The notes under the pieces are model-generated. The model worked only from the letters and a program-made list of their open reading frames with translations. It had not been told where the DNA came from and searched no databases. A DNA stretch of 64,000 nt. Origin: a virus. Lineage: Duplodnaviria; Heunggongvirae; Uroviricota; Caudoviricetes. The stretch is taken from the IMG/VR virus record IMGVR_UViG_3300022562_000399. One strand, written 5' to 3'. Position numbers and translations under genes: made by a program. Each line of letters starts with the position of its first letter. Position 1 is the first letter of the stretch. This document shows, one piece after another, positions 1 to 64,000 of this stretch.

Positions 1-7062: not shown

Positions 7063-9368
7063 GCCGCTAGTTTCACCTCTTCCAGTTCGCCCCAGCTTGG
7101 CCCCGCCTCGAAGTCCACCGGGAACTTCAACGCTGGGGAGTACCCGAACACCTTCTCGATGGGCCGGTTCTCGCAGATCTCTTTGACGGCCAGGAGTATC
7201 CACGGCAAGTCCTCGGTCTTGGCGATGCCGGTGACACTGTCATGTGTCATTGCTACCAGCCCAGCCTCCGGGACCTCCTCCTCGATCTCCGCGATGGACC
7301 ACAGCATGAGGTCAGACAGCATCGACTGCACTGGGGAGTTGATCGCTTGCCGTTCAGCTTGGTGCTTCAATGCGTCGTCGCGCGAGTTGATCAGGGGCAG
7401 GTGACGGATGCGTCCCAACGGAGACTCGATCTGGTGCCGCTCTCGCGCGTAAGACAGCACGCGCTCGTACCACGGGTTCAAGTCGGGGTACGTGTCGAAG
7501 AACAACTCACGCTCGTGCCTGGCCATGGCCATCGTGATCTTCTGGCCCCAGGTACTCCAGCAGTACACGACGAAGCCGCCCGCGCTCATGCGGTAGACGA
7601 ACCCGAAGTTGGCGGCTTTGGCGCCGGATCGCGCCGCACTGTACTTGCCGGGGTCGGACTCCTTCAACAGCATGAACTCGGGCAGGGGCATCCCGATGCG
7701 GGCCGCCGCAGTCTTGGCGTGCAGGCTCATGCCCTGGTTGTAGGCTTCGAGCATTGCCCGCTCGTGCGCGAGCGTTGCAACTATGCGCAGTTCACCCTCA
7801 CTGTAGTCCACCTGCCAATACGAGTAGCCCTCGGGTGCCGTGTAGCACTTGCGCAACCTCTTCGCGATGGGCCCGTGCTTGGGTAGCGTCTGCATCGCGG
7901 GCGCCGTGCACGCGAGGCGTCCGGTCACCGTGCCGCGCTTCTTGTCGTCGTGCACGCCAACGCCGGAGAACAGCATGTACGAGGGATGGAACAGTCCGTC
8001 CTGCCGAAGGTGAGACAGGAACCCGTCGATGTAGGTGGACCTCGCCTTGGAGATCTTCGAGATCTTGCCCATGGCCTGGGCGAAGGGGCCACCAACCGGA
8101 TGCGTCTCGAACATGTCGAGATGTTCCTTGCTGGTCTTCGGCTCCTGCTTCTTCTCGGTCAGCAGCACAGGCTTCAAGTTGAGGCCCAGAGGTGTGAACA
8201 GAAAGTCTCGCAACAGAGCTGGACGCGACAGGCTCAAGTCGTCGGCGTACTTGGCTTTGATCCTCGGGGTGAGCATTGCCAGGGCTTCCTGCTCGGCCGC
8301 ATTCTCTTCCTTCACCAACTCGGATCGCAACTTGGCGAACGCCTCGACGTTCACCGGGATGCCGCGCGCCTCCATCTTCGCGAAGGCGATCTGGGCGGGG
8401 TGCAGAATGTGTTGGTAGAACTTGGTCAGCTTCGAGTGCTTGACCAACTCCGCGCGCATGTGCTGGGCCACGCGGAAGCAGGCGTCCGTGTCGCCGCCGA
8501 TGTACGGCAGCATCTCGTCCTTCGGCACCTTCTCCATGTGTGCCTTGTCGTGCTTCTCGTTGAACTCGTCGTCGTAGCCGCCGATGGGAGTGTAGAGCTT
8601 GGCGTGCAGGTTAAGATTGTTCGGTCGGTTCTCGTTCAGCAGAGACCCGATCAGCGTGGTGTCCAACGTATAGTTGGTGCACGACAATCCCCACTTGATC
8701 CGCAACCAGTTCAAGTCAAAGCCGCCGAAGTTGGCGCCCCAGAGCTTGACCTTGGGGCTGTTCAGCAACCAGTCGATCTCCTCCAACTGCTCGTGCGTTG
8801 GGCCCTCGGGGTAGGTGTAGATCACGTGCGACTCACCAGGCTTCACGGTCACGCCGATGCACACGATCTGGGCGCCGGGATCTTGCGGCACCACTCCCAT
8901 GGTCTCCAAGTCCAGCACCGTGGGCACGCGCACCGTCCACGACTGGATGTAGTCGATGATCTCTCCGAAGGAGTCCACGTACTTGTACGCGCCGACCTCC
9001 GGGGTCAGCTTGCCGGTCATTTCCGCACGCAGGGCCAGCCGCACGTCCCAGCGGATCTCGTCCAGCTTCGAGGGGTCAGCGGCTATCGAGCCGGGGGAGT
9101 AGGTGCACAGGAACTTGTGGCCCCCCTCGCCCAACGTCAGCTTGCCACGCAGAGAAGTGACCGTGCGGTTCTTGGGGTACACGCCCAAGTTCTGCAACAC
9201 CTTCAAGGGGTCGCCACCCATCGACAGCAGCACACCGTTGCCTGGGTCGGGGATCGACCCCTGACCAACGCGCCACAGCTTCACAGGCGGGCGTCCTGGG
9301 GTGGAGTCCAACACCGGACCCACCGCGCGCACAACTTTCTCTCGGTCCCCTTGGTAGTAGATCAGCAC
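7059..9368 (-). CDS. DNA polymerase I family A with 3'-5' proofreading exonuclease (T7-like DNAP)
   Basis: Exonuclease motifs LDLETMG, GANFGGFDLNWL and YIGGDTDA. Polymerase motifs TGRLACTAPAMQTLP, motif A VDYSEGELRIVATLA, motif B KAANFGFVYRMS and motif C VAMTHDSV. Confidence 0.9.
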   Translation of the reverse strand: MLIYYQGDREKVVRAVGPVLDSTPGRPPVKLWRVGQGSIPDPGNGVLLSMGGDPLKVLQNLGVYPKNRTVTSLRGKLTLGEGGHKFLCTYSPGSIAADPSKLDEIRWDVRLALRAEMTGKLTPEVGAYKYVDSFGEIIDYIQSWTVRVPTVLDLETMGVVPQDPGAQIVCIGVTVKPGESHVIYTYPEGPTHEQLEEIDWLLNSPKVKLWGANFGGFDLNWLRIKWGLSCTNYTLDTTLIGSLLNENRPNNLNLHAKLYTPIGGYDDEFNEKHDKAHMEKVPKDEMLPYIGGDTDACFRVAQHMRAELVKHSKLTKFYQHILHPAQIAFAKMEARGIPVNVEAFAKLRSELVKEENAAEQEALAMLTPRIKAKYADDLSLSRPALLRDFLFTPLGLNLKPVLLTEKKQEPKTSKEHLDMFETHPVGGPFAQAMGKISKISKARSTYIDGFLSHLRQDGLFHPSYMLFSGVGVHDDKKRGTVTGRLACTAPAMQTLPKHGPIAKRLRKCYTAPEGYSYWQVDYSEGELRIVATLAHERAMLEAYNQGMSLHAKTAAARIGMPLPEFMLLKESDPGKYSAARSGAKAANFGFVYRMSAGGFVVYCWSTWGQKITMAMARHERELFFDTYPDLNPWYERVLSYARERHQIESPLGRIRHLPLINSRDDALKHQAERQAINSPVQSMLSDLMLWSIAEIEEEVPEAGLVAMTHDSVTGIAKTEDLPWILLAVKEICENRPIEKVFGYSPALKFPVDFEAGPSWGELEEVKLAA

Positions 9369-9797
9369 TCAGTCCAACTCCACCTCTGTCCACTCACTAC
9401 CCACCAAGGCGTAGCAGCGCGTGGCCCCTGGCCGCACCAATCGCAGGGCAGCCTCCACCGTCTCAACCTTCGACATTTCCCACAATCGGTGTGTGTCCGT
9501 CACCGGCACGAGGTGCAAGTCTAGCACGTACATGAGCACACCACAAGGGCCACTTGCAAATGCAACCCCAAAGTTGCCGGGCCCTCGCAGAAGCAGTCCT
9601 TCGCTCGACACGTCCAGCACCGCCGAGATCACTTTGAGGGTGAACGGGAACTCGAACGCTCCCTCTCGCGCGAACTTCTCGACGCAGCCCCCAACCAACA
9701 GCGGGCGACCGTCCTTGGTCTCCATCCGGATCGGGGCGCCTAGCACGTCCGCGATCTTCTGGAAGCGCATCACTTCTTGGGTGACAGCGTCAGCCAT
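9369..9797 (-). CDS. Hypothetical protein, possible DNAP accessory
   Basis: Stop directly abuts the DNAP GTG start. Real start likely MADAVTQ... Trimmed from 9369..9896. Confidence 0.35.
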   Translation of the reverse strand: MADAVTQEVMRFQKIADVLGAPIRMETKDGRPLLVGGCVEKFAREGAFEFPFTLKVISAVLDVSSEGLLLRGPGNFGVAFASGPCGVLMYVLDLHLVPVTDTHRLWEMSKVETVEAALRLVRPGATRCYALVGSEWTEVELD

Positions 9798-9995
9798 ACG
9801 ATCTCGTCTCCCTTGGTGGCGACGGCTTCGGCGTAGCCCAGGCACACGTCCATGTACTCTACGCGCAGGCGCACGTTCGGGACGATGGCCACGCACACCA
9901 GCAAGATGGGCTCCGAAGTCAGACCTTGAAGCGGTCCGGCCACGCGCAAGGTCATGCCCACGCGCATGGCTCGGATCTGTTTCGCCGTGGTGGCC

Positions 9996-10814
9996 TTACG
10001 CTCCATGGCTCGCGAAGTCCTCCACGTGAGGCACCGCCGTGTGAATCCCCGTGCACAGGGCCGCGACCAATCCACCGATCACCTTGTTGGCCATCACCTT
10101 GTTGTCCACCTGCACGTGCATCGAACAGTAGCCCTTGTTGAGATGGTTCTGGTTCAAGGTGAAGCCCACGTCTACAAGCTTCGGCAGGCCGTCTTCCAAC
10201 GCCGCTCCCTCAACTCGAATGCTCACCTTGTTGCCAAGGTATCGCGCCGCGACCACCAACCCGTCCGCCATACCCACCACGTGGTAGACGCTATCCTCGC
10301 TGGTGCCTGCCACCGCCTGGTAGAGATGGGCAGCATCCGCCGCCTTTACCTTGGGCCCGGTCTTAACCACTCCCTCCTCCACCTTCAACGCGGTGTCAGT
10401 AATCGTGCCGTGCTTGGTGCCGGTGACCGACTTCTTCACTGCTTTGGTGTGGTAGGGGACCCAGTTCTTTTCGGGCTCCGACGTGGCCACCATGACCACC
10501 GCAGGCTTCTTGGCCGAAACGTCTACACCACCCAAGCCCAGCGGATCGGCCGCTGCCTTGTGGCCGTGGAAGGACGCCACGTAGTCGATGGCCTCGACCA
10601 GCTTCTTCTTGAGCGTAGCGCAGACCAGAGTGCTCGCGTTGCCGTCGATCACGGACTTCACCGTATCGAACTTCACCGACACCTTGTGGGTCGTCGTCGT
10701 GCCTTCCTGGCCAACCACGATCTCGTTCTGGCCCACCGTCAGACGGACGTACTCGTCGAACTCTATCCCAAGAGCCGACAACAGAGCACCCGTCTTGATC
10801 TTGTAGGAAATCAT
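9996..10814 (-). CDS. Possible sliding-clamp-like protein (gp45/DnaN-like N-terminus)
   Basis: N-terminus MISYKIKTGALLSALGIEFDEY resembles clamp N-termini (T4 gp45 MKLSKDTTALLKNFATI, DnaN MKFTVEREHLLKPL). The call rests on this weak similarity only. Confidence 0.25.
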   Translation of the reverse strand: MISYKIKTGALLSALGIEFDEYVRLTVGQNEIVVGQEGTTTTHKVSVKFDTVKSVIDGNASTLVCATLKKKLVEAIDYVASFHGHKAAADPLGLGGVDVSAKKPAVVMVATSEPEKNWVPYHTKAVKKSVTGTKHGTITDTALKVEEGVVKTGPKVKAADAAHLYQAVAGTSEDSVYHVVGMADGLVVAARYLGNKVSIRVEGAALEDGLPKLVDVGFTLNQNHLNKGYCSMHVQVDNKVMANKVIGGLVAALCTGIHTAVPHVEDFASHGA

Positions 10815-10999
10815 CTAACCGTCCTCCTTGCTCCCGTCAGGATGTTCACGACCACCGTTCCGGGCTCGAAGTTGGCCCGCAGCTCGTATGCTTGCTCCGC
10901 TCTCGCGTCCGCGTCGGCCAGCTCGTTCCGCTTCCGGTGGTCTTCCAGGATCTTGCGCGCCAGCTCGTACTCGCGCTTCTTGCTGATTTTCCGTCTCAT
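10811..10999 (-). CDS. Small basic hypothetical protein
   Basis: ORF with RBS AAGGAGG and promoter at 11026-11054. ATGA overlap with the downstream gene. Confidence 0.3.
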   Translation of the reverse strand: MRRKISKKREYELARKILEDHRKRNELADADARAEQAYELRANFEPGTVVVNILTGARRTVR

Positions 11000-11025
11000 G
11001 GTGCCTCCTTGCTCCGTACAGTATG

Positions 11026-11054
11026 AGAGTAAACCCGATCCGCCCCCATGTCAA
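11026..11054 (-). promoter_or_regulatory. Promoter: TTGACA-N17-TACTCT
   Basis: ggctgcTTGACAtgggggcggatcgggttTACTCTcatactgtacggagcaaGGAGGcaccATG. Confidence 0.55.
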
Positions 11055-11256
11055 GCAGCCAGCTTCTCGATCTCCAAGACCTCGGTCTTCATCCTGGTGG
11101 CAGAGCCGAACGCCTTGTGGGCCTTCTTCTCTCCCTCGACTCGCTCGCACCAACGATTAGCCGATGCCAGCGACGGGAAGCGGATGGAGTCCTTTATGGG
11201 AATCCCCGCCAAGTTTCCGTCCAGGTAGGTTCGGATGAAGTGAACTCGAAAACCGA

Positions 11257-11544
11257 TCATGCTGGCCTCCTTGCCGCAATCTTCGCAGTGCCCTCGGGCA
11301 CCAGTTCGCCGTAGAACAGATCCATCTCCAGGGGAGCACACGCCACCAAGTCCTTCTCGTCGAACATGCACAGCTCGATGGCGCCCGGCTTGGTCTCCGT
11401 GTCTCCGTCCTTCTTCACCGCGTTGGCCACGATCACGCCGTTGGTCACCCGCGCCACCTTCACCCTCCTGGTGATCTCCTTGGCCCCGCCGCCCTCAAGA
11501 GCAACCCGGAACCGGACGCGATAGAATCTCCCAGGAACCATCAT
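11257..11544 (-). CDS. Hypothetical protein
   Basis: Trimmed from ORF 11257..11604. Follows the promoter at 11564-11591. Confidence 0.3.
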   Translation of the reverse strand: MMVPGRFYRVRFRVALEGGGAKEITRRVKVARVTNGVIVANAVKKDGDTETKPGAIELCMFDEKDLVACAPLEMDLFYGELVPEGTAKIAARRPA

Positions 11545-11563
11545 CTCTCTACCCACACCTAGA

Positions 11564-11591
11564 GGGTAAGCCCTGGGGCCTGCCAAGTCAA
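11564..11591 (-). promoter_or_regulatory. Promoter: TTGACT-N16/17-TACCCT
   Basis: Flanked upstream by the palindrome copy at 11599-11614. Confidence 0.45.
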
Positions 11592-11598
11592 GCCCCTT

Positions 11599-11614
11599 TT
11601 GCAACTATCTTCAC
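11599..11614. repeat. 16-mer variant TTGCAACTATCTTCAC adjacent to a promoter
   Basis: 10-mer core GCAACTATCT. Confidence 0.45.
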
Positions 11615-12513
11615 TTCTCCCAGATCTGGTTGCCGTCGGGGCTCGGGTGCACCGTAGCCGTGGACACGGAGGGGGCCTTCTCCTTGATCAGGAAGCCCTT
11701 GGACGTGCGCACGTAGCCCCTCGGCGGGGGCTCCTGGGCGTCGGCCAGGTAGGGCTTCGTGATGGGCTCTCCGGGCAACTGAGGCAGCCCCTCGTTCAAG
11801 GGCTTCCACCGCTCGAACTCGTCCTGGTAGCCGGTCCAGTGCCGGTCGTGGTTGCCCCAGTGCTCGCCGTGGCCGCGCCCCTTGTACGACCTCGTGCTGG
11901 GGGATGCCGCCTTGCAGGCGTACCGCTCGACCAGGAACGCGATCTGTTCCTTGGTCTCGACCGCGTGCTTGCAGTAGTTCTCGCGCACATACTTGATCGG
12001 GTCGGGGTCGATCTCCAGGACCGACACCAGCGCCGCCAACAACATGCCCGTGCGACCGTGTCCGCCGATGCAGCCAACGTGCACGGCTCGTCCTTCTTGG
12101 ATCTCTCCGACCAGCCACAGCACCATCCGGTGGAATGATTTGGGGTCACTCGGCTTGTGCCCGTCCGTGATCTCGTACTTCACGCGCGTGGGTCCAGACT
12201 TCGGTGGCTCCCATGGCCATGGTGCGTCCGCTTGCATCCAGCGGTCCAGCCCCACGTACACGTCACACCCATCGAACACTGGGTCCGAACACGAGCCGCC
12301 GAACAGGTGGCGCCCGTTGCCAAGGGGGAGGGGCCGGTGCGTGTACGCACACTTGGAACTCGACAGCTTGCGACCCAGCGCGTGGACCACGCGCCCAGAG
12401 TACCAACTGCCCACCTGCAACGAGGACAACGCCCCGCGCTTCTCTTCTCTCACTGCCGCGAGGCTCACGACCTCGGCGCCCAGCTTCTTGCTCTTGCCTT
12501 TGTGCTTGCTCAC
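11611..12513 (-). CDS. Cys-based protein phosphatase (PTP/dual-specificity fold, CX5R)
   Basis: Active-site P-loop VHVGCIGGHGRTGMLLAAL. GTG start with AAGGAG RBS just after the upstream TAG. The first ~100 aa of the listed ORF is a junk extension. Confidence 0.6.
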   Translation of the reverse strand: MSKHKGKSKKLGAEVVSLAAVREEKRGALSSLQVGSWYSGRVVHALGRKLSSSKCAYTHRPLPLGNGRHLFGGSCSDPVFDGCDVYVGLDRWMQADAPWPWEPPKSGPTRVKYEITDGHKPSDPKSFHRMVLWLVGEIQEGRAVHVGCIGGHGRTGMLLAALVSVLEIDPDPIKYVRENYCKHAVETKEQIAFLVERYACKAASPSTRSYKGRGHGEHWGNHDRHWTGYQDEFERWKPLNEGLPQLPGEPITKPYLADAQEPPPRGYVRTSKGFLIKEKAPSVSTATVHPSPDGNQIWEK

Positions 12514-12521
12514 TCCTTCTC

Positions 12522-13625
12522 CTACGCCGCCATCGCAGCGGCCGGGACGTACTTCCCGTCCTCGGTTCTCACGAACTTCTTCACGTACACACCAGGCGCC
12601 ATCTCGTAAAACCCGGCCTTGTTCTCCTTCGCCATCTTCACGGTCTTCTCGATCTCGGTGGCTTCCGGTCCGCCCAGCTTCTTGGCGTAGGGAGTGGCGA
12701 GTCCGTAGGTCTTCGCCTGCAACTTCTTCTCCGCCTCGTAGTGTCCGTTGACCGCACCAAGCGCAGTGACTTTGTACCAGTCCACGTACTCGCCGAACCT
12801 CACCCACGGCAACCACTTCTTGACGGTCTCCAGCACGAGCCCCATGCCAATCGTTCCGTGGGTGTTGCCGGTCCCCGCAATGTACTCGGGGATCTGGCCC
12901 GACCTCTGCACGTCCAGGATGCGCCCTAGCTCGTGGGTGTAGCCACCGAAGAACAACCCCTTGTTGAAGATCGGCCCGTTGTTGTGGGCCAAGGTGAACG
13001 CGGTGTCCACCATGTTCTCCAGGCTCGCTTCACCTCTCAGCACTCGCGCCAAGCACGTGGTGATCTTGCCCCAGGGCTTGCCTCCGAAGCCCCCGGAGAA
13101 CGACCCGTGGAAGAAGCCCCACTCGATGGCACCGAAGAACTGCGCCACGGTGCAGGCTGGGGGGTTGTTCATCGTCTTCGAGTAACCAGCCTCCTCGCTC
13201 CCGCCCTTCAACGAGATCACGTGATCAGTCGCTTCGTTGCCGAACTGCTTCCGCATCTTCTCGGCTCCACTGCTACCAAGCGACATGTGCCGGATCTCAC
13301 GGATCGTGATGTAGCACAGGTAGTGGAACATGCGGAGGGCCGAAGCACTGCCGATCTCGTGGAACGAGTTGACGGCCGAAGCCGCCCCTGGGTCCAGAGG
13401 CTCGTGCTTGTCGTACCGCCTCACCACTTCGCCCAGCACGTGCTGCACCAAGTAGAACTTGACGGCCTCCAACTCCGGGCTAGGGTCGCCCTTCAAGTTC
13501 GCCCTGGCCTCCTTCGCCTGGGCTGCCCAATCCACCATCGACGAGGAGCCAAGGTCGCGAACGACCGTCAGCGGTCTCGCTCCTATCTGGTACGCCAGCG
13601 TGTCATGGGATGCGATCAGTGACAT
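12522..13625 (-). CDS. Hypothetical 367-aa protein with a Gly-rich motif
   Basis: Clean ATG with AAGGAGG RBS. Motif FSGGFGGKPWGKITTCLARVLRGE. No recognised catalytic signature. Sits between the two phosphatase paralogs. Confidence 0.45.
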   Translation of the reverse strand: MSLIASHDTLAYQIGARPLTVVRDLGSSSMVDWAAQAKEARANLKGDPSPELEAVKFYLVQHVLGEVVRRYDKHEPLDPGAASAVNSFHEIGSASALRMFHYLCYITIREIRHMSLGSSGAEKMRKQFGNEATDHVISLKGGSEEAGYSKTMNNPPACTVAQFFGAIEWGFFHGSFSGGFGGKPWGKITTCLARVLRGEASLENMVDTAFTLAHNNGPIFNKGLFFGGYTHELGRILDVQRSGQIPEYIAGTGNTHGTIGMGLVLETVKKWLPWVRFGEYVDWYKVTALGAVNGHYEAEKKLQAKTYGLATPYAKKLGGPEATEIEKTVKMAKENKAGFYEMAPGVYVKKFVRTEDGKYVPAAAMAA

Positions 13626-13660
13626 GGTGCCTCCTTGCGTTCACGTCTCAGTACACCTTG

Positions 13661-13689
13661 AAAGTACACCCGCCCGTCGGTTGTGTCAA
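13661..13689 (-). promoter_or_regulatory. Promoter: TTGACA-N17-TACTTT
   Basis: taggggTTGACAcaaccgacgggcgggtgTACTTTcaaggtgtactgag. Confidence 0.55.
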
Positions 13690-14165
13690 CCCCTAGCTGA
13701 AAAGAACTTGGCCCACAGCCGCTCGGCTCCGTAGTAGATCCGCAGCCAGAACACGGGGAAGGTCGCCACGAACCGCTCCTGCTCGTTCGTCTCCACGGCC
13801 TCCACACGGTAGTTCTGGCGCACGAAGTCGATGGCCTTGGGTCCGTTCAGGCCCTCAGTCACTCGTGCCACCAGGGCCAACAGCGTGCCCGTACGACCCC
13901 ACCCGAACCCGCACCCGACGTAGACCTTGTGGCCGTAGATCAGGGACCGCAGGACGAACCGCACAGCCTCCTTCACGGCCTCCAGATCCGTGGGCACTCC
14001 GAAGTCCGGCCAGTCCACCGTGAGGTTGGCAGGTCGCTTGTTGTTGGCCGCCAGGTTGACTCCCAGGTGGGTGGTCGGCTTGTCAAGATACGGACCGGCC
14101 AGGATCTCGCCTCCGGACGTTTCCATGGGGGTGGCACACGGGGCGCCTTTCAGATAGCTCTTCAT
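13686..14165 (-). CDS. Cys-based protein phosphatase paralog (CX5R)
   Basis: VYVGCGFGWGRTGTLLALV. The downstream segment IDFVRQNYRVEAVETNEQERF parallels IKYVRENYCKHAVETKEQIAF in the first phosphatase. ATGA overlap with the upstream gene. Confidence 0.6.
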   Translation of the reverse strand: MKSYLKGAPCATPMETSGGEILAGPYLDKPTTHLGVNLAANNKRPANLTVDWPDFGVPTDLEAVKEAVRFVLRSLIYGHKVYVGCGFGWGRTGTLLALVARVTEGLNGPKAIDFVRQNYRVEAVETNEQERFVATFPVFWLRIYYGAERLWAKFFSARG

Positions 14166-14428
14166 CGTCTTCGTAACTCCGCTCGAAAGATCTTGATAGC
14201 ACGGGGGGCGTCGAACATCAAGCGCACGCGCCACGGGTACAGGTCACCACTCGGGCGCAGCTTGCACTTCACGTCCGGCAGAATTTCGGACCACTCGTCC
14301 GTGGTGATCGGGATGAACTTGTCGCCCCCAACCTCCAACTCGATGCAGTCCTTCATGATCACGGCCACAGTCGCAGGCGTGTCCCCAACGAAGACCGTGT
14401 GCGATTCTTTCAGTGTCAACGTCAACAT
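14162..14428 (-). CDS. Small hypothetical protein (88 aa)
   Basis: ATG 3 nt after the PPDK-like stop. Trimmed from 14162..14497. Confidence 0.3.
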   Translation of the reverse strand: MLTLTLKESHTVFVGDTPATVAVIMKDCIELEVGGDKFIPITTDEWSEILPDVKCKLRPSGDLYPWRVRLMFDAPRAIKIFRAELRRR

Positions 14429-14430
14429 GT

Positions 14431-16329
14431 TCACTCCTTGCCTACCACTGCGAACACCGCAGCTTCCTCGGTCACCGCTTCCTTGACCATCGCGCATCTC
14501 TTGCCGAAGGTCTTCAAGATCGCCTCGGCTGCTTCCTTCGATCCCGCAGCTTCCACGAACCGCGCGTCTATCGCAATCGGATCTCCGCTACCAGCAGCCG
14601 CCAGAAGATCGGCCGTGTTGTTCACGGTCCTCGCGACCTTGTACCCGCAAGCAACCAACACCTTCACTTCTTCGTCGCTCGCGCCGTTGATCACCAAGCC
14701 CTTCATGGGTCGGTCGCACAGGTCGTTGATCAGGGCATCTCTCTCGGCCTCCTCCTTGGTGAGGTAGCTTTCTCCAACCAGGTTCCACAGTCTCGCGTCG
14801 CCCGCGTCTCTGTAGCCCCACGGACCGGCCAGGTTTAAGGTCACCTTCTTGGTCTTGCCCAGCTTCTTGTACGCCGCTCTGAACTCCTTCATCTTGGCCA
14901 GGGCCTTGCCTTCGGTGATCCAGTCCGCAACGTCCACGACCATGTCATTGGCCACCAGCTTGGCTCCCTTCCTGGTCACCGCCAACTCGGCCAGCGCCCA
15001 CTTTATCAAGACCTCGACCGCTTCGTCAGTCGCGCCGTCGATGATCTTCGGACCGTTCTCCGCGTGCCACACATTGCCGGTGCTGCCGTCCATGGTGATC
15101 GAGACCCCTTCGAGGTTGTCAATCTCCAGGTCGGTGGCGCCCACGATGCAGGGCTTGTCCAGCGATCTCGCGACAACTGCCGCGTGGCTGGTCGCGCCTC
15201 CGGTTCTGGTCAGCACACCCGCCGCCTTGATCATGTCGCCAAGGTGCTCGGGGCTGGTCTCTTCCGCGATCAGGATGTCACCCGGCTCGATGTTGCCTGG
15301 GGTCTTGGCCACTCCGGTCACGACTCCGTTGCACGCCGCGATCCCAACCACGTGGGCAGGCACCGCGTTGGTCGGGTCGATCATGGGCTTCCTGCTTGCC
15401 AAGAACTGCTTGCCGGTGATCCTGGCCAGGGCCTCCTTCCTGGTGATCAGTCCCTCGTGCTCCATGTCCACTGCAATCTTGATCGCAGCCTTGGCAGTCC
15501 TCTTCGCTGCCCTGGTCTGCAAGAGGTACAGCGTGCCGTCCTCGATGGTGAACTCCACGTCCTGCACGTCTCGGTAGTGCTTCTCCAGGTTGGTGACCAA
15601 ACCCAGCAACTCCTCGTGAAGGTGCTTGGGCAACTCAGTCAACGGCTTCGGGGTCCTGGTTCCGGCCACGACCTCTTCGCCCTGGGCGTTCATCAAGACC
15701 TCGCCCATCACGATGTTCTCGCCAGTGGCCGGGTGCCTCGTGAAGAGAACGCCCGACCCGCTGTTGTCGTTCATGTTGCCGAAGACCATCTTCTGGATCA
15801 CAACCGCAGTCCCCATGTTGTGGGGGATGCCGTTGTGCTCTCTGTAGATCACGGCACGCTCGTTGCCCCAGCTTTTGAACACGGCAATCACGGCCGCGAA
15901 GATCTGGTGCTTCAAGGTCGGACCGGGGTGGCAGCCGACCACGTCCAGGAACATGGCGTCCAGCCTCTTGTTGCAATCATCTGCAACGGCCGTCGGCAGT
16001 CCGTGGTTCACGCAGTTGGCGCCGACGTTCAGGATCGTGTCCATCATGCCTGGCATCGAGACCGGAGCGCCCGACCTCACCGCCCACAACGGAGCCTTGC
16101 CGAAGTTGGGCAGAGCCTCCACCAGGTGCATGATCTCGTCGATCATCTCCTCGACGACGACGACTCCGCGCTCCTGGAAGTCCAGGCAGGCAGAGGTTGG
16201 GATGATGATGGCGTGGGGAACCGGCAGGCCGTTCTGGGTCATTTCGACAAGGCCAGCGCCCTTGCCTCCCAGGATCGCCTTGTCCGGCTTCCCGTCAAAG
16301 TAGCTCGTGTTGTAGATCGTGTGCTTCAT
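14431..16329 (-). CDS. Pyruvate-phosphate-dikinase-like enzyme. It has the PPDK N-terminal nucleotide-binding domain and the phospho-His swivel domain but no PEP/pyruvate TIM barrel. The C-terminal ~190 aa is unknown
   Basis: PPDK signatures LGGKGAGLVEM, GLPVPHAIIIPTSAC and RSGAPVSMPGMMDTILNVGAN. Catalytic His motif TRTGGATSHAAVVARSLDKPCIVG. Ends at 632 aa with no barrel domain. ATG with RBS, and the promoter at 16360-16393 lies upstream. Confidence 0.75.
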   Translation of the reverse strand: MKHTIYNTSYFDGKPDKAILGGKGAGLVEMTQNGLPVPHAIIIPTSACLDFQERGVVVVEEMIDEIMHLVEALPNFGKAPLWAVRSGAPVSMPGMMDTILNVGANCVNHGLPTAVADDCNKRLDAMFLDVVGCHPGPTLKHQIFAAVIAVFKSWGNERAVIYREHNGIPHNMGTAVVIQKMVFGNMNDNSGSGVLFTRHPATGENIVMGEVLMNAQGEEVVAGTRTPKPLTELPKHLHEELLGLVTNLEKHYRDVQDVEFTIEDGTLYLLQTRAAKRTAKAAIKIAVDMEHEGLITRKEALARITGKQFLASRKPMIDPTNAVPAHVVGIAACNGVVTGVAKTPGNIEPGDILIAEETSPEHLGDMIKAAGVLTRTGGATSHAAVVARSLDKPCIVGATDLEIDNLEGVSITMDGSTGNVWHAENGPKIIDGATDEAVEVLIKWALAELAVTRKGAKLVANDMVVDVADWITEGKALAKMKEFRAAYKKLGKTKKVTLNLAGPWGYRDAGDARLWNLVGESYLTKEEAERDALINDLCDRPMKGLVINGASDEEVKVLVACGYKVARTVNNTADLLAAAGSGDPIAIDARFVEAAGSKEAAEAILKTFGKRCAMVKEAVTEEAAVFAVVGKE

Positions 16330-16359
16330 GGCTTCCTTGCCTTGGGTCTCTCGCTACGG

Positions 16360-16393
16360 TCTCAGTATGCTCACAAATCGCGAGCCGTGTCAA
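16360..16393 (-). promoter_or_regulatory. Promoter-like: TTGACA ... (CA)TACTGA upstream of the PPDK-like gene
   Basis: agagggcTTGACAcggctcgcgatttgtgagcaTACTGAgaccg. Confidence 0.4.
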
Positions 16394-16626
16394 GCCCTCT
16401 CTCGTCGGATGGCGAAGTCCTTGTGCTTTGCCGCAGCCAGGCTGGGCATCCTCTCACCCTCTCTCTCGGGGTCGGGGAAGTAGTGCACCCCGCTGGTGGC
16501 GAAGTCCGTGATCATGGCTCGGCCGTCTCGCCGGATGTAGCGCCGATCTCCGTTGCCGTACTCCACCACGCTCCACTCGCCTGCCTTGCGCACTGGGTAG
16601 CCATAGCTTCTGGGGTCAATCTTCAT
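16390..16626 (-). CDS. Small hypothetical protein
   Basis: ATG with GGAGG RBS. Its own consensus promoter at 16650-16678. Confidence 0.4.
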   Translation of the reverse strand: MKIDPRSYGYPVRKAGEWSVVEYGNGDRRYIRRDGRAMITDFATSGVHYFPDPEREGERMPSLAAAKHKDFAIRRERA

Positions 16627-16649
16627 GGGGCCTCCTTGCCTCTACTGTG

Positions 16650-16678
16650 AATGTAACCCCTGGGCTCCCCTTTGTCAA
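16650..16678 (-). promoter_or_regulatory. Promoter: TTGACA-N17-TACATT
   Basis: gtaggtcTTGACAaaggggagcccaggggtTACATTcacagtagaggcaaGGAGGccccATG. Confidence 0.55.
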
Positions 16679-16681
16679 GAC

Positions 16682-18586
16682 CTACTTCGTGGGTGGTCCC
16701 AGGAAGAGGGCTCCGGAGTCGTCCACCACGACCTCGATCACGGTCTCCTCCGGGCACGATCCCAGGTGGACCGCGATGTCCGGCATGGCCACCGGCAGGT
16801 AGGCACCACCCCCCAGGGCCGTCCACACCGCGATGGTGTCGCGCCCCTCCAACTCCTTCAACACGAGGGTCGGGCTCAAGTACATGGTGCCAGGCTTCGA
16901 CTTCTTTGGCATGGGGGGCACTGGTGCCTGTGTGGCCCCCTCCAGCCCGATCACATCCAGGAGGTTCTTGTCCATCTTCGCCAGCTTTTCAATGGCGTGG
17001 TGATGGATCTCCTGTAAGGCGTCGTGATTCACCGTGACACTGGCCAGCGGGGACTTCCCGAACTGGTTGGGGAAGTACGAGTCCTTGCTTTTGAAGAAGG
17101 CCATCTTCTCCAGGTGAGCCTTGCAGATCTGGTGCCATGACTCCTGGTGCGTAACCACTTTCTTCGGTGGGCCCAGGTCGCCCAACGTCGGCATGGACTG
17201 TAGGTCGGAGATGTGCTCGATCTCCTCCACGTCAGCAGGCCACCCTGGGCAGTGCTGGTAGTCGCACGTCAACCCGTGCTTGTAGCCTTTGGGCCCGAAC
17301 TCCGGTGGTGAGTACGCGCCGTCTGGGTAGGTCTTGATCAAGTACGCGAAGAACCCCGCCCAGGCCTTGCCGTAATGGAGGTGGCACAGGAAGTGGAACT
17401 GGGAAAGGTTGAACCGAATTTCGTGGTGGTGCCCTGTCTCCTTGTCGTGTTGGTGCAGAGTGTAGAACGACGACGAGGCGTCCCGCGTCAGGTGGTACGT
17501 CACGGACTCGCACTCCAACAGCGCGGGAGTTTTGACACTACTGTCCACCACCATCGAGAACTTCGGGTTGATCACGTACGGGTCGGACTTCTTCCCCAAC
17601 GCCTTAATGTACTGCTCGGGCTTCTTCGACTTCGCCGCCATCATGACCGCGTGGTTGACACAGACGATATGAAAATTGGGATTGTCGGCCGACATGCCAA
17701 GCACTGGTGGAAACCCTGGGCACGATGGAGCCTTGCACTTCTTCGAGTCCTTCGAGATTCCCCCGCTGGGCATGATGGTGCACACAAACGAGAAGAAGTC
17801 GAAGTCGTCGGCCAAGTACATCGTCTCGTGCAGATAGTGCAACTGCTCTTTGGTCACCGCGATCTCGTGCGGTTCGGCCTTCTGGTAGTTCTCGATCTTG
17901 TAGGAGTTGTAGATCGGGTTGTGGGTGATCTTGAAGACCTCCACTCCGTGCTGCCACACGCTACTCGGAATCGTCCACGCCTTGGGTCCAAACGAGGGCC
18001 ACAGCTTCTTCTTCATGTTCACGACCGTGTGCTCCATTGCGCAGAAGTGATGGACTCCCGCGTCGATGTCTTCCGCGAACCCGGCACCCAGGTGATAGTG
18101 CGGCCACCCTGGGCAGTTCTGATACAGACACCCCGCGCCCTCGACGAAGGACACGAGGGGGGCCGGGTGATTCGTGGCCATGTGGTTGGGCGGCCCCATC
18201 GTTGGGTGGTCGGGGTAGTTCTCGAACAGCCACCGCGCGAAGGCGATGTTGGTGTGGCTACTCATGGGAGACGTGGGGCCAAACAAGGCGGCCTTGGCAA
18301 TCATCCCCACTTGCGCGCATTGCGGCTCCGTCAGGACCAGCGAACGAGGCGCGAACTTCTTCGACTTCGACCTCCGCGTGATCATCGTGACCATGTTCGC
18401 GATGTCTTTCTCGAACTCGTAGATCACGTCGTCCTCGTCCGGCGCCCCGATGATCAACTCCTTGCTTGCTGGCTCGTACGCCTTCATGAAGGCGCCGAAC
18501 GACAGGTCCGTGTTCTGCACAGACTTTGACAGGGAGTCGAGGCCCCACCCCATGTTGTTCAGGGACTCCGTGAGCTTCTTGGCCAT
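16682..18586 (-). CDS. Large His/Cys-rich hypothetical protein with three CPG(W/F)P repeats
   Basis: Repeats LYQNCPGWPHYHLG, KAPSCPGFPPVLG and DYQHCPGWPADVEEIEH. Many His clusters (HHHEIRF, HHHAIEK). Trimmed to the ATG at 18586, which lies after the upstream TAA. Confidence 0.45.
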   Translation of the reverse strand: MAKKLTESLNNMGWGLDSLSKSVQNTDLSFGAFMKAYEPASKELIIGAPDEDDVIYEFEKDIANMVTMITRRSKSKKFAPRSLVLTEPQCAQVGMIAKAALFGPTSPMSSHTNIAFARWLFENYPDHPTMGPPNHMATNHPAPLVSFVEGAGCLYQNCPGWPHYHLGAGFAEDIDAGVHHFCAMEHTVVNMKKKLWPSFGPKAWTIPSSVWQHGVEVFKITHNPIYNSYKIENYQKAEPHEIAVTKEQLHYLHETMYLADDFDFFSFVCTIMPSGGISKDSKKCKAPSCPGFPPVLGMSADNPNFHIVCVNHAVMMAAKSKKPEQYIKALGKKSDPYVINPKFSMVVDSSVKTPALLECESVTYHLTRDASSSFYTLHQHDKETGHHHEIRFNLSQFHFLCHLHYGKAWAGFFAYLIKTYPDGAYSPPEFGPKGYKHGLTCDYQHCPGWPADVEEIEHISDLQSMPTLGDLGPPKKVVTHQESWHQICKAHLEKMAFFKSKDSYFPNQFGKSPLASVTVNHDALQEIHHHAIEKLAKMDKNLLDVIGLEGATQAPVPPMPKKSKPGTMYLSPTLVLKELEGRDTIAVWTALGGGAYLPVAMPDIAVHLGSCPEETVIEVVVDDSGALFLGPPTK

Positions 18587-18602
18587 CTTTTGGGCCGTCT
18601 TC

Positions 18603-18857
18603 TTATCGGGTAGTGCCACACTCCGCCTCCAACTCTCGCGCCAAGTTCTCCATCTCGATCTCCGCCTTGGCAATGGACTTCAACACTTCCCACCTCGACC
18701 GCCGATCCTCGCCTGTCAGGATGCGGAAGCAGTGCGTGCAGAACCAGATGATCTCTCGGTCCCACAGGTCCCGAAGAATGCCGATCTTGCGGCGACTCTT
18801 GTCCTCTCCGCAGAGGCAGCACTCCGGAGCCAGGGTCTCATGGAAGCAGCTTGACAC
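18603..18857 (-). CDS. Small Cys-rich (zinc-finger-like) protein
   Basis: CCLCGEDK...CTHC pattern. Confidence 0.3.
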   Translation of the reverse strand: MSSCFHETLAPECCLCGEDKSRRKIGILRDLWDREIIWFCTHCFRILTGEDRRSRWEVLKSIAKAEIEMENLARELEAECGTTR

Positions 18858-19196
18858 GCTACTGAGTGCGCCACACGCGCACGCCCCCGCTCACGGCTCG
18901 GACCGTGTGGTTCTGCTCGGGGGCATGTCGCTTGCGGAACTGGTTGGCGCCCGACACCAACGAGGCGCGCACGGACGACAGGTCCGCCTTCTTCGGGACC
19001 GCGACGAAGAACGAGTCTCCGACGTTCAGCTTGTTCCACGGGTACAGCTTGCGCTTGTTTCCCATCCCGCGTCTGGGCAGGGGCACGTTCTTGTCCACTT
19101 TGATCATCGCATCCAACACCATGTTGTCTTCCTCCTGTACGTATACGACGAGGGCCCGCAAGGGCCCTCGCCAGTCTTCGGTCTCTTGTCTCCTGG

Positions 19197-19433
19197 TCAG
19201 TCCATGTATCCGTTGGGGTAGTCACGCCCGCCCCAGCAACGGTCGCAGGGCTCCGTGTGGTAGCGGAAGGACTTCTTCCTCCGCTTCTCTCCACGACCAC
19301 GGTATCCGTCCGTCGTGTCCACTACGTAGAACTTGGGGGTCTCGCGAACCACCGTGCCTTCCTTCAAGCAGGGCCCGCAGGGGGAGAATCGAAAGAGTGG
19401 CTTGTCCATCGTTTGGCCTCCTTGCCGTGTCAT
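19197..19433 (-). CDS. Small Cys-containing hypothetical protein
   Basis: ORF downstream of the promoter at 19451-19479. Confidence 0.3.
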   Translation of the reverse strand: MTRQGGQTMDKPLFRFSPCGPCLKEGTVVRETPKFYVVDTTDGYRGRGEKRRKKSFRYHTEPCDRCWGGRDYPNGYMD

Positions 19434-19450
19434 GTCTCGCCTACAGTTTC

Positions 19451-19479
19451 AAGGTACGCCTGGGAGGCTCCTTTGTCAA
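19451..19479 (-). promoter_or_regulatory. Conserved phage promoter: TTGACA-N17-TACCTT
   Basis: ggtaTTGACAaaggagcctcccaggcgTACCTTgaaactgtaggcgag. Confidence 0.55.
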
Positions 19480-19525
19480 TACCCATCCCGATCTTTTTTC
19501 GCGTCCTCACGTTGGGCCTTGTCGA

Positions 19526-19888
19526 TCAGCGACTTGCGGCGATCCTGCATGGGGCCTCCGGGCTTTCCAGCGTTGCTGGGGAGCCGGATTCTGGCCCAGG
19601 CTGGCTTCTCTTTCCTGGTCTTCGACACGTCCTTGCTTCTGCTCTCTCGTCTGCCGCCGCGATCCTCTCGGCCATCTCTCGCACGTCCTTCGGTCGGTAG
19701 CAGTCCCAGCAGCCTCCAAGACTCCATCGTATCTTACGGCCGCAGATACCGCAAGCGTTCTCTCGCAGGTGTCCGAAAATAGGAGCCGGTGGAGAAGCGC
19801 CGTGTGACACCAACGCGAACGGAGGACACCACCCCTCGACCGCGTGCCACTCGTTTGCGTGCCAGTTCGCCAGTTGGGCTAAGTACAT
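19526..19888 (-). CDS. Cys-rich hypothetical protein
   Basis: ATG preceded by AAGGGAGG. A palindromic 16-mer lies just upstream. CGICGRK...CWDC motif. Confidence 0.3.
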   Translation of the reverse strand: MYLAQLANWHANEWHAVEGWCPPFALVSHGASPPAPIFGHLRENACGICGRKIRWSLGGCWDCYRPKDVREMAERIAAADERAEARTCRRPGKRSQPGPESGSPATLESPEAPCRIAASR

Positions 19889-19903
19889 GCTTCCTCCCTT
19901 AGG

Positions 19904-19919
19904 TTGCAACTATCTTCAA
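19904..19919. repeat. 16-mer variant TTGCAACTATCTTCAA
   Basis: Just upstream of the RBS and ATG of gene 19526..19888. Confidence 0.45.
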
Positions 19920-20117
19920 AATGTTCCCGCCAAGATCCGCTTCATGCGTTTGCCCGTTGGCCGTCGTGTTGCCACTGCCTCTCTTCGGAAGTTCTTGGGT
20001 GCTGGGGGAAGTTCTCCCGAGCCCTTGCAAGCAGAACAACAGCGAACCCACCACTCACTCTTCCACGGTACGCGAAGCAGACGGCGTCCGCTGCCTCGAC
20101 ACACCCCACACCTCACG

Positions 20118-20834
20118 TCAGACCGATGCCGTTGCAAGGCGACCCTCCTGTAGCAATCCCCACACGGTCGGGCACCAGTGCTGGAGAATGTCGTTCTCGA
20201 TCACCCGAGCGTACTCGCGAATCTCTGCTTGAGCGTGGGAGTCGTTGCGTAGCTCCAGGAAGTGCAGCAGGTTGCGCAGGTCCGTCTTCCAGTACCAACT
20301 CGTGTACAAGTTCAGGCCCAGGGCCAGGCGGGCAGTCTCGCGCGACACCCCACGCTCCAGCCACTTGTCGTAGACCTTTAGCTGCTGCTCGCACAGCAGG
20401 GTCAGATCCGTGGCGAACTCCTTGGCCTCCCAGATCGGCAGCTTCTCCGCGCTGCCCTGCTTGTTCTTCTTGTCCTGGTATCGCACCAGGTCGGGCGCCG
20501 GGATGTAGAAATCGCGACACGCCTCCGAGTAGCGCAGTGACTCCTCGTTCACGCTCGCCGTGCGGTGTCGTATCCACTGCCGCGCCACGAAGATCGGCAG
20601 CTTCACGTGTAGCGTGATCTCAGCCATCTCGAAGGGAGACATGTGCTTGTTGCGATACAGGTACGCCACCAGCTTGTCGTCTTCCCTCTTCGTCCTCGTG
20701 CCCGACCCGTAGGACACGCGCGCAGCCTGCACGATGCTCGACTCGTCGCCCATCACATTGACGACGCGCAGAAGCCCGTGATCTAACACCCCCCACACAG
20801 CAGACCGCCAGTGTCCACCCATGGGGGAGACCAT
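20118..20834 (-). CDS. thyX: Flavin-dependent thymidylate synthase ThyX
   Basis: ThyX signature RHRTASVNEESLRY. Trimmed to MVSPMGG. The upstream part of the listed ORF is a junk extension. Confidence 0.85.
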   Translation of the reverse strand: MVSPMGGHWRSAVWGVLDHGLLRVVNVMGDESSIVQAARVSYGSGTRTKREDDKLVAYLYRNKHMSPFEMAEITLHVKLPIFVARQWIRHRTASVNEESLRYSEACRDFYIPAPDLVRYQDKKNKQGSAEKLPIWEAKEFATDLTLLCEQQLKVYDKWLERGVSRETARLALGLNLYTSWYWKTDLRNLLHFLELRNDSHAQAEIREYARVIENDILQHWCPTVWGLLQEGRLATASV

Positions 20835-20851
20835 CCCGTCCGGAGGCAGCG

Positions 20852-21334
20852 TCACGCCAAGACCTCCGCCCTCTGCTCGCGCGTTTTGTGGAGGAGTTTG
20901 AGGTAACGCCGGGCCGCCTTCTCTCGGGTTCTCATGGTGATCTCCGCCCGTACTTCTCGCCGCCACTTGTACAGGTCTTCGCTCCACGCCTTCCAGGACT
21001 TGCCGAACTCGATGGCGAACTTGCCCCACCAGTTGCATCTCGGGATGCCGTACTCCGTGGCTATCTTCTCGATCAAGGGCACGTTCGGCTCCTCCCACGC
21101 GAACGCCTCCACCATGGGATAGGGCGTGCCGGTCAGGAAGGCGTAGGCCAGCAGGTGGGCTCTCACCATTGGCCTGTAGTGGCCGTCCACCATCGCCTGT
21201 CTTCGGCGTCTCCGATCCTCCGTCTTGGCCTTGCCGACGAGGGCCTTGGCTTCGGCCAACTCCACCATCAGTCCCTTGATCCGCAGCTTCAACTGCGGCA
21301 GCTTCTCGACCTTGCGGCCATCCAATCTAGTCAT
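20852..21334 (-). CDS. Hypothetical protein
   Basis: ORF abutting thyX. Confidence 0.35.
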   Translation of the reverse strand: MTRLDGRKVEKLPQLKLRIKGLMVELAEAKALVGKAKTEDRRRRRQAMVDGHYRPMVRAHLLAYAFLTGTPYPMVEAFAWEEPNVPLIEKIATEYGIPRCNWWGKFAIEFGKSWKAWSEDLYKWRREVRAEITMRTREKAARRYLKLLHKTREQRAEVLA

Positions 21335-21470
21335 CGCTTTCCTCCTGGTTTGGTTGTTGCTCGTCGTCGTTTGTCTCGCACGTAGCGAAAGAGGGCCACC
21401 GAGAACAGATACACCACGGTGGCCATGGTGATGAACACGGCCAGGATCTCGTACTCCATTCGCCTCCTCC

Positions 21471-21857
21471 TCACGAGCCTTTATATTCGTCCAGGAAGAC
21501 GTTGATCAGGTTGGCACTCTGAGGCTGCACTGAAATGGTGCTGTGTCCGGAGATCACCAGGCGCCTTCCGTACTTGTTGCCACGCAGGCTGCGCAACGAA
21601 ACTTCGATGGAGTCCGCGTGCGTGCGGTTGGGATCACTGCTCATGCGAAAGACCGCGTGGTCAGCCAATGCGATGGGCGTGTACTGGTCCTTCCGTTCGA
21701 TGTACCCAGCGTCGATCTTCAACGCCTCGGTGTAGGAGTCTGCGGTGTTGAGTCTGTCCCGCAACACCACGTTCTCGTTGGCCAGACTCAGGACGAGTGA
21801 CTGCACCCACTGCGGTTGCTTCGCCAGCTTCGCCCACGCCTCCTTCTCGATCTTCAT
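21471..21857 (-). CDS. Hypothetical protein
   Basis: ORF. ATGA overlap with the upstream ORF 21854..22174. Confidence 0.3.
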   Translation of the reverse strand: MKIEKEAWAKLAKQPQWVQSLVLSLANENVVLRDRLNTADSYTEALKIDAGYIERKDQYTPIALADHAVFRMSSDPNRTHADSIEVSLRSLRGNKYGRRLVISGHSTISVQPQSANLINVFLDEYKGS

Positions 21858-22174
21858 GCCGCTGCCTTTGCCTCCTTCGCCTTCGCCTTGGCTGCTTCCT
21901 TCAACTCGGCCACGATCTCCGGGAGCATGTCGAAGTACACTTCCTCGGCCGTCTCCGTGGTCACCGCGTAGCCCCTAGTGTTCAGGTGGTGGACCTTCAC
22001 GTCGTACAGGTCGGGGCCCGGCCTGTAGATGATGTCCACGTTGAACACGTGGTAGCGGTTGGCCGTGTGAAGGCGGAGCGTGTTGGCGTCTACGGCGTAG
22101 AGCTTCACGCCTCTGCCCGTCATGCCCATGGCCTTGACTTGGGCCGCGATTGTCTTGACTGTGTTGGTGATCAT
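21854..22174 (-). CDS. Hypothetical protein
   Basis: ORF downstream of the promoter at 22208-22236. Confidence 0.3.
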   Translation of the reverse strand: MITNTVKTIAAQVKAMGMTGRGVKLYAVDANTLRLHTANRYHVFNVDIIYRPGPDLYDVKVHHLNTRGYAVTTETAEEVYFDMLPEIVAELKEAAKAKAKEAKAAA

Positions 22175-22207
22175 CCGATTGCCTCCTTGCTTTCTCGATC
22201 CACTTTG

Positions 22208-22236
22208 AGCCTACGCCTCCCGCGCTGCCATGTCAA
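22208..22236 (-). promoter_or_regulatory. Promoter: TTGACA-N17-TAGGCT
   Basis: gacgcTTGACAtggcagcgcgggaggcgTAGGCTcaaagtgg. Confidence 0.5.
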
Positions 22237-22826
22237 GCGTCCTCGGTCAGGAACCGCACCGCCTGGTTCAGGAGTCCCCACGCGGTGGTGCCTCGGTCTG
22301 CCTCGGGGGTCTTCCGCATGGCGTCCCGCATCCCGTCCACGACCATGTGCGCCAGGAAGGGCACCTTGTTCACATCGTAGATCATGAACCACCACCAGTC
22401 CGCGTTCCAGCTTCGAGCCGCCGTCCCCAGCAGCCGGGACAGGGCGTCCTTGTACCGGCGAGCCAGCCCCACCGACAAGGTCGCGCTGCGGTTGACGTAG
22501 TTGTCGTAGAGATCGACCAGCTTGACCAGGGTGGCCGCTCGGAACAGTCCGATGCGCTCGATGTAGGATTGGTAGGTCTCCACCTTGGGGTCACGACTCA
22601 CGAGCCGCACCAGGTCGATGGTCTGCGCCTTGAAGTGGGACGCCCACAGCAACCCCTCGGACATGAACCCGTCCTCCATCATGTCGTGCAGGTAGCCTGC
22701 CGCCACGATCTCCTCGGGCACTCCCATCACCGCGAGCCAGTCGCCCACGCGCACGGGATGCGACTCCAACCCGTACCACTCCACCGCCAGTTCTCGTGCC
22801 TCTCCCGCCTTGGTCTTCTTGGTCAT
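22233..22826 (-). CDS. HD-domain phosphohydrolase-like protein
   Basis: H...HD pattern (HPVRVGDW ... AAGYLHDMMED). Confidence 0.45.
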   Translation of the reverse strand: MTKKTKAGEARELAVEWYGLESHPVRVGDWLAVMGVPEEIVAAGYLHDMMEDGFMSEGLLWASHFKAQTIDLVRLVSRDPKVETYQSYIERIGLFRAATLVKLVDLYDNYVNRSATLSVGLARRYKDALSRLLGTAARSWNADWWWFMIYDVNKVPFLAHMVVDGMRDAMRKTPEADRGTTAWGLLNQAVRFLTEDA

Positions 22827-23152
22827 ATCCCCTCCAGGTAGTCTCGAACCTCGCCCATGCTCTTGAACTCCGCCCTCTTGCCGGGGCGGAGGATCACGAA
22901 CTTGCCGCCGCCTTCGACGAGCACGGCCTCCAGGCTGTTGCCAGCCTCGTCCAGAATGTCGTACGCCTTCATGGTCAGCCGCTTCTTCTTGCGGGGAACC
23001 AGCACGAAGTCGAGACCATCACAGCCGAAGAGCTTCTTGCCCTTCACACCCGTGGATGTCTCGCCCTTGGCGACCTTGGCCTTGGTCGTCTTCTTCTTGC
23101 GCTCGCGCGGCGCCCGCTTCTTCTTGGCCTTCGGTTTGAACGTCACAGCCAT
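22823..23152 (-). CDS. Basic hypothetical protein (Lys-rich N-terminus)
   Basis: ATGA overlap with the HD gene. A palindrome-like motif and an RBS lie upstream. Confidence 0.35.
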   Translation of the reverse strand: MAVTFKPKAKKKRAPRERKKKTTKAKVAKGETSTGVKGKKLFGCDGLDFVLVPRKKKRLTMKAYDILDEAGNSLEAVLVEGGGKFVILRPGKRAEFKSMGEVRDYLEGI

Positions 23153-23380
23153 CGTTGCTTCCTTACCGTCTTCGCTGTTGCAATTGTCTTCACAGGTATG
23201 CCACGAAGTCGCCGTCCTCGTCGTACGCCTCGATCAGGCTCTTGCCGGTAGCGGTCTCGGCGTGCTTGGCCTTGAAGGTCCAGCCGTCAGGGTCCGCCAT
23301 CATCTCGACCACCAGGGCCTCCGCCTTGGCAGGATCGAACAGGGTCGGCACGCTCTTCAAGATCATCACGGGGGGCCTCC

Positions 23381-23569
23381 TTACCAGCACCGCAGGACTG
23401 CGGTCTCCGCGTTCCAGGCTCTCTCAGCCGCCCTATCCAAGATCCCGAAGAGGGCAGCGTTCTCGGCCTCGGTCAAGAAGCCTTGTTGGGCCATCCTGGC
23501 TCTCAACGCCCTGGCCAAAAACCAGTCTCTCACGGGGGTCCAAAGCATCTCTCTCATGGCGTCCATCAT
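23381..23569 (-). CDS. Small hypothetical protein
   Basis: ATG with GGTAGGAGAG RBS, downstream of the promoter at 23591-23619. Confidence 0.3.
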   Translation of the reverse strand: MMDAMREMLWTPVRDWFLARALRARMAQQGFLTEAENAALFGILDRAAERAWNAETAVLRCW

Positions 23570-23590
23570 GTCTCTCCTACCCACAAGAAC

Positions 23591-23619
23591 ACTATGGGCC
23601 TGGGGACGCCGTTTGTCAA
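23591..23619 (-). promoter_or_regulatory. Promoter: TTGACA-N17-CATAGT
   Basis: gtaggtcTTGACAaacggcgtccccaggcccATAGTgttcttgtgggtaggagagacATG. Confidence 0.45.
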
Positions 23620-24034
23620 GACCTACTTCGGTTTATTTTTGCAGTTCGCACAGATCACGATGATGTTCCCCATCGAGTGGGGCGACACCTTCACACTTGT
23701 GCCAGCCCCCACTAGGGGCACCGACGCACCGCACTTGCTACAGACCCCGTATCCAGGGGCCTTTCCAGCACTCGTAGCCACAGCTATCACCTCCAGCCTA
23801 ATGGTGGCACACTGGAGGAGCTAAGTCAACCACGACCGCTCCTCCAGGTGCCGATTGGCTGGCTACTCGTCCAGATCCTCCAGCAGGATCGGGCCCGCTC
23901 TCAGGTCCAAGTCCAGATCCAGCAGGATCTCGTCCGCCGCCAGCATCGCCTCTTCCTCGCGCTCGATGGCGCGCATGACCTCTTCCGGTAGTCCAATTTC
24001 CATAGTCCGTGGGCTCCTTCTTCCCACAGGTCCA

Positions 24035-24064
24035 TGGTAAGGCCAACGCCATACCTTTGTCAAG
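24035..24064 (-). promoter_or_regulatory. Promoter: TTGACA-N17/18-TTACCA
   Basis: Immediately downstream of the terminator at 24084-24113. Confidence 0.45.
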
Positions 24065-24083
24065 AGCTACTACGCACAGGCAC

Positions 24084-24113
24084 AAAAAAAGGGCGACCCC
24101 ACCAGAGGGCCGC
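24084..24113 (-). terminator. Rho-independent terminator
   Basis: Minus strand reads AAGGGCGgccctctggtggggtCGCCCTT followed by TTTTTTT. Lies just after the stop of gene 24152..24556 and before the promoter at 24035-24064. Confidence 0.6.
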
Positions 24114-24151
24114 CCTTCGTGATACCTCGACTGGCCGGTCCATCGTAGCCG

Positions 24152-24556
24152 TCAGAAGTACCCACTACTCGCGTCGCTGGTCTTGTGCTTGCCGGTACTG
24201 TACACGCAGGTCAGCGCCGCTGGGGTGTCCAGCTTCACCGCCACTCGCGCGATGGCCAGGCAATCCGACGCCGTGGCTCGCTCGTCTCCGGTCACGTCGG
24301 CGCAGGTCTCGATCAGAGGGAAGTCGCGATTGTCGGTGCAGTAGTCCGTGCAGTTGGGGCCCCCGATCAGGGACGCCTCCCGCATACACGCGAGGATGTC
24401 CGACGCGCCGATCTGCCCGTCGGCGTTCAGGTCTCCACAGTTCAGTGTGCCACATCGTTCGTGGGACGCGCTCGCGTACGCGGGCGCAATCGTCAACAGC
24501 AGCCCAAGTGCCAGGGCCGCTATGGTTGCCAGGACAAAGATCGGTTTGGTGCTCAT
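24152..24556 (-). CDS. Secreted small protein with two dockerin-like (EF-hand Ca-binding) repeats
   Basis: Signal peptide MSTKPIFVLATIAALALGLLLTIAPAYASA. Repeats CGDLNADGQIGASDILAC and CADVTGDERATASDCLAIARVAV. ATG with AAGGAG RBS. Confidence 0.5.
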   Translation of the reverse strand: MSTKPIFVLATIAALALGLLLTIAPAYASASHERCGTLNCGDLNADGQIGASDILACMREASLIGGPNCTDYCTDNRDFPLIETCADVTGDERATASDCLAIARVAVKLDTPAALTCVYSTGKHKTSDASSGYF

Positions 24557-24636
24557 GGTCGTGTCTCCTTCTGTGAACAGAATTGCATTTTCGTGCTTAC
24601 CCCCAGCGTAGCATATCCCCACATGTGAGTCAACCG

Positions 24637-26547
24637 TTAGCGAACAACCTGGAGCCTGGCCTCTCCGGGAGTCCCGTGGCCCCTCTCCTCTTGCTGGTAG
24701 TTGGACGCCTTCTTGGCCTCTGCTCTCTTGGTCAACCACTCCGGGATCTTCGACGTGGGGATGCCAGCACGGCGCCAGATCTCCCTCTGCATGTGCAGGC
24801 CGAAGCACACCCCAGCCAAGGCATCAGCGCAGTCCTTCGAGCCGTGGGGTGGGTGGTCGATCATGCCCTTCTTCGGCTCGCGCTCCAGCATCACCAACTC
24901 CTTCAAGACGAACTCGTGCTTGGGGGCGATGATGCGACCGTCGTAGAACGCTTGCTTGGTGACCTCGTAACCGTCGGTGGTCTTGTCCAGGGACACGGTG
25001 CCCACGCGGAAGCCTTGGGCCTTCAACATCTGCATGGAGTCCTTGCTCTGGTAGGTATCGAAGGACACCCACCGGATGTCCACGAACTCACGGACTCCGT
25101 ACAACACGCGCCGGATGTTCTCGAACTGGATCTCGCCGGACGGAGGTGGCTTCACCTGGAGGATGAAGTCGTACTGGATGATCGGCAGGATCTCCACCGC
25201 CTGGTCTCTCCGGACGTTCATCCACCCAGCCACGTGGCCCATGGCGACGCCCGCAGAGTCAGACGACACGGCCAGGTCGATGTGCACGTAGCGCGGCGCC
25301 TGGGGGTTGCAGATCTTGCCGGTCAGCAGTTGCAATTGTGTGCGCTCGAAGTCCACGTCCTCCCTGCTCAGTATCGACTCGACCTTGCCGAAGGAGTCGG
25401 CCACCTTGTCGGTGTTCATCATGAACGGGTGCATCGACTGCGTGGCCACGCCACCGATGTCGCGCAGAGCGTTCAGCAGATCGTTCTCGAACTGGTGGTA
25501 GAACTCAATGGGGACCGACAGCACCATGTCTGGGTTGCTCTCGGTGTCGTCGTCTTTCAGGATGCGAGGCTTGCGGTTCTCGTTGCCGATGAAGACGTGG
25601 AAGCGTTGCGTGCCGAAGGCATCCGGCTTCACATCCCACAGCCTCTTGTTGTACACGAAGATGCGGGCACCTGGCTTGTGTGCTTCTGCGATCTTCTGGT
25701 CCGTGAACTGGCCGGGGTAGTTGGCCGAAGACACCAGGCACAGCATCCCTGGCATGTTGCCCTTGTCCATGAACCTCGACTCTCGGCGCCGTGCGATGGA
25801 GTTGTAGAGCGCCTTGGCTTGGTCGAACTCGTTGTTTTCCCCGCGTGCCTTCTTCGAGTCCTTGACGATGGCCATGAAGTTCATCTCGTCCAGGATGCCC
25901 CCGATCACGTTCTGGCCGATGGCGCCCGTGGCGTCGCCAGACACAGGCTTGACGACGATGCGGTTGGGGAAGCGTAGCTCCGACGTTATGGTGGGGTCGT
26001 AGATGAAGTTCTTCTGGAACCATTGGCAGCGGTCGATGATCGCCTTGAATCGCGTGTAATCAACCGCCTTCGCGAGCGATGCCGAGATGCTTTGGAAGAT
26101 CACCATGATCTCGGAGGTGGGGTCCAGGCCCATCTCGTCGTGCGGGCTCTCCATGCACCCCAGCTTGTATAGCTCGTACGCTTGCGCGTACAGGGCGATG
26201 GTCGTCTTGGCTGTACCGATGCCGCCCGTCAGCACCGCCTCGATGTACTTGCCCGACGTGATCTCCTCGATGGCCTCCATGACGGCTGGCCAGATCGCGC
26301 CCTTCTGGTGCAAGAACACGTCCGACTCGATGAACTCTCGCGGGTGCACAGGCTCGCACCTGTAGACCGGCTGGTGGATGGCGTTGGCCCACAGGTTCCC
26401 CAGTCTCTCGATGGCTTCGAGGCGACTACAGTTGGCGACCTCGTCGGGCCATGGGCAGAGGTTGTCTCGGTAGTAGGACCAATCCTCGTCACTCAGGATC
26501 TTGAGGGCGTCCAGTTCTTTAGGCGTCGGTACTCTCACCGCTATCAA
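24637..26547 (-). CDS. Terminase large subunit
   Basis: Walker A VLTGGIGTAKTT and Walker B ILDEMNFM. C-terminal RNase-H-like nuclease region (HIDLAVSSDSAGVAMGH). Confidence 0.9.
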   Translation of the reverse strand: MIAVRVPTPKELDALKILSDEDWSYYRDNLCPWPDEVANCSRLEAIERLGNLWANAIHQPVYRCEPVHPREFIESDVFLHQKGAIWPAVMEAIEEITSGKYIEAVLTGGIGTAKTTIALYAQAYELYKLGCMESPHDEMGLDPTSEIMVIFQSISASLAKAVDYTRFKAIIDRCQWFQKNFIYDPTITSELRFPNRIVVKPVSGDATGAIGQNVIGGILDEMNFMAIVKDSKKARGENNEFDQAKALYNSIARRRESRFMDKGNMPGMLCLVSSANYPGQFTDQKIAEAHKPGARIFVYNKRLWDVKPDAFGTQRFHVFIGNENRKPRILKDDDTESNPDMVLSVPIEFYHQFENDLLNALRDIGGVATQSMHPFMMNTDKVADSFGKVESILSREDVDFERTQLQLLTGKICNPQAPRYVHIDLAVSSDSAGVAMGHVAGWMNVRRDQAVEILPIIQYDFILQVKPPPSGEIQFENIRRVLYGVREFVDIRWVSFDTYQSKDSMQMLKAQGFRVGTVSLDKTTDGYEVTKQAFYDGRIIAPKHEFVLKELVMLEREPKKGMIDHPPHGSKDCADALAGVCFGLHMQREIWRRAGIPTSKIPEWLTKRAEAKKASNYQQEERGHGTPGEARLQVVR

Positions 26548-27211
26548 CCACCGTGAACTCCGCGTCCACAGGGGCCTCCTCTTTGGGCACGTCCGGCTTC
26601 GGGCAGCCGCTCGCGATCCACTCCAACAGGTTGGTGCCCACCTCTGTCAACTTCTCGCGCTCGGTCTTGCGGTCGCGGCTGTCACTCTCGCGCAGGTTCA
26701 GGACGAACTCCTTGGTCAGCCCCGCGCCACGCGCTTCGATGTCCACGCCCAGCTTGACCAACTCCGTGGCTTCCTTCACCGTCAACTCTCCGGGGTCGAT
26801 CATGTCCAGGCGCGCAATGCCCAGACTCGCGCACAGGCGCCCGATGGAGACTTGCCTCCGTCGGATCTCGACCTCGTCGAGCACGGCCGAATCCATGAGC
26901 ACAGTCAACGCTTGCTCGTTGCGTTCGACCACGGCCGCTTCATACATTTCGACCCACCGATCCGCAGAGGCTCTGGCGCGCACGGTCGTCAGGGGCAGAC
27001 CCCACTTCTTTGCCATCTCGGCGTAGGTGGGCCGCTTGCCTGCCACCAAGCCCGTCGCGATGAAGTCACGACAGATCAGCGCCCAGTCGTATTTGCGGGG
27101 GCGCCCGTGCAGGGCCACCGTCACCGCGTCCTTGGTCAGGACTTCCTTCTTTAGCTCCGCGTACGACTTCTTCTTGGTCGGACCCTTCTTCTTTTTCTTC
27201 TTCGCTGCCAT
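26519..27211 (-). CDS. Terminase small subunit (putative)
   Basis: Lys-rich N-terminus and HTH-like region. Immediately upstream of and overlapping TerL. Confidence 0.55.
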   Translation of the reverse strand: MAAKKKKKKGPTKKKSYAELKKEVLTKDAVTVALHGRPRKYDWALICRDFIATGLVAGKRPTYAEMAKKWGLPLTTVRARASADRWVEMYEAAVVERNEQALTVLMDSAVLDEVEIRRRQVSIGRLCASLGIARLDMIDPGELTVKEATELVKLGVDIEARGAGLTKEFVLNLRESDSRDRKTEREKLTEVGTNLLEWIASGCPKPDVPKEEAPVDAEFTVVDSGESTDA

Positions 27212-27286
27212 CAACCCCTCATGGTAGGTGGTCCGTCGTCAGTGATGAAGATGAACACCGCGATGCAAGCAATTGCAATCAGCCAC

Positions 27287-27433
27287 TTCACTCGAACACC
27301 TCCGGCAGGACGAACTCGCACGTGCAGTGCTCAGGCTCAATGCACGGGTGGGGCAGGTCAGTGGCGAGGCTGAATAGAACACCCAAGACGTAGATAAGGA
27401 CGCCCAACCCCATCATGGTCAGCCCATACTTCA
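27287..27433 (-). CDS. Possible unlisted small TM protein (~48 aa)
   Basis: Hand-translated: MKYGLTMMGLGVLIYVLGVLFSLATDLPHPCIEPEHCTCEFVLPEVFE. Fits the 228-nt gap between the upstream ORF and TerS. Below the ORF-track length cut-off. Confidence 0.3.
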
Positions 27434-27442
27434 TCAGGTCGT

Positions 27443-27787
27443 TCACTGCGGGTTGGTGAGGCGTCCCACGGTATCGTTGAACTGGATCACCGCCTGGTTG
27501 GGGTCGATCAGCAGCTCGGACGAGCCTTCGTAGTAGAGGCCGTAGAGGGTGTCACGATTGATCTTCGACACCTCGATCCTGCTGCACCTATCCGGCGCGA
27601 CGAACTCAGTACCGCTCCACACCTCACGCCGAAGTTCCACCGTGGTCTTCTCTTCGCTCACCTCGCACATGCCTCCCTCACAGGTAATCGTGGGGGGACG
27701 CACGTCCACCTTCGAGATCGTCCAGCCGTCGGGGGGAAGATACACTTGTCCCAGCAACAACGTACACGTCACCAATACCTCGATCAT
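27443..27787 (-). CDS. Small secreted or membrane protein
   Basis: Hydrophobic N-terminus. Confidence 0.3.
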   Translation of the reverse strand: MIEVLVTCTLLLGQVYLPPDGWTISKVDVRPPTITCEGGMCEVSEEKTTVELRREVWSGTEFVAPDRCSRIEVSKINRDTLYGLYYEGSSELLIDPNQAVIQFNDTVGRLTNPQ

Positions 27788-28050
27788 TCCTGGCCTCCTG
27801 TTAGCCCTACCTTCAAGGTGGGCTCGTTATTCTCGTCCGTGAACTCCAACTCCGGCTTCGGCACCAGCAACCGGGCCACCTCGTCTTCGAGGGCCGCACC
27901 CAGTGGCATCTTGCACCGAAGGAGCACGCCCCCCACGTCGAAGTTCTGCACCGTGCACCGCTCCGTCAAGATCAGCTTGGGGTGCATCGAGTCAGGCCGC
28001 ATCATAGTGCAGCCAGCCAACAGCAACAGCGCGAGGGGCAGTATCTTCAC
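27784..28050 (-). CDS. Lipoprotein
   Basis: GTG start with AAGGAG RBS. Lipobox LLLLAGC. GTGA overlap with the upstream gene. Confidence 0.45.
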   Translation of the reverse strand: MKILPLALLLLAGCTMMRPDSMHPKLILTERCTVQNFDVGGVLLRCKMPLGAALEDEVARLLVPKPELEFTDENNEPTLKVGLTGGQE

Positions 28051-28670
28051 TTCTTCCAAGTCTCCTTGATCCGCTGCGCCGCCTTGCCTGGTGACGGTCG
28101 GTCGTCTTTCAGCATCCCGATCTGCTGGGAGTCCATGAGGATCAGCAGACACGCAGCCGCGTGGGCCAGGTGGTGCACGTCTGAGTCCTCCGCGTTCTCT
28201 TCCCGCGAGTCGAACCATGCGTCGATGTGCCTCTTGGTTGCCGACACGTAGATGCTGCCCTGCACCCCGATCTCCCGCCAGTTGTAGGGGCCGTACTTGC
28301 TCGCGCCGTTGCGCATAGCTTCGGCCACGTCCACCATGGGGCCAGCCGGGATCAGGTGCATGGGGGCCTTGCCCATGCCGATCAAGTCCTTCGGGTTGAC
28401 GCCCTCGGGGTTGCTCTGCTTGCGGTCTGTCTCGCCTTGGTACAGGGGCCGCTCACCTGGCTGCGGCACCACGTAGGTGCGAGGCTCGCCGGGCCGCTTG
28501 GCCAACGACTCCAGCGCACGCTGGGCCGATGCCGCCGATGGGAATAGCTCACACAGTCGTTCGCCCAACCGCGTAACGTAGTCCGCTTGCTGTTGCTCTT
28601 CTGCCGTCGTTGGAGCGTCGTGATTTTCCACCACCCGCAGCCCCGTGCCGTCTATCATCTCTCCCGCCAT
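28047..28670 (-). CDS. MazG-like / dATP-dGTP diphosphohydrolase-like protein (tentative)
   Basis: Motifs KYGPYNWRE, RHIDAWF and HLAHAAACLLILMD resemble the phage dGTP_diPhyd N-terminal domain. Confidence 0.35.
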   Translation of the reverse strand: MAGEMIDGTGLRVVENHDAPTTAEEQQQADYVTRLGERLCELFPSAASAQRALESLAKRPGEPRTYVVPQPGERPLYQGETDRKQSNPEGVNPKDLIGMGKAPMHLIPAGPMVDVAEAMRNGASKYGPYNWREIGVQGSIYVSATKRHIDAWFDSREENAEDSDVHHLAHAAACLLILMDSQQIGMLKDDRPSPGKAAQRIKETWKK

Positions 28671-28900
28671 CAGTCATTCTCCTTTACGATCACCGCGTCG
28701 TAGCTGTCCCAGATCAGAGCCGCCTTCGTCAGGGCATCGGATATGGTTTGCTGGCTAGGGTACAGGATGCACGCACCAATGACAACCGCCAACTTCTTGA
28801 GGGGTGACGCTGCTTCCTTCGCCTTGTTGGCTTCGGTCATTGCGTCCACCGCCTTCTGAAAAGGCGAACCAGCCCATCCACCAGGTCCCATCGTGATCTC

Positions 28901-29227
28901 CTACGAGTTGAAGGGCTCGCCTTCGTCCTCTTCCACTATCGCGTCTGCGTCCTCGTTAGCTCGGGGCGGTCGGCACGTGGCCATTGGCCGGGTGGGGACT
29001 TGGTCGCGCCCGTAACGGACCAACTGGTCGTTGAAGTAGTCCCACAGCCACACAGCGTTGGCGATGGCTTCTTGTTGAGTGGCCCCCTCACCTATCAGCC
29101 CGTCTCGGCCGCGCACGATGGCGACCCAGTGTCCGGTGTACTGCGACCACCTCCGCTCCTCTGGCACCCACCGGACCTCCACCTCGCACACCTCCACAGG
29201 AGGGGGCGTGGGGCCCTTCGTTTCCAT
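28901..29227 (-). CDS. Hypothetical protein
   Basis: ORF. Confidence 0.3.
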   Translation of the reverse strand: METKGPTPPPVEVCEVEVRWVPEERRWSQYTGHWVAIVRGRDGLIGEGATQQEAIANAVWLWDYFNDQLVRYGRDQVPTRPMATCRPPRANEDADAIVEEDEGEPFNS

Positions 29228-29239
29228 GCTTCAAGTCTA

Positions 29240-29473
29240 TCACTCCGTGGGCTCGACCAAGTCACCTTCTCCCACCACCTGGATCGTTTCGTCGCTTTTG
29301 CCCAGGAACGGGTTGAAGACTTCGAGGTGGTCCACGATCAGAGCCACGTAGCCCCACCCCTTGCACGTGTCGCACTGGGTGTAGACCACGACCGCCGTGT
29401 TGGTGGGGTCGGTGTTGGGAACCACGCGGGCTCCCGCGCACTCCGGGCACAGAACTGCTTGTCGTCCACTCAT
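29240..29473 (-). CDS. Zinc-ribbon protein
   Basis: CPEC ... CDTC pattern. Confidence 0.35.
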   Translation of the reverse strand: MSGRQAVLCPECAGARVVPNTDPTNTAVVVYTQCDTCKGWGYVALIVDHLEVFNPFLGKSDETIQVVGEGDLVEPTE

Positions 29474-29495
29474 GCCTTCATCTTCTCCTTTGTGC

Positions 29496-30035
29496 TCATG
29501 GGCCCAGCAACCGGAAGCGGTCCGGATCGTCCAACATGGACAGCAGGGCCTCGACGTTGCCCTTGGCGTCGTTGACCGGGTTGTGGTCGTGCTTGGTCCG
29601 ACGTAGCTTCTTCCACTTCGACTGATTGTTCCAGTCGTCCGTCAGGCCCGCGTAGAAGTCCCCGATGCGACGAGCCGAGTGGCCGAAGGGGTTGGTACGA
29701 CAGTGGAGCCAGAACCCGTTGTTGATCCACTGCCAATCGTAGGCCGGGTTGTCCGACACGAAGACCGGGCGATGGGTCGGAGGGGTCAGCCCCCTAATCC
29801 ACAGACGGAAGTCCTCGAAGACCTCCGCCTCGCGCATGGGGTTGTGCTCCTCGTCCGGCACCGGGACGGCCGGGTTCTGAGGATCGGGGTGGCACTTCAC
29901 GATCTGGCCATGAAAGGTCCAGCCGGTCATGAGGTGCACGGCGCCGAACTCCGTCAAGAAGCCTATGGAGGGGCAGGGCCCGACCGCCTCGCAGTCCACC
30001 ACGAAGAGGCCGGGCTGTTCCACCGGCTTCCTCAC
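29496..30035 (-). CDS. DEDDh 3'-5' exonuclease (DnaQ/RNase T-like)
   Basis: Exo I motif FVVDCEAVG and Exo III motif HDHNPVNDAKGNVEAL. GTG start in a GTGA overlap with the upstream stop. The first ~150 aa of the listed ORF is a junk extension. Confidence 0.5.
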   Translation of the reverse strand: MRKPVEQPGLFVVDCEAVGPCPSIGFLTEFGAVHLMTGWTFHGQIVKCHPDPQNPAVPVPDEEHNPMREAEVFEDFRLWIRGLTPPTHRPVFVSDNPAYDWQWINNGFWLHCRTNPFGHSARRIGDFYAGLTDDWNNQSKWKKLRRTKHDHNPVNDAKGNVEALLSMLDDPDRFRLLGP

Positions 30036-30352
30036 GAGGGCTGGTCCTCGATGTCTTCGATGATGTAGTCGTCTCCCCTGGCGATCCTGATGCCGAAGTG
30101 GTCGGTCACCAACTTCAACATCTGGGCGTGGAAGGCGTCCACAGACCGGATGCGGTCGCGCAGATCGTAGCGGGCTTGGAGAAGGTCGCGTTGCTCGTCC
30201 CGCAGGTAGGAGATGTCCGTCTCCTTGCAGGTGACCCGGTGCTCTAGGTTGCGCAGCCTCTTGGGGGTGAAGACATACACCTCCAATCCAAGAAGCGCCA
30301 CCATGGCAAGCAAAATCAACAAGACCCCAGTCACGAACTCTCCCCATTCCAT
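30032..30352 (-). CDS. Small TM protein
   Basis: MEWGEFVTGVLLILLAMVALLGL... Confidence 0.35.
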   Translation of the reverse strand: MEWGEFVTGVLLILLAMVALLGLEVYVFTPKRLRNLEHRVTCKETDISYLRDEQRDLLQARYDLRDRIRSVDAFHAQMLKLVTDHFGIRIARGDDYIIEDIEDQPS

Positions 30353-30354
30353 CC

Positions 30355-30660
30355 CTAGTCCTCCTTGGGGTTGGTGTCGAACCTCCCCGCGTCCATCTCT
30401 TCTCGCACGTAGTTGTAGTCGGAGTCCACCCGTGCTTCCGTTCCGACCTTGGGACCAGCCTCGTTGCTGCCCCAGTGCTCGATGGCATCGGCCACTTGCG
30501 TGAACGTGACGCCAGCCACCCGCCCCACCACTGGGGTCAGGATATGCCGCGCTCGTCCCTTGCAGCGCAGGCACTTCTTCGTCTTCGGTCTCTTGTCGAA
30601 GGGGGCGTCCACGTCCTGGGTCGCGTGGCACTTCGGACACTGGTAGGTGTAGCGTGGCAT
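30355..30660 (-). CDS. Zinc-ribbon protein
   Basis: CPKC ... CLRC pattern. Confidence 0.35.
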   Translation of the reverse strand: MPRYTYQCPKCHATQDVDAPFDKRPKTKKCLRCKGRARHILTPVVGRVAGVTFTQVADAIEHWGSNEAGPKVGTEARVDSDYNYVREEMDAGRFDTNPKED

Positions 30661-30830
30661 CAGTCCGTCTTCTCCTTCGGTAGGAACCGGACGATGTTAT
30701 CCTCGCCGACTACGCGAACACCACGCTTGTGGTTGGGTCGCTGTTGCTGGGGGATGGTGATGGGCTTCTTCGCAACCATTTTGCGTAGCTTGCGTCGGCG
30801 CCCGCTCTTGAGTCGTTGGGGTGATGCCAT
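30660..30830 (-). CDS. Small basic protein (56 aa)
   Basis: ATG 10 nt after the -10 of the promoter at 30841-30870. Arg/Lys-rich. Confidence 0.3.
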   Translation of the reverse strand: MASPQRLKSGRRRKLRKMVAKKPITIPQQQRPNHKRGVRVVGEDNIVRFLPKEKTD

Positions 30831-30840
30831 GGTGTCGTCC

Positions 30841-30870
30841 AGTGTACTCCCTTCCGGAGTGTTTGTCAAT
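30841..30870 (-). promoter_or_regulatory. Promoter: TTGACA-N18-TACACT
   Basis: gtaTTGACAaacactccggaagggagTACACTggacgacaccATG. Confidence 0.5.
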
Positions 30871-31129
30871 ACGGATAGAACGCGCCGACCCACATTGCAG
30901 CCAGCACAGCATGGGCCGAGAGCAAGACGCCCATCCCAAGATCGCTGTGCTTTTTGCACACAAGTGCAGCGTAGGTCCCCATGAAGACCCGAACCATGAC
31001 GTAGACGTAGATCGACGTGTGAGCCACGATCCACAGCGGAAGGGGGTTGGCTTCGAGTGCCTTGGGGATCGCGTAGTAGACCGTCAGCAGGGCGTCCAGA
31101 ATCGAGACCAGAACGATGAAGGCGACCAT
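30866..31129 (-). CDS. Membrane protein
   Basis: Multi-TM hydrophobic sequence (MVAFIVLVSILDALLTVYYAIP...). Confidence 0.35.
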   Translation of the reverse strand: MVAFIVLVSILDALLTVYYAIPKALEANPLPLWIVAHTSIYVYVMVRVFMGTYAALVCKKHSDLGMGVLLSAHAVLAAMWVGAFYPY

Positions 31130-31298
31130 CACTTCCTCCGTGGGGCTCTCAGCCCACAGAGCCAGTTTCTCACGCCAACGGTCACGCGCGCAACCAAGAA
31201 AAGAAAAAGGGCGGAGGCCAACCCCAAGAACAGGAGCACCAATAGCCCCCGTACCCAAGGTGCGACCCCCGCCCACATCACACTCAACCAGCCGACGC

Positions 31299-31553
31299 CT
31301 ACTCTACGCCGGGGCCGTTGGTGATCTCGCCGTCGGGCGCCGTCACGAACAGGGTGGCGAGGGTCTGCACGTCCCCGTAGACTTCGTAGCGAGTATTGTG
31401 GCCGGTGATCACCTGGCAGCGATCTCGCACCACGACCTTCTCCCCCGACTCGTTGTACTCACGAAGTTCACGGATGGCCGTGGTCGTTGCCGGGTTGACC
31501 GGCCGCACGACCGGACCGTTGCTCGAATTGACCAAGAGGTTGATCAGTTTCAT
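31299..31553 (-). CDS. Hypothetical protein
   Basis: ORF. Confidence 0.3.
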   Translation of the reverse strand: MKLINLLVNSSNGPVVRPVNPATTTAIRELREYNESGEKVVVRDRCQVITGHNTRYEVYGDVQTLATLFVTAPDGEITNGPGVE

Positions 31554-31565
31554 CTCGTTCTCCTT

Positions 31566-32132
31566 CTACACTTCGGCTTCCACCGGAAGTGGCTGTTGTG
31601 CTCCACCAATCATGCAGTACACTTTGGTCTCGACGTAGTCGGTGAAGTACACCTCCTCGACCTTGACCCCAAACTGGTACAGAGCACTTCGCACCAGCCG
31701 TGTAGCTTCCTTCTCCGCCTCCTCCGCCATCTGCTCCAGGAACTCGTTGAAGGTTCGGTTGATCACGCAGGGCACGATGCCCTTGCGCCCACGGTCGCGG
31801 ATCGTCTCTCCTTCGATGTCGTAGCTGTCCACGAACGCCTTCTTTACATCACAGATCGAGCCCACAATGCTCGCGCTCACCATCACGGTGCGCCCGTCCT
31901 TCGTCGTCAACTTCTGCGGAGGCAGGTCCCACGTCCTCCGTGCGGTCGAGTCCTTGACGATGGTGGTCAGGGCTGGCAGGTAGCACCGAACGCCGGGCTT
32001 GATCTCCTTGACGATCTTGCCGCGCCGGAACCGGACACCACCTTCGTTGGCCTGGCAAATGATCACGCGGGGAATCCAGCTTCCCAGCCATTCGATTATC
32101 TGGCCAACCCATGCGAACGCCGACTCCACTAC
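31566..32132 (-). CDS. SPFH/band-7 (stomatin-prohibitin-like) domain protein
   Basis: GVRFRRGKIVKEIKPGVRCYLPALTTIVKDSTARRTWDLPPQKLTTKDGRTVMVSASIVGSI has an SPFH-like pattern. Start approximate. Confidence 0.4.
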   Translation of the reverse strand, partial: VVESAFAWVGQIIEWLGSWIPRVIICQANEGGVRFRRGKIVKEIKPGVRCYLPALTTIVKDSTARRTWDLPPQKLTTKDGRTVMVSASIVGSICDVKKAFVDSYDIEGETIRDRGRKGIVPCVINRTFNEFLEQMAEEAEKEATRLVRSALYQFGVKVEEVYFTDYVETKVYCMIGGAQQPLPVEAEV

Positions 32133-32512
32133 TACCCCTCCGTCTCGCCTTCCGGCTTCGCATCGTTGGCGTGGCGGGCGAGGACAAATCTGGTATCCGA
32201 AATCGGATAGTCCTTGCTCCCGGAATCCCAGCCGGTAAGCCACCCGTTCAAGCAACCCATCGCCTCCGCCAGCTCGCGCTTGAGGTTGGCGATTTCCTCG
32301 TCCCGAAATTGCGCAGCCGTAGCCTTCCAAATCCCTTGCTGTATGCTCCGCTCGTAGGAATCCGCCCGCTCCTTCTCCCGCGCGTAGGATTCGGCGGCGA
32401 CGCAGACTAGGCGGATTTCTGAAGCCGTTTCCTCATCTTGGCCCATTAGGAAAAATCGAAGATTGTCGATCGCCTTGGCCAACTCGTCTTTCTGGTCGGT
32501 CATGGTTCCCAC
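32132..32512 (-). CDS. Hypothetical protein
   Basis: ORF with GTG start. Confidence 0.3.
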   Translation of the reverse strand: MGTMTDQKDELAKAIDNLRFFLMGQDEETASEIRLVCVAAESYAREKERADSYERSIQQGIWKATAAQFRDEEIANLKRELAEAMGCLNGWLTGWDSGSKDYPISDTRFVLARHANDAKPEGETEG

Positions 32513-32748
32513 CTCTCCTGCTTGCGCAGTTGCCTCTTGGCCTTGCGCAGGTCGCGCTTCGAGATGTAGCGCGGGTCCATCTTCTCCCCGAACTCGATGG
32601 GCTTGGCGAGGTAGGCTGTAGCCCCGAAGCTACAACCCGTGGCGTCTTCGTAGCCACCACTCGTGCCCGCCCAGGTGGAGCAATCCACGTATGGCTGCAC
32701 CGAGCACCCAGACAAGGCCACCACCAGGGCCAACAGCATCCGACCCAT
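32500..32748 (-). CDS. Lipoprotein
   Basis: MGRMLLALVVALSGC lipobox. Confidence 0.4.
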   Translation of the reverse strand: MGRMLLALVVALSGCSVQPYVDCSTWAGTSGGYEDATGCSFGATAYLAKPIEFGEKMDPRYISKRDLRKAKRQLRKQERWEP

Positions 32749-32900
32749 CACTCGTCCAGTGTGGCACGGATCAGCCCCAGAAGCAAGGACCCAATCGCGG
32801 CCAGGCCCGCAACCCCTACGGCTACGCCAGAAGCTAGCCACAGGAGTGCCAGAACTACGGCCACGGTCAGGATGCCCCCTTGGGAGAAGATCCTCCAAGT

Positions 32901-33404
32901 CTACACCAGGTGGCGCCCCAGCACCTTGACGATCACGTCCAGCCCGTCCCCCAGGGTGGGAGCCATGAAGCTGGCCAACTCCGTGATGAAGGGGTGCGTA
33001 GCGTGAGGGCTGTCTGGAGGGCAGACCACCACCATGGGCACCTTGGCCTCATGCGCCACGCCCATCTCGACGAAGGTCCCGATGGAGGGCTTGACCATGT
33101 TGGCCATGTACACCAGCAGCATGTCGCAGCGCCGCACGTCGAACAGGTCACGCCCGACGATGGCCTTGCCACAGGACATGATCTTGTCCTCGTAGCGATG
33201 CCCCAGCGCCTCCTCTTCGCACAGGTACTCCTTGCCGCGCAGAGGTGACACGCAGTCGATCTGGTGCTCTCGAAGTCGCTGGTGCGCCAGCACCCTCCAC
33301 TCCGTTGCCTCTGCCCACGACAGTCCAGTGATGGGCCCCGCCAGATACACGCTCCCGTTGCCCAGGGGAACCGCTCGGTACTTGTTCGCCATGGTGTCCC
33401 CCAT
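32901..33404 (-). CDS. Nucleoside 2-deoxyribosyltransferase-like protein
   Basis: SVYLAGPITG and GTFVEMGVAHEAKVPMVVVC match the Nuc_deoxyrib_tr fold. The N-terminal part of the listed ORF is junk. Confidence 0.5.
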   Translation of the reverse strand: MGDTMANKYRAVPLGNGSVYLAGPITGLSWAEATEWRVLAHQRLREHQIDCVSPLRGKEYLCEEEALGHRYEDKIMSCGKAIVGRDLFDVRRCDMLLVYMANMVKPSIGTFVEMGVAHEAKVPMVVVCPPDSPHATHPFITELASFMAPTLGDGLDVIVKVLGRHLV

Positions 33405-33814
33405 CAGTGGGTCGCCAACTCGTGGCCGTTCCAGCCTGCCGCCGCACAGCCGAAGGCACCCGTGATGGTGAACAGCGTGCGCCGCATCTTGTGTGTGGGG
33501 ACCACGTAGCCCACCCCGCCGATCAGGCCGGTCAGCGCCGCCTTGATCCCGAAAATGGCCGGGCCGTTGTCGGGCAGCATGGGGTTCAGTTCGTGACCGC
33601 CTTGCTCCAGGATCGCGAACGTGGTGGCGCCGTCCGCCATCTGACACGCTGCCATTCCGGAGAAGAACATCCAATCCGTCTTGTCCCAGGGCTCGCGCAC
33701 GCCCGCCTCTTCTTGGGCCCGCAGCTTCGCGGCCTGTTGGCCAGAACATCCACCCCAAGCGGTGAAGGCCGCCATGATCAGGCAGGCCAGTGCAACTATC
33801 TGCAATCTCTTCAT
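33404..33814 (-). CDS. Lipoprotein
   Basis: MKRLQIVALACLIMAAFTAWGGCSG signal and lipobox. Confidence 0.4.
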   Translation of the reverse strand: MKRLQIVALACLIMAAFTAWGGCSGQQAAKLRAQEEAGVREPWDKTDWMFFSGMAACQMADGATTFAILEQGGHELNPMLPDNGPAIFGIKAALTGLIGGVGYVVPTHKMRRTLFTITGAFGCAAAGWNGHELATH

Positions 33815-34122
33815 CGAGTGTTTCCTCCTTGGGTACAGGTTGAATATGGCTCCAGATTCAGGCACCTCTCGATGCACTCGGTCACTTGGTTGGCCTGGGC
33901 GTCGGTGTACAGCCGGTCGGCTTTCGGTGGGGGCATCCCCTCTGGGACGTGATCCACGATGATGCCCTCGTCGGGGTCCTCGGAATAGTAGACCTCTGCA
34001 CACGCGCACTTGTCAGCAGCACAGAACCAGCCATGCTCGCACGAGTCAGGGTCGAAGAGGTTGCCTGCTGTGGCTGCGTCGGCAGCCAGCAACACGAGGA
34101 TGGTGAAGAACGCCGCCTTCAC
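33811..34122 (-). CDS. Secreted Cys-rich small protein
   Basis: Signal peptide MKAAFFTILVLLAADAATA, then 7 Cys. Confidence 0.4.
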   Translation of the reverse strand: MKAAFFTILVLLAADAATAGNLFDPDSCEHGWFCAADKCACAEVYYSEDPDEGIIVDHVPEGMPPPKADRLYTDAQANQVTECIERCLNLEPYSTCTQGGNTR

Positions 34123-34655
34123 CCACGCCCCCCGAACGGTGCCCCGTTCTCACGCAGGATCTCGGCGTTCTGCCACTCGATCAGGCCGCGCTCGATCTCG
34201 TCCATCAGGTTCAGCAGTTGGCGGTCACACTCTCGGATCGCTGCCTGCCGCTCGCTCTCCGCGATCTGCTCGTCGTGGACCTTCTGGGAGAAGACTCGCC
34301 GCACGCCCTCGACCAACTCCACCGACTGCCCCGTGACGATGGCCGAGAAGTGTGGATGCTCGCAGGTGTCCAAGAACTCCATGAGCGGAGCCGCGTGTGC
34401 TCGCAACGCCAGCATCTCTGGGGGCAGATCCTTCAACGCCTCGTCCTTGTAGGTGATGACGGTCTTGGTCGGAGGTTCCGCAACGCACGCCCGGATCTGT
34501 AGGCGCAGGTCTTCGTTCCCTGCTACAGCCTCCAGAAGGGAGTCCGCTACCTGCTCTCGAAGGCGCCTCACCTCGTAGTGGACCGCCCACATGATCAGTA
34601 GCAGAGCCACCCCAACCAACGCGCTCACCAACACCAGTTGATCTAGTCCGTGCAT
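34119..34655 (-). CDS. TM protein
   Basis: MHGLDQLVLVSALVGVALLLIMWAV... Confidence 0.35.
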   Translation of the reverse strand: MHGLDQLVLVSALVGVALLLIMWAVHYEVRRLREQVADSLLEAVAGNEDLRLQIRACVAEPPTKTVITYKDEALKDLPPEMLALRAHAAPLMEFLDTCEHPHFSAIVTGQSVELVEGVRRVFSQKVHDEQIAESERQAAIRECDRQLLNLMDEIERGLIEWQNAEILRENGAPFGGRG

Positions 34656-35443
34656 CACTTCTTCTCCTTCTTCGGCAGGATCACCCGCTCGATCCTTGTC
34701 ACGATGTCGTTCAGTCCATCTCGGCACTGGTCGCCCAGGTTCAGGTTGCGCAAGATCCAACACACGCTCTCCCTGACTTCGCCCAGGACCGTCTTGGCTT
34801 GCATGTCACGCTCAATCTCGGTCAGTTCCATGGGCGTCTTCGTGGCCAGGTCCAGGATCGCGCTCAGGGCCTCACTCGTCCCAGGCATCATGGTGGTGTG
34901 CCGCAGAGCCCACACGGCCTTCGCTCCTACCGCCCGCAGGCGTTTGGCCACCTCCATGTCAGGGTGGGGGAAGATGCCGACGAAGTCCTCCGCCGTGCCG
35001 CTCGTCCAGCCGGGCTTCCAGTGGGGCTGGTGCAGCCGCAACTTCTCCGGGGTGGGGAACGTGCCGGTGAACCGGAACCCCCGGTCGTCGATGTACACGT
35101 CCACGTGTGGCTTGACCGCCGTGATCTCCAGCGAGTTGGCGATGTCGAACGCTTCGGACGAGTCCTCCAAGTGATTCATCAGGGCATGGAACATCCACCG
35201 ACGAATCGCCTGTTGCCCTTCCTCGGTCTCCCCACGGCACGAGTGGATCACCACACGCCTGCACTTCCGTCGGTACAGCAGGAAAGCCTCCACGGCTCCC
35301 GGCAAGGGGCCGTTCATGGTATCGTCCCCCGGTCCGTTCCAGCCATGGAACTCGTGAAGCACGCCGTCGAAGTCCAGCGCGATCTCCAGGTCTTCAATCT
35401 TCTTAGTCTCGCTCACTGTCTTCCTTGTCGTCCATCTTGACAT
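34655..35443 (-). CDS. HAD-superfamily hydrolase (5'(3')-deoxyribonucleotidase or PNK-phosphatase-like)
   Basis: Motif I IALDFDGVL. Later VYIDDR acidic motif. Confidence 0.45.
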   Translation of the reverse strand: MSRWTTRKTVSETKKIEDLEIALDFDGVLHEFHGWNGPGDDTMNGPLPGAVEAFLLYRRKCRRVVIHSCRGETEEGQQAIRRWMFHALMNHLEDSSEAFDIANSLEITAVKPHVDVYIDDRGFRFTGTFPTPEKLRLHQPHWKPGWTSGTAEDFVGIFPHPDMEVAKRLRAVGAKAVWALRHTTMMPGTSEALSAILDLATKTPMELTEIERDMQAKTVLGEVRESVCWILRNLNLGDQCRDGLNDIVTRIERVILPKKEKK

Positions 35444-35536
35444 GTTTGCGCACCTGTTTCAACTGCTCTTCGAGATCGGCGAGGCGTGAGTCCACCATGA
35501 TGATAACCACTGCCAACAGGGCTACGATTGCACCCA

Positions 35537-35878
35537 TCAGTACGACACCTCCACGAAGACGCCCTTGTGCTCGGGGTCATAGGCCCGCAGGAAGTGGTCC
35601 ACCGAGTAGTAGGTGCAGAAGAGGGCTTCGCCTTCCTCAGTGTCCACCACCGCGTTCTGGTAGAAGTCGTTGAAGCGATCCTGGCAGACCTTGTACTCCG
35701 TGGCCCGACGTTTGTTGGTGGCCGCACGCACGTGCACGGTGATGGTCTTGACGTTCTCCGGGATGTCGACCAGGTCGTCCAGCACCTCCCCGCACAGGGC
35801 CACCTCTGACCCCCGCTCGTACCAGATTCTCTGGCCCATCACCCTCTCCACCTTGCGCTTCTCGGCTCCGGAGATCAT
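35537..35878 (-). CDS. Hypothetical protein
   Basis: Trimmed ORF. Confidence 0.3.
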   Translation of the reverse strand: MISGAEKRKVERVMGQRIWYERGSEVALCGEVLDDLVDIPENVKTITVHVRAATNKRRATEYKVCQDRFNDFYQNAVVDTEEGEALFCTYYSVDHFLRAYDPEHKGVFVEVSY

Positions 35879-35931
35879 GTAGGGGTAGAACCGCGACCCC
35901 GCTCGATGGCAACTCCTAGTCAACGTGATGC

Positions 35932-36291
35932 TTACCGGACGCACGGGTCCACCTCCTCCAGGCGCAGGTATGACTGGTCCGGCACCAACACGGTCTTGCT
36001 CGGGACCGCAGGCAGGGCCGGGATCACTCGCTCGACCAGGCCCAGGTGCTTCAACAGTCGGTTGTACTTCTCGTCCGACCGCGCCTCGTTCTCCGCCAGC
36101 ATCCGCTCGAACACCTTGACGTTGTGCGCGTCGTTCTCGGTGCCGATCCGATCCATGCGGTCGGTCCTTCTCTCCAAGTCCTGCACTCGGTTCACGATGC
36201 CCAACTCACTGTTGGGGTACGGCTCACACGCGGCCACCAGCCCACCCAAGGCTAAAGCCGCCACGGCTCTCATTGCAAATAGCTGCATCAT
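35932..36291 (-). CDS. Lipoprotein
   Basis: Signal ending ALALGGLVAAC. Confidence 0.4.
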   Translation of the reverse strand: MMQLFAMRAVAALALGGLVAACEPYPNSELGIVNRVQDLERRTDRMDRIGTENDAHNVKVFERMLAENEARSDEKYNRLLKHLGLVERVIPALPAVPSKTVLVPDQSYLRLEEVDPCVR

Positions 36292-36299
36292 CTCCCTCC

Positions 36300-36587
36300 C
36301 TACTCTCCCTTGGGGTGCAAGACCAGCCGGTACTGGTACAGGCCGCCACCCATGTGTCTGCGGTCCACGGTGTAGCCTCCGAATCTTGGCTTGCGCAGGT
36401 GTCGTAGTTGGGCCGACACACTGGCGGGTGGGTCTCCGGTGGTCTCACTGATTTCGGCCAGCGTTCTCCAGGTGCCGTCTTTCATCAGACTCCGCACCCG
36501 ATCCAGTTGCGACCCAAGACGCTGGTCGTCTCTCTTCGGCACGTAGTCCGCACCATCAAATCTCTGTCCTCGGTACGTCACTGTCAT
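36300..36587 (-). CDS. Hypothetical DNA-binding-like protein
   Basis: ORF immediately downstream of the tRNA-like intergenic element. Confidence 0.3.
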   Translation of the reverse strand: MTVTYRGQRFDGADYVPKRDDQRLGSQLDRVRSLMKDGTWRTLAEISETTGDPPASVSAQLRHLRKPRFGGYTVDRRHMGGGLYQYRLVLHPKGE

Positions 36588-36601
36588 GCTTGCCTCGATA
36601 T

Positions 36602-36706
36602 TGGAACTGCGGGCCGGAATCGAACCGACTTAGCGCGTAGTGGCAAGGCAATCGGTGCACCGGCCAAGCCCTGTACCTGCGTTTCCCCAAACAACGCCGC
36701 CGCAGT
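36602..36706 (-). ncRNA. tRNA-like element (T-arm + acceptor 3' strand + CCA, with a 7-nt 5' complement). Non-canonical length of ~105 nt
   Basis: Minus strand ends ...GTCGG TTCGATT CCGGC CCGCAGT T CCA. ACTGCGG lies ~95 nt upstream. A D-arm-like stem (GCGT/ACGC) with a GG loop is present but no clean anticodon arm. Lies in the 154-nt intergenic gap 36588-36741. Confidence 0.3.
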
Positions 36707-36741
36707 TCATGATCATGGGCGGGTCGTTAGGCCGCTCTCAC

Positions 36742-37014
36742 CTACTGAGGCCCGACGTTCGTACTCGTTGCCGGGTCGCCATGATCACAGCCTTTCTCCC
36801 CACACCACACCGACTCGACCACGCTCTTGACGCCTTGGCTCTGGATGGTCTTGACTCCCTGCACCAGGTAGTAGCCACCCGCCACGTAGACGCCCACGAT
36901 CAGGGCGAACACCGCCACCACGGTCAGCGCCATCCCCCCGATTCCCCAGGAGACCATCCTCTCCGTGCGAGCAAACTTGCGGTCGAAGTCTCGGTTCCAC
37001 TTGTTTCGGTCCAT
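36742..37014 (-). CDS. Small TM protein
   Basis: Hydrophobic core MALTVVAVFALIVGVYVAGGYYLV. Confidence 0.3.
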   Translation of the reverse strand: MDRNKWNRDFDRKFARTERMVSWGIGGMALTVVAVFALIVGVYVAGGYYLVQGVKTIQSQGVKSVVESVWCGEKGCDHGDPATSTNVGPQ

Positions 37015-37061
37015 GCTCTTCTCCTTCTCCGGGTATACCTTGCAAAATAGCAGGTACTCCC

Positions 37062-37090
37062 ATACTACACCTTTTTCATCGAAACGTCAA
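37062..37090 (-). promoter_or_regulatory. Promoter: TTGACG-N17-TAGTAT
   Basis: ggTTGACGtttcgatgaaaaaggtgTAGTATgggag. Confidence 0.45.
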
Positions 37091-37680
37091 CCATTGCGTT
37101 TTCGTCGTATTGCTTGTTTTCGTCTGGTCTGGTTCCCACGTAGGTCTCGTACTCCACGAGGGCTCGGTGCAGGGCCTTGTCTGCTTCGACCTTGGCCGCG
37201 TACCGCAACAGGCACTCGTCGTAGAGGATCTGCTCGTGTTGCTCGCTGTACTGCTCCTTGAAGGCTTCGTGGACGAAGGCGTCCAGGATCTCGGTAGTCA
37301 GGTTGAGGGCCCGCACTGTTAGGTCCCCCACTTTGAACAGTAGCCCCCACACGACGAACTACTACTCCTCGCGTTTTTGGTACTTGGCCAGTAGGGTGGC
37401 CCGTCGGTCGTACAGGCGCCGGTTGAAGGCGGAGTCCGGCAGTTGCTTCAAGATCTCCAGCGCCGCCTTCAAGTCCTTCTTCTGGGCCATGTACGGTCGG
37501 ACCTCGCGCTCGACGTGGGTGGGGTTCAGTTGGAAGTAGTCCATCACGTACTCGAACTTGGCCTCTGCCTCCTCCACCTCCCTACAGGCGTCCTCGTGGT
37601 AGATGAAGTCCCCTTTTGGGGCCTCAACCATGTGGGTTCGTGAGCCACCGCTGGGCCGGTATCTCTTTGCTCTCATGAGG

Positions 37681-38163
37681 TCACTCTCCTCGCATGTCGA
37701 AGTGTAGATTGGTCAGACCAAAGCCCACCGGACCCCCAAGGCTTTGGATGTAGTCCTTTGGCGCCCGCACCTCACAGGGAGCGTCGGTGAAGGCGAAGAA
37801 GTACCGCACGCTCTTGCCCAAGAACCGGGTGTTGTTGCCGTGGAAGGTCACGCCGCGAGATTGCCTGGCTTGCACGCCATCGACCTTGTACCACCGACCA
37901 AACAGGAAGAACTCGTGGTAGGTCGGCTCCTCCATGAGAAAGGTCACCATGGACTCCCCTTCGGGCAGGTCCACCACCAGGTGGCCGGGGTTCATGTAAA
38001 TCTCCTCGCAATGAGGAGGAGCTACCAGGGGCCCGCGTAGGACACCATCTCCTACGCTGGTGGTGCATACGGGGCCGGGCTGGCTCGCCCACTCCGCGTT
38101 GATCACCTGGTCCGCCGTCGGTGGGCCGACCAAGGCTGCCGCCAAGAGCATCGCTGTGATCAT
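37681..38163 (-). CDS. Secreted hypothetical protein
   Basis: Signal peptide MITAMLLAAALVGPPTA. Confidence 0.35.
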   Translation of the reverse strand: MITAMLLAAALVGPPTADQVINAEWASQPGPVCTTSVGDGVLRGPLVAPPHCEEIYMNPGHLVVDLPEGESMVTFLMEEPTYHEFFLFGRWYKVDGVQARQSRGVTFHGNNTRFLGKSVRYFFAFTDAPCEVRAPKDYIQSLGGPVGFGLTNLHFDMRGE

Positions 38164-38354
38164 GGCTCGGGGTTGACCAGCAGATCGACCAGCTTAGCCG
38201 CCGCCTGCCGCATGGTTGCGTGTGGCGCGCACTTGCCCATGGTCCAGTGGTTCACCGTCGTCACGGAGACGCCCAGCAGGTTGGCCATGTCCTTGGGCCG
38301 TACTCCTTCGTCCAATGCCCACCTCACCTTCTCGACCCAGTCACCTTTTGTCAC
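38160..38354 (-). CDS. XRE-type HTH transcriptional regulator
   Basis: MANLLGVSVTTVNHW helix-turn-helix. Confidence 0.45.
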   Translation of the reverse strand: MTKGDWVEKVRWALDEGVRPKDMANLLGVSVTTVNHWTMGKCAPHATMRQAAAKLVDLLVNPEP

Positions 38355-38357
38355 GTC

Positions 38358-38666
38358 CTAGCTTCCTCCGTATTGGGAGCCATCTTCTGGCTCCGGGCTG
38401 AAATCCACCTCGATCTCGAAGCAGTCACCGTCCTCTTCGGACTGCCCGCAATCGGGGCACTCGTCCATTTTCTCTTCCAGACTTCTAACAGATTCGTAGA
38501 GCGGAGTCAAGAACTCGAACATGTGGGCCGAATACGCTTGCAGATTGTCTCGGTGATTGATAACTACTGCTTCCAATCCTTCGCACCTCTTCACCAGGGT
38601 GCCAATGCACAAGAACTGGAACCCCACGAGAAGGGTCAGCACGATCAGGGCCAGGGTGACGATCAT
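38358..38666 (-). CDS. TM protein with acidic tail
   Basis: MIVTLALIVLTLLVGFQFLCIG... Confidence 0.3.
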   Translation of the reverse strand: MIVTLALIVLTLLVGFQFLCIGTLVKRCEGLEAVVINHRDNLQAYSAHMFEFLTPLYESVRSLEEKMDECPDCGQSEEDGDCFEIEVDFSPEPEDGSQYGGS

Positions 38667-38816
38667 GGGAGCCTCCAGGCCAGCACCAGGGCACCAAGGG
38701 CCACGGCTACCAGCGTCCAAACCGTCGCAGTTGCGCGCCGGTCAGTCGTCCGAGAAAACTGCCGCACAGCAGCAACGCGAGCATCAGCATCAAGAACGCC
38801 GTGAAGGTCCAATGGA

Positions 38817-39383
38817 TTAGGTCGCGAGTCCACGACGGTGTCTCCTGGGCTTCGACGTGCACTTGATCAACTCCCGCACGGTGTCCTCCGTGACGTTGAA
38901 CATGCCCGCGAGCCTCGCGACCGTGTAGGTCTCGGGGGACTCTTTGCGGCGCCGAAGAATAGAGGACCGTGTCTCCTTGTCCAGGTTCTCACATCCGTGG
39001 ACTGAATGCACTATCGGCGGATTCTTGGCTTGAAGTTGTTGACGTTTTCGACCCTTGCCGGTGCAGCGCGTGTTGCGGATCTCCCAGGGTTCCCTCGGGG
39101 CCTCCCATCGCTGGTGGTTCAGGATCATGGAGACCGATGTCTGGGAGCACTTGAACGTGTGCACCAGGTTCTTGGTGGACCACCCAGCCACGTGGAACAG
39201 CCACCGCATCTGCCGTGCTTTGGCCAGCCCCATGCCGGGCCGCTCCTTGGGCACCTTGACCCGTGGGTTGCAGATCCTCCACACCGTGGATACCGCGATC
39301 CCATGCACGCGAGCCAGATCCTTGTAGGCCCAGCCCTCTTTGCGCCTCAGCGCGATGTTCAGGCGTGTGGCTTCCTCGATCAC
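38817..39383 (-). CDS. Multi-HTH DNA-binding protein
   Basis: Repeated HTH-like segments (YKDLARVHGIAVSTVWRI, VARLAGMFNVTEDTVREL). Confidence 0.4.
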   Translation of the reverse strand: MIEEATRLNIALRRKEGWAYKDLARVHGIAVSTVWRICNPRVKVPKERPGMGLAKARQMRWLFHVAGWSTKNLVHTFKCSQTSVSMILNHQRWEAPREPWEIRNTRCTGKGRKRQQLQAKNPPIVHSVHGCENLDKETRSSILRRRKESPETYTVARLAGMFNVTEDTVRELIKCTSKPRRHRRGLAT

Positions 39384-40606
39384 CCGTCGCTCTCCCCGTG
39401 CGGAGTGAAGATCCGGTGCTGGTCTGCAACTAGCTGCACGCGCCTGCCTAGGTAGATGTCCGCCTCACAGAAGATACGCCCGTGCTTGGGGTCGTACAGC
39501 CACGACTTCTGGGCCGGTAGCTGGGCGTCCGAACACGTGTCCACCGAGAACATGGTGGCTCCTGGGTAGGAGCCGTTGATGAAGATTTTTCCGCCGTTGG
39601 CCATGCTCGTGGCCCCAGCGCGATGAACGTGGCCCGCCGCTGTGAAGTGGATGTTGATGTTGCCAGCAGCCGCCAGGGCTCGCGCCTTGCGCTCCACCGG
39701 CACGAAGTTGGTGGCACTCATGCCCGCGACCAGGTCCCCGTGTTGGAGGGCCCACACGTAGTTGCCGTGCTGCACGATCATGTTCGGGGATCGGCTCACG
39801 AAGACCTTGATGTTTTTCTGGTCACGCAGCTTCTCCTTGACGAAGAGGTAGGTCATGTAGTCCATGTTGCTGCGCCAGTGCAACTCGCCCTTCTTGCCGA
39901 TGCGCCCATGGTTGCCGGGTACGCAGAAGACCTCGACCTCCTTGAAGTGCTGCGACAGGTTGTAGAACATGGACGCGAACCTGTTGGCTGCGATCAGGAC
40001 TTGCTCGGTCATGATGCGGTCGATCTGCAACGCCTGCCCCTGGAAGATGTTCTCCCCCGTGACGATGTCGCCCAGGAAGTTGATCACCAGCTTCTCGACG
40101 TTCCAGGAGTTGCGATACATTTCCGTGAAGAACAGGATGCGCTCCTCGTGGATGTCCGCGCTCTTGTGGAACACCGCGAGGTTGTAGCCCTCGGGTCCCG
40201 CCAACCCACTGGCCAGGCTCGGGTCGATGAACTCGCCCACGTGCACGTCCGAGATCATCATGTGCAACTCGGCCGCGTCCTTGCCTTTCTTGTGCTTGGG
40301 CAGGCATGGCTTGGTTGGTGGATAGGCGCCGATCTTGACGACGGCCGCCTCGTACATGCCCACCACGTTTTCCCGGAGGATCGTGGCTTTGGTTCTGCTC
40401 TCAGGTAGCTTGGTGTCCCACAGCGCCGTGCCGAACTCGTCGGTGTAGGCCGCTTGCAGCGCCAGCAGGTAGTTGCCCCACGTGCCGAACGCTCGCCGGA
40501 ACCTTCCGTCAGATGCGAAGTCGGAGGAGACCGGCCAGCGTTGCTCCCGCTTGGCCAGTTCGATCCCTTCGCGGATCAGGCTCTCGGTGGTGGACTTCTT
40601 GATCAC
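39380..40606 (-). CDS. Calcineurin-like metallophosphoesterase (SbcD/Mre11-like) with a ~110-aa N-terminal extension
   Basis: Motif I MMISDVHVGE, motif II GDIV, motif III GNHG, and later AAGHVHRAG. Confidence 0.55.
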   Translation of the reverse strand: MIKKSTTESLIREGIELAKREQRWPVSSDFASDGRFRRAFGTWGNYLLALQAAYTDEFGTALWDTKLPESRTKATILRENVVGMYEAAVVKIGAYPPTKPCLPKHKKGKDAAELHMMISDVHVGEFIDPSLASGLAGPEGYNLAVFHKSADIHEERILFFTEMYRNSWNVEKLVINFLGDIVTGENIFQGQALQIDRIMTEQVLIAANRFASMFYNLSQHFKEVEVFCVPGNHGRIGKKGELHWRSNMDYMTYLFVKEKLRDQKNIKVFVSRSPNMIVQHGNYVWALQHGDLVAGMSATNFVPVERKARALAAAGNINIHFTAAGHVHRAGATSMANGGKIFINGSYPGATMFSVDTCSDAQLPAQKSWLYDPKHGRIFCEADIYLGRRVQLVADQHRIFTPHGESDG

Positions 40607-41649
40607 TTCGAGGCCGCTTCCTTAAACGCCGCCTCTCGTGCCTCTCTATCCTGCTTCGCCTGCCGCTCTTGCCTCTCTTGCACGCCGGGGTCGTTGCTGT
40701 AGTAGCTCAGAATCTTCTCGTGCAGGCTGCGGCCCATCAACTGCATGGCGCCCTGCCACGCTCGCCCGTTCTCCACCTGCTCGTCCAGGATCATGCACCT
40801 CTCGGACACCAGCCACTCCTTCTCTGGTCCGCGTTTGCCTTCGAGGTGGAGCGTCCAGCCGTTCTTGACTCGCTCCGTGATCAGGGTGACCGTTCCGTCC
40901 AGAAGTTCAGCTAGCCTCGCCAGTAGGTTCATCCTCTCCTCCGTCTAGGCCAGCCGCTTTCACGATCTCGCCCTGATTGTTCAGCGTCAAACCGTTCGCC
41001 TTGGCCTGCTCTTCCAGCATCTCCAAGGCCGCCTTCTTGTAGGACTCCACCCGCACCTTCTTCGGGATCTCGGGCTTCTTCCCCACCAAGAACTTCATGC
41101 CCGTGCGCAGCGCGTACTCCGCGCCCATCTCCATGCCCTTGGCGAACAGCACCGGGGTCACTGCGCGCAGGTAGGAGTTTTGGTCGATCATCACCGCCAA
41201 GGCTTCGGACAACTCCTTGTTGGTGGGCTTCTTGCCGTTTCGGAATCCCTTGACCTTCATGGCCCCTCCTGCTCCGCCTCTTCCTTGGTTCGATACGATG
41301 CCGGGATGGGTTCGCCGTTGGTGATCAGGGCCTCCGTGTAGCCTTGGCAGCACTCGCACTGACACGAGCCGTCCACGACCTTGCGCGCCCCGATCTTGTC
41401 GTGGTGCGCGTCGAAGTATTGCTTGGCCAAGTCAGCCAGAGCCACCTCCCAGTTCGTGGACACCCACGTCAGATGCACCGGTCGCCAGCGGCTGACGTTG
41501 GTACATGTTCCATCGCGCCAATCTACCACGAGACGAAACACCCCCACGCTGCGAACCGTGCCGCGCAGGATGCCGTGCTTCTCCCCGGTGAACCGCGTGA
41601 TGGTGTCGCCAACTTGGGCGTGAGACAGATTGCGCTTCTTCATATCTGT

Positions 41650-41680
41650 CTAGTATGAATCACGATTCGAGAAGAGTCAA
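41650..41680 (-). promoter_or_regulatory. Promoter-like: TTGACT ... TACTAG
   Basis: aaaggtcTTGACTcttctcgaatcgtgattcaTACTAGacagatATG. Confidence 0.35.
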
Positions 41681-41886
41681 GACCTTTCGCGCACTTGTGG
41701 CACGAGAAAGTTATGGGGGCGGGTGGTGAAGGAGTGAACCACGGCCGCCCCCTGCCCGCTGGGGGCGTAAGCCGCACCCCATACTGGCGCCTGGTGGGTC
41801 AGTCCAGGCAACCATCGCGGGCTACTCCTCCGGGTCGGCTGGTTCTGCGGGGACCGTCAGCTCCCCCTCTTCGACCAGGGGCTCCG

Positions 41887-41902
41887 ATGCAACTATCTGC
41901 AC
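41887..41902. repeat. 16-mer variant ATGCAACTATCTGCAC
   Basis: 10-mer core exact. Lies within or near a small gene. Confidence 0.35.
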
Positions 41903-42042
41903 TGGCTTGCCCTCGACGTAGTCTTTGCAGGTGCCGGAGACGGTTCGCCCGCCGTGCTGTATCGTCACGCTTCCGTCCTGTTCGATGGCTACCACGCCCC
42001 GCTCCGGATGCAGCGGGTCCTCACTCCAGATCACTCGTGCGC

Positions 42043-42267
42043 TCATGTAGTCGTCTCCTCGTCGGTGGGGCAATGGGCCCCTCGATACAAGTTCGGCATG
42101 ATGCGCCGGTTCTTGTGGTTTCTCGCGGCCAAGTCCACCAAATACTCCTTCAACACCGCCTCTGCCTGCTCGTAGACTCCGGACGACACTTGGGAACACG
42201 GCAATCCATGCTCCCTGGCAATCCGCAGAACGAACCTCTTCACTCCTCGGTGGTTGACCAGCACCAC
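42043..42267 (-). CDS. Histone-fold-like small protein
   Basis: FVLRIAREHGLP...VSSGVYEQAEAVLKEYLVDLAARNHKNRRI matches the archaeal histone / DUF1931 pattern. Confidence 0.3.
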   Translation of the reverse strand: MVLVNHRGVKRFVLRIAREHGLPCSQVSSGVYEQAEAVLKEYLVDLAARNHKNRRIMPNLYRGAHCPTDEETTT

Positions 42268-43093
42268 TCCAGCATACCGGATTCGTGCAGATCGCGCGGT
42301 ATTTCCTACAGGTCCGCTTTGTCTGGTTGTAGCAAAACCACCACGCCTGGGGTCTTGTCGTCGATCTGGATGCGTCCGGTGATGTCGAAGCCCGCTTGTT
42401 CCAACTCTGGTCTGAGAACTCGCGGGATGTCTTCCATCTTGTATCTGGTCAGGTATTCGTAGGAGCCGCCACGTGCTAGTTCTTGGGTCGGGATCTCGAA
42501 TCGTTTCACTCGCTCCCCCTGAATGGAAAAGGCGACCCTCGAAGTGAAGGTCGCCTTGGCCATTCTACACCGTCAGAGCGTCACGTGTCGGATGCTTCGT
42601 CCGTCGGTTGTCCGTTGCGTCGCAAGAACCCCTCGATCTCCGTCAGCACGGATGCAGGGCTCTCTGGGCTCAAGTGTCTCTTCGCAAGTCGCAGCAAGTC
42701 GAAGGCGTGCGCCATCTCGTTGTCCACCTTCGAGAACTGCGCCCGCACCTCGTCCACCAACTTCTCGATCTTTGGATCAGTCACCGCTATCTTCCTCCGC
42801 CAGCGCCTCCACGATGCGGTCGATCTCTTGTTGTACGACACCCACGTCAGACGAGAAGACCTCGTTGCCCGTGGCCATCGCCTTGCCTACCTTGTCGGCG
42901 TGCGTCTTCGCGTAACGCAGGCGCCGCAAGATCTCGTCCTTCTCCATTCGTCTCTCCTCCTCGACTTGGTCCGCTTCCACCTTGGTCGCGTGATCGGCCG
43001 CGCGCCGCTCACGACGATGGAAGTCCGCTTTGCCTTCGTTCTTCAAGTGCTTGCCCCAGGCGGGCACTCGCGTGAACCGCCCAGGGCGTGCCA

Positions 43094-43777
43094 CTACTTC
43101 GCCTCCTTCACGTGGCCCCAGGGCAACCCGTAGTTGTCAGCGCACACCGGGCCATAACCAACCGCCGTGCTCTCCTTGGTGTCCAGTGCCTTCTTGCAGA
43201 ACATGCAGTTGGAATGCTTGTGTCCGTACGCTGCCGCGATGCCTGCCGGGTCTTCGTTGAAGGCCCACAGGAACTCCTTGATCTCTCGCGAGCACTTGGC
43301 CGTGGGGAAGAAGCTCCCGTCCGGTCGGATGCCACCGTAGTAGACGTTGGAGCCGTAGGGGGCGCCGTCGGTGATCGCCACGCCTCCAGGGGTCTTCGAC
43401 TTCGCACCGTTCAGGCTCAAGCACACGGGAAAGTTGGAACCGTCCGCTCGCTCGATGGTGAGTCGGATCTTGGGCAGCTTCTTTGCCTTCTTCGCTGCCA
43501 GCGCCAACATCTCGACGATGTTGGGGTGTCGGTCGTAGGGCTCGTGCTTGCCGATGGCCATGGCTCCGTCAGAAACCTTCTTGGTGGGGTTCTTACGCTC
43601 CTCAGCCAGCTTGAAGATGTAGAAGGTCTGGGCCGGAGACATGTCGAACTTCTTGGCCTTCTTCGCCAAGTCCCAACCGAACGACCCCTTAGGGTCTTCG
43701 TCTAGGATCGCGATGGCCGCGTCCATCGTCAACTCAGACTCGACCGTTGCACCGGTTTTGGGGTTGGTGTAGATCAT
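43094..43777 (-). CDS. Hypothetical protein with C-terminal Cys motif
   Basis: CMFCKKALD...GPVCADNYGLPWG. Confidence 0.35.
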   Translation of the reverse strand: MIYTNPKTGATVESELTMDAAIAILDEDPKGSFGWDLAKKAKKFDMSPAQTFYIFKLAEERKNPTKKVSDGAMAIGKHEPYDRHPNIVEMLALAAKKAKKLPKIRLTIERADGSNFPVCLSLNGAKSKTPGGVAITDGAPYGSNVYYGGIRPDGSFFPTAKCSREIKEFLWAFNEDPAGIAAAYGHKHSNCMFCKKALDTKESTAVGYGPVCADNYGLPWGHVKEAK

Positions 43778-43976
43778 GTTTCGTTAGCCTCCTTGCCTTC
43801 TTCTATAGTGTAGCCCCAGCGAAGTTCCCAGTCAACTGGTAGCGCCCGTGGCGTACCAACCGCCCCGCCATCCGCACCGCCTCGTCTTCGTCAAGACCAT
43901 GGGCCAGGAGAAGCACCACCAACTGGAGAAGGGTTCCTTGGGCAGGCTTCTTTGCTCTCTTTCTGGCCACAAGACT

Positions 43977-44005
43977 ACTATGGACCACACGCCGTGCTTT
44001 GTCAA
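43977..44005 (-). promoter_or_regulatory. Promoter: TTGACA-N17-(C)ATAGT
   Basis: gtaggtcTTGACAaagcacggcgtgtggtccATAGTAgtc. Confidence 0.45.
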
Positions 44006-44008
44006 GAC

Positions 44009-44605
44009 CTACCTGTCAAACGGCTCCACTTTGCCGTCGTGGATGTCGTCCAAGATCGTCCGCTTCTTCTTGGCCTTGGTATCTCTGGTCACCTCTTGCC
44101 GCAGGCACCCGTGAGAGCAATTCCGGATCTCCACGTGGTAGAGGCCACAGGCGTCTCTGTTGACCTCGAAGTACGAGTAGGACCCGAAGTGGCAACCGTC
44201 CAGGGAAGCCGCCAGATCAGCTCGAAAGGTCTCTGGGTCAAAGTGCGTTCCAGTAAGGGCCTCCAAAGTGTGACAGCACCACTCGAACTGCCAATTGTCC
44301 TCACCACCCCGCCTGGCTCGATCCATGAACCACAACACATCCTCACGGAAGACGCCTGACTTCTCCAGTCTCTCGCGAGGAGTCCGGATCGCGTACTGGA
44401 TCGCCGTCCAGCACTCACGGATGAACCCCTCCCGGATGAGCCTCGCGTGCCTTGGTAAGTGGACCGTCTTCTCCCCATGCCATTGGTCTGGCAAGAGGCG
44501 CAACTCTCCCACAGAAGCCTCGTCTTCCGGACTCAGATCCTCCTCTGGTTGCGTCTCTTTCTCATGAGCCTTAGCTCTAGCTTTTCCAGGACAGACTGCC
44601 CCCAC
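44009..44605 (-). CDS. Hypothetical protein
   Basis: ORF downstream of the promoter at ~43977-44005. Confidence 0.3.
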   Translation of the reverse strand: MGAVCPGKARAKAHEKETQPEEDLSPEDEASVGELRLLPDQWHGEKTVHLPRHARLIREGFIRECWTAIQYAIRTPRERLEKSGVFREDVLWFMDRARRGGEDNWQFEWCCHTLEALTGTHFDPETFRADLAASLDGCHFGSYSYFEVNRDACGLYHVEIRNCSHGCLRQEVTRDTKAKKKRTILDDIHDGKVEPFDR

Positions 44606-45010
44606 ACCGCACCCCCCTTGGTGTTCATCGACTTGTGAACACGATCACTTTACCAGAAGAAGACCACAGACCATTGGAGGGGTCGCAGATGAACAAGCGC
44701 AGCTTGTTGTCCACCATCACCTCTCCCATCTTGCAGGGCTTGGTCAAGTCCCCTTCGCACCTCCACGTCTCGCCCGCGCTCACCGCCACCTCGTTTGGCT
44801 TGCAATCCCTTTCGACCGGCCTTGTGCCGTCACCGGCCTCCAACACAGCCTCGGCGTACACCGGAGTGTTCGCCTCTACTTCGTGGACGAACTGTTGATC
44901 CACCAAGGCGTAATAGAACGCCAACCCGGCTCCCACACTGGCGCCTATAGCCGCCAACAGCAACAACCCAATCACCACATCCTTCGTCCGCATAACCCCC
45001 TCCTCATAAC

Positions 45011-46111
45011 CTAGAACAGGGCGTCGTCCAGGTCGGTGTCGGCCATGAGCTTGTCCACGGCAACCTCGACCTCGTCCGCCTCCTCAACCGTGATGTTGAA
45101 GTTCGGGAAGACCTTCTCGAAGATCCCCAAGACCTTGATCGCTCCGGTCTCCGCGAAGATCTTGGCCAGCAGCGCCTCCGGATCTCCAGCCGGGATGGCC
45201 GAATCGACCGACACCTTCTTGGCCTTGGTCGGGCCTGCCGCGTAGTCCGTGCAGATGTAGGTCAGGGCGACCGCTGCCGACTCCGTGCTGGTCTTGGCCT
45301 TGCACGCTTCGATGGCTGCCTTGATCACTTCCTTCTGGTCCTCGTGAACCTTGAAGGTCATGACCGAGACCTCCGTGCTGGGCTCCGTGGCCTTGCCGTT
45401 CTCGCCCGCAGCGATCAGGGCCTTCACGTACTCACCGATCTGCACGACCGTGAGTCCGAAGCACTTGGCGACCAACTCGTCCGCGTTCTCGGCGGTCAGG
45501 ATCGGAAGCAGCTTGATCAGCTTCGACCATCCCAGGCACTTCACCTGGTTCCACGTCACACCGCTCTCCAGCAGTCCGTTGTAGATCGAGGTGAGGTAGG
45601 CCGCCTTCCTGTACTTCAACGAAGTCTCGGCCTCGACCCACGCCTTGAAGTTGGGGTGGTCACCGAACCATCCCTTGTCCTGGATCACAGCCAGGATGCC
45701 GCCCAGCTTGAAGTAACTGAACTCCACGTCTCCGTGTAGCTCGTGCACCTCGCGCAGCGCCGCCTCCTGGTCCAGGTTCTCGACGTAGTGTGCGGTGGCC
45801 TGGATCAGATCCTCGTCTCCTTCATCCGATCCGGCCGTGACCCCTGGAGCCGCACCCTCCAGGAAGAAGTCCTTCAACAGTTCTCGCAGATAGGCCACCG
45901 GGGTCTTCTTCTTGTTCTTGATCTCAACCCCGTGCTTCGCGGCCAGGTCCAACAGCTCGGCCTTGGACATGGCGTCCAGGTCGTCGCACGTTCCAGGCTC
46001 TTCCGCCAATTCCAACGGATCGCCTCCAGGCTCGTCGCTTCCTTGCAGGGCGGGGACCATCCCCGCCTCTTCGTCAGCCTGGTCCAGCAAGTCGTCTAGG
46101 TAGTTGCTCAT
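45011..46111 (-). CDS. Acidic hypothetical protein (366 aa)
   Basis: ATG with AAGGAGG RBS, and the promoter at 46141-46170 lies upstream. Very acidic N- and C-termini. Confidence 0.4.
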   Translation of the reverse strand: MSNYLDDLLDQADEEAGMVPALQGSDEPGGDPLELAEEPGTCDDLDAMSKAELLDLAAKHGVEIKNKKKTPVAYLRELLKDFFLEGAAPGVTAGSDEGDEDLIQATAHYVENLDQEAALREVHELHGDVEFSYFKLGGILAVIQDKGWFGDHPNFKAWVEAETSLKYRKAAYLTSIYNGLLESGVTWNQVKCLGWSKLIKLLPILTAENADELVAKCFGLTVVQIGEYVKALIAAGENGKATEPSTEVSVMTFKVHEDQKEVIKAAIEACKAKTSTESAAVALTYICTDYAAGPTKAKKVSVDSAIPAGDPEALLAKIFAETGAIKVLGIFEKVFPNFNITVEEADEVEVAVDKLMADTDLDDALF

Positions 46112-46140
46112 GATGCCTCCTTGGCTCTTCTCTCTACTTC

Positions 46141-46170
46141 AGTTGTAGCCGATCCCCGCGAGCATGTCAA
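46141..46170 (-). promoter_or_regulatory. Promoter: TTGACA-N16/17-TACAAC
   Basis: Flanked upstream by the palindrome copy at 46178-46193. Followed by AAGGAGG and the ATG of the acidic protein. Confidence 0.45.
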
Positions 46171-46694
46171 GCCTCGGTTGCAACTATCTTCACTTCTCGG
46201 GCTCCCCACCTGGCCACCCAGTAGGCGTCCGCCGTGTCCTGGGGCAAGTCCAGGCCCGTAGCCGCCTTTGCGCCCTGCCGGGACAACTCCTTAGGGGCCA
46301 GTCTCAGCAGCTTGAGGTGGGGGTACAACCGCTTCACAAGGGCCTGCCATGAACTGGGGTGGACCGTCATGTAGAGGGCTCGGTGCCGGATCGCCGCCTC
46401 CTCGATCATCGTACGGATCGTGGCCAGCTTCTTGGCCACGTCCAGCGACCTCGACATGGGGTCCTCGATAGCCACCACCACGTGGTCCACCTGCAACTGC
46501 TTGGCGTGCATCCTCCACATGGCTGCCAAGGGCTCGATCTCCTCGCGGATGCGCCCCCGCCTCTCCTCGAAGTCTCCCTTGGGGTAGTTCATGGTGCCGT
46601 GCGATTGCAGACTCTCACCGTCCAGCAACGCCCACCCGATGATCTGGCTGCCGGGGTCCACTCCGATCACGATTCTGGGTTGGTCGTCACTCAC
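46167..46694 (-). CDS. RuvC-like Holliday junction resolvase
   Basis: RIVIGVDPGSQIIGWALL, HVVVAIEDP and DTADAYWVARW. GTG start overlapping the upstream TGA. Confidence 0.65.
   Translation of the reverse strand: MSDDQPRIVIGVDPGSQIIGWALLDGESLQSHGTMNYPKGDFEERRGRIREEIEPLAAMWRMHAKQLQVDHVVVAIEDPMSRSLDVAKKLATIRTMIEEAAIRHRALYMTVHPSSWQALVKRLYPHLKLLRLAPKELSRQGAKAATGLDLPQDTADAYWVARWGAREVKIVATEA
46178..46193. repeat. 16-mer variant TTGCAACTATCTTCAC adjacent to a promoter
   Basis: Same arrangement as at 11599 and 53845. Confidence 0.45.
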
Positions 46695-47607
46695 TGGGCT
46701 TGACCTCCACGCCTTTGAAGCATGGCCCCTGGAACTGGCACCCCTGGGCACGCTTGCAGAGTTGGGTGGGGCAAATCCGATCCGGCATGGGTCCACAGTT
46801 GTTGCGCCAGTCGTAGAACTGCTTGCCTCGCTCGTGTTGGATCTCGGTCCCCTCGTCGTTGCGCAACACTGGGAACTCGCGGAACGGGGACATGTTGTGG
46901 TCTCGCAGCTTCCACGACTTGGGCAGGAGGAACTTGTTCCCGAACCCCTTGCACAGGTAGACGACACGCGCCTCTTTGACGTTCACCCGCTCCTTGACCG
47001 GGTCCTTGCTCTCGTCCACCAGACGCATGTACAGGTTGGTCCTCGTGCGATGCTCGGGCAGCGGACACACCAGCGTCTTGAAGGCGTCCGCCTTGATCGT
47101 CTTGCACTCCACGATGGTGAGAAGATCGGCGCCGGGAAACTGGATCAACAAGTCGATGCCGCAGTCGATCCCGGAAATCGCGCTTTGGAACCTCTTCTCC
47201 TTGTATTCGATGTGTGGCCGCTCGCAGCACTTCCACGTTGGGAACCATTGCGAAGGGAACCGCTCGCCGCACGCCGTGCACCGCCAATCTCCCCATGCGT
47301 ATGGCCGCAGGATGCGGGTCACATAGTCCTGCAACATCCAACCAGTGTCGAAGGTCCAGCGCAGGCTCGTGGGGATGAACTCGGGCTTCATCTCCGCCCG
47401 CAATCCGTTCGCCAGAGCGTACTCACGGGGGCAGAACTCGGGGTCCTCTTTGGTCACAGAGGATGCGTGGAGCGTCCACACTCCTCGATGCTTCTGCTCG
47501 CGCGCCATCTCCTTGTGGAGAAGGTACTGCACGCTCTCCGGTCCCACCGCAACCTTCGGCGTGGCCACCTGCAACTTCACCGGCTTCACCTGAACAACTC
47601 CTCCCAC
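46687..47607 (-). CDS. PD-(D/E)xK nuclease with C-terminal Cys cluster (Cas4/RecB-like exonuclease)
   Basis: GIDCGIDLLIQFPGADLLTIVECKTIK (D...ExK). C-terminal CPTQLCKRAQGCQFQGPC. Confidence 0.5.
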   Translation of the reverse strand: MGGVVQVKPVKLQVATPKVAVGPESVQYLLHKEMAREQKHRGVWTLHASSVTKEDPEFCPREYALANGLRAEMKPEFIPTSLRWTFDTGWMLQDYVTRILRPYAWGDWRCTACGERFPSQWFPTWKCCERPHIEYKEKRFQSAISGIDCGIDLLIQFPGADLLTIVECKTIKADAFKTLVCPLPEHRTRTNLYMRLVDESKDPVKERVNVKEARVVYLCKGFGNKFLLPKSWKLRDHNMSPFREFPVLRNDEGTEIQHERGKQFYDWRNNCGPMPDRICPTQLCKRAQGCQFQGPCFKGVEVKPSE

Positions 47608-47942
47608 GTCTGCCGGGGAACCATCACCCAGTCCCCGCCGATAATCGCCTTGCCTTCGGAGTCCGTGAACCGCACGGACAAGGCAGGCTCGCGATCCGTC
47701 AGCCTCGCCTCTTGCGTGATCTTGCGGAGCCAGTCCAGCTTCAACGAGATCGACCGCTTCACCGTGCTCTTGGCCTCGAACAGGAAGTTGCCGACCTTCA
47801 CGTCACCCTTGACGCGACCCGCTCCGGAACCAGGCACCACCGTGCCGCCAACCTCTTTGGCCAACCGCCTCTCGCTCTTCACTCCCGCGCTCCCACTGGA
47901 GCGTTTGTTCAGGCGCCGCGTGTATGGGTTCGGATCAGTCAC
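47586..47942 (-). CDS. Hjc/RecU-like small PD-(D/E)xK endonuclease (resolvase-like)
   Basis: GVKSERRLAKEVGG...GSGAGRVKGDVKVGNFLFEAKST. Confidence 0.45.
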   Translation of the reverse strand: MTDPNPYTRRLNKRSSGSAGVKSERRLAKEVGGTVVPGSGAGRVKGDVKVGNFLFEAKSTVKRSISLKLDWLRKITQEARLTDREPALSVRFTDSEGKAIIGGDWVMVPRQTWEELFR

Positions 47943-48086
47943 GTGGTCAGCCGCTTACGGTACGCCTGCTTGCACAGTTCCAACAGCTTCTCCTCGGGAG
48001 TTTCCGGGTACAAGGCGATCAGCACCAGGCGGATGGCTTGCCAGTCCCCATTGTTGTCCTTGCAGATTCTTTCTACCAGCAACACG

Positions 48087-49145
48087 TCAATCACTGCCCA
48101 CCTCCACTCCTACCGCGTCGTGTTCGTCGCACAGTAGGTGCTCGATCAACTGCTTGGCGATGGCCTTCTGGTTCGTTGCGATCCAGTCTTTCAGGTCTCC
48201 CTGCTTCAAGAACCCAACCTCCCCCAACGTCGGCACCTTCGAGAAGTACCCCTTGTCCTCTTTGCCGATCCACCCCGCCTCGGCCAGGTACTTGTACAGA
48301 GTCTTGGCGTCGTCGGTCTGCCCGCACGCTAGACCGCCGTGGGGGACCACGATCATCTCATACTCGGCATGGGTGGCGAAGATCGGGCACTTGTTCTTCT
48401 TGATGATCACCTTGGACAGCTTGCGCGCCGGGATACGATCCGACACCGCGTTGTCCATGAGGTTCTTGCCGTACAGGCGAATGGTCAGCCCGCTCGCGTG
48501 CTTCAACTGCTCGCCACCCGGCATGTGCTCGGGGTCCCCGTACATGACACCGATGGCCTTGCGCACCTGGTTGATGTACAGCACCGTCGGGTAACGCTTC
48601 TCCTTCTGCGCCTTCAAGCACGCCACCATGATCTTGCGGCACAACTTGCCCACGACGATGGCCGAACCGCCCACTGCTGCCTTGTCCGCCTCGTCTTCCA
48701 CTTCCTTGGAGCGGATCAACGCACCGATGGAGTCGAACACCACCAGTCCGCAGTCGTCAGCGGACACCAGCGCCTCGCACATGTCCACGGCCTGCTCTGC
48801 GAAGTCCGGCTTGATCAAGATGATCTTGTCGTTGTCCACGCCCAGCTTCGCCGCCCACTCCGGGTCGTAGCTGTTCTCCACGTCGATGAACGCGCACGCT
48901 TCGTTGGGGTAGTCCTTCTGGTAACGCGCAATCGTCACCAGGGCCAGGTTCGTCTTGCCGCTCGACTCGGGGCCGTACACGATGGACTGCTTGCCCTTGG
49001 GAAAGCCTCCACCCGTGGCCAGGTCGAACGCGAAGAACCCGGTAGGGATTCTCTCCACGTCGTCCAGGGCCGCTCCGACTTGCGCCGTGCCGTCTCCGTA
49101 CTGCTTCGTGAACGCTGTGACTAGATCTTGCGTCGTGTTCTTCAT
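48087..49145 (-). CDS. RecA/UvsX-family recombinase
   Basis: FAFDLATGGGFPKGKQSIVYGPESSGKTNLAL (RecA Walker A context). Confidence 0.8.
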   Translation of the reverse strand: MKNTTQDLVTAFTKQYGDGTAQVGAALDDVERIPTGFFAFDLATGGGFPKGKQSIVYGPESSGKTNLALVTIARYQKDYPNEACAFIDVENSYDPEWAAKLGVDNDKIILIKPDFAEQAVDMCEALVSADDCGLVVFDSIGALIRSKEVEDEADKAAVGGSAIVVGKLCRKIMVACLKAQKEKRYPTVLYINQVRKAIGVMYGDPEHMPGGEQLKHASGLTIRLYGKNLMDNAVSDRIPARKLSKVIIKKNKCPIFATHAEYEMIVVPHGGLACGQTDDAKTLYKYLAEAGWIGKEDKGYFSKVPTLGEVGFLKQGDLKDWIATNQKAIAKQLIEHLLCDEHDAVGVEVGSD

Positions 49146-49473
49146 CCTAGGGGGTCCTCGTCTTCCTCGGCGCCCACCACCGTGATGTGGTCCGCCAGTT
49201 CTTTGACCTCAACCTCCAGACGATCCTGCACCCACTTCTTCGCGAACTTGTAGGCCGCGTTGATCTCCTTGTGCAGGCAGGGCACGTGCAGGTCTATCTG
49301 GATCTGGAAGGACTCGAAGTTCCCCAGGTTGATGGTTTGCTTCAAGCCCACGCCCACGTTGCACACTGGCTGCGTGAACGCCTTGTCTTCTCCGACCGGC
49401 TCGTCCGTGACCGTCTCCTTCTCCACCTGCTTGCCGACCTTCTTCGTCTTGGTCACCTTCGCCTTCGACCCCT

Positions 49474-49911
49474 TCACAGTTGTGTCCACTTGCTGAATAC
49501 CTCCACGACCAGGTGCCTATGGGCACCGCCTAGTCCGACCGCTCGCCGGATCTTGTGCAACAAGGAGATCTGGTGCTCCGTGTAGAGCCTCTGCGGTTCG
49601 TCGAAGATCGGCGCCGGGATCAGGTTCCGCGTCTCCCAGTTACGGATGGTCTGCGGGGACTTGCCCAGCAGCTTAGCCACCTCTCCGATCTTGAAGACCT
49701 CCACCACGTGCCCGTCCACGTTACGGTAGTGCCGCGTCTCCGGGGTTGTGATCGCCTCCTTGAACTCCTCGCCCTCCTGCTCGGCTCGATACTTCGCTGC
49801 ACGCTGAATGGCCGCTTGCCGGTAGTCCGCGTTGCGCTTGTAGCGTTCGCGGCGTCTGGCATTGCGCTCATCCTTGTGCTTCTCATACCACTTCCCGTAG
49901 TAAGGGTCCAT
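49474..49911 (-). CDS. MerR/excisionase-like HTH DNA-binding protein
   Basis: FKIGEVAKLLGKSPQTIRNWE. Confidence 0.4.
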   Translation of the reverse strand: MDPYYGKWYEKHKDERNARRRERYKRNADYRQAAIQRAAKYRAEQEGEEFKEAITTPETRHYRNVDGHVVEVFKIGEVAKLLGKSPQTIRNWETRNLIPAPIFDEPQRLYTEHQISLLHKIRRAVGLGGAHRHLVVEVFSKWTQL

Positions 49912-49917
49912 CTTTCC

Positions 49918-49946
49918 AGTCTATCGGGTGCCCACTCGTTTGTCAA
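49918..49946 (-). promoter_or_regulatory. Promoter: TTGACA-N17-TAGACT
   Basis: ttagggcTTGACAaacgagtgggcacccgaTAGACTggaaagATG. Confidence 0.5.
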
Positions 49947-49949
49947 GCC

Positions 49950-51287
49950 CTAACGGACATGGATCTCGCACCCGATGCTCTTGTAGTACCGGATGCGCTT
50001 CTCCGCGTACTTCTCGAACACCATGCAGTCGTCATCCAGGATGTCGTAGACCACCGGTGTGGCCTTGTCCGGATGCTCGCGCAGAATGCGCCCAACGATC
50101 TGCACAACGTCCGCGCGGGGGCTCGCCAGCACGCAGGTGTCCAGTCTCGGGATGTCCGTCCCCTCGCTCATCATCTTCATGGTCGCGAAGATCACGCGCT
50201 TCTTGGTCGCCTGCTCGCGCTGGGTCTTGGTCATGCCGCCGATGTACAACGCGATGTCGTGCGCCGGGATGCCCAACTGCTTGCAGCCGTCTCGCATTAG
50301 GCGGAGGTGTTGCAGCGTGTTGGCAAACACCACCGTGTGACGGTTCTTGTCGTACGCCTTCTTGACGAAGTTGCAGATCTTCTCGTTGCGCTTCATGCAC
50401 TGGCCCAGGGACTTCTCCAGGTGCATGGTCTTGCCGAAGTCCGCCGTCATAAGCTTGTTGGTTCCCGGCCAGCACGGCACCTTCCACGTGCTCGTGGTCA
50501 TGATCACGCGCGGCACCATCTTGGCCTGCTTGGCTCGGACCTCGACCTCTCCTATGTGGGCCTTAAACGCGAACTCCTTGCCGTCTCCACGGTAGGGCGT
50601 CGCGCTAAGGCCGAGACGCTTGCGCGCAGGGAACAGACCGGCCGCCTTCACGAACTGTTCGGCGCCCATCCGGTGGACCTCGTCGAAGACCACCAAGCCG
50701 AAGTCGTCGATGAACGCTTGGGGGTACTTGCCGATCTTGCAGAGGCTCTGCACCATGCCGATCACCACTCGCTTGCCGACGTACTGCAACTTGTCGCCAC
50801 GAGCGATGCCGATGTCCTTGGGTGTCAAGGCCGTGAAGTTCAAGAAGGCCGCCCGCCACTGCTCGGCCAGGTCGTCCTTGGTCACCACGATCAACGTCTT
50901 GACGTTGGCGTTGCAAATAGCTGCAACGGCACACACGGTTTTGCCGAAGCCGGTCGGGGCCTCCGCGATGAAGGAGCGCCCCTTCGCTAGCCTCGACGAG
51001 ATGCCGTCGATGAAGTCCGCTTGGGCGTCGTTGCGTGGAACCACCTTGCAGGCAGTGAACGACACGGGGGGCCCGTCCGTCATGTGGTTCTTGGTCTTGG
51101 GTCCAATCGTGCAGACCGCGCGTGGCACGTGCAGGTAGTCGCCGCGCTTCTCCCACAGCACAACCTCTTCGTCCTGCTTGGACTTGAACTCGAAGATGGC
51201 CCGGAGGTTGGGGTCGTCCTCGTAGACGGCAGTGGCCCCCACCGAAATGGGAGCCACCGCCACCTTCCTGGTCTCTTCCGAGATCAC
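49950..51287 (-). CDS. SF2 DEAH-box helicase
   Basis: Motif I APTGFGKT, motif II VVFDEVHR, motif III LSATPYR and motif VI VVQIVGRILR. GTG start overlapping the SSB stop. Confidence 0.8.
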   Translation of the reverse strand: MISEETRKVAVAPISVGATAVYEDDPNLRAIFEFKSKQDEEVVLWEKRGDYLHVPRAVCTIGPKTKNHMTDGPPVSFTACKVVPRNDAQADFIDGISSRLAKGRSFIAEAPTGFGKTVCAVAAICNANVKTLIVVTKDDLAEQWRAAFLNFTALTPKDIGIARGDKLQYVGKRVVIGMVQSLCKIGKYPQAFIDDFGLVVFDEVHRMGAEQFVKAAGLFPARKRLGLSATPYRGDGKEFAFKAHIGEVEVRAKQAKMVPRVIMTTSTWKVPCWPGTNKLMTADFGKTMHLEKSLGQCMKRNEKICNFVKKAYDKNRHTVVFANTLQHLRLMRDGCKQLGIPAHDIALYIGGMTKTQREQATKKRVIFATMKMMSEGTDIPRLDTCVLASPRADVVQIVGRILREHPDKATPVVYDILDDDCMVFEKYAEKRIRYYKSIGCEIHVR

Positions 51288-52048
51288 AGGATGTCGTCGA
51301 GGTCTTCCGACTTGCCGGGCTTCACCGAGTCGTCGGAATCTCCCCCAAAGTCGTCGTCGTCACCGGAAGACTGGGCCGCTTGCTTGGCGCCCCCTCCACC
51401 CGATCCGCCGCCGACCGACGCGATGCCCGTGACCACTCCCATCTCGGCCAACTGCGCCGCCGTGTGGTACACGATGGCCTCGGAGTAGTTGAACGGCACC
51501 GACTTCTCCTCGCCCAGCTTCTCGGCCAGGAAGGAGACCTCGTGCTTCTTCGTGAAGGCGAACATGTCACCAACCGAGAAGGACCGCTCGTCGTCAAGCC
51601 GCTTGACCTCGAAGGTCGCGCCGGTCAGACCGCCGTAAGTCTCCGCCAACTCCGTGAGGATCTGGATGGACTTCTTCTTGGCGATGAAGAGCTTCTTCTC
51701 CATGTGGTAGACCTTGTCGCCCTTCTTGCTCGCGATCTTCCGATGGTCGATGATCGTTAGAGCGCCGACCAAGGCCGCGCGTCCACTCTCCTGGGCACAC
51801 AGCGGGCAAGGCTCTTGCGCGCCCGTGCACACGAAGTTCTCCCAGCGACCGTTGAACTTCACACGGTGCTCGTAGAACATGGGGATGGCCAGCATCCCGT
51901 CCTCGTGCAGTTCCCCGTCCAAGAACGTGATCTTGCACTTCTCGCCTCGTTTCAGCCAGAAGCGAAACGGAGCGAACGACTCCTCTTCTCTCTTGGCCTC
52001 GGTTTCCAGCAACGCTTTCGCGTCGTTCCCGTACTTCAAAAACGACAT
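51284..52048 (-). CDS. Putative ssDNA-binding protein (gp32/gp2.5-like, acidic C-terminal tail)
   Basis: Cys cluster CTGAQEPCPLC. C-terminus GGGSGGGGAKQAAQSSGDDDDFGGDSDD...DLDDIL. Replication-module context. Confidence 0.45.
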   Translation of the reverse strand: MSFLKYGNDAKALLETEAKREEESFAPFRFWLKRGEKCKITFLDGELHEDGMLAIPMFYEHRVKFNGRWENFVCTGAQEPCPLCAQESGRAALVGALTIIDHRKIASKKGDKVYHMEKKLFIAKKKSIQILTELAETYGGLTGATFEVKRLDDERSFSVGDMFAFTKKHEVSFLAEKLGEEKSVPFNYSEAIVYHTAAQLAEMGVVTGIASVGGGSGGGGAKQAAQSSGDDDDFGGDSDDSVKPGKSEDLDDIL

Positions 52049-52061
52049 ATCCTCGTCTCTC

Positions 52062-53012
52062 CTATTCGTTTATTGCGACGCGCTCCCGTAGAAGTTCGCG
52101 TAGCTCCTCGGCGTCCAGTTCTCCTGGGTCTTTCTTCCCAGCCGGGAGGTGCACGACACCGAAGACTTGCACCCCCTTCGTCCAGTTGATCAAGTTGCGC
52201 CGTGCACGAGTCCCTGCCTCGTCGTTGTCGAAGCACACGTGGATCTCGGCCGCGCCGTTCAATCTCTCTGCTTTCTCTTTGCTGAATGTGGCCGACAGGG
52301 GGCAGATCACCTGCTTGGTGACTTCCAACACGCGCGCCAAGTCAAAGACGCTCTCCACCACCACCAACGGCTCGTCCAAGTTTATCCAGTGCTCTCCCAG
52401 CCAGATCTGCGGATTCGTCCCGTCCTTGTACGGGTACATGCGATACTTCGGCTCCTTCCCAGTGACCGACCTACCATGCAGTCCTCGAAGCCGCCCTTGG
52501 AAGTCCCGAACCGGGAAGCAGATCCGTTGCCGCGTCCAATCGAATCGTAGGTCCAAGAACTCCGCAACGTACGATGGCGTCTTGCGTTGCTCCAAGTACC
52601 AGTGCGTGTTCACGCGGGGGAAGGACGCCAGCCACTCCTCGGGGAACAAAAGGGTCTCGCGTGTCTGGCGCCCCTTCCAGTGCTCTTCGTACGAACCGAG
52701 CGAAGGATCGAAAAGTTCCGGGTCCTTCGCCTCTGGCGCACTCAGTAAGTGCCGGGCTCCGGCGTAGTCGATTCCCTCCACGCCATAATACCACAACTCC
52801 AACAGCAGGTCGAAGTAGGACCCACTGAACCCGCACGAGAAGCAGTGCACGTGATCTGCCTCCGTCGAGAACCCGAACGACGGGTTGCGGTCGGTCCCTC
52901 GGGAGTGGCGGAACTGCGCCAAGGGGCAGGACACCGTCAGGTATCCCACCCCTGGCTCGCCCCCCTTGATCCCAAGCAACTCTATGAACCGCTTGAGGGG
53001 TTCCCCGTTCAC
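52062..53012 (-). CDS. DnaG-type DNA primase (zinc finger + TOPRIM)
   Basis: CPLAQFRH...HCFSCGFSG zinc-binding. TOPRIM VVVVESVFD and CFDNDEAG. Confidence 0.7.
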   Translation of the reverse strand: MNGEPLKRFIELLGIKGGEPGVGYLTVSCPLAQFRHSRGTDRNPSFGFSTEADHVHCFSCGFSGSYFDLLLELWYYGVEGIDYAGARHLLSAPEAKDPELFDPSLGSYEEHWKGRQTRETLLFPEEWLASFPRVNTHWYLEQRKTPSYVAEFLDLRFDWTRQRICFPVRDFQGRLRGLHGRSVTGKEPKYRMYPYKDGTNPQIWLGEHWINLDEPLVVVESVFDLARVLEVTKQVICPLSATFSKEKAERLNGAAEIHVCFDNDEAGTRARRNLINWTKGVQVFGVVHLPAGKKDPGELDAEELRELLRERVAINE

Positions 53013-53467
53013 GCCTTGCCGAAGGTCGCCCTACGCGAGCCTGGCTCCGTGGTCACGTACTTGTCCGCCTCTGCGTCGGACAGCGCCGCGTCCAGCTTTG
53101 CCAGCGGAATCTCCAGGAAGGCGTACGGGTCAGCGCCCGTTGCCTTGATCGCCGCCAAGGCTCCCTTCTTGTCAGTCACCTTGCGAGCCTTGGAGCACGG
53201 GGAGACGTTCAGCATCGTGCCGTCCGTGCCAATCACCGTGGCGTCTTCGTAGTCTCCGAGCCCTTCCGTGACCTCTGCCACCAGCGCCTTCTTCGCCTTC
53301 TCGAAGGGGTCGATCACCGCCTTCTTGAACTTCTTGATCTCGGCGTCGATTGCCGCCAGATCCGCTACGCGGGATGCAAGCGTCGTCTCTCCGTCCCCAT
53401 CGGTAAAGATGTCCGGCAAAAGTTCGTATGCCGCCGCATCCTTGGTCTTCTTCTTCTTCGCTGCCAT
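53009..53467 (-). CDS. Hypothetical protein
   Basis: ORF. GTGA overlap with the primase start. Confidence 0.3.
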   Translation of the reverse strand: MAAKKKKTKDAAAYELLPDIFTDGDGETTLASRVADLAAIDAEIKKFKKAVIDPFEKAKKALVAEVTEGLGDYEDATVIGTDGTMLNVSPCSKARKVTDKKGALAAIKATGADPYAFLEIPLAKLDAALSDAEADKYVTTEPGSRRATFGKA

Positions 53468-53572
53468 CGTGTTCTCCTTCTCTCAGTTGGAACTGGGCCC
53501 CAAGTCGATCCCCTCGTTTTCGTCCGCTCTCGCGTCCCTGGGGGCATGTGCTTGGGGCCCTTCGTTCATCTT

Positions 53573-53602
53573 CAAGCTAGCTGGTTTCCGCTCCCGTGTC
53601 AA
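53573..53602 (-). promoter_or_regulatory. Promoter: TTGACA-N17-TAGCTT
   Basis: gatagggcTTGACAcgggagcggaaaccagcTAGCTTgaagatg. Confidence 0.5.
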
Positions 53603-53808
53603 GCCCTATCGGTCGAAGTCGAAGAAGATGTCCTCGGGCTCGAAGTCGTCGGGGGCGTTCCCCCGGTCGTTGCCGTCGTTGGCGTAGACCGCGTACTCGT
53701 CGCACATGCCCTCGATCTCCTCGTCCGTCAGGCCGTCGTAGTTGCCTTCCGTGAAGCCGAACAGGTTGGGTCTTGCGTCTTCCATGACTCGTTCCTCCCT
53801 ACAGTTCC

Positions 53809-53837
53809 AAGGTACGCCCGCAGCCCACCATTGTCAA
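53809..53837 (-). promoter_or_regulatory. Conserved phage promoter: TTGACA-N17-TACCTT
   Basis: gagggcTTGACAatggtgggctgcgggcgTACCTTggaactgtagggagg. The palindromic motif lies just upstream. Confidence 0.55.
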
Positions 53838-53844
53838 GCCCTCG

Positions 53845-53860
53845 TTGCAATTATCTTCAC
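53845..53860. repeat. 16-mer variant TTGCAATTATCTTCAC adjacent to a promoter
   Basis: One mismatch in the core. Confidence 0.4.
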
Positions 53861-55146
53861 TCGTAGAACCCGTTGAATCCGCCACCCTGCTCGATCTCCG
53901 AGTAGTCCATGCCGATGAAGTCCCAGCGGACCGAGAATTGGCCGGTCTCCCCAGACCGCCCCTTCATCACCTGGATCACGCGCTCGCTCTGGGCCTCGAT
54001 GTCGTTCGGCTGTAGCAGGCCCAGGACCACCGACGAGATCTGCCCCACGGCGTCCGTGTAGCCGATGTCGCCCAGGCCCGCCTTCTGGTCCTTCTTCAAC
54101 TTCTCGACCCCTCTGGCGAACTGCCACGACGACACCAGCGGCACGTTCAGTCCCGCAGCCACCCGACTCTTCAACGCCTCCATGTTGTCGGCCGCTCGCG
54201 TGTATCGGTCGTCCTTGCTGGTCTTGGCAGGCGACCGCAGAAGGTAGGCACCGTCCACGTAGATGATGCCGGGCTTCAACTGCTTGGCCAGGGCGTACAC
54301 GTCGTCCACGGTCGCCGTCAGGTTACCGTCCACCACCCACAGCCCCTCCTGCATCTTCTTGTTCGCCTCCAGCTTGGCCTTGTACTTGGCTAGGCTCGAC
54401 TGCTTCGAGCCCTTCGGGAAGACGAAGTTCTCCAACTCGCACGCTCGGATCTTGCCGATGGGAACCTCCGCAGAGATCGCCGCCAACCTCTCCATGACCA
54501 GGTAGCGCGACATTTCCATGGACACGAACAACACCGGCACGTTCTGCTCCCACGCGCACAGGGCCGAGTAGAGCATGAAGTACGTTTTGCCCATGCCGGG
54601 TCGCCCGACGATGGAGATGGTGTCGCCCCCGTGGAAGCCCTTCCCTTCGTTGTCCACCGTGGGCCACCCCAACCGCACGCCTTGCTTCTTGCCCTTCTGC
54701 TCGGCCACGTAGGTGGCGATCAGTTCGTCACCTGCAAAGCGAAAGTCAGACAGCGCGTTGCCGTAGCTCAACTGCTCCAGGTGCAGGACCACCTCTCGCA
54801 CGATCTCGAAGGCTGCCTCCGTGTCCTTGACTCCGACTTTGAGAAGGTCCGACGCCTTGGGCAGAGCCTCGCGCAGCACGCGGTCCGTGTACCGCTTCTT
54901 CAAGTGGTCCAGGTAGTAGCTCGGGGGCTCCATGTCGCCTGGCTCGACCTCGTCCATCGTGTGCTTCTCGATGGTGCCTGGCTTGGGGATCACGCCGTGC
55001 TTCTTGACGTGGTCGATGATGTAGTCGAACACCTCCCGCTCGCCCTCGGTGAACAGGTGCTCGATGTTGCCGCAGTCCAACAGGTCGCGCGCCGACCCGT
55101 GGTACACGAGGCTCGACAAGAACTGCTTGCCTAGTGACTCCGCCAT
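53857..55146 (-). CDS. DnaB-family replicative helicase
   Basis: Walker A IVGRPGMGKTYFML. FVSMEMS. IIYVDGAYLL. KGRSGE. Confidence 0.8.
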   Translation of the reverse strand: MAESLGKQFLSSLVYHGSARDLLDCGNIEHLFTEGEREVFDYIIDHVKKHGVIPKPGTIEKHTMDEVEPGDMEPPSYYLDHLKKRYTDRVLREALPKASDLLKVGVKDTEAAFEIVREVVLHLEQLSYGNALSDFRFAGDELIATYVAEQKGKKQGVRLGWPTVDNEGKGFHGGDTISIVGRPGMGKTYFMLYSALCAWEQNVPVLFVSMEMSRYLVMERLAAISAEVPIGKIRACELENFVFPKGSKQSSLAKYKAKLEANKKMQEGLWVVDGNLTATVDDVYALAKQLKPGIIYVDGAYLLRSPAKTSKDDRYTRAADNMEALKSRVAAGLNVPLVSSWQFARGVEKLKKDQKAGLGDIGYTDAVGQISSVVLGLLQPNDIEAQSERVIQVMKGRSGETGQFSVRWDFIGMDYSEIEQGGGFNGFYE

Positions 55147-55700
55147 TAGTCGATCCTCATGGAGTTGAACGTACCGTTGATCCAGGACGCCAGCGCGGTG
55201 CCGTGCACCTTGGCCAGCAACGTCAGCGACTGAGCGTACAGCACCGTGCTCTTGTGCTCCAGTACTCGCGTCTGCAAGAGGCCGCGCAGCTTCATGCGCG
55301 CGTCGGCCTTCATCTCGTCCGATGCTATCGCGAAGTCCGGCACCAACAAGAACGACATGGGCTCAGGTGGCCCGTCGTTGTAGAACCAGTCCATCACCGC
55401 AGACAGCGGGCGGATCTTCGCGTCCTTGTAGTTGCGCAGTGCCCAACCGGCCACGCGCCCCATGACCATGTGCGGGTCGATCTTGCCTAGGATCAGCAGG
55501 CCGGGGCTCCAGTCGTCGCGGAACAGTCGGCACCACTCCACCACTCCCGGTGGTAGGTCGTCGGTGATCGACGTGGTCACGTCCTCGACCGTGCAGCCAG
55601 CCTCGCGGATGTACTCCTCCAGGTTGGCCACCAGTCGCGCGTGGTGCAGGGGGTCCAAGACCCCACTCTTGAACAAGTGGTCCGTGGGCTTCACGAGCAA
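55146..55700 (-). CDS. Hypothetical protein, possible helicase loader or accessory
   Basis: TTG/ATT-region start preceded by GGAGG. The palindromic 16-mer lies immediately upstream. TAATG overlap with dnaB. Confidence 0.3.
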   Translation of the reverse strand: MLVKPTDHLFKSGVLDPLHHARLVANLEEYIREAGCTVEDVTTSITDDLPPGVVEWCRLFRDDWSPGLLILGKIDPHMVMGRVAGWALRNYKDAKIRPLSAVMDWFYNDGPPEPMSFLLVPDFAIASDEMKADARMKLRGLLQTRVLEHKSTVLYAQSLTLLAKVHGTALASWINGTFNSMRID

Positions 55701-55709
55701 TGCCTCCTC

Positions 55710-55725
55710 AGTGCAGATAGTTGCA
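55710..55725. repeat. 16-mer (reverse orientation) GTGCAGATAGTTGCAT immediately upstream of the RBS of gene 55146..55700
   Basis: Reverse complement ATGCAACTATCTGCAC. Confidence 0.45.
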
Positions 55726-55833
55726 TCGCGCGGGTCTCACGACGCTTGACGCTTTGCCGGTGCATGTCGTTCAGGTAGTTCAGCCCCACCAGCACGACGA
55801 TGGCCCACAGCCACCAGTACAGCCCCGTCAGGA

Positions 55834-56823
55834 TCACTGGTCGCCCCAGACGAACGGCTTTGGCTTCTGGAGGGCTCCAGACGCTTGCGAGGGCCCAGAG
55901 TCCTCCGGGGACCCGTTCGTCGCTCCTGGCAAGCTACGCGCAGCCACGGACGATTCTCGCCACAAGGCGATGGCCGCCAGGGGAAACCGACCCAGGTCGT
56001 GGAAGCACGGAGCCTTCGAGGTGCCGAACCCTCCGAAGTCGTTCTTGGCCGTGGCGCAGAACGAGGTCCAGTCTTTCAGGACCACCACGAGCACTTCACT
56101 CGCCGGGATCTTGTTCTCCTTGCAGGTGCCCAGGAACAACTTGGCGCCAGCCATCTCTCGGCCACTCATGGCCAGGTGGTCGCCTTTGTAGACCCGCTTG
56201 TAGATGCCGTGCAGCTTGTGACAAGACTGCTCCGTGCACGCCATGAGATCGGCCAGCTTCTTCTTGCTCTTCTCTCGGACCATGCCTTCTGCTTCCGATG
56301 CCTTCATGCTCTCTCCGTCTTCTTGACCACCGGCAATCTCCTCTTCAACCCCCGGTTCTAAGATCCTCTTTAGATCCATTAAAGGAGGGGAGGCCGTACC
56401 ACCGGCAAAAACTCCATCGACCAGCGGCAATGATTGCCGGTGGTCAGCCTCTTCGATTGCCGGTGGTCGGACCACCCAAGCCTTCACGATCTTGCCTTTG
56501 CCAACTCTCTTGTTGGTCGTCTCCTTCTCGATCAGCCCAGCCCTTTGCAGGTCCGAAAGTGCCAACCGGATCGTGCGCTCCTTGTATCCGGTGCGCACTT
56601 CCCACACCTCAATCGGCCATGCCACGCAGGGCTCGCCGGTGGACGACTTCTCCACCGACTTCGGCGCCAGCCGTTGCACGAGACCAAGCACAACTGATGG
56701 GGCTGTGTCAGAACGAACAGGGGAGGCCCCTTTCGAGACCTCCCCCGCCGCGTGCGCCCCCAACCCAACCGTCCTCTCCTTCCGCGTCTTTCCTACCGAC
56801 GGGAAGCGGATCACCTCACCCAC
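55834..56823 (-). CDS. Winged-helix DNA-binding protein (replication-initiator-like)
   Basis: ERTIRLALSDLQRAGLIEKE wH motif. GTG start with GGAGG. Confidence 0.35.
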   Translation of the reverse strand: MGEVIRFPSVGKTRKERTVGLGAHAAGEVSKGASPVRSDTAPSVVLGLVQRLAPKSVEKSSTGEPCVAWPIEVWEVRTGYKERTIRLALSDLQRAGLIEKETTNKRVGKGKIVKAWVVRPPAIEEADHRQSLPLVDGVFAGGTASPPLMDLKRILEPGVEEEIAGGQEDGESMKASEAEGMVREKSKKKLADLMACTEQSCHKLHGIYKRVYKGDHLAMSGREMAGAKLFLGTCKENKIPASEVLVVVLKDWTSFCATAKNDFGGFGTSKAPCFHDLGRFPLAAIALWRESSVAARSLPGATNGSPEDSGPSQASGALQKPKPFVWGDQ

Positions 56824-56853
56824 TCACAACCTCCAGCCACTCGCGCGCACAGT

Positions 56854-57381
56854 CTAGTGAATCTCGCCCGCAGGGGTGAGGTTCAGGAAGAAGTCCTCCA
56901 GCAGCGTGGAGTTGGGGTCCTCGGGGTCGATGGCCTGCGCCGACAGCATGGCCCCATGCTTGAACTCCAGCAGCTTGTTGAAGGTCTTGTCCAGATACGC
57001 CTTCAACTGGTCCAGGGTCAACAGGTTCGACCCCTGGGGACACATGCCCAGGATGTCGTTGGCGAACATCTCACCGAACGAGGGGGCGTTCTCCATGCCC
57101 TGCTTCAAGTCCGTCAGCGTGCCCTCGACCACCGAGCCTAGGATCACGCTCGCGCGGATCACGTCAGCCTTGGCGAACTGCACGCCCCAGTCCAGCAGCA
57201 TCTTCGGATCGCTCACCGCTTTGCCGTCCTCGCGGGACGAGCGGATGCGCAGGCCGATCAGATGGCCAGACCCCTTCTCGGTCGTGAACGGGTCGATCAA
57301 GACCTTGACTCCTAAGCACAGACCGTCGTGCTTGGCCACCACCTCGTAGTCCTTCGCTCCGTTGGTTCCCTTCATCTTCAT
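56854..57381 (-). CDS. Hypothetical protein
   Basis: ATG with AAGGAGG. Confidence 0.35.
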   Translation of the reverse strand: MKMKGTNGAKDYEVVAKHDGLCLGVKVLIDPFTTEKGSGHLIGLRIRSSREDGKAVSDPKMLLDWGVQFAKADVIRASVILGSVVEGTLTDLKQGMENAPSFGEMFANDILGMCPQGSNLLTLDQLKAYLDKTFNKLLEFKHGAMLSAQAIDPEDPNSTLLEDFFLNLTPAGEIH

Positions 57382-57411
57382 CTCAGTGGACCTCCTTGTT
57401 CCTCTTCCAGC

Positions 57412-58623
57412 CTAGCTGGCTTTCTCGTCCAAGTCAACAGCCGCCTTGTTCAAGTGATACTTGACCAAAGTGTAGACCACCTGGGTCACTTCCGCGTGCG
57501 GAATGTGCGTGGTTTCGCTCTTCTTCTGCAACCAGGAAGTCAGGTACTTGTCGAAGTCGAACGGGTTCTCTATGAAGTCGAACGTCTCCAGCACTTGGTG
57601 TGCAAACGTCTTCACCTGCCCAACTGGCAAGCCCTCGAAGCGCCGCACCAGGTCGATGCGCCCAGGCCGGTAGACCTCCGGAGGGATCGCCGTCAGGTCG
57701 TTGGTTGTCATGAGAACGAACACGCGCGAGGTGTGCTCTTGCAGCCACCACAGCAACGAGGCCAGCAGGCTCGATGTGGTGCCACCGTCGTGTTGTTCGG
57801 AGAACAGCTTCTCCGTCTCGTCGAGAACGATCACGCAGGGGTCTTCTTGGTCCACCTTGGCCAGGGCTTCTCCGAGCCTGCCCTCCGACTGGCCCACGTA
57901 CTTGCCCTTGATCGCGCCCAGGTCGAGACGATACAGAGGCACGCCCCACGTGCGGGCGATGTACTTGGCAGCCATCGTCTTGCCGGTGCCTGGGGGGCCG
58001 TCTGCCATGATGCCTCGCGGGCGCAGCCGCTCGTCCGGTGGGTTGAAGAAGAACGCCTTCTCCGTCGTTGCGTACTTGTGCAGCCACGCGGGTGGGATGT
58101 ACAGCTTCTCGTTCGTTTCCACCTGCTCCAGGCCGCGCTGTTGGTTCACGAACGCCTTGCGCGTCTTGAGCATCCCCGCGCCGGACAGCAGACCGTCACG
58201 TGCTTGCGTGATGCGCACCGCCTCGCCCACTTCCGTCAACGTGAGGCCACCCAGGGCGGGCGTCAACTCCATGGCCGTGTCGGGCCCCAGCTTCTTCTCC
58301 AGCAGGGAGACCACCAGCTTCTTCGGGACTGGTAGCTGGCCGCAGTGGTGCACCAGCAAGCGATCCTTCAACGGGTTGAGGATCACCAGCGTGCTCTCTT
58401 GCTTGGCCAGCGCCGTGTACAGCGCACGCCCGTCTCCGATGCTCAGGGACTTATCGTCCAGGCCCGCGTAGAGGGTGTGGGGCTTCAACGTCTTCTCGGT
58501 TTGGCCCTTGAACTCCACGACCGTTCGGCCGGTCAGGTTGGCGATCACTCGCCGCGCGTTCAGCGTGTCAGTCGTCGTCACCGCCAGGAGCGGTAGTTGG
58601 GCCTTCACAGCTAGCTCTAACAT
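57412..58623 (-). CDS. Classical-clade AAA ATPase with N-terminal substrate-domain-like region
   Basis: Walker A GIMADGPPGTGKTMAAKYIA, Walker B CVIVLDETEK and sensor/Arg-finger region TTNDLTAIPPEVYRPGRID. Confidence 0.75.
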   Translation of the reverse strand: MLELAVKAQLPLLAVTTTDTLNARRVIANLTGRTVVEFKGQTEKTLKPHTLYAGLDDKSLSIGDGRALYTALAKQESTLVILNPLKDRLLVHHCGQLPVPKKLVVSLLEKKLGPDTAMELTPALGGLTLTEVGEAVRITQARDGLLSGAGMLKTRKAFVNQQRGLEQVETNEKLYIPPAWLHKYATTEKAFFFNPPDERLRPRGIMADGPPGTGKTMAAKYIARTWGVPLYRLDLGAIKGKYVGQSEGRLGEALAKVDQEDPCVIVLDETEKLFSEQHDGGTTSSLLASLLWWLQEHTSRVFVLMTTNDLTAIPPEVYRPGRIDLVRRFEGLPVGQVKTFAHQVLETFDFIENPFDFDKYLTSWLQKKSETTHIPHAEVTQVVYTLVKYHLNKAAVDLDEKAS

Positions 58624-58633
58624 CGTCCTCCTA

Positions 58634-58662
58634 CACTACGCCTCGAACCGGCGTGTGTCAAC
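58634..58662 (-). promoter_or_regulatory. Promoter: TTGACA-N17-TAGTGT
   Basis: Upstream of the AAA ATPase gene, followed by aggaggacgATG. Confidence 0.5.
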
Positions 58663-58848
58663 CAGTGGTCCGACGGACCTTGCGCGCCGCAGCCTTCCTA
58701 GCTCGGTTGTGTCGCGCTACGTACAGATCCAGATGAATGGCCATGTGCTCGTCTGGAGTCCTCCCAAACATGGCATTGGTTGCAGCGTGGGTCAGGCACG
58801 CTGGGCATGAGGCTGGGTGGTCAGTTCGATGTCCCGTCTTGGCCATGA

Positions 58849-59109
58849 CTACGCCTCCTCCTCGATCTCGCGCCAGCCCAGGATCTTGAGGTTGCGAATC
58901 CAGATCGCGACCTTGTTGGGGTCCTCGTGCAGCTCCCATCTCTCGGGAGTCTCTCCAGCCTTGGTGAGGCGGTAACGAATGCGTCCCAAACCCGCAGTCT
59001 CGAACTTGATCGTGGTGCCGTCCGGTCCTTCGTAGTGTCCAGTGACTCGTTCCATGGTTGGCCTCCTTGCCTTCACCTTCAAGGTAACTCGGCCCGCGCC
59101 GTTTGTCAA
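58849..59109 (-). CDS. Small hypothetical protein (paralog A)
   Basis: C-terminus AIWIRNLKILGWREIEEEA. Promoter at 59091-59118. Confidence 0.35.
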   Translation of the reverse strand: MTNGAGRVTLKVKARRPTMERVTGHYEGPDGTTIKFETAGLGRIRYRLTKAGETPERWELHEDPNKVAIWIRNLKILGWREIEEEA

Positions 59110-59118
59110 GCCCTACAG
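59091..59118 (-). promoter_or_regulatory. Conserved phage promoter: TTGACA-N17-TACCTT
   Basis: gtagggcTTGACAaacggcgcgggccgagtTACCTTgaaggtgaaggcaaGGAGGccaaccATG. Confidence 0.55.
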
Positions 59119-59328
59119 ACGCTCCTCCGTCCAGCCCAGCTTGGCGCAGTTCTCCGCCCAGATGGCCGCATCCGCGATGTGACGGTCGTGGGTGGCGGTG
59201 TGCTCGCCAGCGGGGTCCTCGACCAGGACCGTGACGTGCTCGGCGCCGCGCAGCACCTTGAAGGTGGCGGTCACGCCGACCGGGTTGGTGAAGCGAACGG
59301 TGTTGGTGATGTCGTTGGTGATCTTCAT
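59113..59328 (-). CDS. Small hypothetical protein (paralog B)
   Basis: C-terminus AIWAENCAKLGWTEERL. Promoter at 59368-59396. Confidence 0.35.
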   Translation of the reverse strand: MKITNDITNTVRFTNPVGVTATFKVLRGAEHVTVLVEDPAGEHTATHDRHIADAAIWAENCAKLGWTEERL

Positions 59329-59367
59329 GGCTATGTCCTCCGTGACGTTGTTCTTGCCTACAGTCCC

Positions 59368-59396
59368 AAGGTACTCCCAGGGAGCCCCTTTGTCAA
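59368..59396 (-). promoter_or_regulatory. Conserved phage promoter: TTGACA-N17-TACCTT
   Basis: gtagggaTTGACAaaggggctccctgggagTACCTTgggactgtagg. Confidence 0.55.
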
Positions 59397-59399
59397 TCC

Positions 59400-59702
59400 C
59401 TACAGAAGCCCAAGGGCTTCCATGCCCGCCAGTGTGATCCTCATGCCGTCAGCGCCTCTCACCGTCAGGCAGGGCTCGATGTACCGCTTGGCCAACAGCT
59501 TCTTGATCGCGTGGGGGTAGGCCGCCGTGCGCAGGACTCTCAGTGTCATGGGGCCGTTGTTGGCGATGGTGACCAGGGCCCAGTAGGTGGCCCCTCTCGG
59601 GTCCAGGCAAGGGTCGGTCGTCGTCACCAGGGGCTCATGGAGCAATCGCTCGATGTCCGTGGCGTCCAGGGGGTGGCATCTCTTGGCGTCCGTGCCGTTC
59701 AT
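59400..59702 (-). CDS. Hypothetical protein
   Basis: ATG with GGAGG RBS. Promoter at 59723-59751. Confidence 0.35.
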   Translation of the reverse strand: MNGTDAKRCHPLDATDIERLLHEPLVTTTDPCLDPRGATYWALVTIANNGPMTLRVLRTAAYPHAIKKLLAKRYIEPCLTVRGADGMRITLAGMEALGLL

Positions 59703-59722
59703 GTCTCATTACCTCCACCTTC

Positions 59723-59751
59723 AAGGTAGGGCATGTGGACCCCCGTGTCAA
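59723..59751 (-). promoter_or_regulatory. Conserved phage promoter: TTGACA-N17-TACCTT
   Basis: ggggTTGACAcgggggtccacatgcccTACCTTgaaggtggaggtaatgagacATG. Confidence 0.55.
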
Positions 59752-59759
59752 CCCCTTCA

Positions 59760-59775
59760 GTGCAGATAGTTGCAA
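59760..59775. repeat. 16-mer (reverse orientation) GTGCAGATAGTTGCAA next to the promoter at 59723-59751
   Basis: Reverse complement TTGCAACTATCTGCAC. Confidence 0.45.
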
Positions 59776-59843
59776 AAAGAAGCGCCCCACACTCCCCCCG
59801 CCGATTGGAGCAACCATTGGGGGAAGGGGGGCGTTCACCTACA

Positions 59844-59871
59844 AGGTAGGCCCGTCGGGGGAGTTTGTCAA
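59844..59871 (-). promoter_or_regulatory. Conserved phage promoter: TTGACA-N17-TACCTT
   Basis: Minus strand gggcTTGACAaactcccccgacgggccTACCTTgtaggtg. Confidence 0.55.
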
Positions 59872-60132
59872 GCCCTCAAACGGGAGGTGCCTTGGGTACG
59901 TCCAGCATGGACGTGTCGATCACCAGCAGGTCTTCGCCGGTCGTCTTGATGGCCGCAGAGATGGCGCGGTGAGCCTCAGGGGTCAGGGGCACCCCGGTGC
60001 GCTCACTCTCCTGCACTGCGGTCAGGTGTTTGTTCCATGCCTGGATCGCCGCCGCCGAAACGCCCGTGAGGGCCATCTCCGCGAGCTTGAGACCCAGACC
60101 GATCAGCAGCTCTTTGTTCTCGTTGCTCATGC

Positions 60133-64000: not shown

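Follow-up and report, generated by a model that had tools for sequence, protein, structure and literature searches.

Abundance and strand distribution of the motif

The genome of this phage (~103 kb) raises the question of what is served by a TTGACA-containing motif that recurs between its genes. The promoter analysis covered a 64-kb window, which is the whole stretch of DNA analysed. The strict pattern TTGACA-N16-18-TANNNT was found 15 times between positions 11026 and 59871, with 15/15 matches on the minus strand, whereas dinucleotide shuffles contained a mean of 0.26 and a maximum of 2. A weight-matrix scan with two blocks, a spacer of 16-18 and a cut-off of 12 bits gave 22 matches in the window, every one of them on the minus strand, against 0-1 in each of 20 shuffled sequences. 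Seven of the 22 (24063, 11591, 24633, 16393, 57437, 23829 and 23619) lay outside the training set. Site 44005, absent from the weight-matrix matches, was added by hand from a context listing. Site 41680, which scored below the cut-off, was also a manual addition, and the list came to 23-24 sites. Several members were weak and may be chance matches (23829, 23619 and 58661 by score, and the sub-cut-off 41680). In an unbiased word count, TTGACAAA ranked first among the over-represented 8-mers of the coding strand (11 against 0.33 expected; its reverse complement 0), followed by GCTTGACA, AGGGCTTG and GGGCTTGA, and the -35 plus its flank was the strongest enrichment. The signal is genuine and unusually dense. 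More than 20 minus-strand promoters punctuating the genome, as described in an earlier note, were thus recovered, and the motif was not equally common on the plus strand.

Conserved positions of the predicted promoters

The -35 hexamer was found to be perfect or to carry one mismatch, followed by a spacer of 17+/-1 nucleotides and by conserved T-12, A-11 and T-7 in the -10 hexamer; A-11 and T-7 are the -10 bases captured by sigma-70. A C preceded TTGAC in 14 of 23 sites. Column statistics also revealed a conserved G at position -4 relative to the -10, as well as a pyrimidine/purine pair at the expected transcript start: T (16/23) followed by G (15/23) occupied positions +11 and +12, counted from the first base of the -10 and corresponding to the expected -1/+1. 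Beyond the hexamers, conserved TAGGGC was present before the -35 and conserved G-A-A-A-g-T-G-n-A after the -10; we know of no sigma-70 contact with TAGGGC upstream of the -35. The proposal that the flanks are conserved beyond the need of sigma-70 held in so far as these positions were significantly conserved (GTAGGGCTTGACA at up to two mismatches: 15 matches against 1.2 expected, 14/15 on the minus strand), but each was worth only 0.5-1 bit. The -10 agreed with TATAAT at only 3/6 positions, so that an E. coli-style promoter scan of 44-64 kb was nearly blind to the sites and recovered just one. TACCTT, given earlier as the -10 of seven sites, was counted in six, and the supposedly frequent TACCTTGAAGGTG was found exactly twice, with one mismatch once and with two mismatches in three further promoters.

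Only ~25 of ~55 positions were conserved, and the spacers were no more similar to one another than shuffled spacers (P=0.41). Since the spacers are unrelated, the sites are not the near-identical copies of a single duplicated cassette that had been proposed, and because the spacers differ, contiguous identity among the sites was restricted to ~8-13 nt. As read from the sequence, the pattern is one of conserved functional positions and no recent copying. The spacers contained 70% G+C, the region from -10 to +1 was only modestly A+T-enriched, and no A/T-rich UP element was found at the promoters. An inverted repeat of at least 4 bp was present in 9/23 spacers against 4.5 in shuffles, a marginal excess (P ~0.016).

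Placement relative to genes

Transcription of the genome runs in one direction, and all promoters were co-oriented with the genes (the minus strand being the coding strand), in tiny intergenic gaps of the non-structural part, 11-60 kb. No site was found below 11 kb (DNA polymerase, portal and a 1230-codon ORF) or, within the window, above 59.9 kb (tail/lysis). By an independent gene call of 47.6-62.9 kb, 8/9 sites fell inside the ~6% of non-coding DNA. The upstream gene's stop codon lay inside the motif at 16-18 of 24 sites, and the TAG of TAGGGC (-6) or the TGA of TTGACA (+1) doubled as the stop at 15-16 sites; stops are thereby offered in two frames, and the genes upstream extend into the motif. 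Many sites flanked very small genes without a known function. Convincing terminators numbered only about three to five, and a terminator stem-loop was found at only 3-4/24 sites.

At most sites a Shine-Dalgarno and a start codon were found 13-35 nt past the predicted transcript start. The start codon lay 6-10 nt past the -10 (leaderless-like) at four sites (58661, 49946, 41680 and 30869), leaders of 93-192 nt were present at three (53602, 44005 and 11591), and 59871 was followed by a hairpin plus U-tract instead of an ORF. The earlier statement that a ribosome-binding site and start codon follow within 10-40 nt therefore applies to most sites but not to these. That the promoters drive many short transcription units was supported in silico by hexamers, spacing, orientation and intergenic position.

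All features located below lie on the minus strand, and "both searches" refers to the strict pattern and the matrix. P59871 (59843..59871; TTGACA-17-TACCTT; both searches, 39.6 bits) was followed by a strongly folding hairpin (CGCCCCCC...GGGGCG) and then CUUCUUUUU (59774..59833). The 89-nt stretch with this hairpin had an MFE of -42.2 kcal/mol (z=-2.66), and the hairpin either acts as an intrinsic terminator for the tail/lysis block upstream or closes, at its 3' end, a ~60-nt RNA made from P59871. P59751 (59723..59751; TTGACA-17-TACCTTGAAGGTG; both searches) preceded a 100-aa gene (59400-59702), followed by P59396 (59368..59396; TTGACA-17-TACCTT; both searches), with its TAG at -6 as the upstream stop, before a 71-aa gene (59113-59328). 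The best match, P59109 (59081..59109; GTAGGGCTTGACA-17-TACCTTGAAGGTG; 43.9 bits), preceded a 68-aa gene (58849-59055). P58661 (58633..58661; TTGACA-17-TAGTGT; 15.6 bits) was located directly 5' of the AAA-ATPase gene (57412-58623), with 9 nt between the -10 and the start codon. P57437 (57409..57437; TTGACT-17-TAGGCT; matrix), upstream of 56854-57381, overlapped the AAA-ATPase gene at its 3' end, where the TAG of the promoter's -10 is the stop codon. P53837 (53809..53837; TTGACA-17-TACCTT; both searches) preceded a 59-aa gene (53606-53785), and P53602 (53574..53602; TTGACA-17-TAGCTT; both searches) was followed ~100 nt on by the next convincing gene (53009-53467). The ATG of a MerR-like regulator gene (49474-49911) lay 6 nt past the -10 of P49946 (49918..49946; TTGACA-17-TAGACT; both searches). 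P46170 (46142..46170; TTGACA-17-TACAAC; matrix) preceded a 366-aa gene (45011-46111). The hand-added P44005 (43977..44005; GTAGGTCTTGACA-17-CATAGT), with a second TTGACA 14 nt upstream, had 43094-43777 as the next clear gene, and in the sub-cut-off candidate P41680 (41652..41680; TTGACT-17-CATACT) the ATG of 41257-41643 lay 8 nt past the -10.

In the 11-31 kb region, P30869 (30841..30869; TTGACA-17-TACACT; both searches) preceded a 56-aa gene (30660-30830) with its ATG 10 nt past the -10. P24633 (24605..24633; TTGACT-17-TACGCT; matrix), directly 3' of the terminase large-subunit gene, preceded 24152-24556. A terminator-like hairpin, AAGGGCGGCCC...GGGTCGCCCTT with a T-run (24080..24118; -26.3 kcal/mol), adjoined on its upstream side P24063 (24034..24063; TTGACA-18-TACCAT; both searches), which would drive a 46-aa gene (23863-24003). 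The weak candidate P23829 (23801..23829; TTGACT-17-CACCAT; 13.1 bits) and P23619 (23591..23619; GTAGGTCTTGACA-17-CATAGT; matrix) preceded 23623-23781 and 23381-23569, respectively. P22236 (22208..22236; TTGACA-17-TAGGCT; both searches), in which the TGA within TTGACA is the upstream stop, preceded 21854-22174, followed by P19479 (19451..19479; TTGACA-17-TACCTT; both searches) before 19197-19409 and P16678 (16650..16678; GTAGGTCTTGACA-17-TACATT; both searches) before 16390-16626. P16393 (16364..16393; TTGACA-18-CATACT; matrix) preceded a PPDK_N/PEP-utilizer 'kinase' gene (14431-16329), and P13689 (13661..13689; TTGACA-17-TACTTT; both searches) preceded 12522-13625. P11591 (11563..11591; TTGACT-17-TACCCT; matrix) would drive an ORF ending at 11257, the start of which is probably the ATG at 11544 identified by eye, giving a leader of ~12 nt instead. 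P11054 (11026..11054; TTGACA-17-TACTCT; both searches) preceded 10811-10999.

A second repeat, TGCA-N6-TGCA, common to part of the phage lineage, was scattered over gene boundaries and gene interiors. It adjoined four promoters, 8-9 nt upstream of the -35: an inverted copy TGCAACTATCTGCA (59761..59774) 9 nt 5' of P59751, and copies 8 nt 5' of P53837 (TGAAGATAATTGCA, 53846..53859, its TGA being the DnaB gene stop codon), P46170 (TGAAGATAGTTGCA, 46179..46192) and P11591 (TGAAGATAGTTGCA, 11600..11613, its TGA being the upstream stop codon).

Phage lineage and host type

The phage was found to belong to the lineage of RcZahn, RHph_TM16 and DLP5, ~100-kb siphoviruses of Gram-negative hosts, at a protein identity of only 40-50%. 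The best cultured matches of the AAA-ATPase, DNA polymerase and portal were from Rhodobacter, Rhizobium, Stenotrophomonas and Vibrio phages, the SLT-type lysis enzyme matched mainly phages of Gram-negative hosts (9/10 commonest genera), and one lysis-region protein contained a lipoprotein signal. The 'high-GC host sigma-A' suggested earlier, if taken as actinobacterial SigA, was therefore unsupported. The alpha-proteobacterial sigma-70 consensus is CTTGAC-N17-CTATAT (PMC2873474), with which the present sites share the C before TTGAC, the 17-nt spacer and the TA...T frame, whereas their commonest -10 is TACCTT. The combination of a strong -35 and a weak -10 would fit that consensus too, but an alpha-proteobacterial host is hinted at solely by the presence of Rhodobacter and Rhizobium phages among the nearest cultured relatives. 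TTGACA-N17-TAnnnT was likewise present just 5' of the AAA-ATPase gene in distant relatives (L128 at 9932, L129 at 9945), and TTGACA-17-TACCAT sites were present in RHph_TM16; promoter density in the relatives was 0-2 per 21-50 kb, far below that of this phage. The 40 window proteins scanned contained neither an RNA polymerase nor a sigma domain, and none turned up in the two annotated RcZahn stretches read (76.8 kb of the 101.6-kb record).

Comparison with known systems and alternative explanations

The promoter family is an ordinary type of phage regulatory element, already known in kind. A siphovirus with a TGTTCGG-N3-CCGAACA dyad, which has no sequence or protein relationship to this phage, likewise contains near-consensus host primary-sigma promoters, some predicted leaderless, and a separate short dyad repeat at gene boundaries and within genes. 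It differs in host phylum (the present relatives infect Gram-negative bacteria), in its dyad (TGCA-N6-TGCA here) and in its promoters, which are about three times as many here (~24 in 49 kb, in one direction). Early promoters of classical lytic coliphages (T7 A1-A3, T5), served by the unmodified host sigma-70 holoenzyme, have near-consensus -10 boxes in A/T-rich surroundings; they too are several strong host-type promoters that open the infection programme and drive small host-takeover and replication genes, whereas the present sites have a minimal -10 (TAnnnT) and a G+C-rich spacer, and presumably owe their strength to the perfect -35. In T5 the host sigma-70 polymerase serves all gene classes (PMC7472727). 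The intergenic repeats of the archaeal halovirus HF2 were found to be promoters by experiment (PMC8707807); these are true repeats conserved over their full 29-58 bp, whereas the present elements, with a predicted promoter role, are conserved at functional positions only.

With good confidence, the sites are predicted to be promoters of the host primary-sigma type (sigma-70/RpoD class) that serve early and middle genes. The poor match of the -10 to TATAAT, the G+C-rich spacers, the lack of an UP element, the conserved TAGGGC and the weak members of the family count against this reading. It is rather unlikely that the sigma-70-like core is necessary but insufficient and that a phage-encoded activator, sigma-appropriating protein or repressor contacts TAGGGC (-42 to -37), the start-site bases GAAnnTGTAGG and the dyad that adjoins four of the promoters, marking phage against host promoters or timing their use. 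The significant flank conservation, the dyads, the MerR-like regulator gene, which has a promoter of its own (P49946) and a syntenic place in DLP5 and L129, an HTH-protein homologue and a small zinc-finger ORF beside ThyX, where RcZahn has an Ogr/Delta-like gene, would suit such a factor. However, the core by itself already makes a near-perfect primary-sigma promoter, each flank base adds little information, the stop codons within the motif give a simpler reason for part of their conservation, and 20/24 promoters lack the dyad.

PeSL of T4-like phages, which are promoter-early stem-loop composites proposed to mediate modular gene shuffling (PMC4122927), similarly bound small, variable, non-essential-looking genes with repeated early sigma-70 promoters. 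That the present motifs are such junctions, with short homology for cassette swap or duplication and a secondary or additional promoter role, is very unlikely, even with their exact position at gene boundaries, the internal stops, the small neighbouring genes and a promoter count far above that of the relatives: homologous recombination would usually need a longer identical stretch, few sites have the terminator stem-loop by which PeSL are defined, and no close relative was found for locating motif-bounded indels. That the sites instead form an array bound by a phage DNA-binding protein (operator/partition-like), or act at the RNA level as a signal within read-through transcripts, is scarcely credible, since conservation falls on two sigma-70 hexamers at canonical spacing and not on palindromes, orientation strictly follows transcription and the distance to Shine-Dalgarno and start codons is fixed; the conserved flanks and the marginal spacer palindromes would favour it.

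Proposed transcription programme

Host RNA polymerase with its primary sigma factor would read the ~24 predicted promoters, which have a consensus -35 (TTGACA after C), an optimal 17-bp spacer and a minimal -10, most often TACCTT. With a consensus -35 and only T-12, A-11 and T-7 in the -10, recognition would be mainly through the contact of sigma region 4 with the -35. Conserved purine-rich sequence, together with T-G (or T-A) at 6-9 nt past the -10, would mark the likely start. This would place the 5' ends of the transcripts 13-35 nt ahead of a strong Shine-Dalgarno, in many cases GCAAGGAGGC, except for four that may begin at or beside the start codon. The extra conserved bases may reflect jointly promoter-type optimisation, the host's own extended consensus and genome compaction, the last because the motif supplies stops in two frames. 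Given so few convincing terminators, early and middle transcripts would be nested and read through, in a promoter zone that extends from immediately behind the tail/lysis block, via replication, recombination and nucleotide-metabolism genes, to shortly before the DNA polymerase/portal junction. The structural genes in the window, which contain no promoter copy, would be expressed by other means.

Promoter family on the coding strand

The window has a G+C content of 61%, and the open reading frames with a coding-like codon-position G+C pattern were found almost all on the minus strand. The pattern TTGACA-N16-18-TANNNT was found 15 times between 11026 and 59871, and all 15 occurrences were on the minus strand, against a mean of 0.26 and a maximum of 2 in shuffled sequences. 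The hexamer TTGACA alone was found 36 times against 27 expected, which is no enrichment, so the signal lies in the combination of both hexamers. The top coding-strand word in an unbiased count of 8-mers was TTGACAAA (11 occurrences where 0.33 were expected, and no occurrence on the opposite strand), followed by GCTTGACA, AGGGCTTG and GGGCTTGA. A two-block weight matrix with a spacer of 16-18 and a cut-off of 12 bits gave 22 matches, 7 of them outside the set from which it was built, and 20 shuffled sequences gave 0-1 match each. All 22 matches were on the minus strand, the plus strand having none; the equal frequency on the plus strand that the earlier note had named as grounds against its promoters was thus not found. 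Addition of P44005, taken from a listing of site contexts, and of P41680, found by hand and below the cut-off, brought the family to 23-24 members (each numbered by the minus-strand 5' end of its -35 element), which makes the "more than 20" of that note a fair count. On average a promoter was found about every 2 kb, a density some ten times as high as in the examined relatives. Judged from its sequence, the family is real and highly non-random, and its members had been correctly taken as promoters.

Conserved positions and promoter class

The sites were aligned both on the -35 and on the -10 element (23 sites). The -35 element was found to be TTGACA in 19 of the 23 tabulated sites, the same 19 being found among the final 24, and TTGACT in the other 4, or in 5 of 24 once the hand-added P41680 is counted. 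The spacer was 17 bp at 22 sites and 18 bp at 2. The -10 element was found to contain conserved T at -12 (19/23), A at -11 (21/23) and T at -7 (20/23), whereas the inner three positions deviated from TATAAT, so that a scan based on that hexamer misses these sites. The commonest form was TACCTT, present in 6 sites and not in the seven counted before, and TACCTTGAAGGTG, described as frequent, was matched exactly in 2 sites only.

The claim of conserved flanks held: T-A-G-G-G-C was significantly conserved at -6 to -1 ahead of the -35 element, and the conserved bases G-A-A-A-g-T-G-n-A were found at positions 1-9 past the -10 hexamer, both beyond the hexamers themselves. A-A-g was found directly after the -35 element, G four bases ahead of the -10 element and C as its third base. 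The expected sigma-70 -1/+1 positions were occupied by T (16/23) followed by G (15/23), and the predicted +1 nucleotide is G or A. Neither a TG extended -10 nor an A/T-rich UP element was present in the aligned sites. The 17-nt spacers were 70% G+C, and the dip in G+C around the -10 element and the start was only modest.

At the level of sequence, the family is one of promoters of the primary-sigma (sigma-70/RpoD/SigA) class, having a -35 element near TTGACA, a spacer of 17 +/- 1, a TATAAT-like -10 frame and a co-oriented position upstream of genes. Promoters of a phage RNA polymerase or sigma factor would be expected to have a divergent consensus, and the consensus found was the canonical TTGACA-N17-TAnnnT. 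The copies had been described as near-identical and as a single duplicated cassette. A recently copied repeat of the MITE or REP kind was not supported, since the spacers were no more alike than shuffled spacers (mean pairwise alignment, P=0.41; best pair against best shuffled pair, P=0.32). As the spacers are unrelated and the functional positions are kept, the pattern is read from sequence as the mark left by selection for a single promoter type, and not as that of recent duplication of a cassette. Operator-like palindromes were found within the spacers in marginal excess only (P about 0.016-0.09, depending on the measure used). The word GTAGG was also considered as a general transcript or processing signal, and its coding-strand total of 35 against 36.5 expected gave no enrichment.

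Position relative to genes, stop codons and terminators

Our gene calls agreed with those made independently for this contig over 47.6-62.9 kb, where about 94% of the sequence is annotated as coding; eight of the nine promoters in this stretch were found in gaps, and the ninth overlaps the final codons of the AAA-ATPase gene. A Shine-Dalgarno sequence and a start codon were found 13-35 nt past the predicted transcript start at most sites. The Shine-Dalgarno sequence often had the extended form GCAAGGAGGC, and CAAGGAGGC was found 10 times against 0.4 expected, always on the minus strand; examples of the extended ribosome-binding site are present at 59060-59070, 19415-19425, 16630-16640, 13630-13640 and 11005-11015 (minus). 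The nearby ribosome-binding site and start codon claimed before were thus present at most sites, the exceptions being four leaderless-like sites, three sites with leaders of 93-192 nt and P59871, which has no open reading frame.

The distance from the -10 element to the start codon was just 6-10 nt at P58661, P49946, P41680 and P30869, and these promoters are predicted to yield leaderless or near-leaderless mRNAs. The respective start codons (minus) are located at 58623 (AAA-ATPase), 49911 (MerR-like regulator), 41643 (128-aa protein) and 30830 (56-aa protein), and the starts for P58661 and P49946 were identical in the independent gene caller. To our knowledge, leaderless mRNAs are uncommon among phages of Gram-negative hosts. 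The leaders of 93-192 nt, measured to the listed start codons, belong to P53602, P44005 and P11591; at P11591 an ATG at 11544, located by eye, would leave a leader of about 12 nt. Past P59871, a very stable hairpin and CUUCUUUUU were found directly ahead of the next promoter (59774-59840, minus); they may represent either a phage RNA of about 60 nt or the terminator of the tail/lysis operon, preceded by an isolated promoter. No match to the hairpin region was found in Rfam, and Rfam and tRNA scans of the whole window gave nothing.

The stop codon of the upstream gene was found within the motif at 16-18 of the 24 sites. It was the TAG or TAA of TAGGGC, 6 nt ahead of the -35 element, in 8 sites, the TGA inside TTGACA in 7-8 sites, the TGA of an adjoining second motif (the TGCA dyad described below) in 2 sites and, at P57437, the TAG of the -10 box. 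The motif thus offers stop codons in two frames, and genes reach right up to it; this role probably accounts for part of the conservation of TAG. Convincing hairpins followed by a T-run were found at about five places on the coding strand (59783, 56719, 42529, 31208 and 24087); a generic terminator scan gave no excess over shuffled sequences, and the looser scan was noisy. With so few terminators, the transcripts would be nested and largely read through.

Distribution along the genome

An identical AAA-ATPase protein was found on a contig of 103 kb (103,161 bp) and also on a 55,472-bp Logan contig of run SRR14699976. The promoters begin directly past the lysis block, where five in the first 1.3 kb drive genes for proteins of 68-100 aa of unknown function, and they run on through the replication and recombination genes, the terminase gene, the ThyX gene and the PPDK-like kinase gene, the last promoter being found at 11 kb. 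Within the window, no site was found below 11 kb, in the stretch of the DNA polymerase gene, the portal gene and a 1230-codon open reading frame, or above 59.9 kb, in the tail and lysis genes. No sigma factor or RNA polymerase was found among 40 window proteins searched against Pfam and PHROGs, beside which there are about 50 small open reading frames and a further 39 kb of the genome. No regulator, sigma factor or polymerase was found by Pfam among ten early or small window proteins, and a 663-aa window protein had no match in Pfam, PHROGs or PDB. The annotation of the syntenic phage RcZahn contained no polymerase or sigma factor in two stretches outside genes 1-28.

The PPDK-like protein (14431-16329, minus, 632 aa), an unusual phage enzyme driven by its own promoter P16393, was found to contain a pyruvate-phosphate-dikinase N-terminal domain followed by a PEP-utilising mobile domain and matched the PHROG 'kinase' with E=1e-136. 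A small uncalled open reading frame, about 66 aa long and encoding two zinc-finger motifs (CxxCxGxG), was found directly after the ThyX gene (19916-20116, minus), and the TGA in which it terminates is part of a copy of the TGCA motif; at the matching position after its ThyX gene, RcZahn contains a gene for an 'Ogr/Delta-like Zn-finger protein'. The MerR-like regulator gene (49474-49911, minus) lies directly after an SF2 (ResIII) helicase gene, a position kept in phage DLP5 (DLP05_060) and in the metagenomic relative L129 (19862-20278), and its product is a conserved candidate regulator. The terminase large-subunit gene (24637-26547, minus) lies upstream of the portal gene (3693-5864, minus) at a distance of about 19 kb, with nucleotide-metabolism and unknown genes and about 10 promoters between them, and an equally split arrangement is described in the RcZahn paper. 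Between the tail-fibre and SLT genes, a 209-aa protein is encoded at 62296-62925 (minus); it has a signal peptide, its middle part is repetitive and rich in cysteine (CCTG/CCSG motifs), and no function was found for it.

Relatives and host

Megablast, IMG/VR and a search for AAA-ATPase homologues gave no relative with more than about 50% protein identity: 10 kb of the window had no DNA-level relative among GenBank phages, the DNA polymerase had no close relative in IMG/VR, and the best AAA-ATPase homologue among 5.8 billion proteins was 47% identical. The AAA-ATPase, DNA polymerase and portal proteins were 36-50% identical to those of RcZahn (host Rhodobacter), RHph_TM16 and Y1_11 (Rhizobium), DLP3 and DLP5 (Stenotrophomonas) and Vibrio siphoviruses of about 80 kb. 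The gene order was that of RcZahn, namely tail, lysis, AAA-ATPase and replication genes, followed farther round by the DNA polymerase beside the portal. DNA hypermodification was set aside as a factor, the 'DLP3' paper being concerned with an Acinetobacter phage of the same name and not with the Stenotrophomonas relative.

The pattern TTGACA-N16-18-TAnnnT was found nowhere in 41 kb of RcZahn, 21 kb of the metagenomic relative L004 or in the metagenomic relative L130, and a scan also allowing TTGACT gave two sites each in RHph_TM16 (50 kb), DLP5 (40 kb) and the metagenomic relatives L128 and L129. L128 and L129 each have one promoter-like site just ahead of the AAA-ATPase gene, the position of P58661, which lends support to that weak promoter. 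RcZahn has its own terminator-promoter-CAAGGAGG units, few in number and with the same ribosome-binding form as in the window. As promoter-like sites occur in some relatives at low count, host-type promoters are a habit of the lineage, and what is specific to this phage is their high copy number together with the extended consensus. Two pattern scans of IMG/VR for other genomes with the family gave single unrelated matches only, and the 30 single matches in a metagenome pattern scan are estimated to be about the number due to chance. L128 (ENA ERZ27315067 contig k141_1987890; 4232-7883 and 13553-21185), a distant relative, was found to contain a reverse transcriptase gene beside two mtd-like genes, a likely diversity-generating retroelement, and DnaB and RecA genes interrupted by LAGLIDADG/intein domains.

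The C-terminal fragment of the tail fibre had no match in GTDB genomes or GenBank phages. The SLT lysis enzyme matched mainly phages of Gram-negative hosts, a protein of the lysis region has a lipoprotein signal peptide and all near relatives infect Proteobacteria, which together point to a Gram-negative host. The earlier note had found the promoters to fit the sigma-A of a high-GC host, which sounds actinobacterial; with Rhodobacter, Rhizobium, Stenotrophomonas and Vibrio phages as the best cultured matches of the AAA-ATPase, DNA polymerase and portal and with the RcZahn synteny, it was probably wrong on the host type, and its reading as the primary sigma of a fairly high-GC host stays intact. 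The alpha-proteobacterial sigma-70 consensus is CTTGAC-N17-CTATAT (PMC2873474); the C-preceded -35 element, the 17-nt spacer and the weak -10 element are alike, which is no more than a resemblance.

The TGCA-N6-TGCA dyad

The next most enriched words after those of the promoters were of the form (A)GTG(A/C)AGATAGTTGCAAC, with the frame TGCA-N6-TGCA. With up to 2 mismatches, GATAGTTGCAAC had 20 matches in the window against 2.7 expected, and the dyad is over-represented with about 16 sites, about 13 copies being oriented along transcription and 2 against it. Copies were found on the minus strand at 5926-5949, 11600-11613, 15972-15985, 19905-19918, 23179-23192, 33791-33804, 36274-36287, 39425-39438, 41888-41901, 46179-46192, 50912-50925 and 53846-53859, and inverted in the minus-strand reading at 55712-55725 and 59761-59774. 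The copies lie at gene boundaries and also inside genes. Four were found 8-9 nt upstream of a -35 element (P59751, P53837, P46170 and P11591), those at 19918 and 23192 directly ahead of a Shine-Dalgarno sequence and that at 5939/5949 ahead of the portal gene.

The dyad was strongly over-represented also in DLP5 (17 sites in 40 kb against 1.0 expected, form TGCAATCAATTGCA), RcZahn (12 in 41 kb against about 1.6 per strand, form TGCAATCAAYTGCA), RHph_TM16 (5 in 50 kb against 0.8, form TGCAACATATTGCA) and L004 (3 in 21 kb against about 0.6 per strand, form TGCAATCAATTGCA), and no copy was present in L128, L129 or L130, which are more distant. A full-text search for the RcZahn/DLP5 dyad sequence found no paper, the paper on the RcZahn genome makes no mention of promoters or motifs, and in these sources neither the dyad nor an early/structural switch was found described for these phages.

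Proposed mechanism and alternatives

What is shown by computation is the motif together with its strand, placement and pattern of conservation; for the mechanism, we infer that a host sigma-70-class holoenzyme would bind mainly through the perfect -35 element at optimal spacing and melt the minimal TAnnnT -10 element, with transcription starting 6-9 nt downstream, at the conserved T-G/T-A. The promoters would serve early and middle genes, and the structural genes visible in the window, which are without promoters, would need another route of expression. Because all copies rest on the same -35 contact, a common shut-off is conceivable, and it may be speculated that one factor targeting sigma region 4 or the alpha subunit could close all copies together; no factor for such a joint shut-off was found.

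A phage factor reading the promoter flanks and non-promoter binding sites would both be less economical accounts of the family than host-type promoters. The same holds for recombination junctions like the promoter-stem-loop elements (PeSLs) of T4-like phages (PMC4122927), which are functional analogues as are the promoter repeats of halovirus HF2 (PMC8707807): in PeSLs a stem-loop is fused to the promoter, whereas here a terminator-like hairpin was found upstream only at P59751, P24063 and perhaps P41680, and most promoters abut the stop codon of the upstream open reading frame rather than a stem-loop. Beyond host-type promoters as such, they and the dyad might form a two-part, lineage-specific grammar, in which binding of the dyad by a conserved phage protein, in concert with the TAGGGC/GTAGG flanks that lie outside sigma-70 recognition, would switch the host polymerase between the early promoters and the promoter-less structural block; we consider this improbable. 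Candidates for binding the dyad would be the syntenic MerR-like regulator, an HTH protein like gp51 (55834-56823) and the small protein with zinc fingers beside ThyX.

The closest published parallel to the family is found in the Cluster O mycobacteriophages. Repeated host-type early promoters in a lytic phage are a well-known kind of element, and the mechanism proposed is a standard one. Two low-GC metagenomic contigs, almost identical to each other and without relation to this phage (Ga0114933_10021906, 2492-4500; CEPE01113596.1, 102-1320) were found to contain three closely spaced TTGACA-N17-TACCTT/TATATT/TACATT promoters with an ATG 8-10 nt past the -10 element, and by sequence these sites are another dense promoter family of the leaderless type.

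Significance

The family is mildly unusual in its density, in the perfect -35 element combined with a minimal -10 element, in the embedded upstream stop codons and in the four predicted leaderless transcripts. It forms a natural promoter series with the same -35 element and spacing and graded -10 and start regions, which could serve as a parts list for high-GC Gram-negative hosts. The lineage-wide dyad is a more open question than the promoter family. The lineage has been little studied, and for this uncultured phage of about 103 kb, known from a metagenome only, a transcription map with about 24 predicted starts is obtained and an early/middle region is defined, no copy being present among the structural genes visible in the window.

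Follow-up and report, generated by a model that had tools for sequence, protein, structure and literature searches.

Gene content and layout of the operon

The window, the whole 64,000-nt stretch of phage DNA analyzed here, carries on its minus strand a tightly packed string of genes that is an operon: a PPDK-derived enzyme is followed by a CsrA-like gene, the Cys-phosphatase PTP-B, a 367-aa protein, a second Cys-phosphatase (PTP-A), small ORFs, a 272-aa protein and a family-A DNA polymerase (PolA) (Table 1). Positions 11611-14165 extend exactly from the PTP-A stop to the PTP-B ATG. Gene calls, both P-loops and profile matches agree with a preliminary description of this segment as two Cys-phosphatase paralogues bracketing the 367-aa protein. 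The cassette had also been placed directly upstream of the PPDK-like gene; read on the coding (minus) strand it is downstream, with the 88-aa CsrA-like gene in between.

Table 1. Positions of the genes and of the promoter match in the window.
Feature	Position	Strand	Remarks
Promoter match, sigma-70-like (TTGACA-18-CATACT)	16364..16393	-	directly 5' of the PPDK-like start
PPDK-derived phosphotransferase, 632 aa	14431..16329	-	ATP-grasp, phospho-His swivel (GGATSH, His382 at 15186-15184), degenerate 213-aa TIM-like C-terminus
CsrA-like small protein, 88 aa	14162..14428	-	borderline Pfam CsrA match; sequence reading; BLAST in relatives
PTP-B, Cys-phosphatase, 159 aa	13686..14165	-	D54 (WPDFGVP, 14006-14004), P-loop C85-T92 (13913-13890), E125-T126-x-x-Q129
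367-aa protein (phrog_20946)	12522..13625	-	predicted all-alpha core and small C-terminal beta hairpin
PTP-A, Cys-phosphatase, ∼300 aa	11611..12513	-	general acid D117 (12165-12163), P-loop C148-T155 (12072-12049)
272-aa neighbour (phrog_25950)	9996..10814	-	conserved; between PTP-A and PolA
PolA, family-A DNA polymerase	7059..9368	-	last gene of the string (3' end); the portal gene (5876-3693) comes next

The CsrA-like gene begins 2 nt past the PPDK-like stop, and its own stop overlaps the PTP-B ATG (ATGA). AAGGAGG lies ahead of the 367-aa ORF. For PTP-A the most likely start is the GTG at 12513, which has AGGAG 5 nt 5' of it and gives a protein of 300 aa; the mechanically listed 401-aa ORF for PTP-A overlaps the 367-aa gene. 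A second sigma-70-like promoter match was found at 16678-16650, 5' of a 78-aa ORF. Since the number of such matches was not above that of shuffled controls, it is their placement alone that is suggestive. No terminator-like sites were found on the minus strand from 16329 to 9600, Rfam and tRNA scans were both empty, and a search for near-identical DNA among GenBank phages gave no match.

The CsrA-like protein has N- and C-terminal CsrA segments split by a ∼35-aa insertion. Its match to Pfam CsrA (4.8e-06, 26.9 bits vs. a cut-off of 27) covers the C-terminal beta-strands and helix alone, whereas the N-terminus resembles CsrA by eye; the match to TIGR00202 reached 1.4e-4 and 22 bits (cut-off 70). 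The gene was detected by BLAST in 14 related loci. The 272-aa gene occupies the same position in 65 of 82 loci, and its product gave no match to PDB sequences or Pfam. It is absent in at least one Vibrio-phage relative: in phage Virtus the gene at the PTP-A position directly adjoins PolA. Elsewhere in the window are ThyX, an all-alpha NTP-PPase domain, a nucleoside deoxyribosyltransferase-like domain and an HD domain.

Some 90 related phage and prophage loci share the order PPDK-like, (CsrA-like), PTP-B, 367-aa, PTP-A, (272-aa), PolA. Of 82 phage loci nearly all have it, as do 9 of 10 bacterial or MAG loci; an integrase insertion shortens the tenth. Where the flanks were long enough, the PPDK-like gene was present upstream in 62 of 62 loci and PolA downstream in 71 of 72; PTP-B was absent in three loci. 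The operon is fixed throughout a large lineage of siphophages of roughly 80-105 kb and their prophages, which includes Delepquintavirus, RcZahn, Rhizobium TM16-like phages and SIO-2/VHS1-like Vibrio phages. Its gene order persists down to 30-40% protein identity, with hosts such as Vibrio, Rhodobacter, a Helicobacteraceae MAG and an Acidobacteriaceae MAG. The very strongly kept linkage to the PPDK-like gene fits a functional cassette. However, the loci all come from a single phage lineage whose genome layout is conserved, so that descent, and not functional coupling, could account for the synteny. A non-phage context for the cassette was considered and dropped, as all 10 bacterial-genome loci have the same prophage layout. 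The best 150 matches listed for the 367-aa protein and the bacterial loci yielded no fusion proteins, no cassette independently re-assorted into other contexts and no direct sign of an interaction.

Catalytic features of the encoded proteins

Both P-loops given in the preliminary description, VYVGCGFGWGRTG (C85-R91, PTP-B) and VHVGCIGGHGRTG (C148-R154, PTP-A), were found verbatim. Their C-X5-R-(S/T) part holds in both proteins (C85GFGWGR91T in PTP-B and C148IGGHGR154T in PTP-A), but the leading His of the proposed HCxxGxxR(T/S) signature does not: Gly stands directly before the Cys in both proteins and in all their orthologues (G-C-X5-R-T-G). At position -3 to the Cys, PTP-A has His and PTP-B has Tyr. 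Orthologues conserve CX5R in 74 of 75 cases for PTP-B and in 79 of 79 for PTP-A. The paralogues each carry an intact Asp...C-X5-R-T...E-T-x-x-Q catalytic set. In the PTP-B alignment D54, C85, R91, T92, E125, T126 and Q129 are invariant, as is the equivalent set in PTP-A. The general-acid Asp lies 31 residues before the Cys (D54 in WPDFGVP, D117 in ITDGHKP), is invariant in both alignments, and sits in a loop that aligns with the IPDF loop of Tk-PTP.

PTP-B passes the Pfam Y_phosphatase cut-off (25.0 bits vs. 20.9), while PTP-A by itself stays under Pfam cut-offs (20.2 vs. 27). Orthologue profiles compared with solved PTPs reached Tk-PTP (5z59) with E-values of 1.6e-12 for PTP-A and 1.9e-10 for PTP-B, and the nearest solved relatives of both are Tk-PTP, SsoPTP and DUSP23/VHZ. 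By sequence, then, PTP-A and PTP-B are apparently active members of the Cys-phosphatase superfamily. A general-acid Asp of this kind is typical of phosphomonoesterases. Its invariance disfavors RNA 5'-triphosphatase activity. The RNA 5'-tri/diphosphatase branch (BVP, PIR1, metazoan capping enzyme) does not require this Asp, and no chain of that branch is included in the 60 top solved relatives listed for each profile.

The two proteins differ outside the catalytic core. In PTP-A the first ∼50 aa are poorly conserved, the catalytic domain has additional invariant Cys/His residues, and a variable ∼100-aa linker leads to a conserved P..(S/G)...IW motif at the end (HPSPDGNQIW). A C-terminal [IVL]W motif occurs in 57 of 71 PTP-A orthologues vs. 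8 of 68 for PTP-B. An amphipathic membrane-anchor tail on PTP-B was rejected: the helical moment is 0.54 for the window protein, but the orthologue median (0.39) is about that of PTP-A (0.37).

PTP-A and PTP-B are 37% identical over 89 aa (E=5e-13), and their profiles align by hhalign with a probability of 99.7% (E=1.5e-26). The duplication proposed earlier thus stands in so far as the two are true paralogues. The shared block is not itself proof of a recent event, because 'VRxNY...AVETxEQ' is family-wide and also present in Tk-PTP. Among 152 catalytic cores the A|B bipartition was clean, with 0 nearest-neighbour mismatches; judged from these sequences, the divergence is ancient and older than the radiation of the whole phage lineage. 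A single frameshifted gene, the other explanation that had been raised, does not account for two complete domains parted by a conserved 1.1-kb gene.

In the PPDK-like protein, the ATP-grasp domain (PF01326, 4.9e-47; aligning to 1kbl and 9pzl) and the swivelling phospho-His domain (PF00391, 4.4e-24) are present, and GGATSH382AAVVAR aligns with GGMTSH455AAVVAR. The PEP/pyruvate TIM barrel PF02896 with its catalytic Arg/Glu/Asp/Cys is not. In its place is a fast-evolving, reduced TIM-like domain of 213 aa that lacks the conserved Arg/Cys/Glu set; a single homologue search with this C-terminal domain alone returned nothing. The PEP/pyruvate catalytic domain having been lost, the partner gene that had been taken as PPDK-like does not encode a real PPDK. 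Enzymes of the PEPS/PPDK family transfer phosphate via His~P to a hydroxyl or enol oxygen on widely differing acceptors; rifampin phosphotransferase, glucan water dikinase, phenylphosphate synthase and PigC/RedH are examples. Phenylphosphate synthase and PigC/RedH were also weak NCBIfam matches of the phage protein.

The 367-aa protein belongs to a family with 2,262 cluster representatives. It is strongly conserved, rich in Arg/His/Lys/Asn, and has 27 invariant positions, mostly polar or glycine. The motifs are (T)RE(S)RH (13304-13287), GG(Y/F)GGKxWG (13094-13068), HNNGPIFNKG (12986-12957), ILDVQRSGQ (12920-12894) and YVDWY (12788-12774). The structure model confidently predicts a new all-alpha fold. 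The remote-homology search suggested in the preliminary description was run and yielded no named relative. The profile had no match among PDB sequences, nor did a fold search of the PDB give one, and a BFVD structure search with the model returned family members only. Pfam searches on 52 members at E up to 1 gave no common family, only isolated matches to unrelated families in 1-2 members each. NCBIfam gave no match, and neither did models of aGPT-Pplase or other described hypermodification families. In an exhaustive profile search, the best 150 matches listed were same-length family members alone, without fusions or remote relatives. No recognizable nucleotide- or phosphate-binding fold was found in the protein.

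Restriction sites and candidate functions

DNA of phage DLP3 was reported to be uncut by 15 of 15 enzymes, and DLP5 DNA to be cut by only 4 of 36 (PMC7326821; PMC5834331). We found that 10 of the 15 enzymes tried on DLP3 have no site in its genome; the sites present and reported uncut are 68 for SmaI, 18 for ClaI, 7 for EcoRI and 4 for NdeI. In the window, 31 of the 64 6-bp palindromes are absent, and over 83 loci the median observed/expected ratio of such palindromes is 0.64, a strong avoidance in the window and all related loci. Such avoidance marks DNA that type II enzymes can reach and does not fit DNA under global protection. The published evidence for modified DNA in these relatives is mostly accounted for by absent restriction sites. 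The leftover resistance can be explained by ordinary methylation, as methyltransferases have been reported in these phages (a SAM methyltransferase for DLP5; for Vibrio phage J26, one that acts on adenine in DNA). The palindrome and site counts led us to downgrade DNA hypermodification, which had been the lead hypothesis. Papers on Acinetobacter phage DLP3 5-hydroxycytosine and on dU-DNA were irrelevant here.

The best reading of the operon, which we hold tentatively and rate somewhat below probable, is a coupled module in which a substrate hydroxyl is phosphorylated from ATP via His~P and then dephosphorylated. The PPDK-derived enzyme would still catalyze the half-reaction with which its family begins, forming enzyme-His382~P from ATP along with AMP and Pi or PPi. 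As its own acceptor domain is degenerate, we infer that the phosphoryl group is passed to the hydroxyl of a substrate presented in trans, for which the 367-aa protein would be the best candidate presenter; the degenerate TIM-like domain might itself bind a small acceptor. The two specialized phosphatases would hydrolyze the resulting phosphomonoester(s), either as final product release, as in synthase/phosphatase pathways, or to reset the system. PTP-A may be the indispensable phosphatase, tethered to a partner via its C-terminal P..S...IW peptide. The substrate would be a phosphomonoester and not a phosphoanhydride; with PolA constantly adjacent, our first guess is a target linked to nucleotides or nucleic acids. 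A kinase and two phosphatases acting on one substrate looks futile unless the intermediates differ. If the coupled mechanism is true, the dikinase family would gain a new class of acceptor, and a family of thousands of proteins would be assigned a function.

Alternatively, and this we consider possible but rather unlikely, the genes have independent functions and are joined by descent. The PTPs would act in host takeover or anti-defence, dephosphorylating host regulators or kinase-based defences at Tyr/Ser/Thr; the PPDK-like protein would be a separate metabolic or ATP/AMP-handling gene, and the 367-aa protein would be unrelated. The nearest relatives of the PTPs are indeed protein-tyrosine/dual-specificity phosphatases, PTP-B has a WPD-like 'WPDFGVP' loop, and phage protein phosphorylation as a broad counter-defence has a precedent in the T7 kinase. 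Every locus comes from one lineage with a conserved layout, and the literature handles the genes as separate auxiliary genes (PMC12038007). However, the gene order outlasts divergence to 30-40% identity across diverse hosts, the genes are translationally packed, and the same gene is always bracketed by two anciently separated paralogues. The PPDK reaction is impossible for the PPDK-like protein, and a PADLOC scan gave no family match.

It is unlikely that the operon encodes an undescribed phage pathway with the pyruvate-domain-less PPDK as a general phosphohistidine donor, the 367-aa protein as an enzyme using the phosphate on a nucleotide-, nucleic-acid- or replisome-linked substrate, and the two PTPs processing intermediates. 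If this is true, phage DNA replication or nucleic-acid modification would be served by a phosphoryl-activation chemistry of a new kind.

Hypermodification of DNA or nucleotides now appears improbable. Here the dikinase would activate a base or sugar hydroxyl (as 5-HMUDK does on 5-hmdU), the 367-aa protein would substitute the phosphate, the PTPs would trim, and the DNA would be restriction-resistant. This is in line with the phage's own PolA being constantly adjacent, with nucleotide-metabolism genes in the window (ThyX etc.) and with the resistance of DLP3 and DLP5, including DLP3 sites present yet uncut. The missing sites for 10 of 15 enzymes, the palindrome avoidance and the possibility of methylation speak against it, as does the failure of the 367-aa family to match aGPT-Pplase or another known family; known pathways, moreover, need no phosphatases.

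Nucleic-acid end chemistry is very unlikely. In this reading the PTPs would dephosphorylate the 3' or 5' ends of RNA or DNA, for RNA repair or to destabilize host mRNA; the dikinase would work as a polynucleotide kinase of an unconventional kind, and RNA would be bound by the CsrA-like protein. Both PTPs match Pfam PTP-SAK ('Swiss Army Knife' RNA-repair phosphatase; 2.9e-5 and 6.7e-4) and Tc-R-P, but the PTP-SAK scores are under the gathering cut-off. A CsrA-like RNA-binding protein lies within the operon and a weak HAD_SAK_2 match elsewhere in the window, whereas the cassette has no ligase, Pnkp or RtcB-type partner. The invariant general-acid Asp speaks against 5'-triphosphatase chemistry, and the closest solved relatives are protein PTPs.

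A PTS-like relay, in which His382~P phosphorylates the P-loop Cys of a PTP that then donates to a substrate on the 367-aa protein, working as a carrier or transferase and not as a hydrolase, is highly improbable. PTS enzyme I has a homologous swivel His domain, the lost cis acceptor domain calls for one in trans, and VHZ-type PTPs transfer phosphate to alcohols, but the invariant E-T-x-x-Q Gln and general-acid Asp are what a hydrolase needs, HPr/EIIA-like genes are missing, and no precedent for PTP-fold carriers is known.

The operon occurs in all sampled members of this widespread lineage, among them phages from soil, the sea and aquaculture as well as candidates for therapy against Stenotrophomonas and Vibrio. 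In records and papers its genes have been labelled one by one and often incorrectly ('pyruvate phosphate dikinase AMG', 'thymidylate synthase', 'transporter', 'pyruvate decarboxylase', 'membrane protein'). If the analysis holds, the "PPDK" cannot make PEP and the glycolytic auxiliary-gene reading falls; the claim of heavily modified DNA for Delepquintavirus largely equals missing restriction sites, which removes a misleading clue; and the PPDK-like enzyme, two active-looking phosphatases and a new-fold family form a concrete four-protein system for biochemistry.

Comparison with known systems

PTP-A and PTP-B resemble Tk-PTP (5z59), SsoPTP (2i6i) and human DUSP23/VHZ (4erc), which have a single domain of ∼150 aa, in the order of the D-loop Asp, the C-X5-R-(S/T)-G P-loop and the 'A-V-E-T-x-x-Q' loop (E=1e-10 to 1e-12). 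Unlike these enzymes, the phage paralogues carry Gly instead of His before the nucleophilic Cys and are encoded in a fixed operon, and PTP-A has the extra Cys/His residues, the long linker and the C-terminal IW peptide.

Thymidine hypermodification by 5-HMUDK and aGPT-Pplase-type transferases offers a parallel in that a hydroxyl is activated by phosphorylation and then substituted, and in the location among replication genes. The operon differs from 5-HMUDK modules in that the kinase comes from a different superfamily, the 367-aa family has no Pfam match to a described family, and restriction sites are strongly avoided.

With PPDK (EC 2.7.9.1) and its truncated form NF004531/PRK05878, the phage phosphotransferase shares the ATP-grasp and phospho-His domains, the GG(M/A)TSHAAVVAR catalytic His motif and, for bacterial PPDK, ∼45% identity over ∼420 aa. 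Unlike PPDK, it scores below both equivalog cut-offs; this and the replaced TIM barrel make the literature label 'PPDK auxiliary metabolic gene' doubtful.

By analogy, the phage enzyme may be likened to rifampin phosphotransferase, phenylphosphate synthase and PigC/RedH, His~P enzymes with a non-pyruvate acceptor hydroxyl. In starch, the phosphate added by glucan water dikinase is removed by PTP-fold DSPs (SEX4/LSF2, laforin). This pairing of a His~P dikinase with PTP-fold phosphatases is probably the nearest functional analogy to the operon. A Pfam scan of the PPDK-like protein, PTP-A and PTP-B gave no CBM (E up to 0.1) or other acceptor-binding domain. Unlike the glucan dikinase/phosphatase system, the phage operon has a different domain order, and its acceptor would come on a separate new-fold protein.

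Layout and conservation of the cassette

The window is phage DNA, encoding a portal, a large-terminase-like protein, RecA, DnaB, a primase, helicases and a family-A polymerase. Nearly all of its real genes lie on the minus strand (GC3 ~0.85). No near-identical isolate was found among GenBank phages; a 103,161-bp metagenomic contig carries the exact 367-aa and PPDK-like proteins. The cassette is an operon-like string, and the coordinates 11611-14165 and both P-loops quoted in the preliminary description match the window exactly. The two Cys-phosphatase genes (PTP-B, 159 aa; PTP-A, ~300 aa) had been placed directly upstream of the gene for the relative of pyruvate, phosphate dikinase (PPDK-like); they lie downstream of it, with a CsrA-like gene in between. 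The CsrA-like protein has CsrA-like N- and C-terminal segments separated by an insertion of ~35 aa, and its gene is predicted to be translationally coupled to PTP-B through their overlap. BLAST found this protein in 14 related loci, and CsrA has also been noted in Vibrio phage J26.

Coordinates of the cassette genes and of other features in the window
Feature	Position	Strand	Remark
PPDK-like	16329-14431	minus	first gene of the cassette in 5'->3' reading
CsrA-like 88-aa gene	14428-14162	minus	start 2 nt past the PPDK-like stop
PTP-B	14165-13686	minus	ATG overlaps stop of the preceding CsrA-like gene (ATGA)
Spacer, 60 nt	between PTP-B and 367-aa gene	minus	contains AAGGAGG
367-aa gene	13625-12522	minus	
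PTP-A	12513-11611	minus	GTG start
Small ORFs	between PTP-A and 272-aa gene	minus	
272-aa gene	10814-9996	minus	
PolA	9368-7059	minus	portal gene next
Promoter-like matches	16364-16393; 16650-16678	minus	perfect TTGACA -35 boxes
663-aa ORF	16682-18673	minus	just upstream of the cassette
Nucleotide-metabolism-like genes	20118-21098; 22233-22826; 28047-28670; 32901-33758; 34655-35443	minus	

PolA and the whole cassette are flanked by the large-terminase-like gene on one side and the portal gene on the other (3693-9368, 24637-26547, minus), interrupting the packaging/structural module; the layout is equal in Rhodobacter phage RcZahn, Virtus and the Roseococcus pinisoli prophage (L083). Each of the two promoter-like matches falls in a short intergenic gap, one immediately 5' of the PPDK-like gene and the other immediately 5' of a 78-aa ORF, and their number was not above that in shuffled controls. 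The 663-aa ORF contains three Cys/His motif repeats (CPGWPHYH...HHFC..EH, CPGFP...H.VC.NH and CPGWP...H..C..H), with no match in Pfam, PHROG, NCBIfam or PADLOC and no homologue among the related loci. The nucleotide-metabolism-like set includes ThyX (the domain covers residues 111-311 of the listed ORF, which makes a later true start probable), a protein with an HD domain, and one in which 90 aa of no assigned family precede a dATP/dGTP diphosphohydrolase N-terminal domain. A nucleoside 2-deoxyribosyltransferase-like domain, extended N-terminally by 135 aa, and a weak match to HAD_SAK_2 belong to the set as well.

To examine conservation, ORFs were called in 82 loci (80 IMG/VR loci around 367-aa homologues plus the RcZahn and Stenotrophomonas phage Summit regions) and classed by BLAST. 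Nearly all showed the order PPDK>(CsrA-like)>PTP-B>367>PTP-A>(272)>PolA. The PPDK-like gene was present in 62/62 loci having at least 4.5 kb upstream, and PolA in 71/72 with sufficient downstream flank. In RcZahn and Summit, the annotated region has the same cassette gene order. By tblastn, 40 isolate phages carry the 367-aa protein and 28 carry the PTPs, including Rhodobacter RcZahn, Stenotrophomonas DLP3, DLP5 and Summit, Rhizobium RHph_TM16 and Y1_11, and many SIO-2/VHS1-like Vibrio siphophages. The layout is repeated in 10 bacterial-genome/MAG loci including the Roseococcus prophage, one of the 10 being cut by an integrase insertion. In that prophage, a few kb separate the PPDK-like gene from WbqC-like and PIG-L (sugar deacetylase) genes upstream (L083 2532-3927), and an Acb1-like (anti-CBASS) gene comes after the portal region (22027-22121). 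DLP3 (L085) carries PIG-L, WcaG, WecE, glycosyltransferase and UDP-glucose 4-epimerase genes.

A literature search found no paper that treats the cassette genes as one unit. The gene at the PTP-A position is labelled "thymidylate synthase" in DLP3, DLP5 and RefSeq SIO-2, and "transporter" in Virtus, LV6 and V-YDF132; the 367-aa gene is a "putative membrane protein" in existing records. ORF102 of J26, annotated "pyruvate decarboxylase", appears from the ORF numbering to be the PTP-A-position gene.

The two phosphatases

PTP-A and PTP-B share 37% identity over 89 aa (BLASTP, E=5e-13), and profile-profile comparison gave a probability of 99.7% (E=1.5e-26). Both genes match phrog_17568 (~1e-25 and ~1e-26). 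These comparisons show homology well beyond chance. PTP-B passed the Pfam Y_phosphatase cut-off, and the orthologue profiles match Tk-PTP, SsoPTP and DUSP23 (best E 1.6e-12, Tk-PTP); both proteins belong to the Cys-phosphatase superfamily, as new members of a known group. Neighbour joining of 152 catalytic cores gave a clean A|B split with zero nearest-neighbour mismatches, which places the duplication before the phage lineage and indicates a conserved role specific to each copy. The duplication proposed earlier thus holds as paralogy, but the shared "VRxNY..AVETxEQ" blocks quoted for it are a family motif, present in Tk-PTP too.

The P-loop had been read as HCxxGxxR. CX5R is indeed present, but the motif is G-C-X5-R and not H-C-X5-R. 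Of the upstream phosphatases 74/75 retain CX5R(T)G, as do 79/79 of the downstream ones, and within each of the two groups there is no variation in the general-acid Asp, the Arg or the E-T/S-x-x-Q loop. The P-loop Cys and the general-acid Asp are C85 and D54 in PTP-B, and C148 and D117 in PTP-A. Both enzymes are predicted to be phosphomonoesterase-type Cys-phosphatases: the invariant Asp argues for ester rather than anhydride substrates and so disfavours the RNA 5'-triphosphatase activity considered in the preliminary description.

Of the two copies PTP-A is better conserved, and no locus lacks it. PTP-B is absent from three related loci that all keep PTP-A (L038 1339-1382, L039 3055-3098 and L072 904-2058), and is therefore dispensable in some members; in two of the three, the 367-aa gene starts 43 nt past the PPDK-like gene. 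PTP-A has extra invariant Cys/His residues not found in PTP-B (C6, H10, H96 and C132, numbered in the PTP-A orthologue alignment A3) and a linker of ~70-100 aa, variable between orthologues, that PTP-B does not have. Its C-terminal third (11611-11910, minus) ends in a peptide, P..(S/G)...[IVL]W(G), present in 57/71 PTP-A vs. 8/68 PTP-B orthologues, which looks like a docking motif for a partner; in the PTP-A of the window it reads HPSPDGNQIW.

The PPDK-like and 367-aa proteins

The PPDK-like protein (632 aa) aligned with residues 1-506 of Clostridium symbiosum PPDK (E=2e-88) and not beyond, and it retains the catalytic His motif GGATSH382AAVVAR. Neither it nor its phage-type homologues matched PF02896, whereas genuine 880-aa PPDKs from the same match list did. 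Its C-terminal domain shows 15-32% identity among orthologues with D92 as the sole near-invariant polar residue, and the protein falls short of the curated NCBIfam PPDK models. Together, the end of the alignment, the absence of PF02896, the divergent C-terminal domain and the NCBIfam shortfall point to a PPDK derivative that would still form His~P from ATP and has probably lost the pyruvate/PEP half-reaction, i.e., a predicted His-phosphotransferase lacking a competent cis acceptor domain. Such a loss would contradict papers that handle this gene as an auxiliary gene of glycolysis (PMC12038007, PMC9229204, PMC10141217).

The 367-aa protein is the best-conserved cassette member. Its alignment (52 sequences, ~35% identity) has 27 invariant columns and the motifs (T)RE(S)RH, GGYGGKxWG, HNNGPIFNKG, ILDVQRSGQ and YVDWY, and we regard it as a conserved, enzyme-like protein between the PTPs. 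Its invariant residues include R109, R112, H113, H214, N215, N221, K222, D238, Q240 and R241. The confident AF2 model (pLDDT 89.7, pTM 0.81) shows an all-alpha fold plus a small hairpin at the C-terminus. A BFVD fold search returned its own family alone, and an exhaustive profile search gave 2,262 cluster representatives. The family is large and uncharacterised and apparently has a new fold.

Proposed phosphotransfer and its alternatives

PEPS/PPDK-family enzymes use His~P to phosphorylate hydroxyl or enol oxygens on many acceptors, among them rifampin, glucans, phenol and prodigiosin precursors. RPH, PigC and RedH are weak NCBIfam matches of the PPDK-like protein. Given this range of acceptors, the most probable reaction of the PPDK-like enzyme is phosphorylation of a hydroxyl on a substrate presented in trans, for which the 367-aa protein would be the best candidate for an acceptor-presenting or catalytic subunit; both PTPs would then hydrolyse phosphoester intermediates or products. 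The original observation is real and robust, and its interpretation as a coordinated kinase/phosphatase system is partly supported. We propose only tentatively that the dikinase-like, 367-aa and PTP proteins form a coupled phosphotransfer module. Its main weakness is that every locus belongs to one lineage, and the synteny may partly reflect descent rather than coupling.

A pathway for DNA hypermodification was first indicated by the reported resistance of DLP3 DNA to 15/15 restriction enzymes (PMC7326821) and of DLP5 DNA, cut by only 4/36 (PMC5834331). Ten of the 15 enzymes used on DLP3, however, have zero sites in its genome and XbaI has one, so that the case made in print for heavy DNA modification depends mostly on SmaI, ClaI, EcoRI and NdeI, whose sites are present (68, 18, 7 and 4, respectively) and reportedly uncut. 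These sites leave some evidence of modification. Ordinary methylation could explain it, since these phages are reported to encode methyltransferases. Palindrome avoidance is extreme and selective: 31/64 six-base palindromes are absent from the window, with observed (expected) counts of 0 (24) for CTCGAG and GCCGGC, 0 (21) for CTGCAG and TTCGAA, 0 (20) for GGATCC, 1 (33) for CGATCG and 1 (27) for GTCGAC. TGGCCA, GGCGCC and CGCGCG are at or above expectation, and CTAG alone is depleted among 4-bp palindromes. Across 83 related loci the median observed/expected ratio for 6-bp palindromes was 0.64. Such avoidance is expected of DNA exposed to type II enzymes; with the zero-site enzymes and the methylation alternative, it leaves hypermodification an unlikely, minor explanation, lowered after the sites were counted.

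For the coupled phosphotransfer module, the closest parallel in function is the pair of glucan-water-dikinase and DSP phosphatase that acts on starch, from which the cassette differs in that no carbohydrate-binding modules were detected by Pfam scan. A de-domained PPDK and a new-fold protein with two ancient PTP paralogues beside PolA would represent a new variation on the dikinase/phosphatase theme, in a system that is experimentally tractable.

Follow-up and report, generated by a model that had tools for sequence, protein, structure and literature searches.

Within the viral DNA that was analysed, a stretch of 64 kb (hereafter the window), a minus-strand gene encoding a dikinase with similarity to pyruvate,phosphate dikinase (PPDK) was found together with a CsrA-like gene, two Cys phosphatase genes (PTP1 and PTP2) and a gene for an orphan protein, here called partner X (Table 1). 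This module lies beside DNA polymerase A, between terminase and portal.

Table 1. Features of the dikinase locus, with positions counted from the first nucleotide of the window.
Feature	Position	Strand	Basis or remark
PTP2, 300-aa paralogous Cys phosphatase, Cys-rich N-terminal part	11611..12513	(-)	GTG start at 12513
Partner X, 367-aa orphan enzyme-like protein, phrog_20946	12522..13625	(-)	
PTP1, 159-aa classical-type Cys phosphatase, phrog_17568	13686..14165	(-)	
CsrA-family ORF, 88 aa	14162..14428	(-)	Coupled to dikinase (2-nt gap) and PTP1 (ATGA overlap)
Dikinase gene, 632 aa, PHROG 18609	14431..16329	(-)	PPDK-derived ATP-grasp + phospho-His swivel + mini-barrel
Linker helix and miniaturised TIM-barrel-like domain, residues 425-632	14434..15057	(-)	About 6-7 beta/alpha units
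Phospho-histidine swivel (PEP-utilizers mobile) domain, residues 321-424	15058..15369	(-)	Pfam + alignment
Catalytic His382 codon, motif GGATSHAAVVAR	15184..15186	(-)	Alignment of relatives
ATP-grasp nucleotide-binding domain, residues 1-320	15370..16329	(-)	Pfam PPDK_N + alignment to PPDK
Sigma-70-like promoter match TTGACA-18-CATACT	16364..16393	(-)	Gap upstream of dikinase

The preliminary description had placed a reading frame of about 632 residues at 14431-16329, and the ORF call agreed with it exactly. The frame starts at an ATG with a Shine-Dalgarno sequence (AAGGAAG) 4 nt ahead of it, and its stop codon is followed after 2 nt by the next gene. The promoter match upstream lies in a region where such sites are not enriched (2 against 1.5 ± 1.3 by chance). 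When a genuine PPDK of 880 residues was compared with the window by tblastn, only PPDK residues 16-525 aligned (window 16281-14995), and the PPDK barrel found no match in any frame of the 64 kb. A hidden frameshift into a TIM barrel is therefore absent from the window; the ORFs downstream encode the CsrA-like protein and a PTP.

The PPDK signatures claimed earlier were all present in the translation (ILGGKGAGLVEM, NGLPVPH, VRSGAPVSMPGMMDTILNVGAN and TGGATSHAAVVARSLDKPCIVG). Pfam detected PPDK_N (E 4.9e-47) and the PEP-utilizers mobile domain (PF00391, residues 347-418, E 4.4e-24), and the PPDK structures 1kbl and 9pzl were matched in the PDB with E 2e-88, over dikinase residues 17-421 only. 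Together, the Pfam, NCBIfam and PDB matches cover only residues 14-452, approximately. The catalytic Lys/Arg/Asp/Glu/Gln/Arg set of the PPDK ATP-grasp domain is complete, as K23, R85, D257, E259, Q271 and R273 of the dikinase correspond to K22, R92, D321, E323, Q335 and R337 of C. symbiosum PPDK, and the swivel carries the G-G-x-T-S-H signature of PPDK. All six residues, together with T380, S381 and H382, were invariant across 50 diverse family members, and nowhere among the 120 relatives retrieved was the catalytic His replaced. The swivel is the best-conserved domain with a mean pairwise identity of 56%, followed by the ATP-grasp (49%) and the C-terminal domain (20%).

Beyond these domains, the preliminary description had proposed that the PEP/pyruvate domain was lost and that an unrelated C-terminus of about 190 residues had taken its place. 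The loss was borne out: Pfam found no PF02896 (PEP-utilizers_C) in the dikinase, hhalign of the C-terminal domain against the PEP/pyruvate barrel gave a probability of 0.7%, and the Arg/Glu/Asp/Cys ligands of the barrel are absent, so that the fold class alone is retained. While the size also proved right, the lack of relationship did not. In the structure model (whole dikinase, pLDDT 92.3 and pTM 0.88; C-terminal domain modelled alone, pLDDT 90.9), this domain has the form of a reduced ancestral PPDK barrel and not of a recruited module, and a fusion to a new substrate-binding module as in rifampin phosphotransferase (RPH), as suggested before, is not upheld by the model. The linker helix carries a conserved Trp444. 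An alignment of 31 C-terminal domains contained no invariant column and no conserved Arg, Lys, His or Cys; the only conserved polar positions were D511 (86%) and position 499 (Asp in 80%, Asn in this protein), which in the model lie where beta-3 ends on its C-terminal side and in the loop after it. The mini-barrel is the fastest-evolving part of the dikinase, yet its fold is kept. A fold search of the mini-barrel in BFVD returned nothing significant.

The dikinase is linked to the CsrA-like gene, for which a homolog was found in RcZahn, and to PTP1 by stop/start coupling. PTP1 is SsoPTP-like and scored 25 bits against PF00102, above the Pfam cutoff of 20.9; in seven phages its general-acid Asp, its C-x5-R-T-G motif and its E-T-x-x-Q loop were invariant. 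PTP2, with AGGAG 5 nt upstream of its GTG, matched Pfam families only below their cutoffs, and its C-x5-R P-loop, general-acid Asp loop and Q-loop motifs are intact. The catalytic motifs of PTP2 are preserved in the non-Vibrio members and in part of the Vibrio subclade, and the Ares1/VHS1 Vibrio sublineage is without a recognisable PTP2. Partner X possesses 33 invariant residues, mostly polar, and its family comprises at least 644 clusters at 50% identity; in phages it was found in 40 records, every one from the dikinase clade. Neither a PDB profile search nor a Pfam scan of 36 members gave anything informative on its remote homology, and an exhaustive profile search with partner X retrieved close relatives only. 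The idea that partner X supplies the missing PEP/pyruvate barrel in trans was rejected (hhalign probability 0.08%; no PF02896 in the 36 members). Its motif CTRESRH resembles CRTEHMF of PPDK.

The dikinase turned out to be a widespread and already catalogued protein, matching the profile of PHROG 18609 ('kinase') with E 1.2e-136 and 458 bits. This family was found in all sequenced members of one siphovirus clade of 80-105 kb, comprising Vibrio SIO-2-like, Stenotrophomonas DLP_3/DLP_5, Rhizobium and RcZahn phages, and homologs are annotated as PPDK or kinase in about 40 complete phage isolate genomes of one clade. There the dikinase always stands in a block with partner X and one or two PTP-fold phosphatases predicted to be catalytically intact, and the gene order dikinase-PTP-X-PTP is kept in RcZahn, DLP_3, Ares1, RHph_Y1_11 and two prophages. 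The dikinase orthologs include gp6 of RcZahn, gp135 of DLP_3 and gp54 of Ares1. As this linkage is seen in one clade with a fully syntenic backbone, it may reflect shared ancestry and not function. Both bacterial cases examined were prophages of the same clade and do not provide an independent context, and Vibrio phage J14 was discarded as an example of natural module decay, its record being unverified and ridden with frameshifts. Bacillus phage G encodes a solitary dikinase version of 365 aa with none of the module partners alongside. With PADLOC, no match pointing to a defence or anti-defence role of the module was obtained.

In phage genome papers, dozens by now, the gene is routinely labelled as a glycolytic auxiliary metabolic gene, 'pyruvate phosphate dikinase'. 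The dikinase scored below the cutoffs of the PPDK model TIGR01828 (399.4 against 843.45 bits), of NF004531, its best-scoring NCBIfam model (411.8 against 456 bits), and of NF041857 for RPH (69 against 999 bits). We consider the glycolytic label very probably wrong; judged from its sequence, the enzyme is predicted to be unable to make or use PEP, and the inference of phage control over host carbon metabolism should therefore be dropped.

The reading that we favour, and regard as probable, is that of a PPDK-derived His dikinase with a shrunken barrel, in which the pyruvate step has been lost and a non-pyruvate acceptor is presented in trans. The ancestor would have been a bacterial PPDK, of whose chemistry the first half was kept: ATP would bind at the ATP-grasp domain and the beta,gamma-pyrophosphoryl group would pass onto His382 of the swivel; the gamma-phosphate would then go to Pi or water, so that His382~P and AMP remain. 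Autophosphorylation of His382 is predicted by homology and by the closest functional precedent, the mycobacterial protein VadK, and the dikinase has every residue that this reaction requires. The third PPDK step, from His~P to pyruvate, would be lost, and since the pyruvate barrel is shrunken and its ligands are gone, the phosphoryl group would go to another acceptor; both the loss of PPDK activity and an acceptor in trans are probable. Given the invariant ATP-grasp and phospho-His machinery, a phospho-His kinase with a non-pyruvate target, as proposed in the preliminary description, remains a sensible prediction; the host metabolite, nucleotide or immune signal named there would be candidate acceptors. 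For the mini-barrel, a present role in scaffolding, dimerisation or docking is most likely, and D511 may mark what is left of a Mg2+ site. Most plausibly, the acceptor would be a protein, or a protein-held ligand, of the co-inherited module, in which PTP1 (and PTP2) would take the phosphate off or pass it on, and partner X, possibly an enzyme, would be the other member. More tentatively, the dikinase, PTP1/PTP2 and partner X might together form a new phage phosphotransfer system, in which His382, charged by ATP, would pass phosphate to an acceptor that is a macromolecule or is bound by a partner (DNA, glycan or host protein) and the Cys phosphatases would relay or remove it. However, the mini-barrel, with its two conserved acidic positions, may itself still harbour a residual catalytic site, and the solitary version of phage G and the Ares1/VHS1 phages without PTP2 weigh against an acceptor scheme involving the whole module.

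Among the alternatives, a regulator resembling VadK survives best, though its chances appear low. Its phospho-His state would govern binding to host or phage proteins without any transfer to a metabolite, the mini-barrel would be a host-specific target surface, and the PTPs would have unrelated roles, for example on host Tyr-phosphoproteins. VadK of M. tuberculosis (Rv1127c, described in 2026) is a barrel-less PPDK homolog that is autophosphorylated at His422 with ATP and Mg2+ and acts via protein partners, i.e. by protein-protein regulation (PMC13400623). The divergence of the C-terminal domain under a kept fold is what would be expected of a surface tracking differing host targets, and the features of PTP1 are those of a classical pTyr phosphatase. 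Nevertheless, the dikinase, below the NF004531 cutoff, is no nearer to VadK of M. triplex (40.5% identity, 278 bits) than to true PPDK (42.3%, 340 bits); as the identity to VadK does not exceed that to PPDK, the two derivations appear to be independent. For Rv1126c, the tight partner of VadK, the phage module offers no counterpart, and a joint function of the dikinase with PTP1 and partner X is suggested by their strict co-inheritance and by translational coupling. For the comparison with Rv1126c, the mycobacterial loci were located via primer sequence. Rv1126c was also rejected as a split-off equivalent of the mini-barrel, being a winged-helix and helical protein for which hhalign gave a probability of less than 0.5% with each of the mini-barrel, partner X and PTP2.

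Plant alpha-glucan water dikinase (GWD) is a barrel-less His-swivel dikinase that works with SEX4/LSF2, Cys-based glucan phosphatases of the dual-specificity type. A cycle of this kind is unlikely for the phage module. In it, the dikinase would phosphorylate a polymer, either a glycan or the DNA of phage or host; partner X would recognise this polymer or modify it further, and the PTP-fold enzymes would dephosphorylate it, making the phosphorylation reversible or transient. By analogy, the enzyme set would match that of starch phosphorylation, with a barrel-less PPDK-type His dikinase and two Cys phosphatases of the dual-specificity type, and the position of the module next to DNA polymerase A could fit as well. 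The DNA of Stenotrophomonas phage DLP_3, a carrier of the module, resists 15 restriction enzymes through a modification of uncertain nature (PMC7326821), in line with a modified polymer. On the other hand, searches of the four module proteins revealed neither a carbohydrate- nor a DNA-binding domain, and the domain order of the dikinase differs from that of GWD. Restriction resistance is documented in one member only and might be conferred by different genes, namely a glycosyltransferase or WbqC/PIG-L clusters, and literature searches found no paper that connects the modification of phage DNA with a dikinase. An explanation of the DNA modification in this clade by the arabinosyl-5-hydroxycytosine pathway described for 'DLP3' (NAR 2026) was discarded, since the phage of that name infects Acinetobacter and is unrelated.

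The model of the preliminary description, in which the C-terminal domain is a dedicated new small-molecule module as in RPH and the enzyme acts alone, seems very improbable. RPH, PigC/RedH and phenylphosphate synthase provide precedents through weak NCBIfam matches over the shared domains, and D511 and position 499 sit on the usual catalytic face of a barrel; however, the 31 aligned C-terminal domains are without an invariant column or a conserved basic, Cys or His residue, and this fastest-evolving part is a reduced ancestral barrel in the model, not a recruited one. A genuine PPDK acting as an auxiliary metabolic gene in glycolysis or gluconeogenesis, as published annotations, the strong PPDK similarity over two-thirds of the dikinase and the adjoining homolog of a CsrA-like carbon-storage regulator might suggest, is highly implausible given the missing PF02896, the TIGR01828 score, the half-sized barrel devoid of any conserved PEP/pyruvate ligand and a partner X that is not the missing barrel, with no barrel elsewhere in the window.

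In its preferred reading, the phage dikinase would be the second known PPDK turned into a phospho-His kinase for another target and the first viral case; it appears to have arisen independently of mycobacterial VadK, and its former pyruvate barrel to have been caught in a shrunken, fast-evolving state. Co-inheritance with Tyr/dual-specificity-type phosphatases and a large orphan family points to an uncharacterised phosphorylation pathway at the core of the clade, several phages of which (80-105 kb) are under development for phage therapy and aquaculture. If real, the phage phosphotransfer system would represent, in a globally distributed siphovirus clade, the viral equivalent of the glucan-dikinase/phosphatase cycle of plants or of a PTS-like His-to-Cys relay.

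Among the known systems, PPDK (EC 2.7.9.1; TIGR01828; C. symbiosum 1kbl) has its domains in the same order as the dikinase. The two are about 42% identical in the ATP-grasp and His domains and share all nucleotide- and His-site residues, the linker helix and, in the model, a C-terminal beta/alpha barrel-type fold. While the barrel of PPDK comprises about 340 aa, its phage counterpart of about 190 aa has no detectable sequence similarity to it and is without PEP, pyruvate or Mg ligands; unlike PPDK, the dikinase is phage-encoded and stands in a block with phosphatases. With VadK it shares descent from PPDK and, as predicted for the phage protein, the loss of the pyruvate half-reaction; the VadK model NF004531/PRK05878 is also its best NCBIfam match. 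However, VadK ends about 100 aa past the His domain, while the phage enzyme keeps a folded mini-barrel, and the winged-helix partner Rv1126c is not related to the PTPs or partner X. RPH (NF041857; 5hv1) re-uses the ATP-grasp and swivel His for a non-pyruvate acceptor, as the dikinase probably does; its order is ATP-grasp, rifampin-binding domain and C-terminal His, whereas the His domain of the phage dikinase is central, and Foldseek gave 12% identity between the two. In GWD, CBM45s are followed by the His and nucleotide domains, whereas in the phage protein PPDK_N precedes the PEP-utilizers domain and Pfam detects no CBM. PTS Enzyme I, finally, receives its phosphate from PEP at an intact barrel, and in place of the ATP-grasp it carries an N-domain that binds HPr; its sequence matches to the dikinase are confined to the His domain.

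The ORF of the dikinase, a 632-aa protein derived from pyruvate,phosphate dikinase (PPDK), lay exactly where the preliminary description had placed it, and every motif quoted there was found in the translation. Pfam searches detected the AMP/ATP-binding domain of PPDK (E 4.9e-47) and, over residues 347–418, the PEP-utilizers mobile phospho-His domain (E 4.4e-24), but no PEP-utilizers_C barrel. The top NCBIfam model was NF004531, a short actinobacterial 'PpdK' (411.8 bits, under the cutoff of 456), and TIGR01828, the true PPDK model, reached 399 bits (cutoff 843); both matches were confined to residues about 14–452. PPDK sequences from the PDB aligned with residues 17–421 (E 2e-88). When a genuine 880-aa PPDK was compared with the window, only its residues 16–525 were aligned, and no resemblance to the PPDK barrel was found in any frame of the 64 kb. 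As a different gene, moreover, starts 2 nt past the stop codon, the truncation claimed earlier is real, and no frameshift into a TIM barrel is hidden there.

Conservation of catalytic residues was taken from an alignment of 50 diverse dikinase relatives. The ATP/Mg2+-site residues K23, R85, D257, E259, Q271, and R273, which align with K22, R92, D321, E323, Q335, and R337 of C. symbiosum PPDK, were invariant, and so was the swivel motif T380-S381-H382. The catalytic His, whose replacement in the aligned homolog had been named as a possible refutation, was kept in all 120 of the 120 relatives retrieved. Given this conservation, the dikinase lacks nothing that ATP-driven transfer of a pyrophosphoryl group to His requires, from which we infer the activity itself.

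The C-terminal domain (residues 425–632 including a linker helix, termed mini-barrel here) had been taken for an unrelated, new substrate-binding module, a view that needs correcting. The full-length protein was modelled with very high confidence by AlphaFold2 from the 50-sequence alignment (pLDDT 92.3, pTM 0.88), and residues 425–632, also confident when modelled separately (pLDDT 90.9), were predicted to fold as a succession of beta/alpha units. When the complete model was aligned to PPDK structures by Foldseek, the alignments were about 800 columns long and therefore extend on through the barrel. At the sequence level, only the linker helix and its Trp have survived (hhalign probability 0.7%), and a profile search of the mini-barrel against the PDB returned no matches. 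Mean pairwise identity within the family was 20% for this domain, 49% for the ATP-grasp, and 56% for the His domain. The mini-barrel alignment contained zero invariant columns, with Arg, Lys, His, and Cys nowhere conserved; the sole positions to stand out were D511, conserved at 86%, and 499, which is Asp in 80% of the sequences and Asn in the window protein. Canonical PEP/pyruvate binding by PPDK relies on Arg561, Arg617, Glu745, Asn768, Asp769, and Cys831, a constellation that cannot exist in the mini-barrel. Most economically, the mini-barrel is read as what is left of the ancestral barrel after shrinkage and degeneration, kept for structure, dimerisation, or docking; on this reading it is not a newly recruited module for substrate binding, and it is not a functional pyruvate site either.

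Homologs in related phages, which the preliminary description had proposed to look for, were found: the dikinase belongs to PHROG 18609, labelled 'kinase' (E 1e-136), and tblastn identified 61 phage records. The informative ones were about 40 complete genomes from one clade of 80–105 kb siphoviruses, comprising Vibrio SIO-2/VHS1/Ares1-like phages, Stenotrophomonas DLP_3/DLP_5/Summit, Rhizobium RHph_TM16/Y1_11, and Rhodobacter RcZahn. Well over a hundred metagenomic relatives of 600–750 aa, mostly on 90–105 kb contigs, carried the same two Pfam domains without the barrel, and the exact protein was found on a 103,161-bp contig. Past the His motif, dikinase relatives have 176–288 residues (median 243), compared to about 430 in true PPDKs. 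The window has the clade backbone (TerL, PolA, portal, and replication genes); no near-identical relative of it was found among sequenced phages. A solitary 365-aa dikinase version occurs in Bacillus phage G, without the neighbours described below. The record of Vibrio phage J14 (KY022433) is UNVERIFIED, and all its genes, dikinase and polymerase included, are fragmented, which looks like sequencing error, not biology.

In every clade member examined, the gene order was terminase, small ORFs, dikinase, small ORFs, PTP1, partner X, PTP2, a few small genes, DNA polymerase A, and portal, PTP1 and PTP2 being PTP-fold Cys phosphatases and partner X an orphan enzyme-like protein. In the window, translational coupling links the dikinase stop, a CsrA-family ORF, and PTP1. 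This ORF has an N-terminal MLTLTLKESHTVFVGD and a C-terminal RLMFDAPRAIKIFRAEL separated by an insertion, has a homolog in RcZahn (gp7, 33% identity), and would encode a phage-borne RNA-binding protein resembling the carbon-storage regulator. PTP1 is similar to the small archaeal SsoPTP; in seven phages, the Asp that serves as general acid was invariant, as were the C-x5-R-T-G and E-T-x-x-Q loops. PTP2 is its paralog, shares these motifs, and is rich in Cys towards the N-terminus. Phages of alpha- and gamma-proteobacteria in the clade have it, as do some of the Vibrio subclade, and in the Ares1/VHS1 sublineage it is replaced. PHROG 17568 is labelled 'thymidylate synthase', yet its members (PTP1, PTP2, and 12590–13366 of comparison locus L002) are clearly C-x5-R phosphatases of the PTP fold; the wrong name was passed on to DLP_3 gp141 and DLP_5, and the gene in the PTP2 slot is named 'transporter' in Vibrio phage papers. 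Partner X (hypothetical, 340–480 aa across the clade) has 33 invariant, mostly polar columns and a glycine-rich S-G-G-Y-G-G-K-x-W-G loop. It has 2056 representatives at E<1e-3 and 644 at E<1e-30, and no detectable relatives in Pfam or the PDB; comparison with the PPDK barrel ruled it out as the missing barrel. All 40 sequenced-phage records containing partner X came from the dikinase clade. Since the module (dikinase, PTP1, partner X, PTP2) was never seen outside this clade, and the two 'bacterial' occurrences were prophages with identical synteny, its co-inheritance is confounded with common descent. Past the portal, the genes of prophage relatives include one for a protein with an Acb1 (anti-CBASS phosphodiesterase) domain and one for a protein of 1136 aa that has an ADP-ribosylating exotoxin domain (loci L006, 22027–22121, and L007, 21385–22103).

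Features of the window around the dikinase module
Feature	Position	Strand	Remarks
207-aa protein	28047-28670	-	phrog_2252 E 1.6e-38; phrog_801 E 4.9e-26
TerL	24637-26547		terminase large subunit
HD-domain protein	22233-22826	-	insertion
DUF7239	21471-21857	-	insertion
ThyX thymidylate synthase	20118-21098	-	insertion; N-terminus extended by about 110 aa
DUF7303	18859-19161	-	insertion
Orphan protein	16682-18673	-	663 aa; directly upstream of dikinase; three C-x4-C-P-G-[W/F]-P motifs, residues 187, 318, 475
Dikinase	14431-16329	-	632 aa; ATG start
CsrA-family ORF	14162-14428	-	88 aa; PF02599, 28.1 bits (cutoff 27)
PTP1	13686-14165	-	159 aa
Partner X	12522-13625	-	367 aa; phrog_20946
PTP2	11611-12513	-	300 aa; GTG start 12513

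Every gene of the window is on the minus strand. The backbone (window 3693–9368 and 24637–26547) is unusual, with about 19 kb of metabolic genes between TerL and the portal gene, which DNA polymerase A directly adjoins. The 663-aa orphan had no match in Pfam, PHROG, or PADLOC and was not at the same locus of related phages; its repeated motifs are possibly zinc knuckles. Between TerL and the dikinase lies a window-specific insertion (18859–22826, minus strand), none of whose four listed genes occurs at this position in RcZahn, DLP_3, Ares1, or Y1_11. Family labels of the 207-aa protein conflict, phrog_2252 being 'endolysin; inhibits RNA polymerase' and phrog_801 dATP/dGTP pyrophosphohydrolase.

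We consider it probable that ATP would charge His382 through the PPDK partial reactions, that the pyruvate step has been lost, and that the phosphoryl group would pass in trans to a non-pyruvate acceptor, which most likely belongs to the module of dikinase, PTPs, and partner X, with the mini-barrel as scaffold or docking surface. The finding would gain in interest should the module prove to be a phosphotransfer system of the virus with a macromolecule as its target. A purely regulatory, VadK-like dikinase, whose fast-evolving mini-barrel would bind host targets, is a less likely alternative. A cycle in which a polymer, for instance DNA, is phosphorylated and dephosphorylated, as by glucan-water-dikinase and SEX4, seems rather improbable. 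DLP_3 DNA, presumably modified, resists 15 restriction enzymes (PMC7326821); a literature search found no paper linking a dikinase to DNA modification in phages. The arabinosyl-5-hydroxycytosine pathway of 'DLP3' was rejected for the clade, that DLP3 being an Acinetobacter phage of the same name. The stand-alone small-molecule kinase of the preliminary description is more improbable still. The reading published in Vibrio phage genome papers, a true PPDK serving as auxiliary metabolic gene in the EMP pathway (PMC9229204, PMC10141217, PMC10671443, none of which mentions the missing barrel domain), is the least likely of all, and very unlikely.

The dikinase is not categorically new: its family has been catalogued and is annotated in many genomes, and retargeting of PPDK-type dikinases to other acceptors (RPH, GWD, VadK) is established. 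New are the recognition of its mis-annotation, a barrel that is degenerate rather than absent or replaced, an origin independent of VadK, and the conserved association of the dikinase with a pair of intact phosphatases of the PTP fold and with an orphan enzyme family of very large size.

The main precedent, VadK (Rv1127c, 2026), is a PPDK homolog without the barrel; it autophosphorylates His422 with ATP and Mg2+, is inactive on pyruvate, and regulates the methylcitrate cycle via protein contacts (PMC13400623). Mycobacterial vadK loci were retrieved with a published primer sequence. The VadK tail after the His domain is about 100 aa (loci L014, 5530–7239, minus strand, and L008, 2997–4799, plus strand), and the Rv1126c-like partner downstream has 201 aa with a winged-helix motif at its start (L014, 4932–5537, minus strand); both are potentially relevant to how VadK finds its target. 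The identity of the phage dikinase is 40.5% with VadK and 42.3% with true PPDK, and VadK and PPDK share 42.1%; the phage protein is thus not specifically related to VadK. As Rv1126c, the tightly bound winged-helix neighbour of VadK, is in addition related to no protein of the phage module, the phage family is a separate PPDK offshoot with a parallel outcome.
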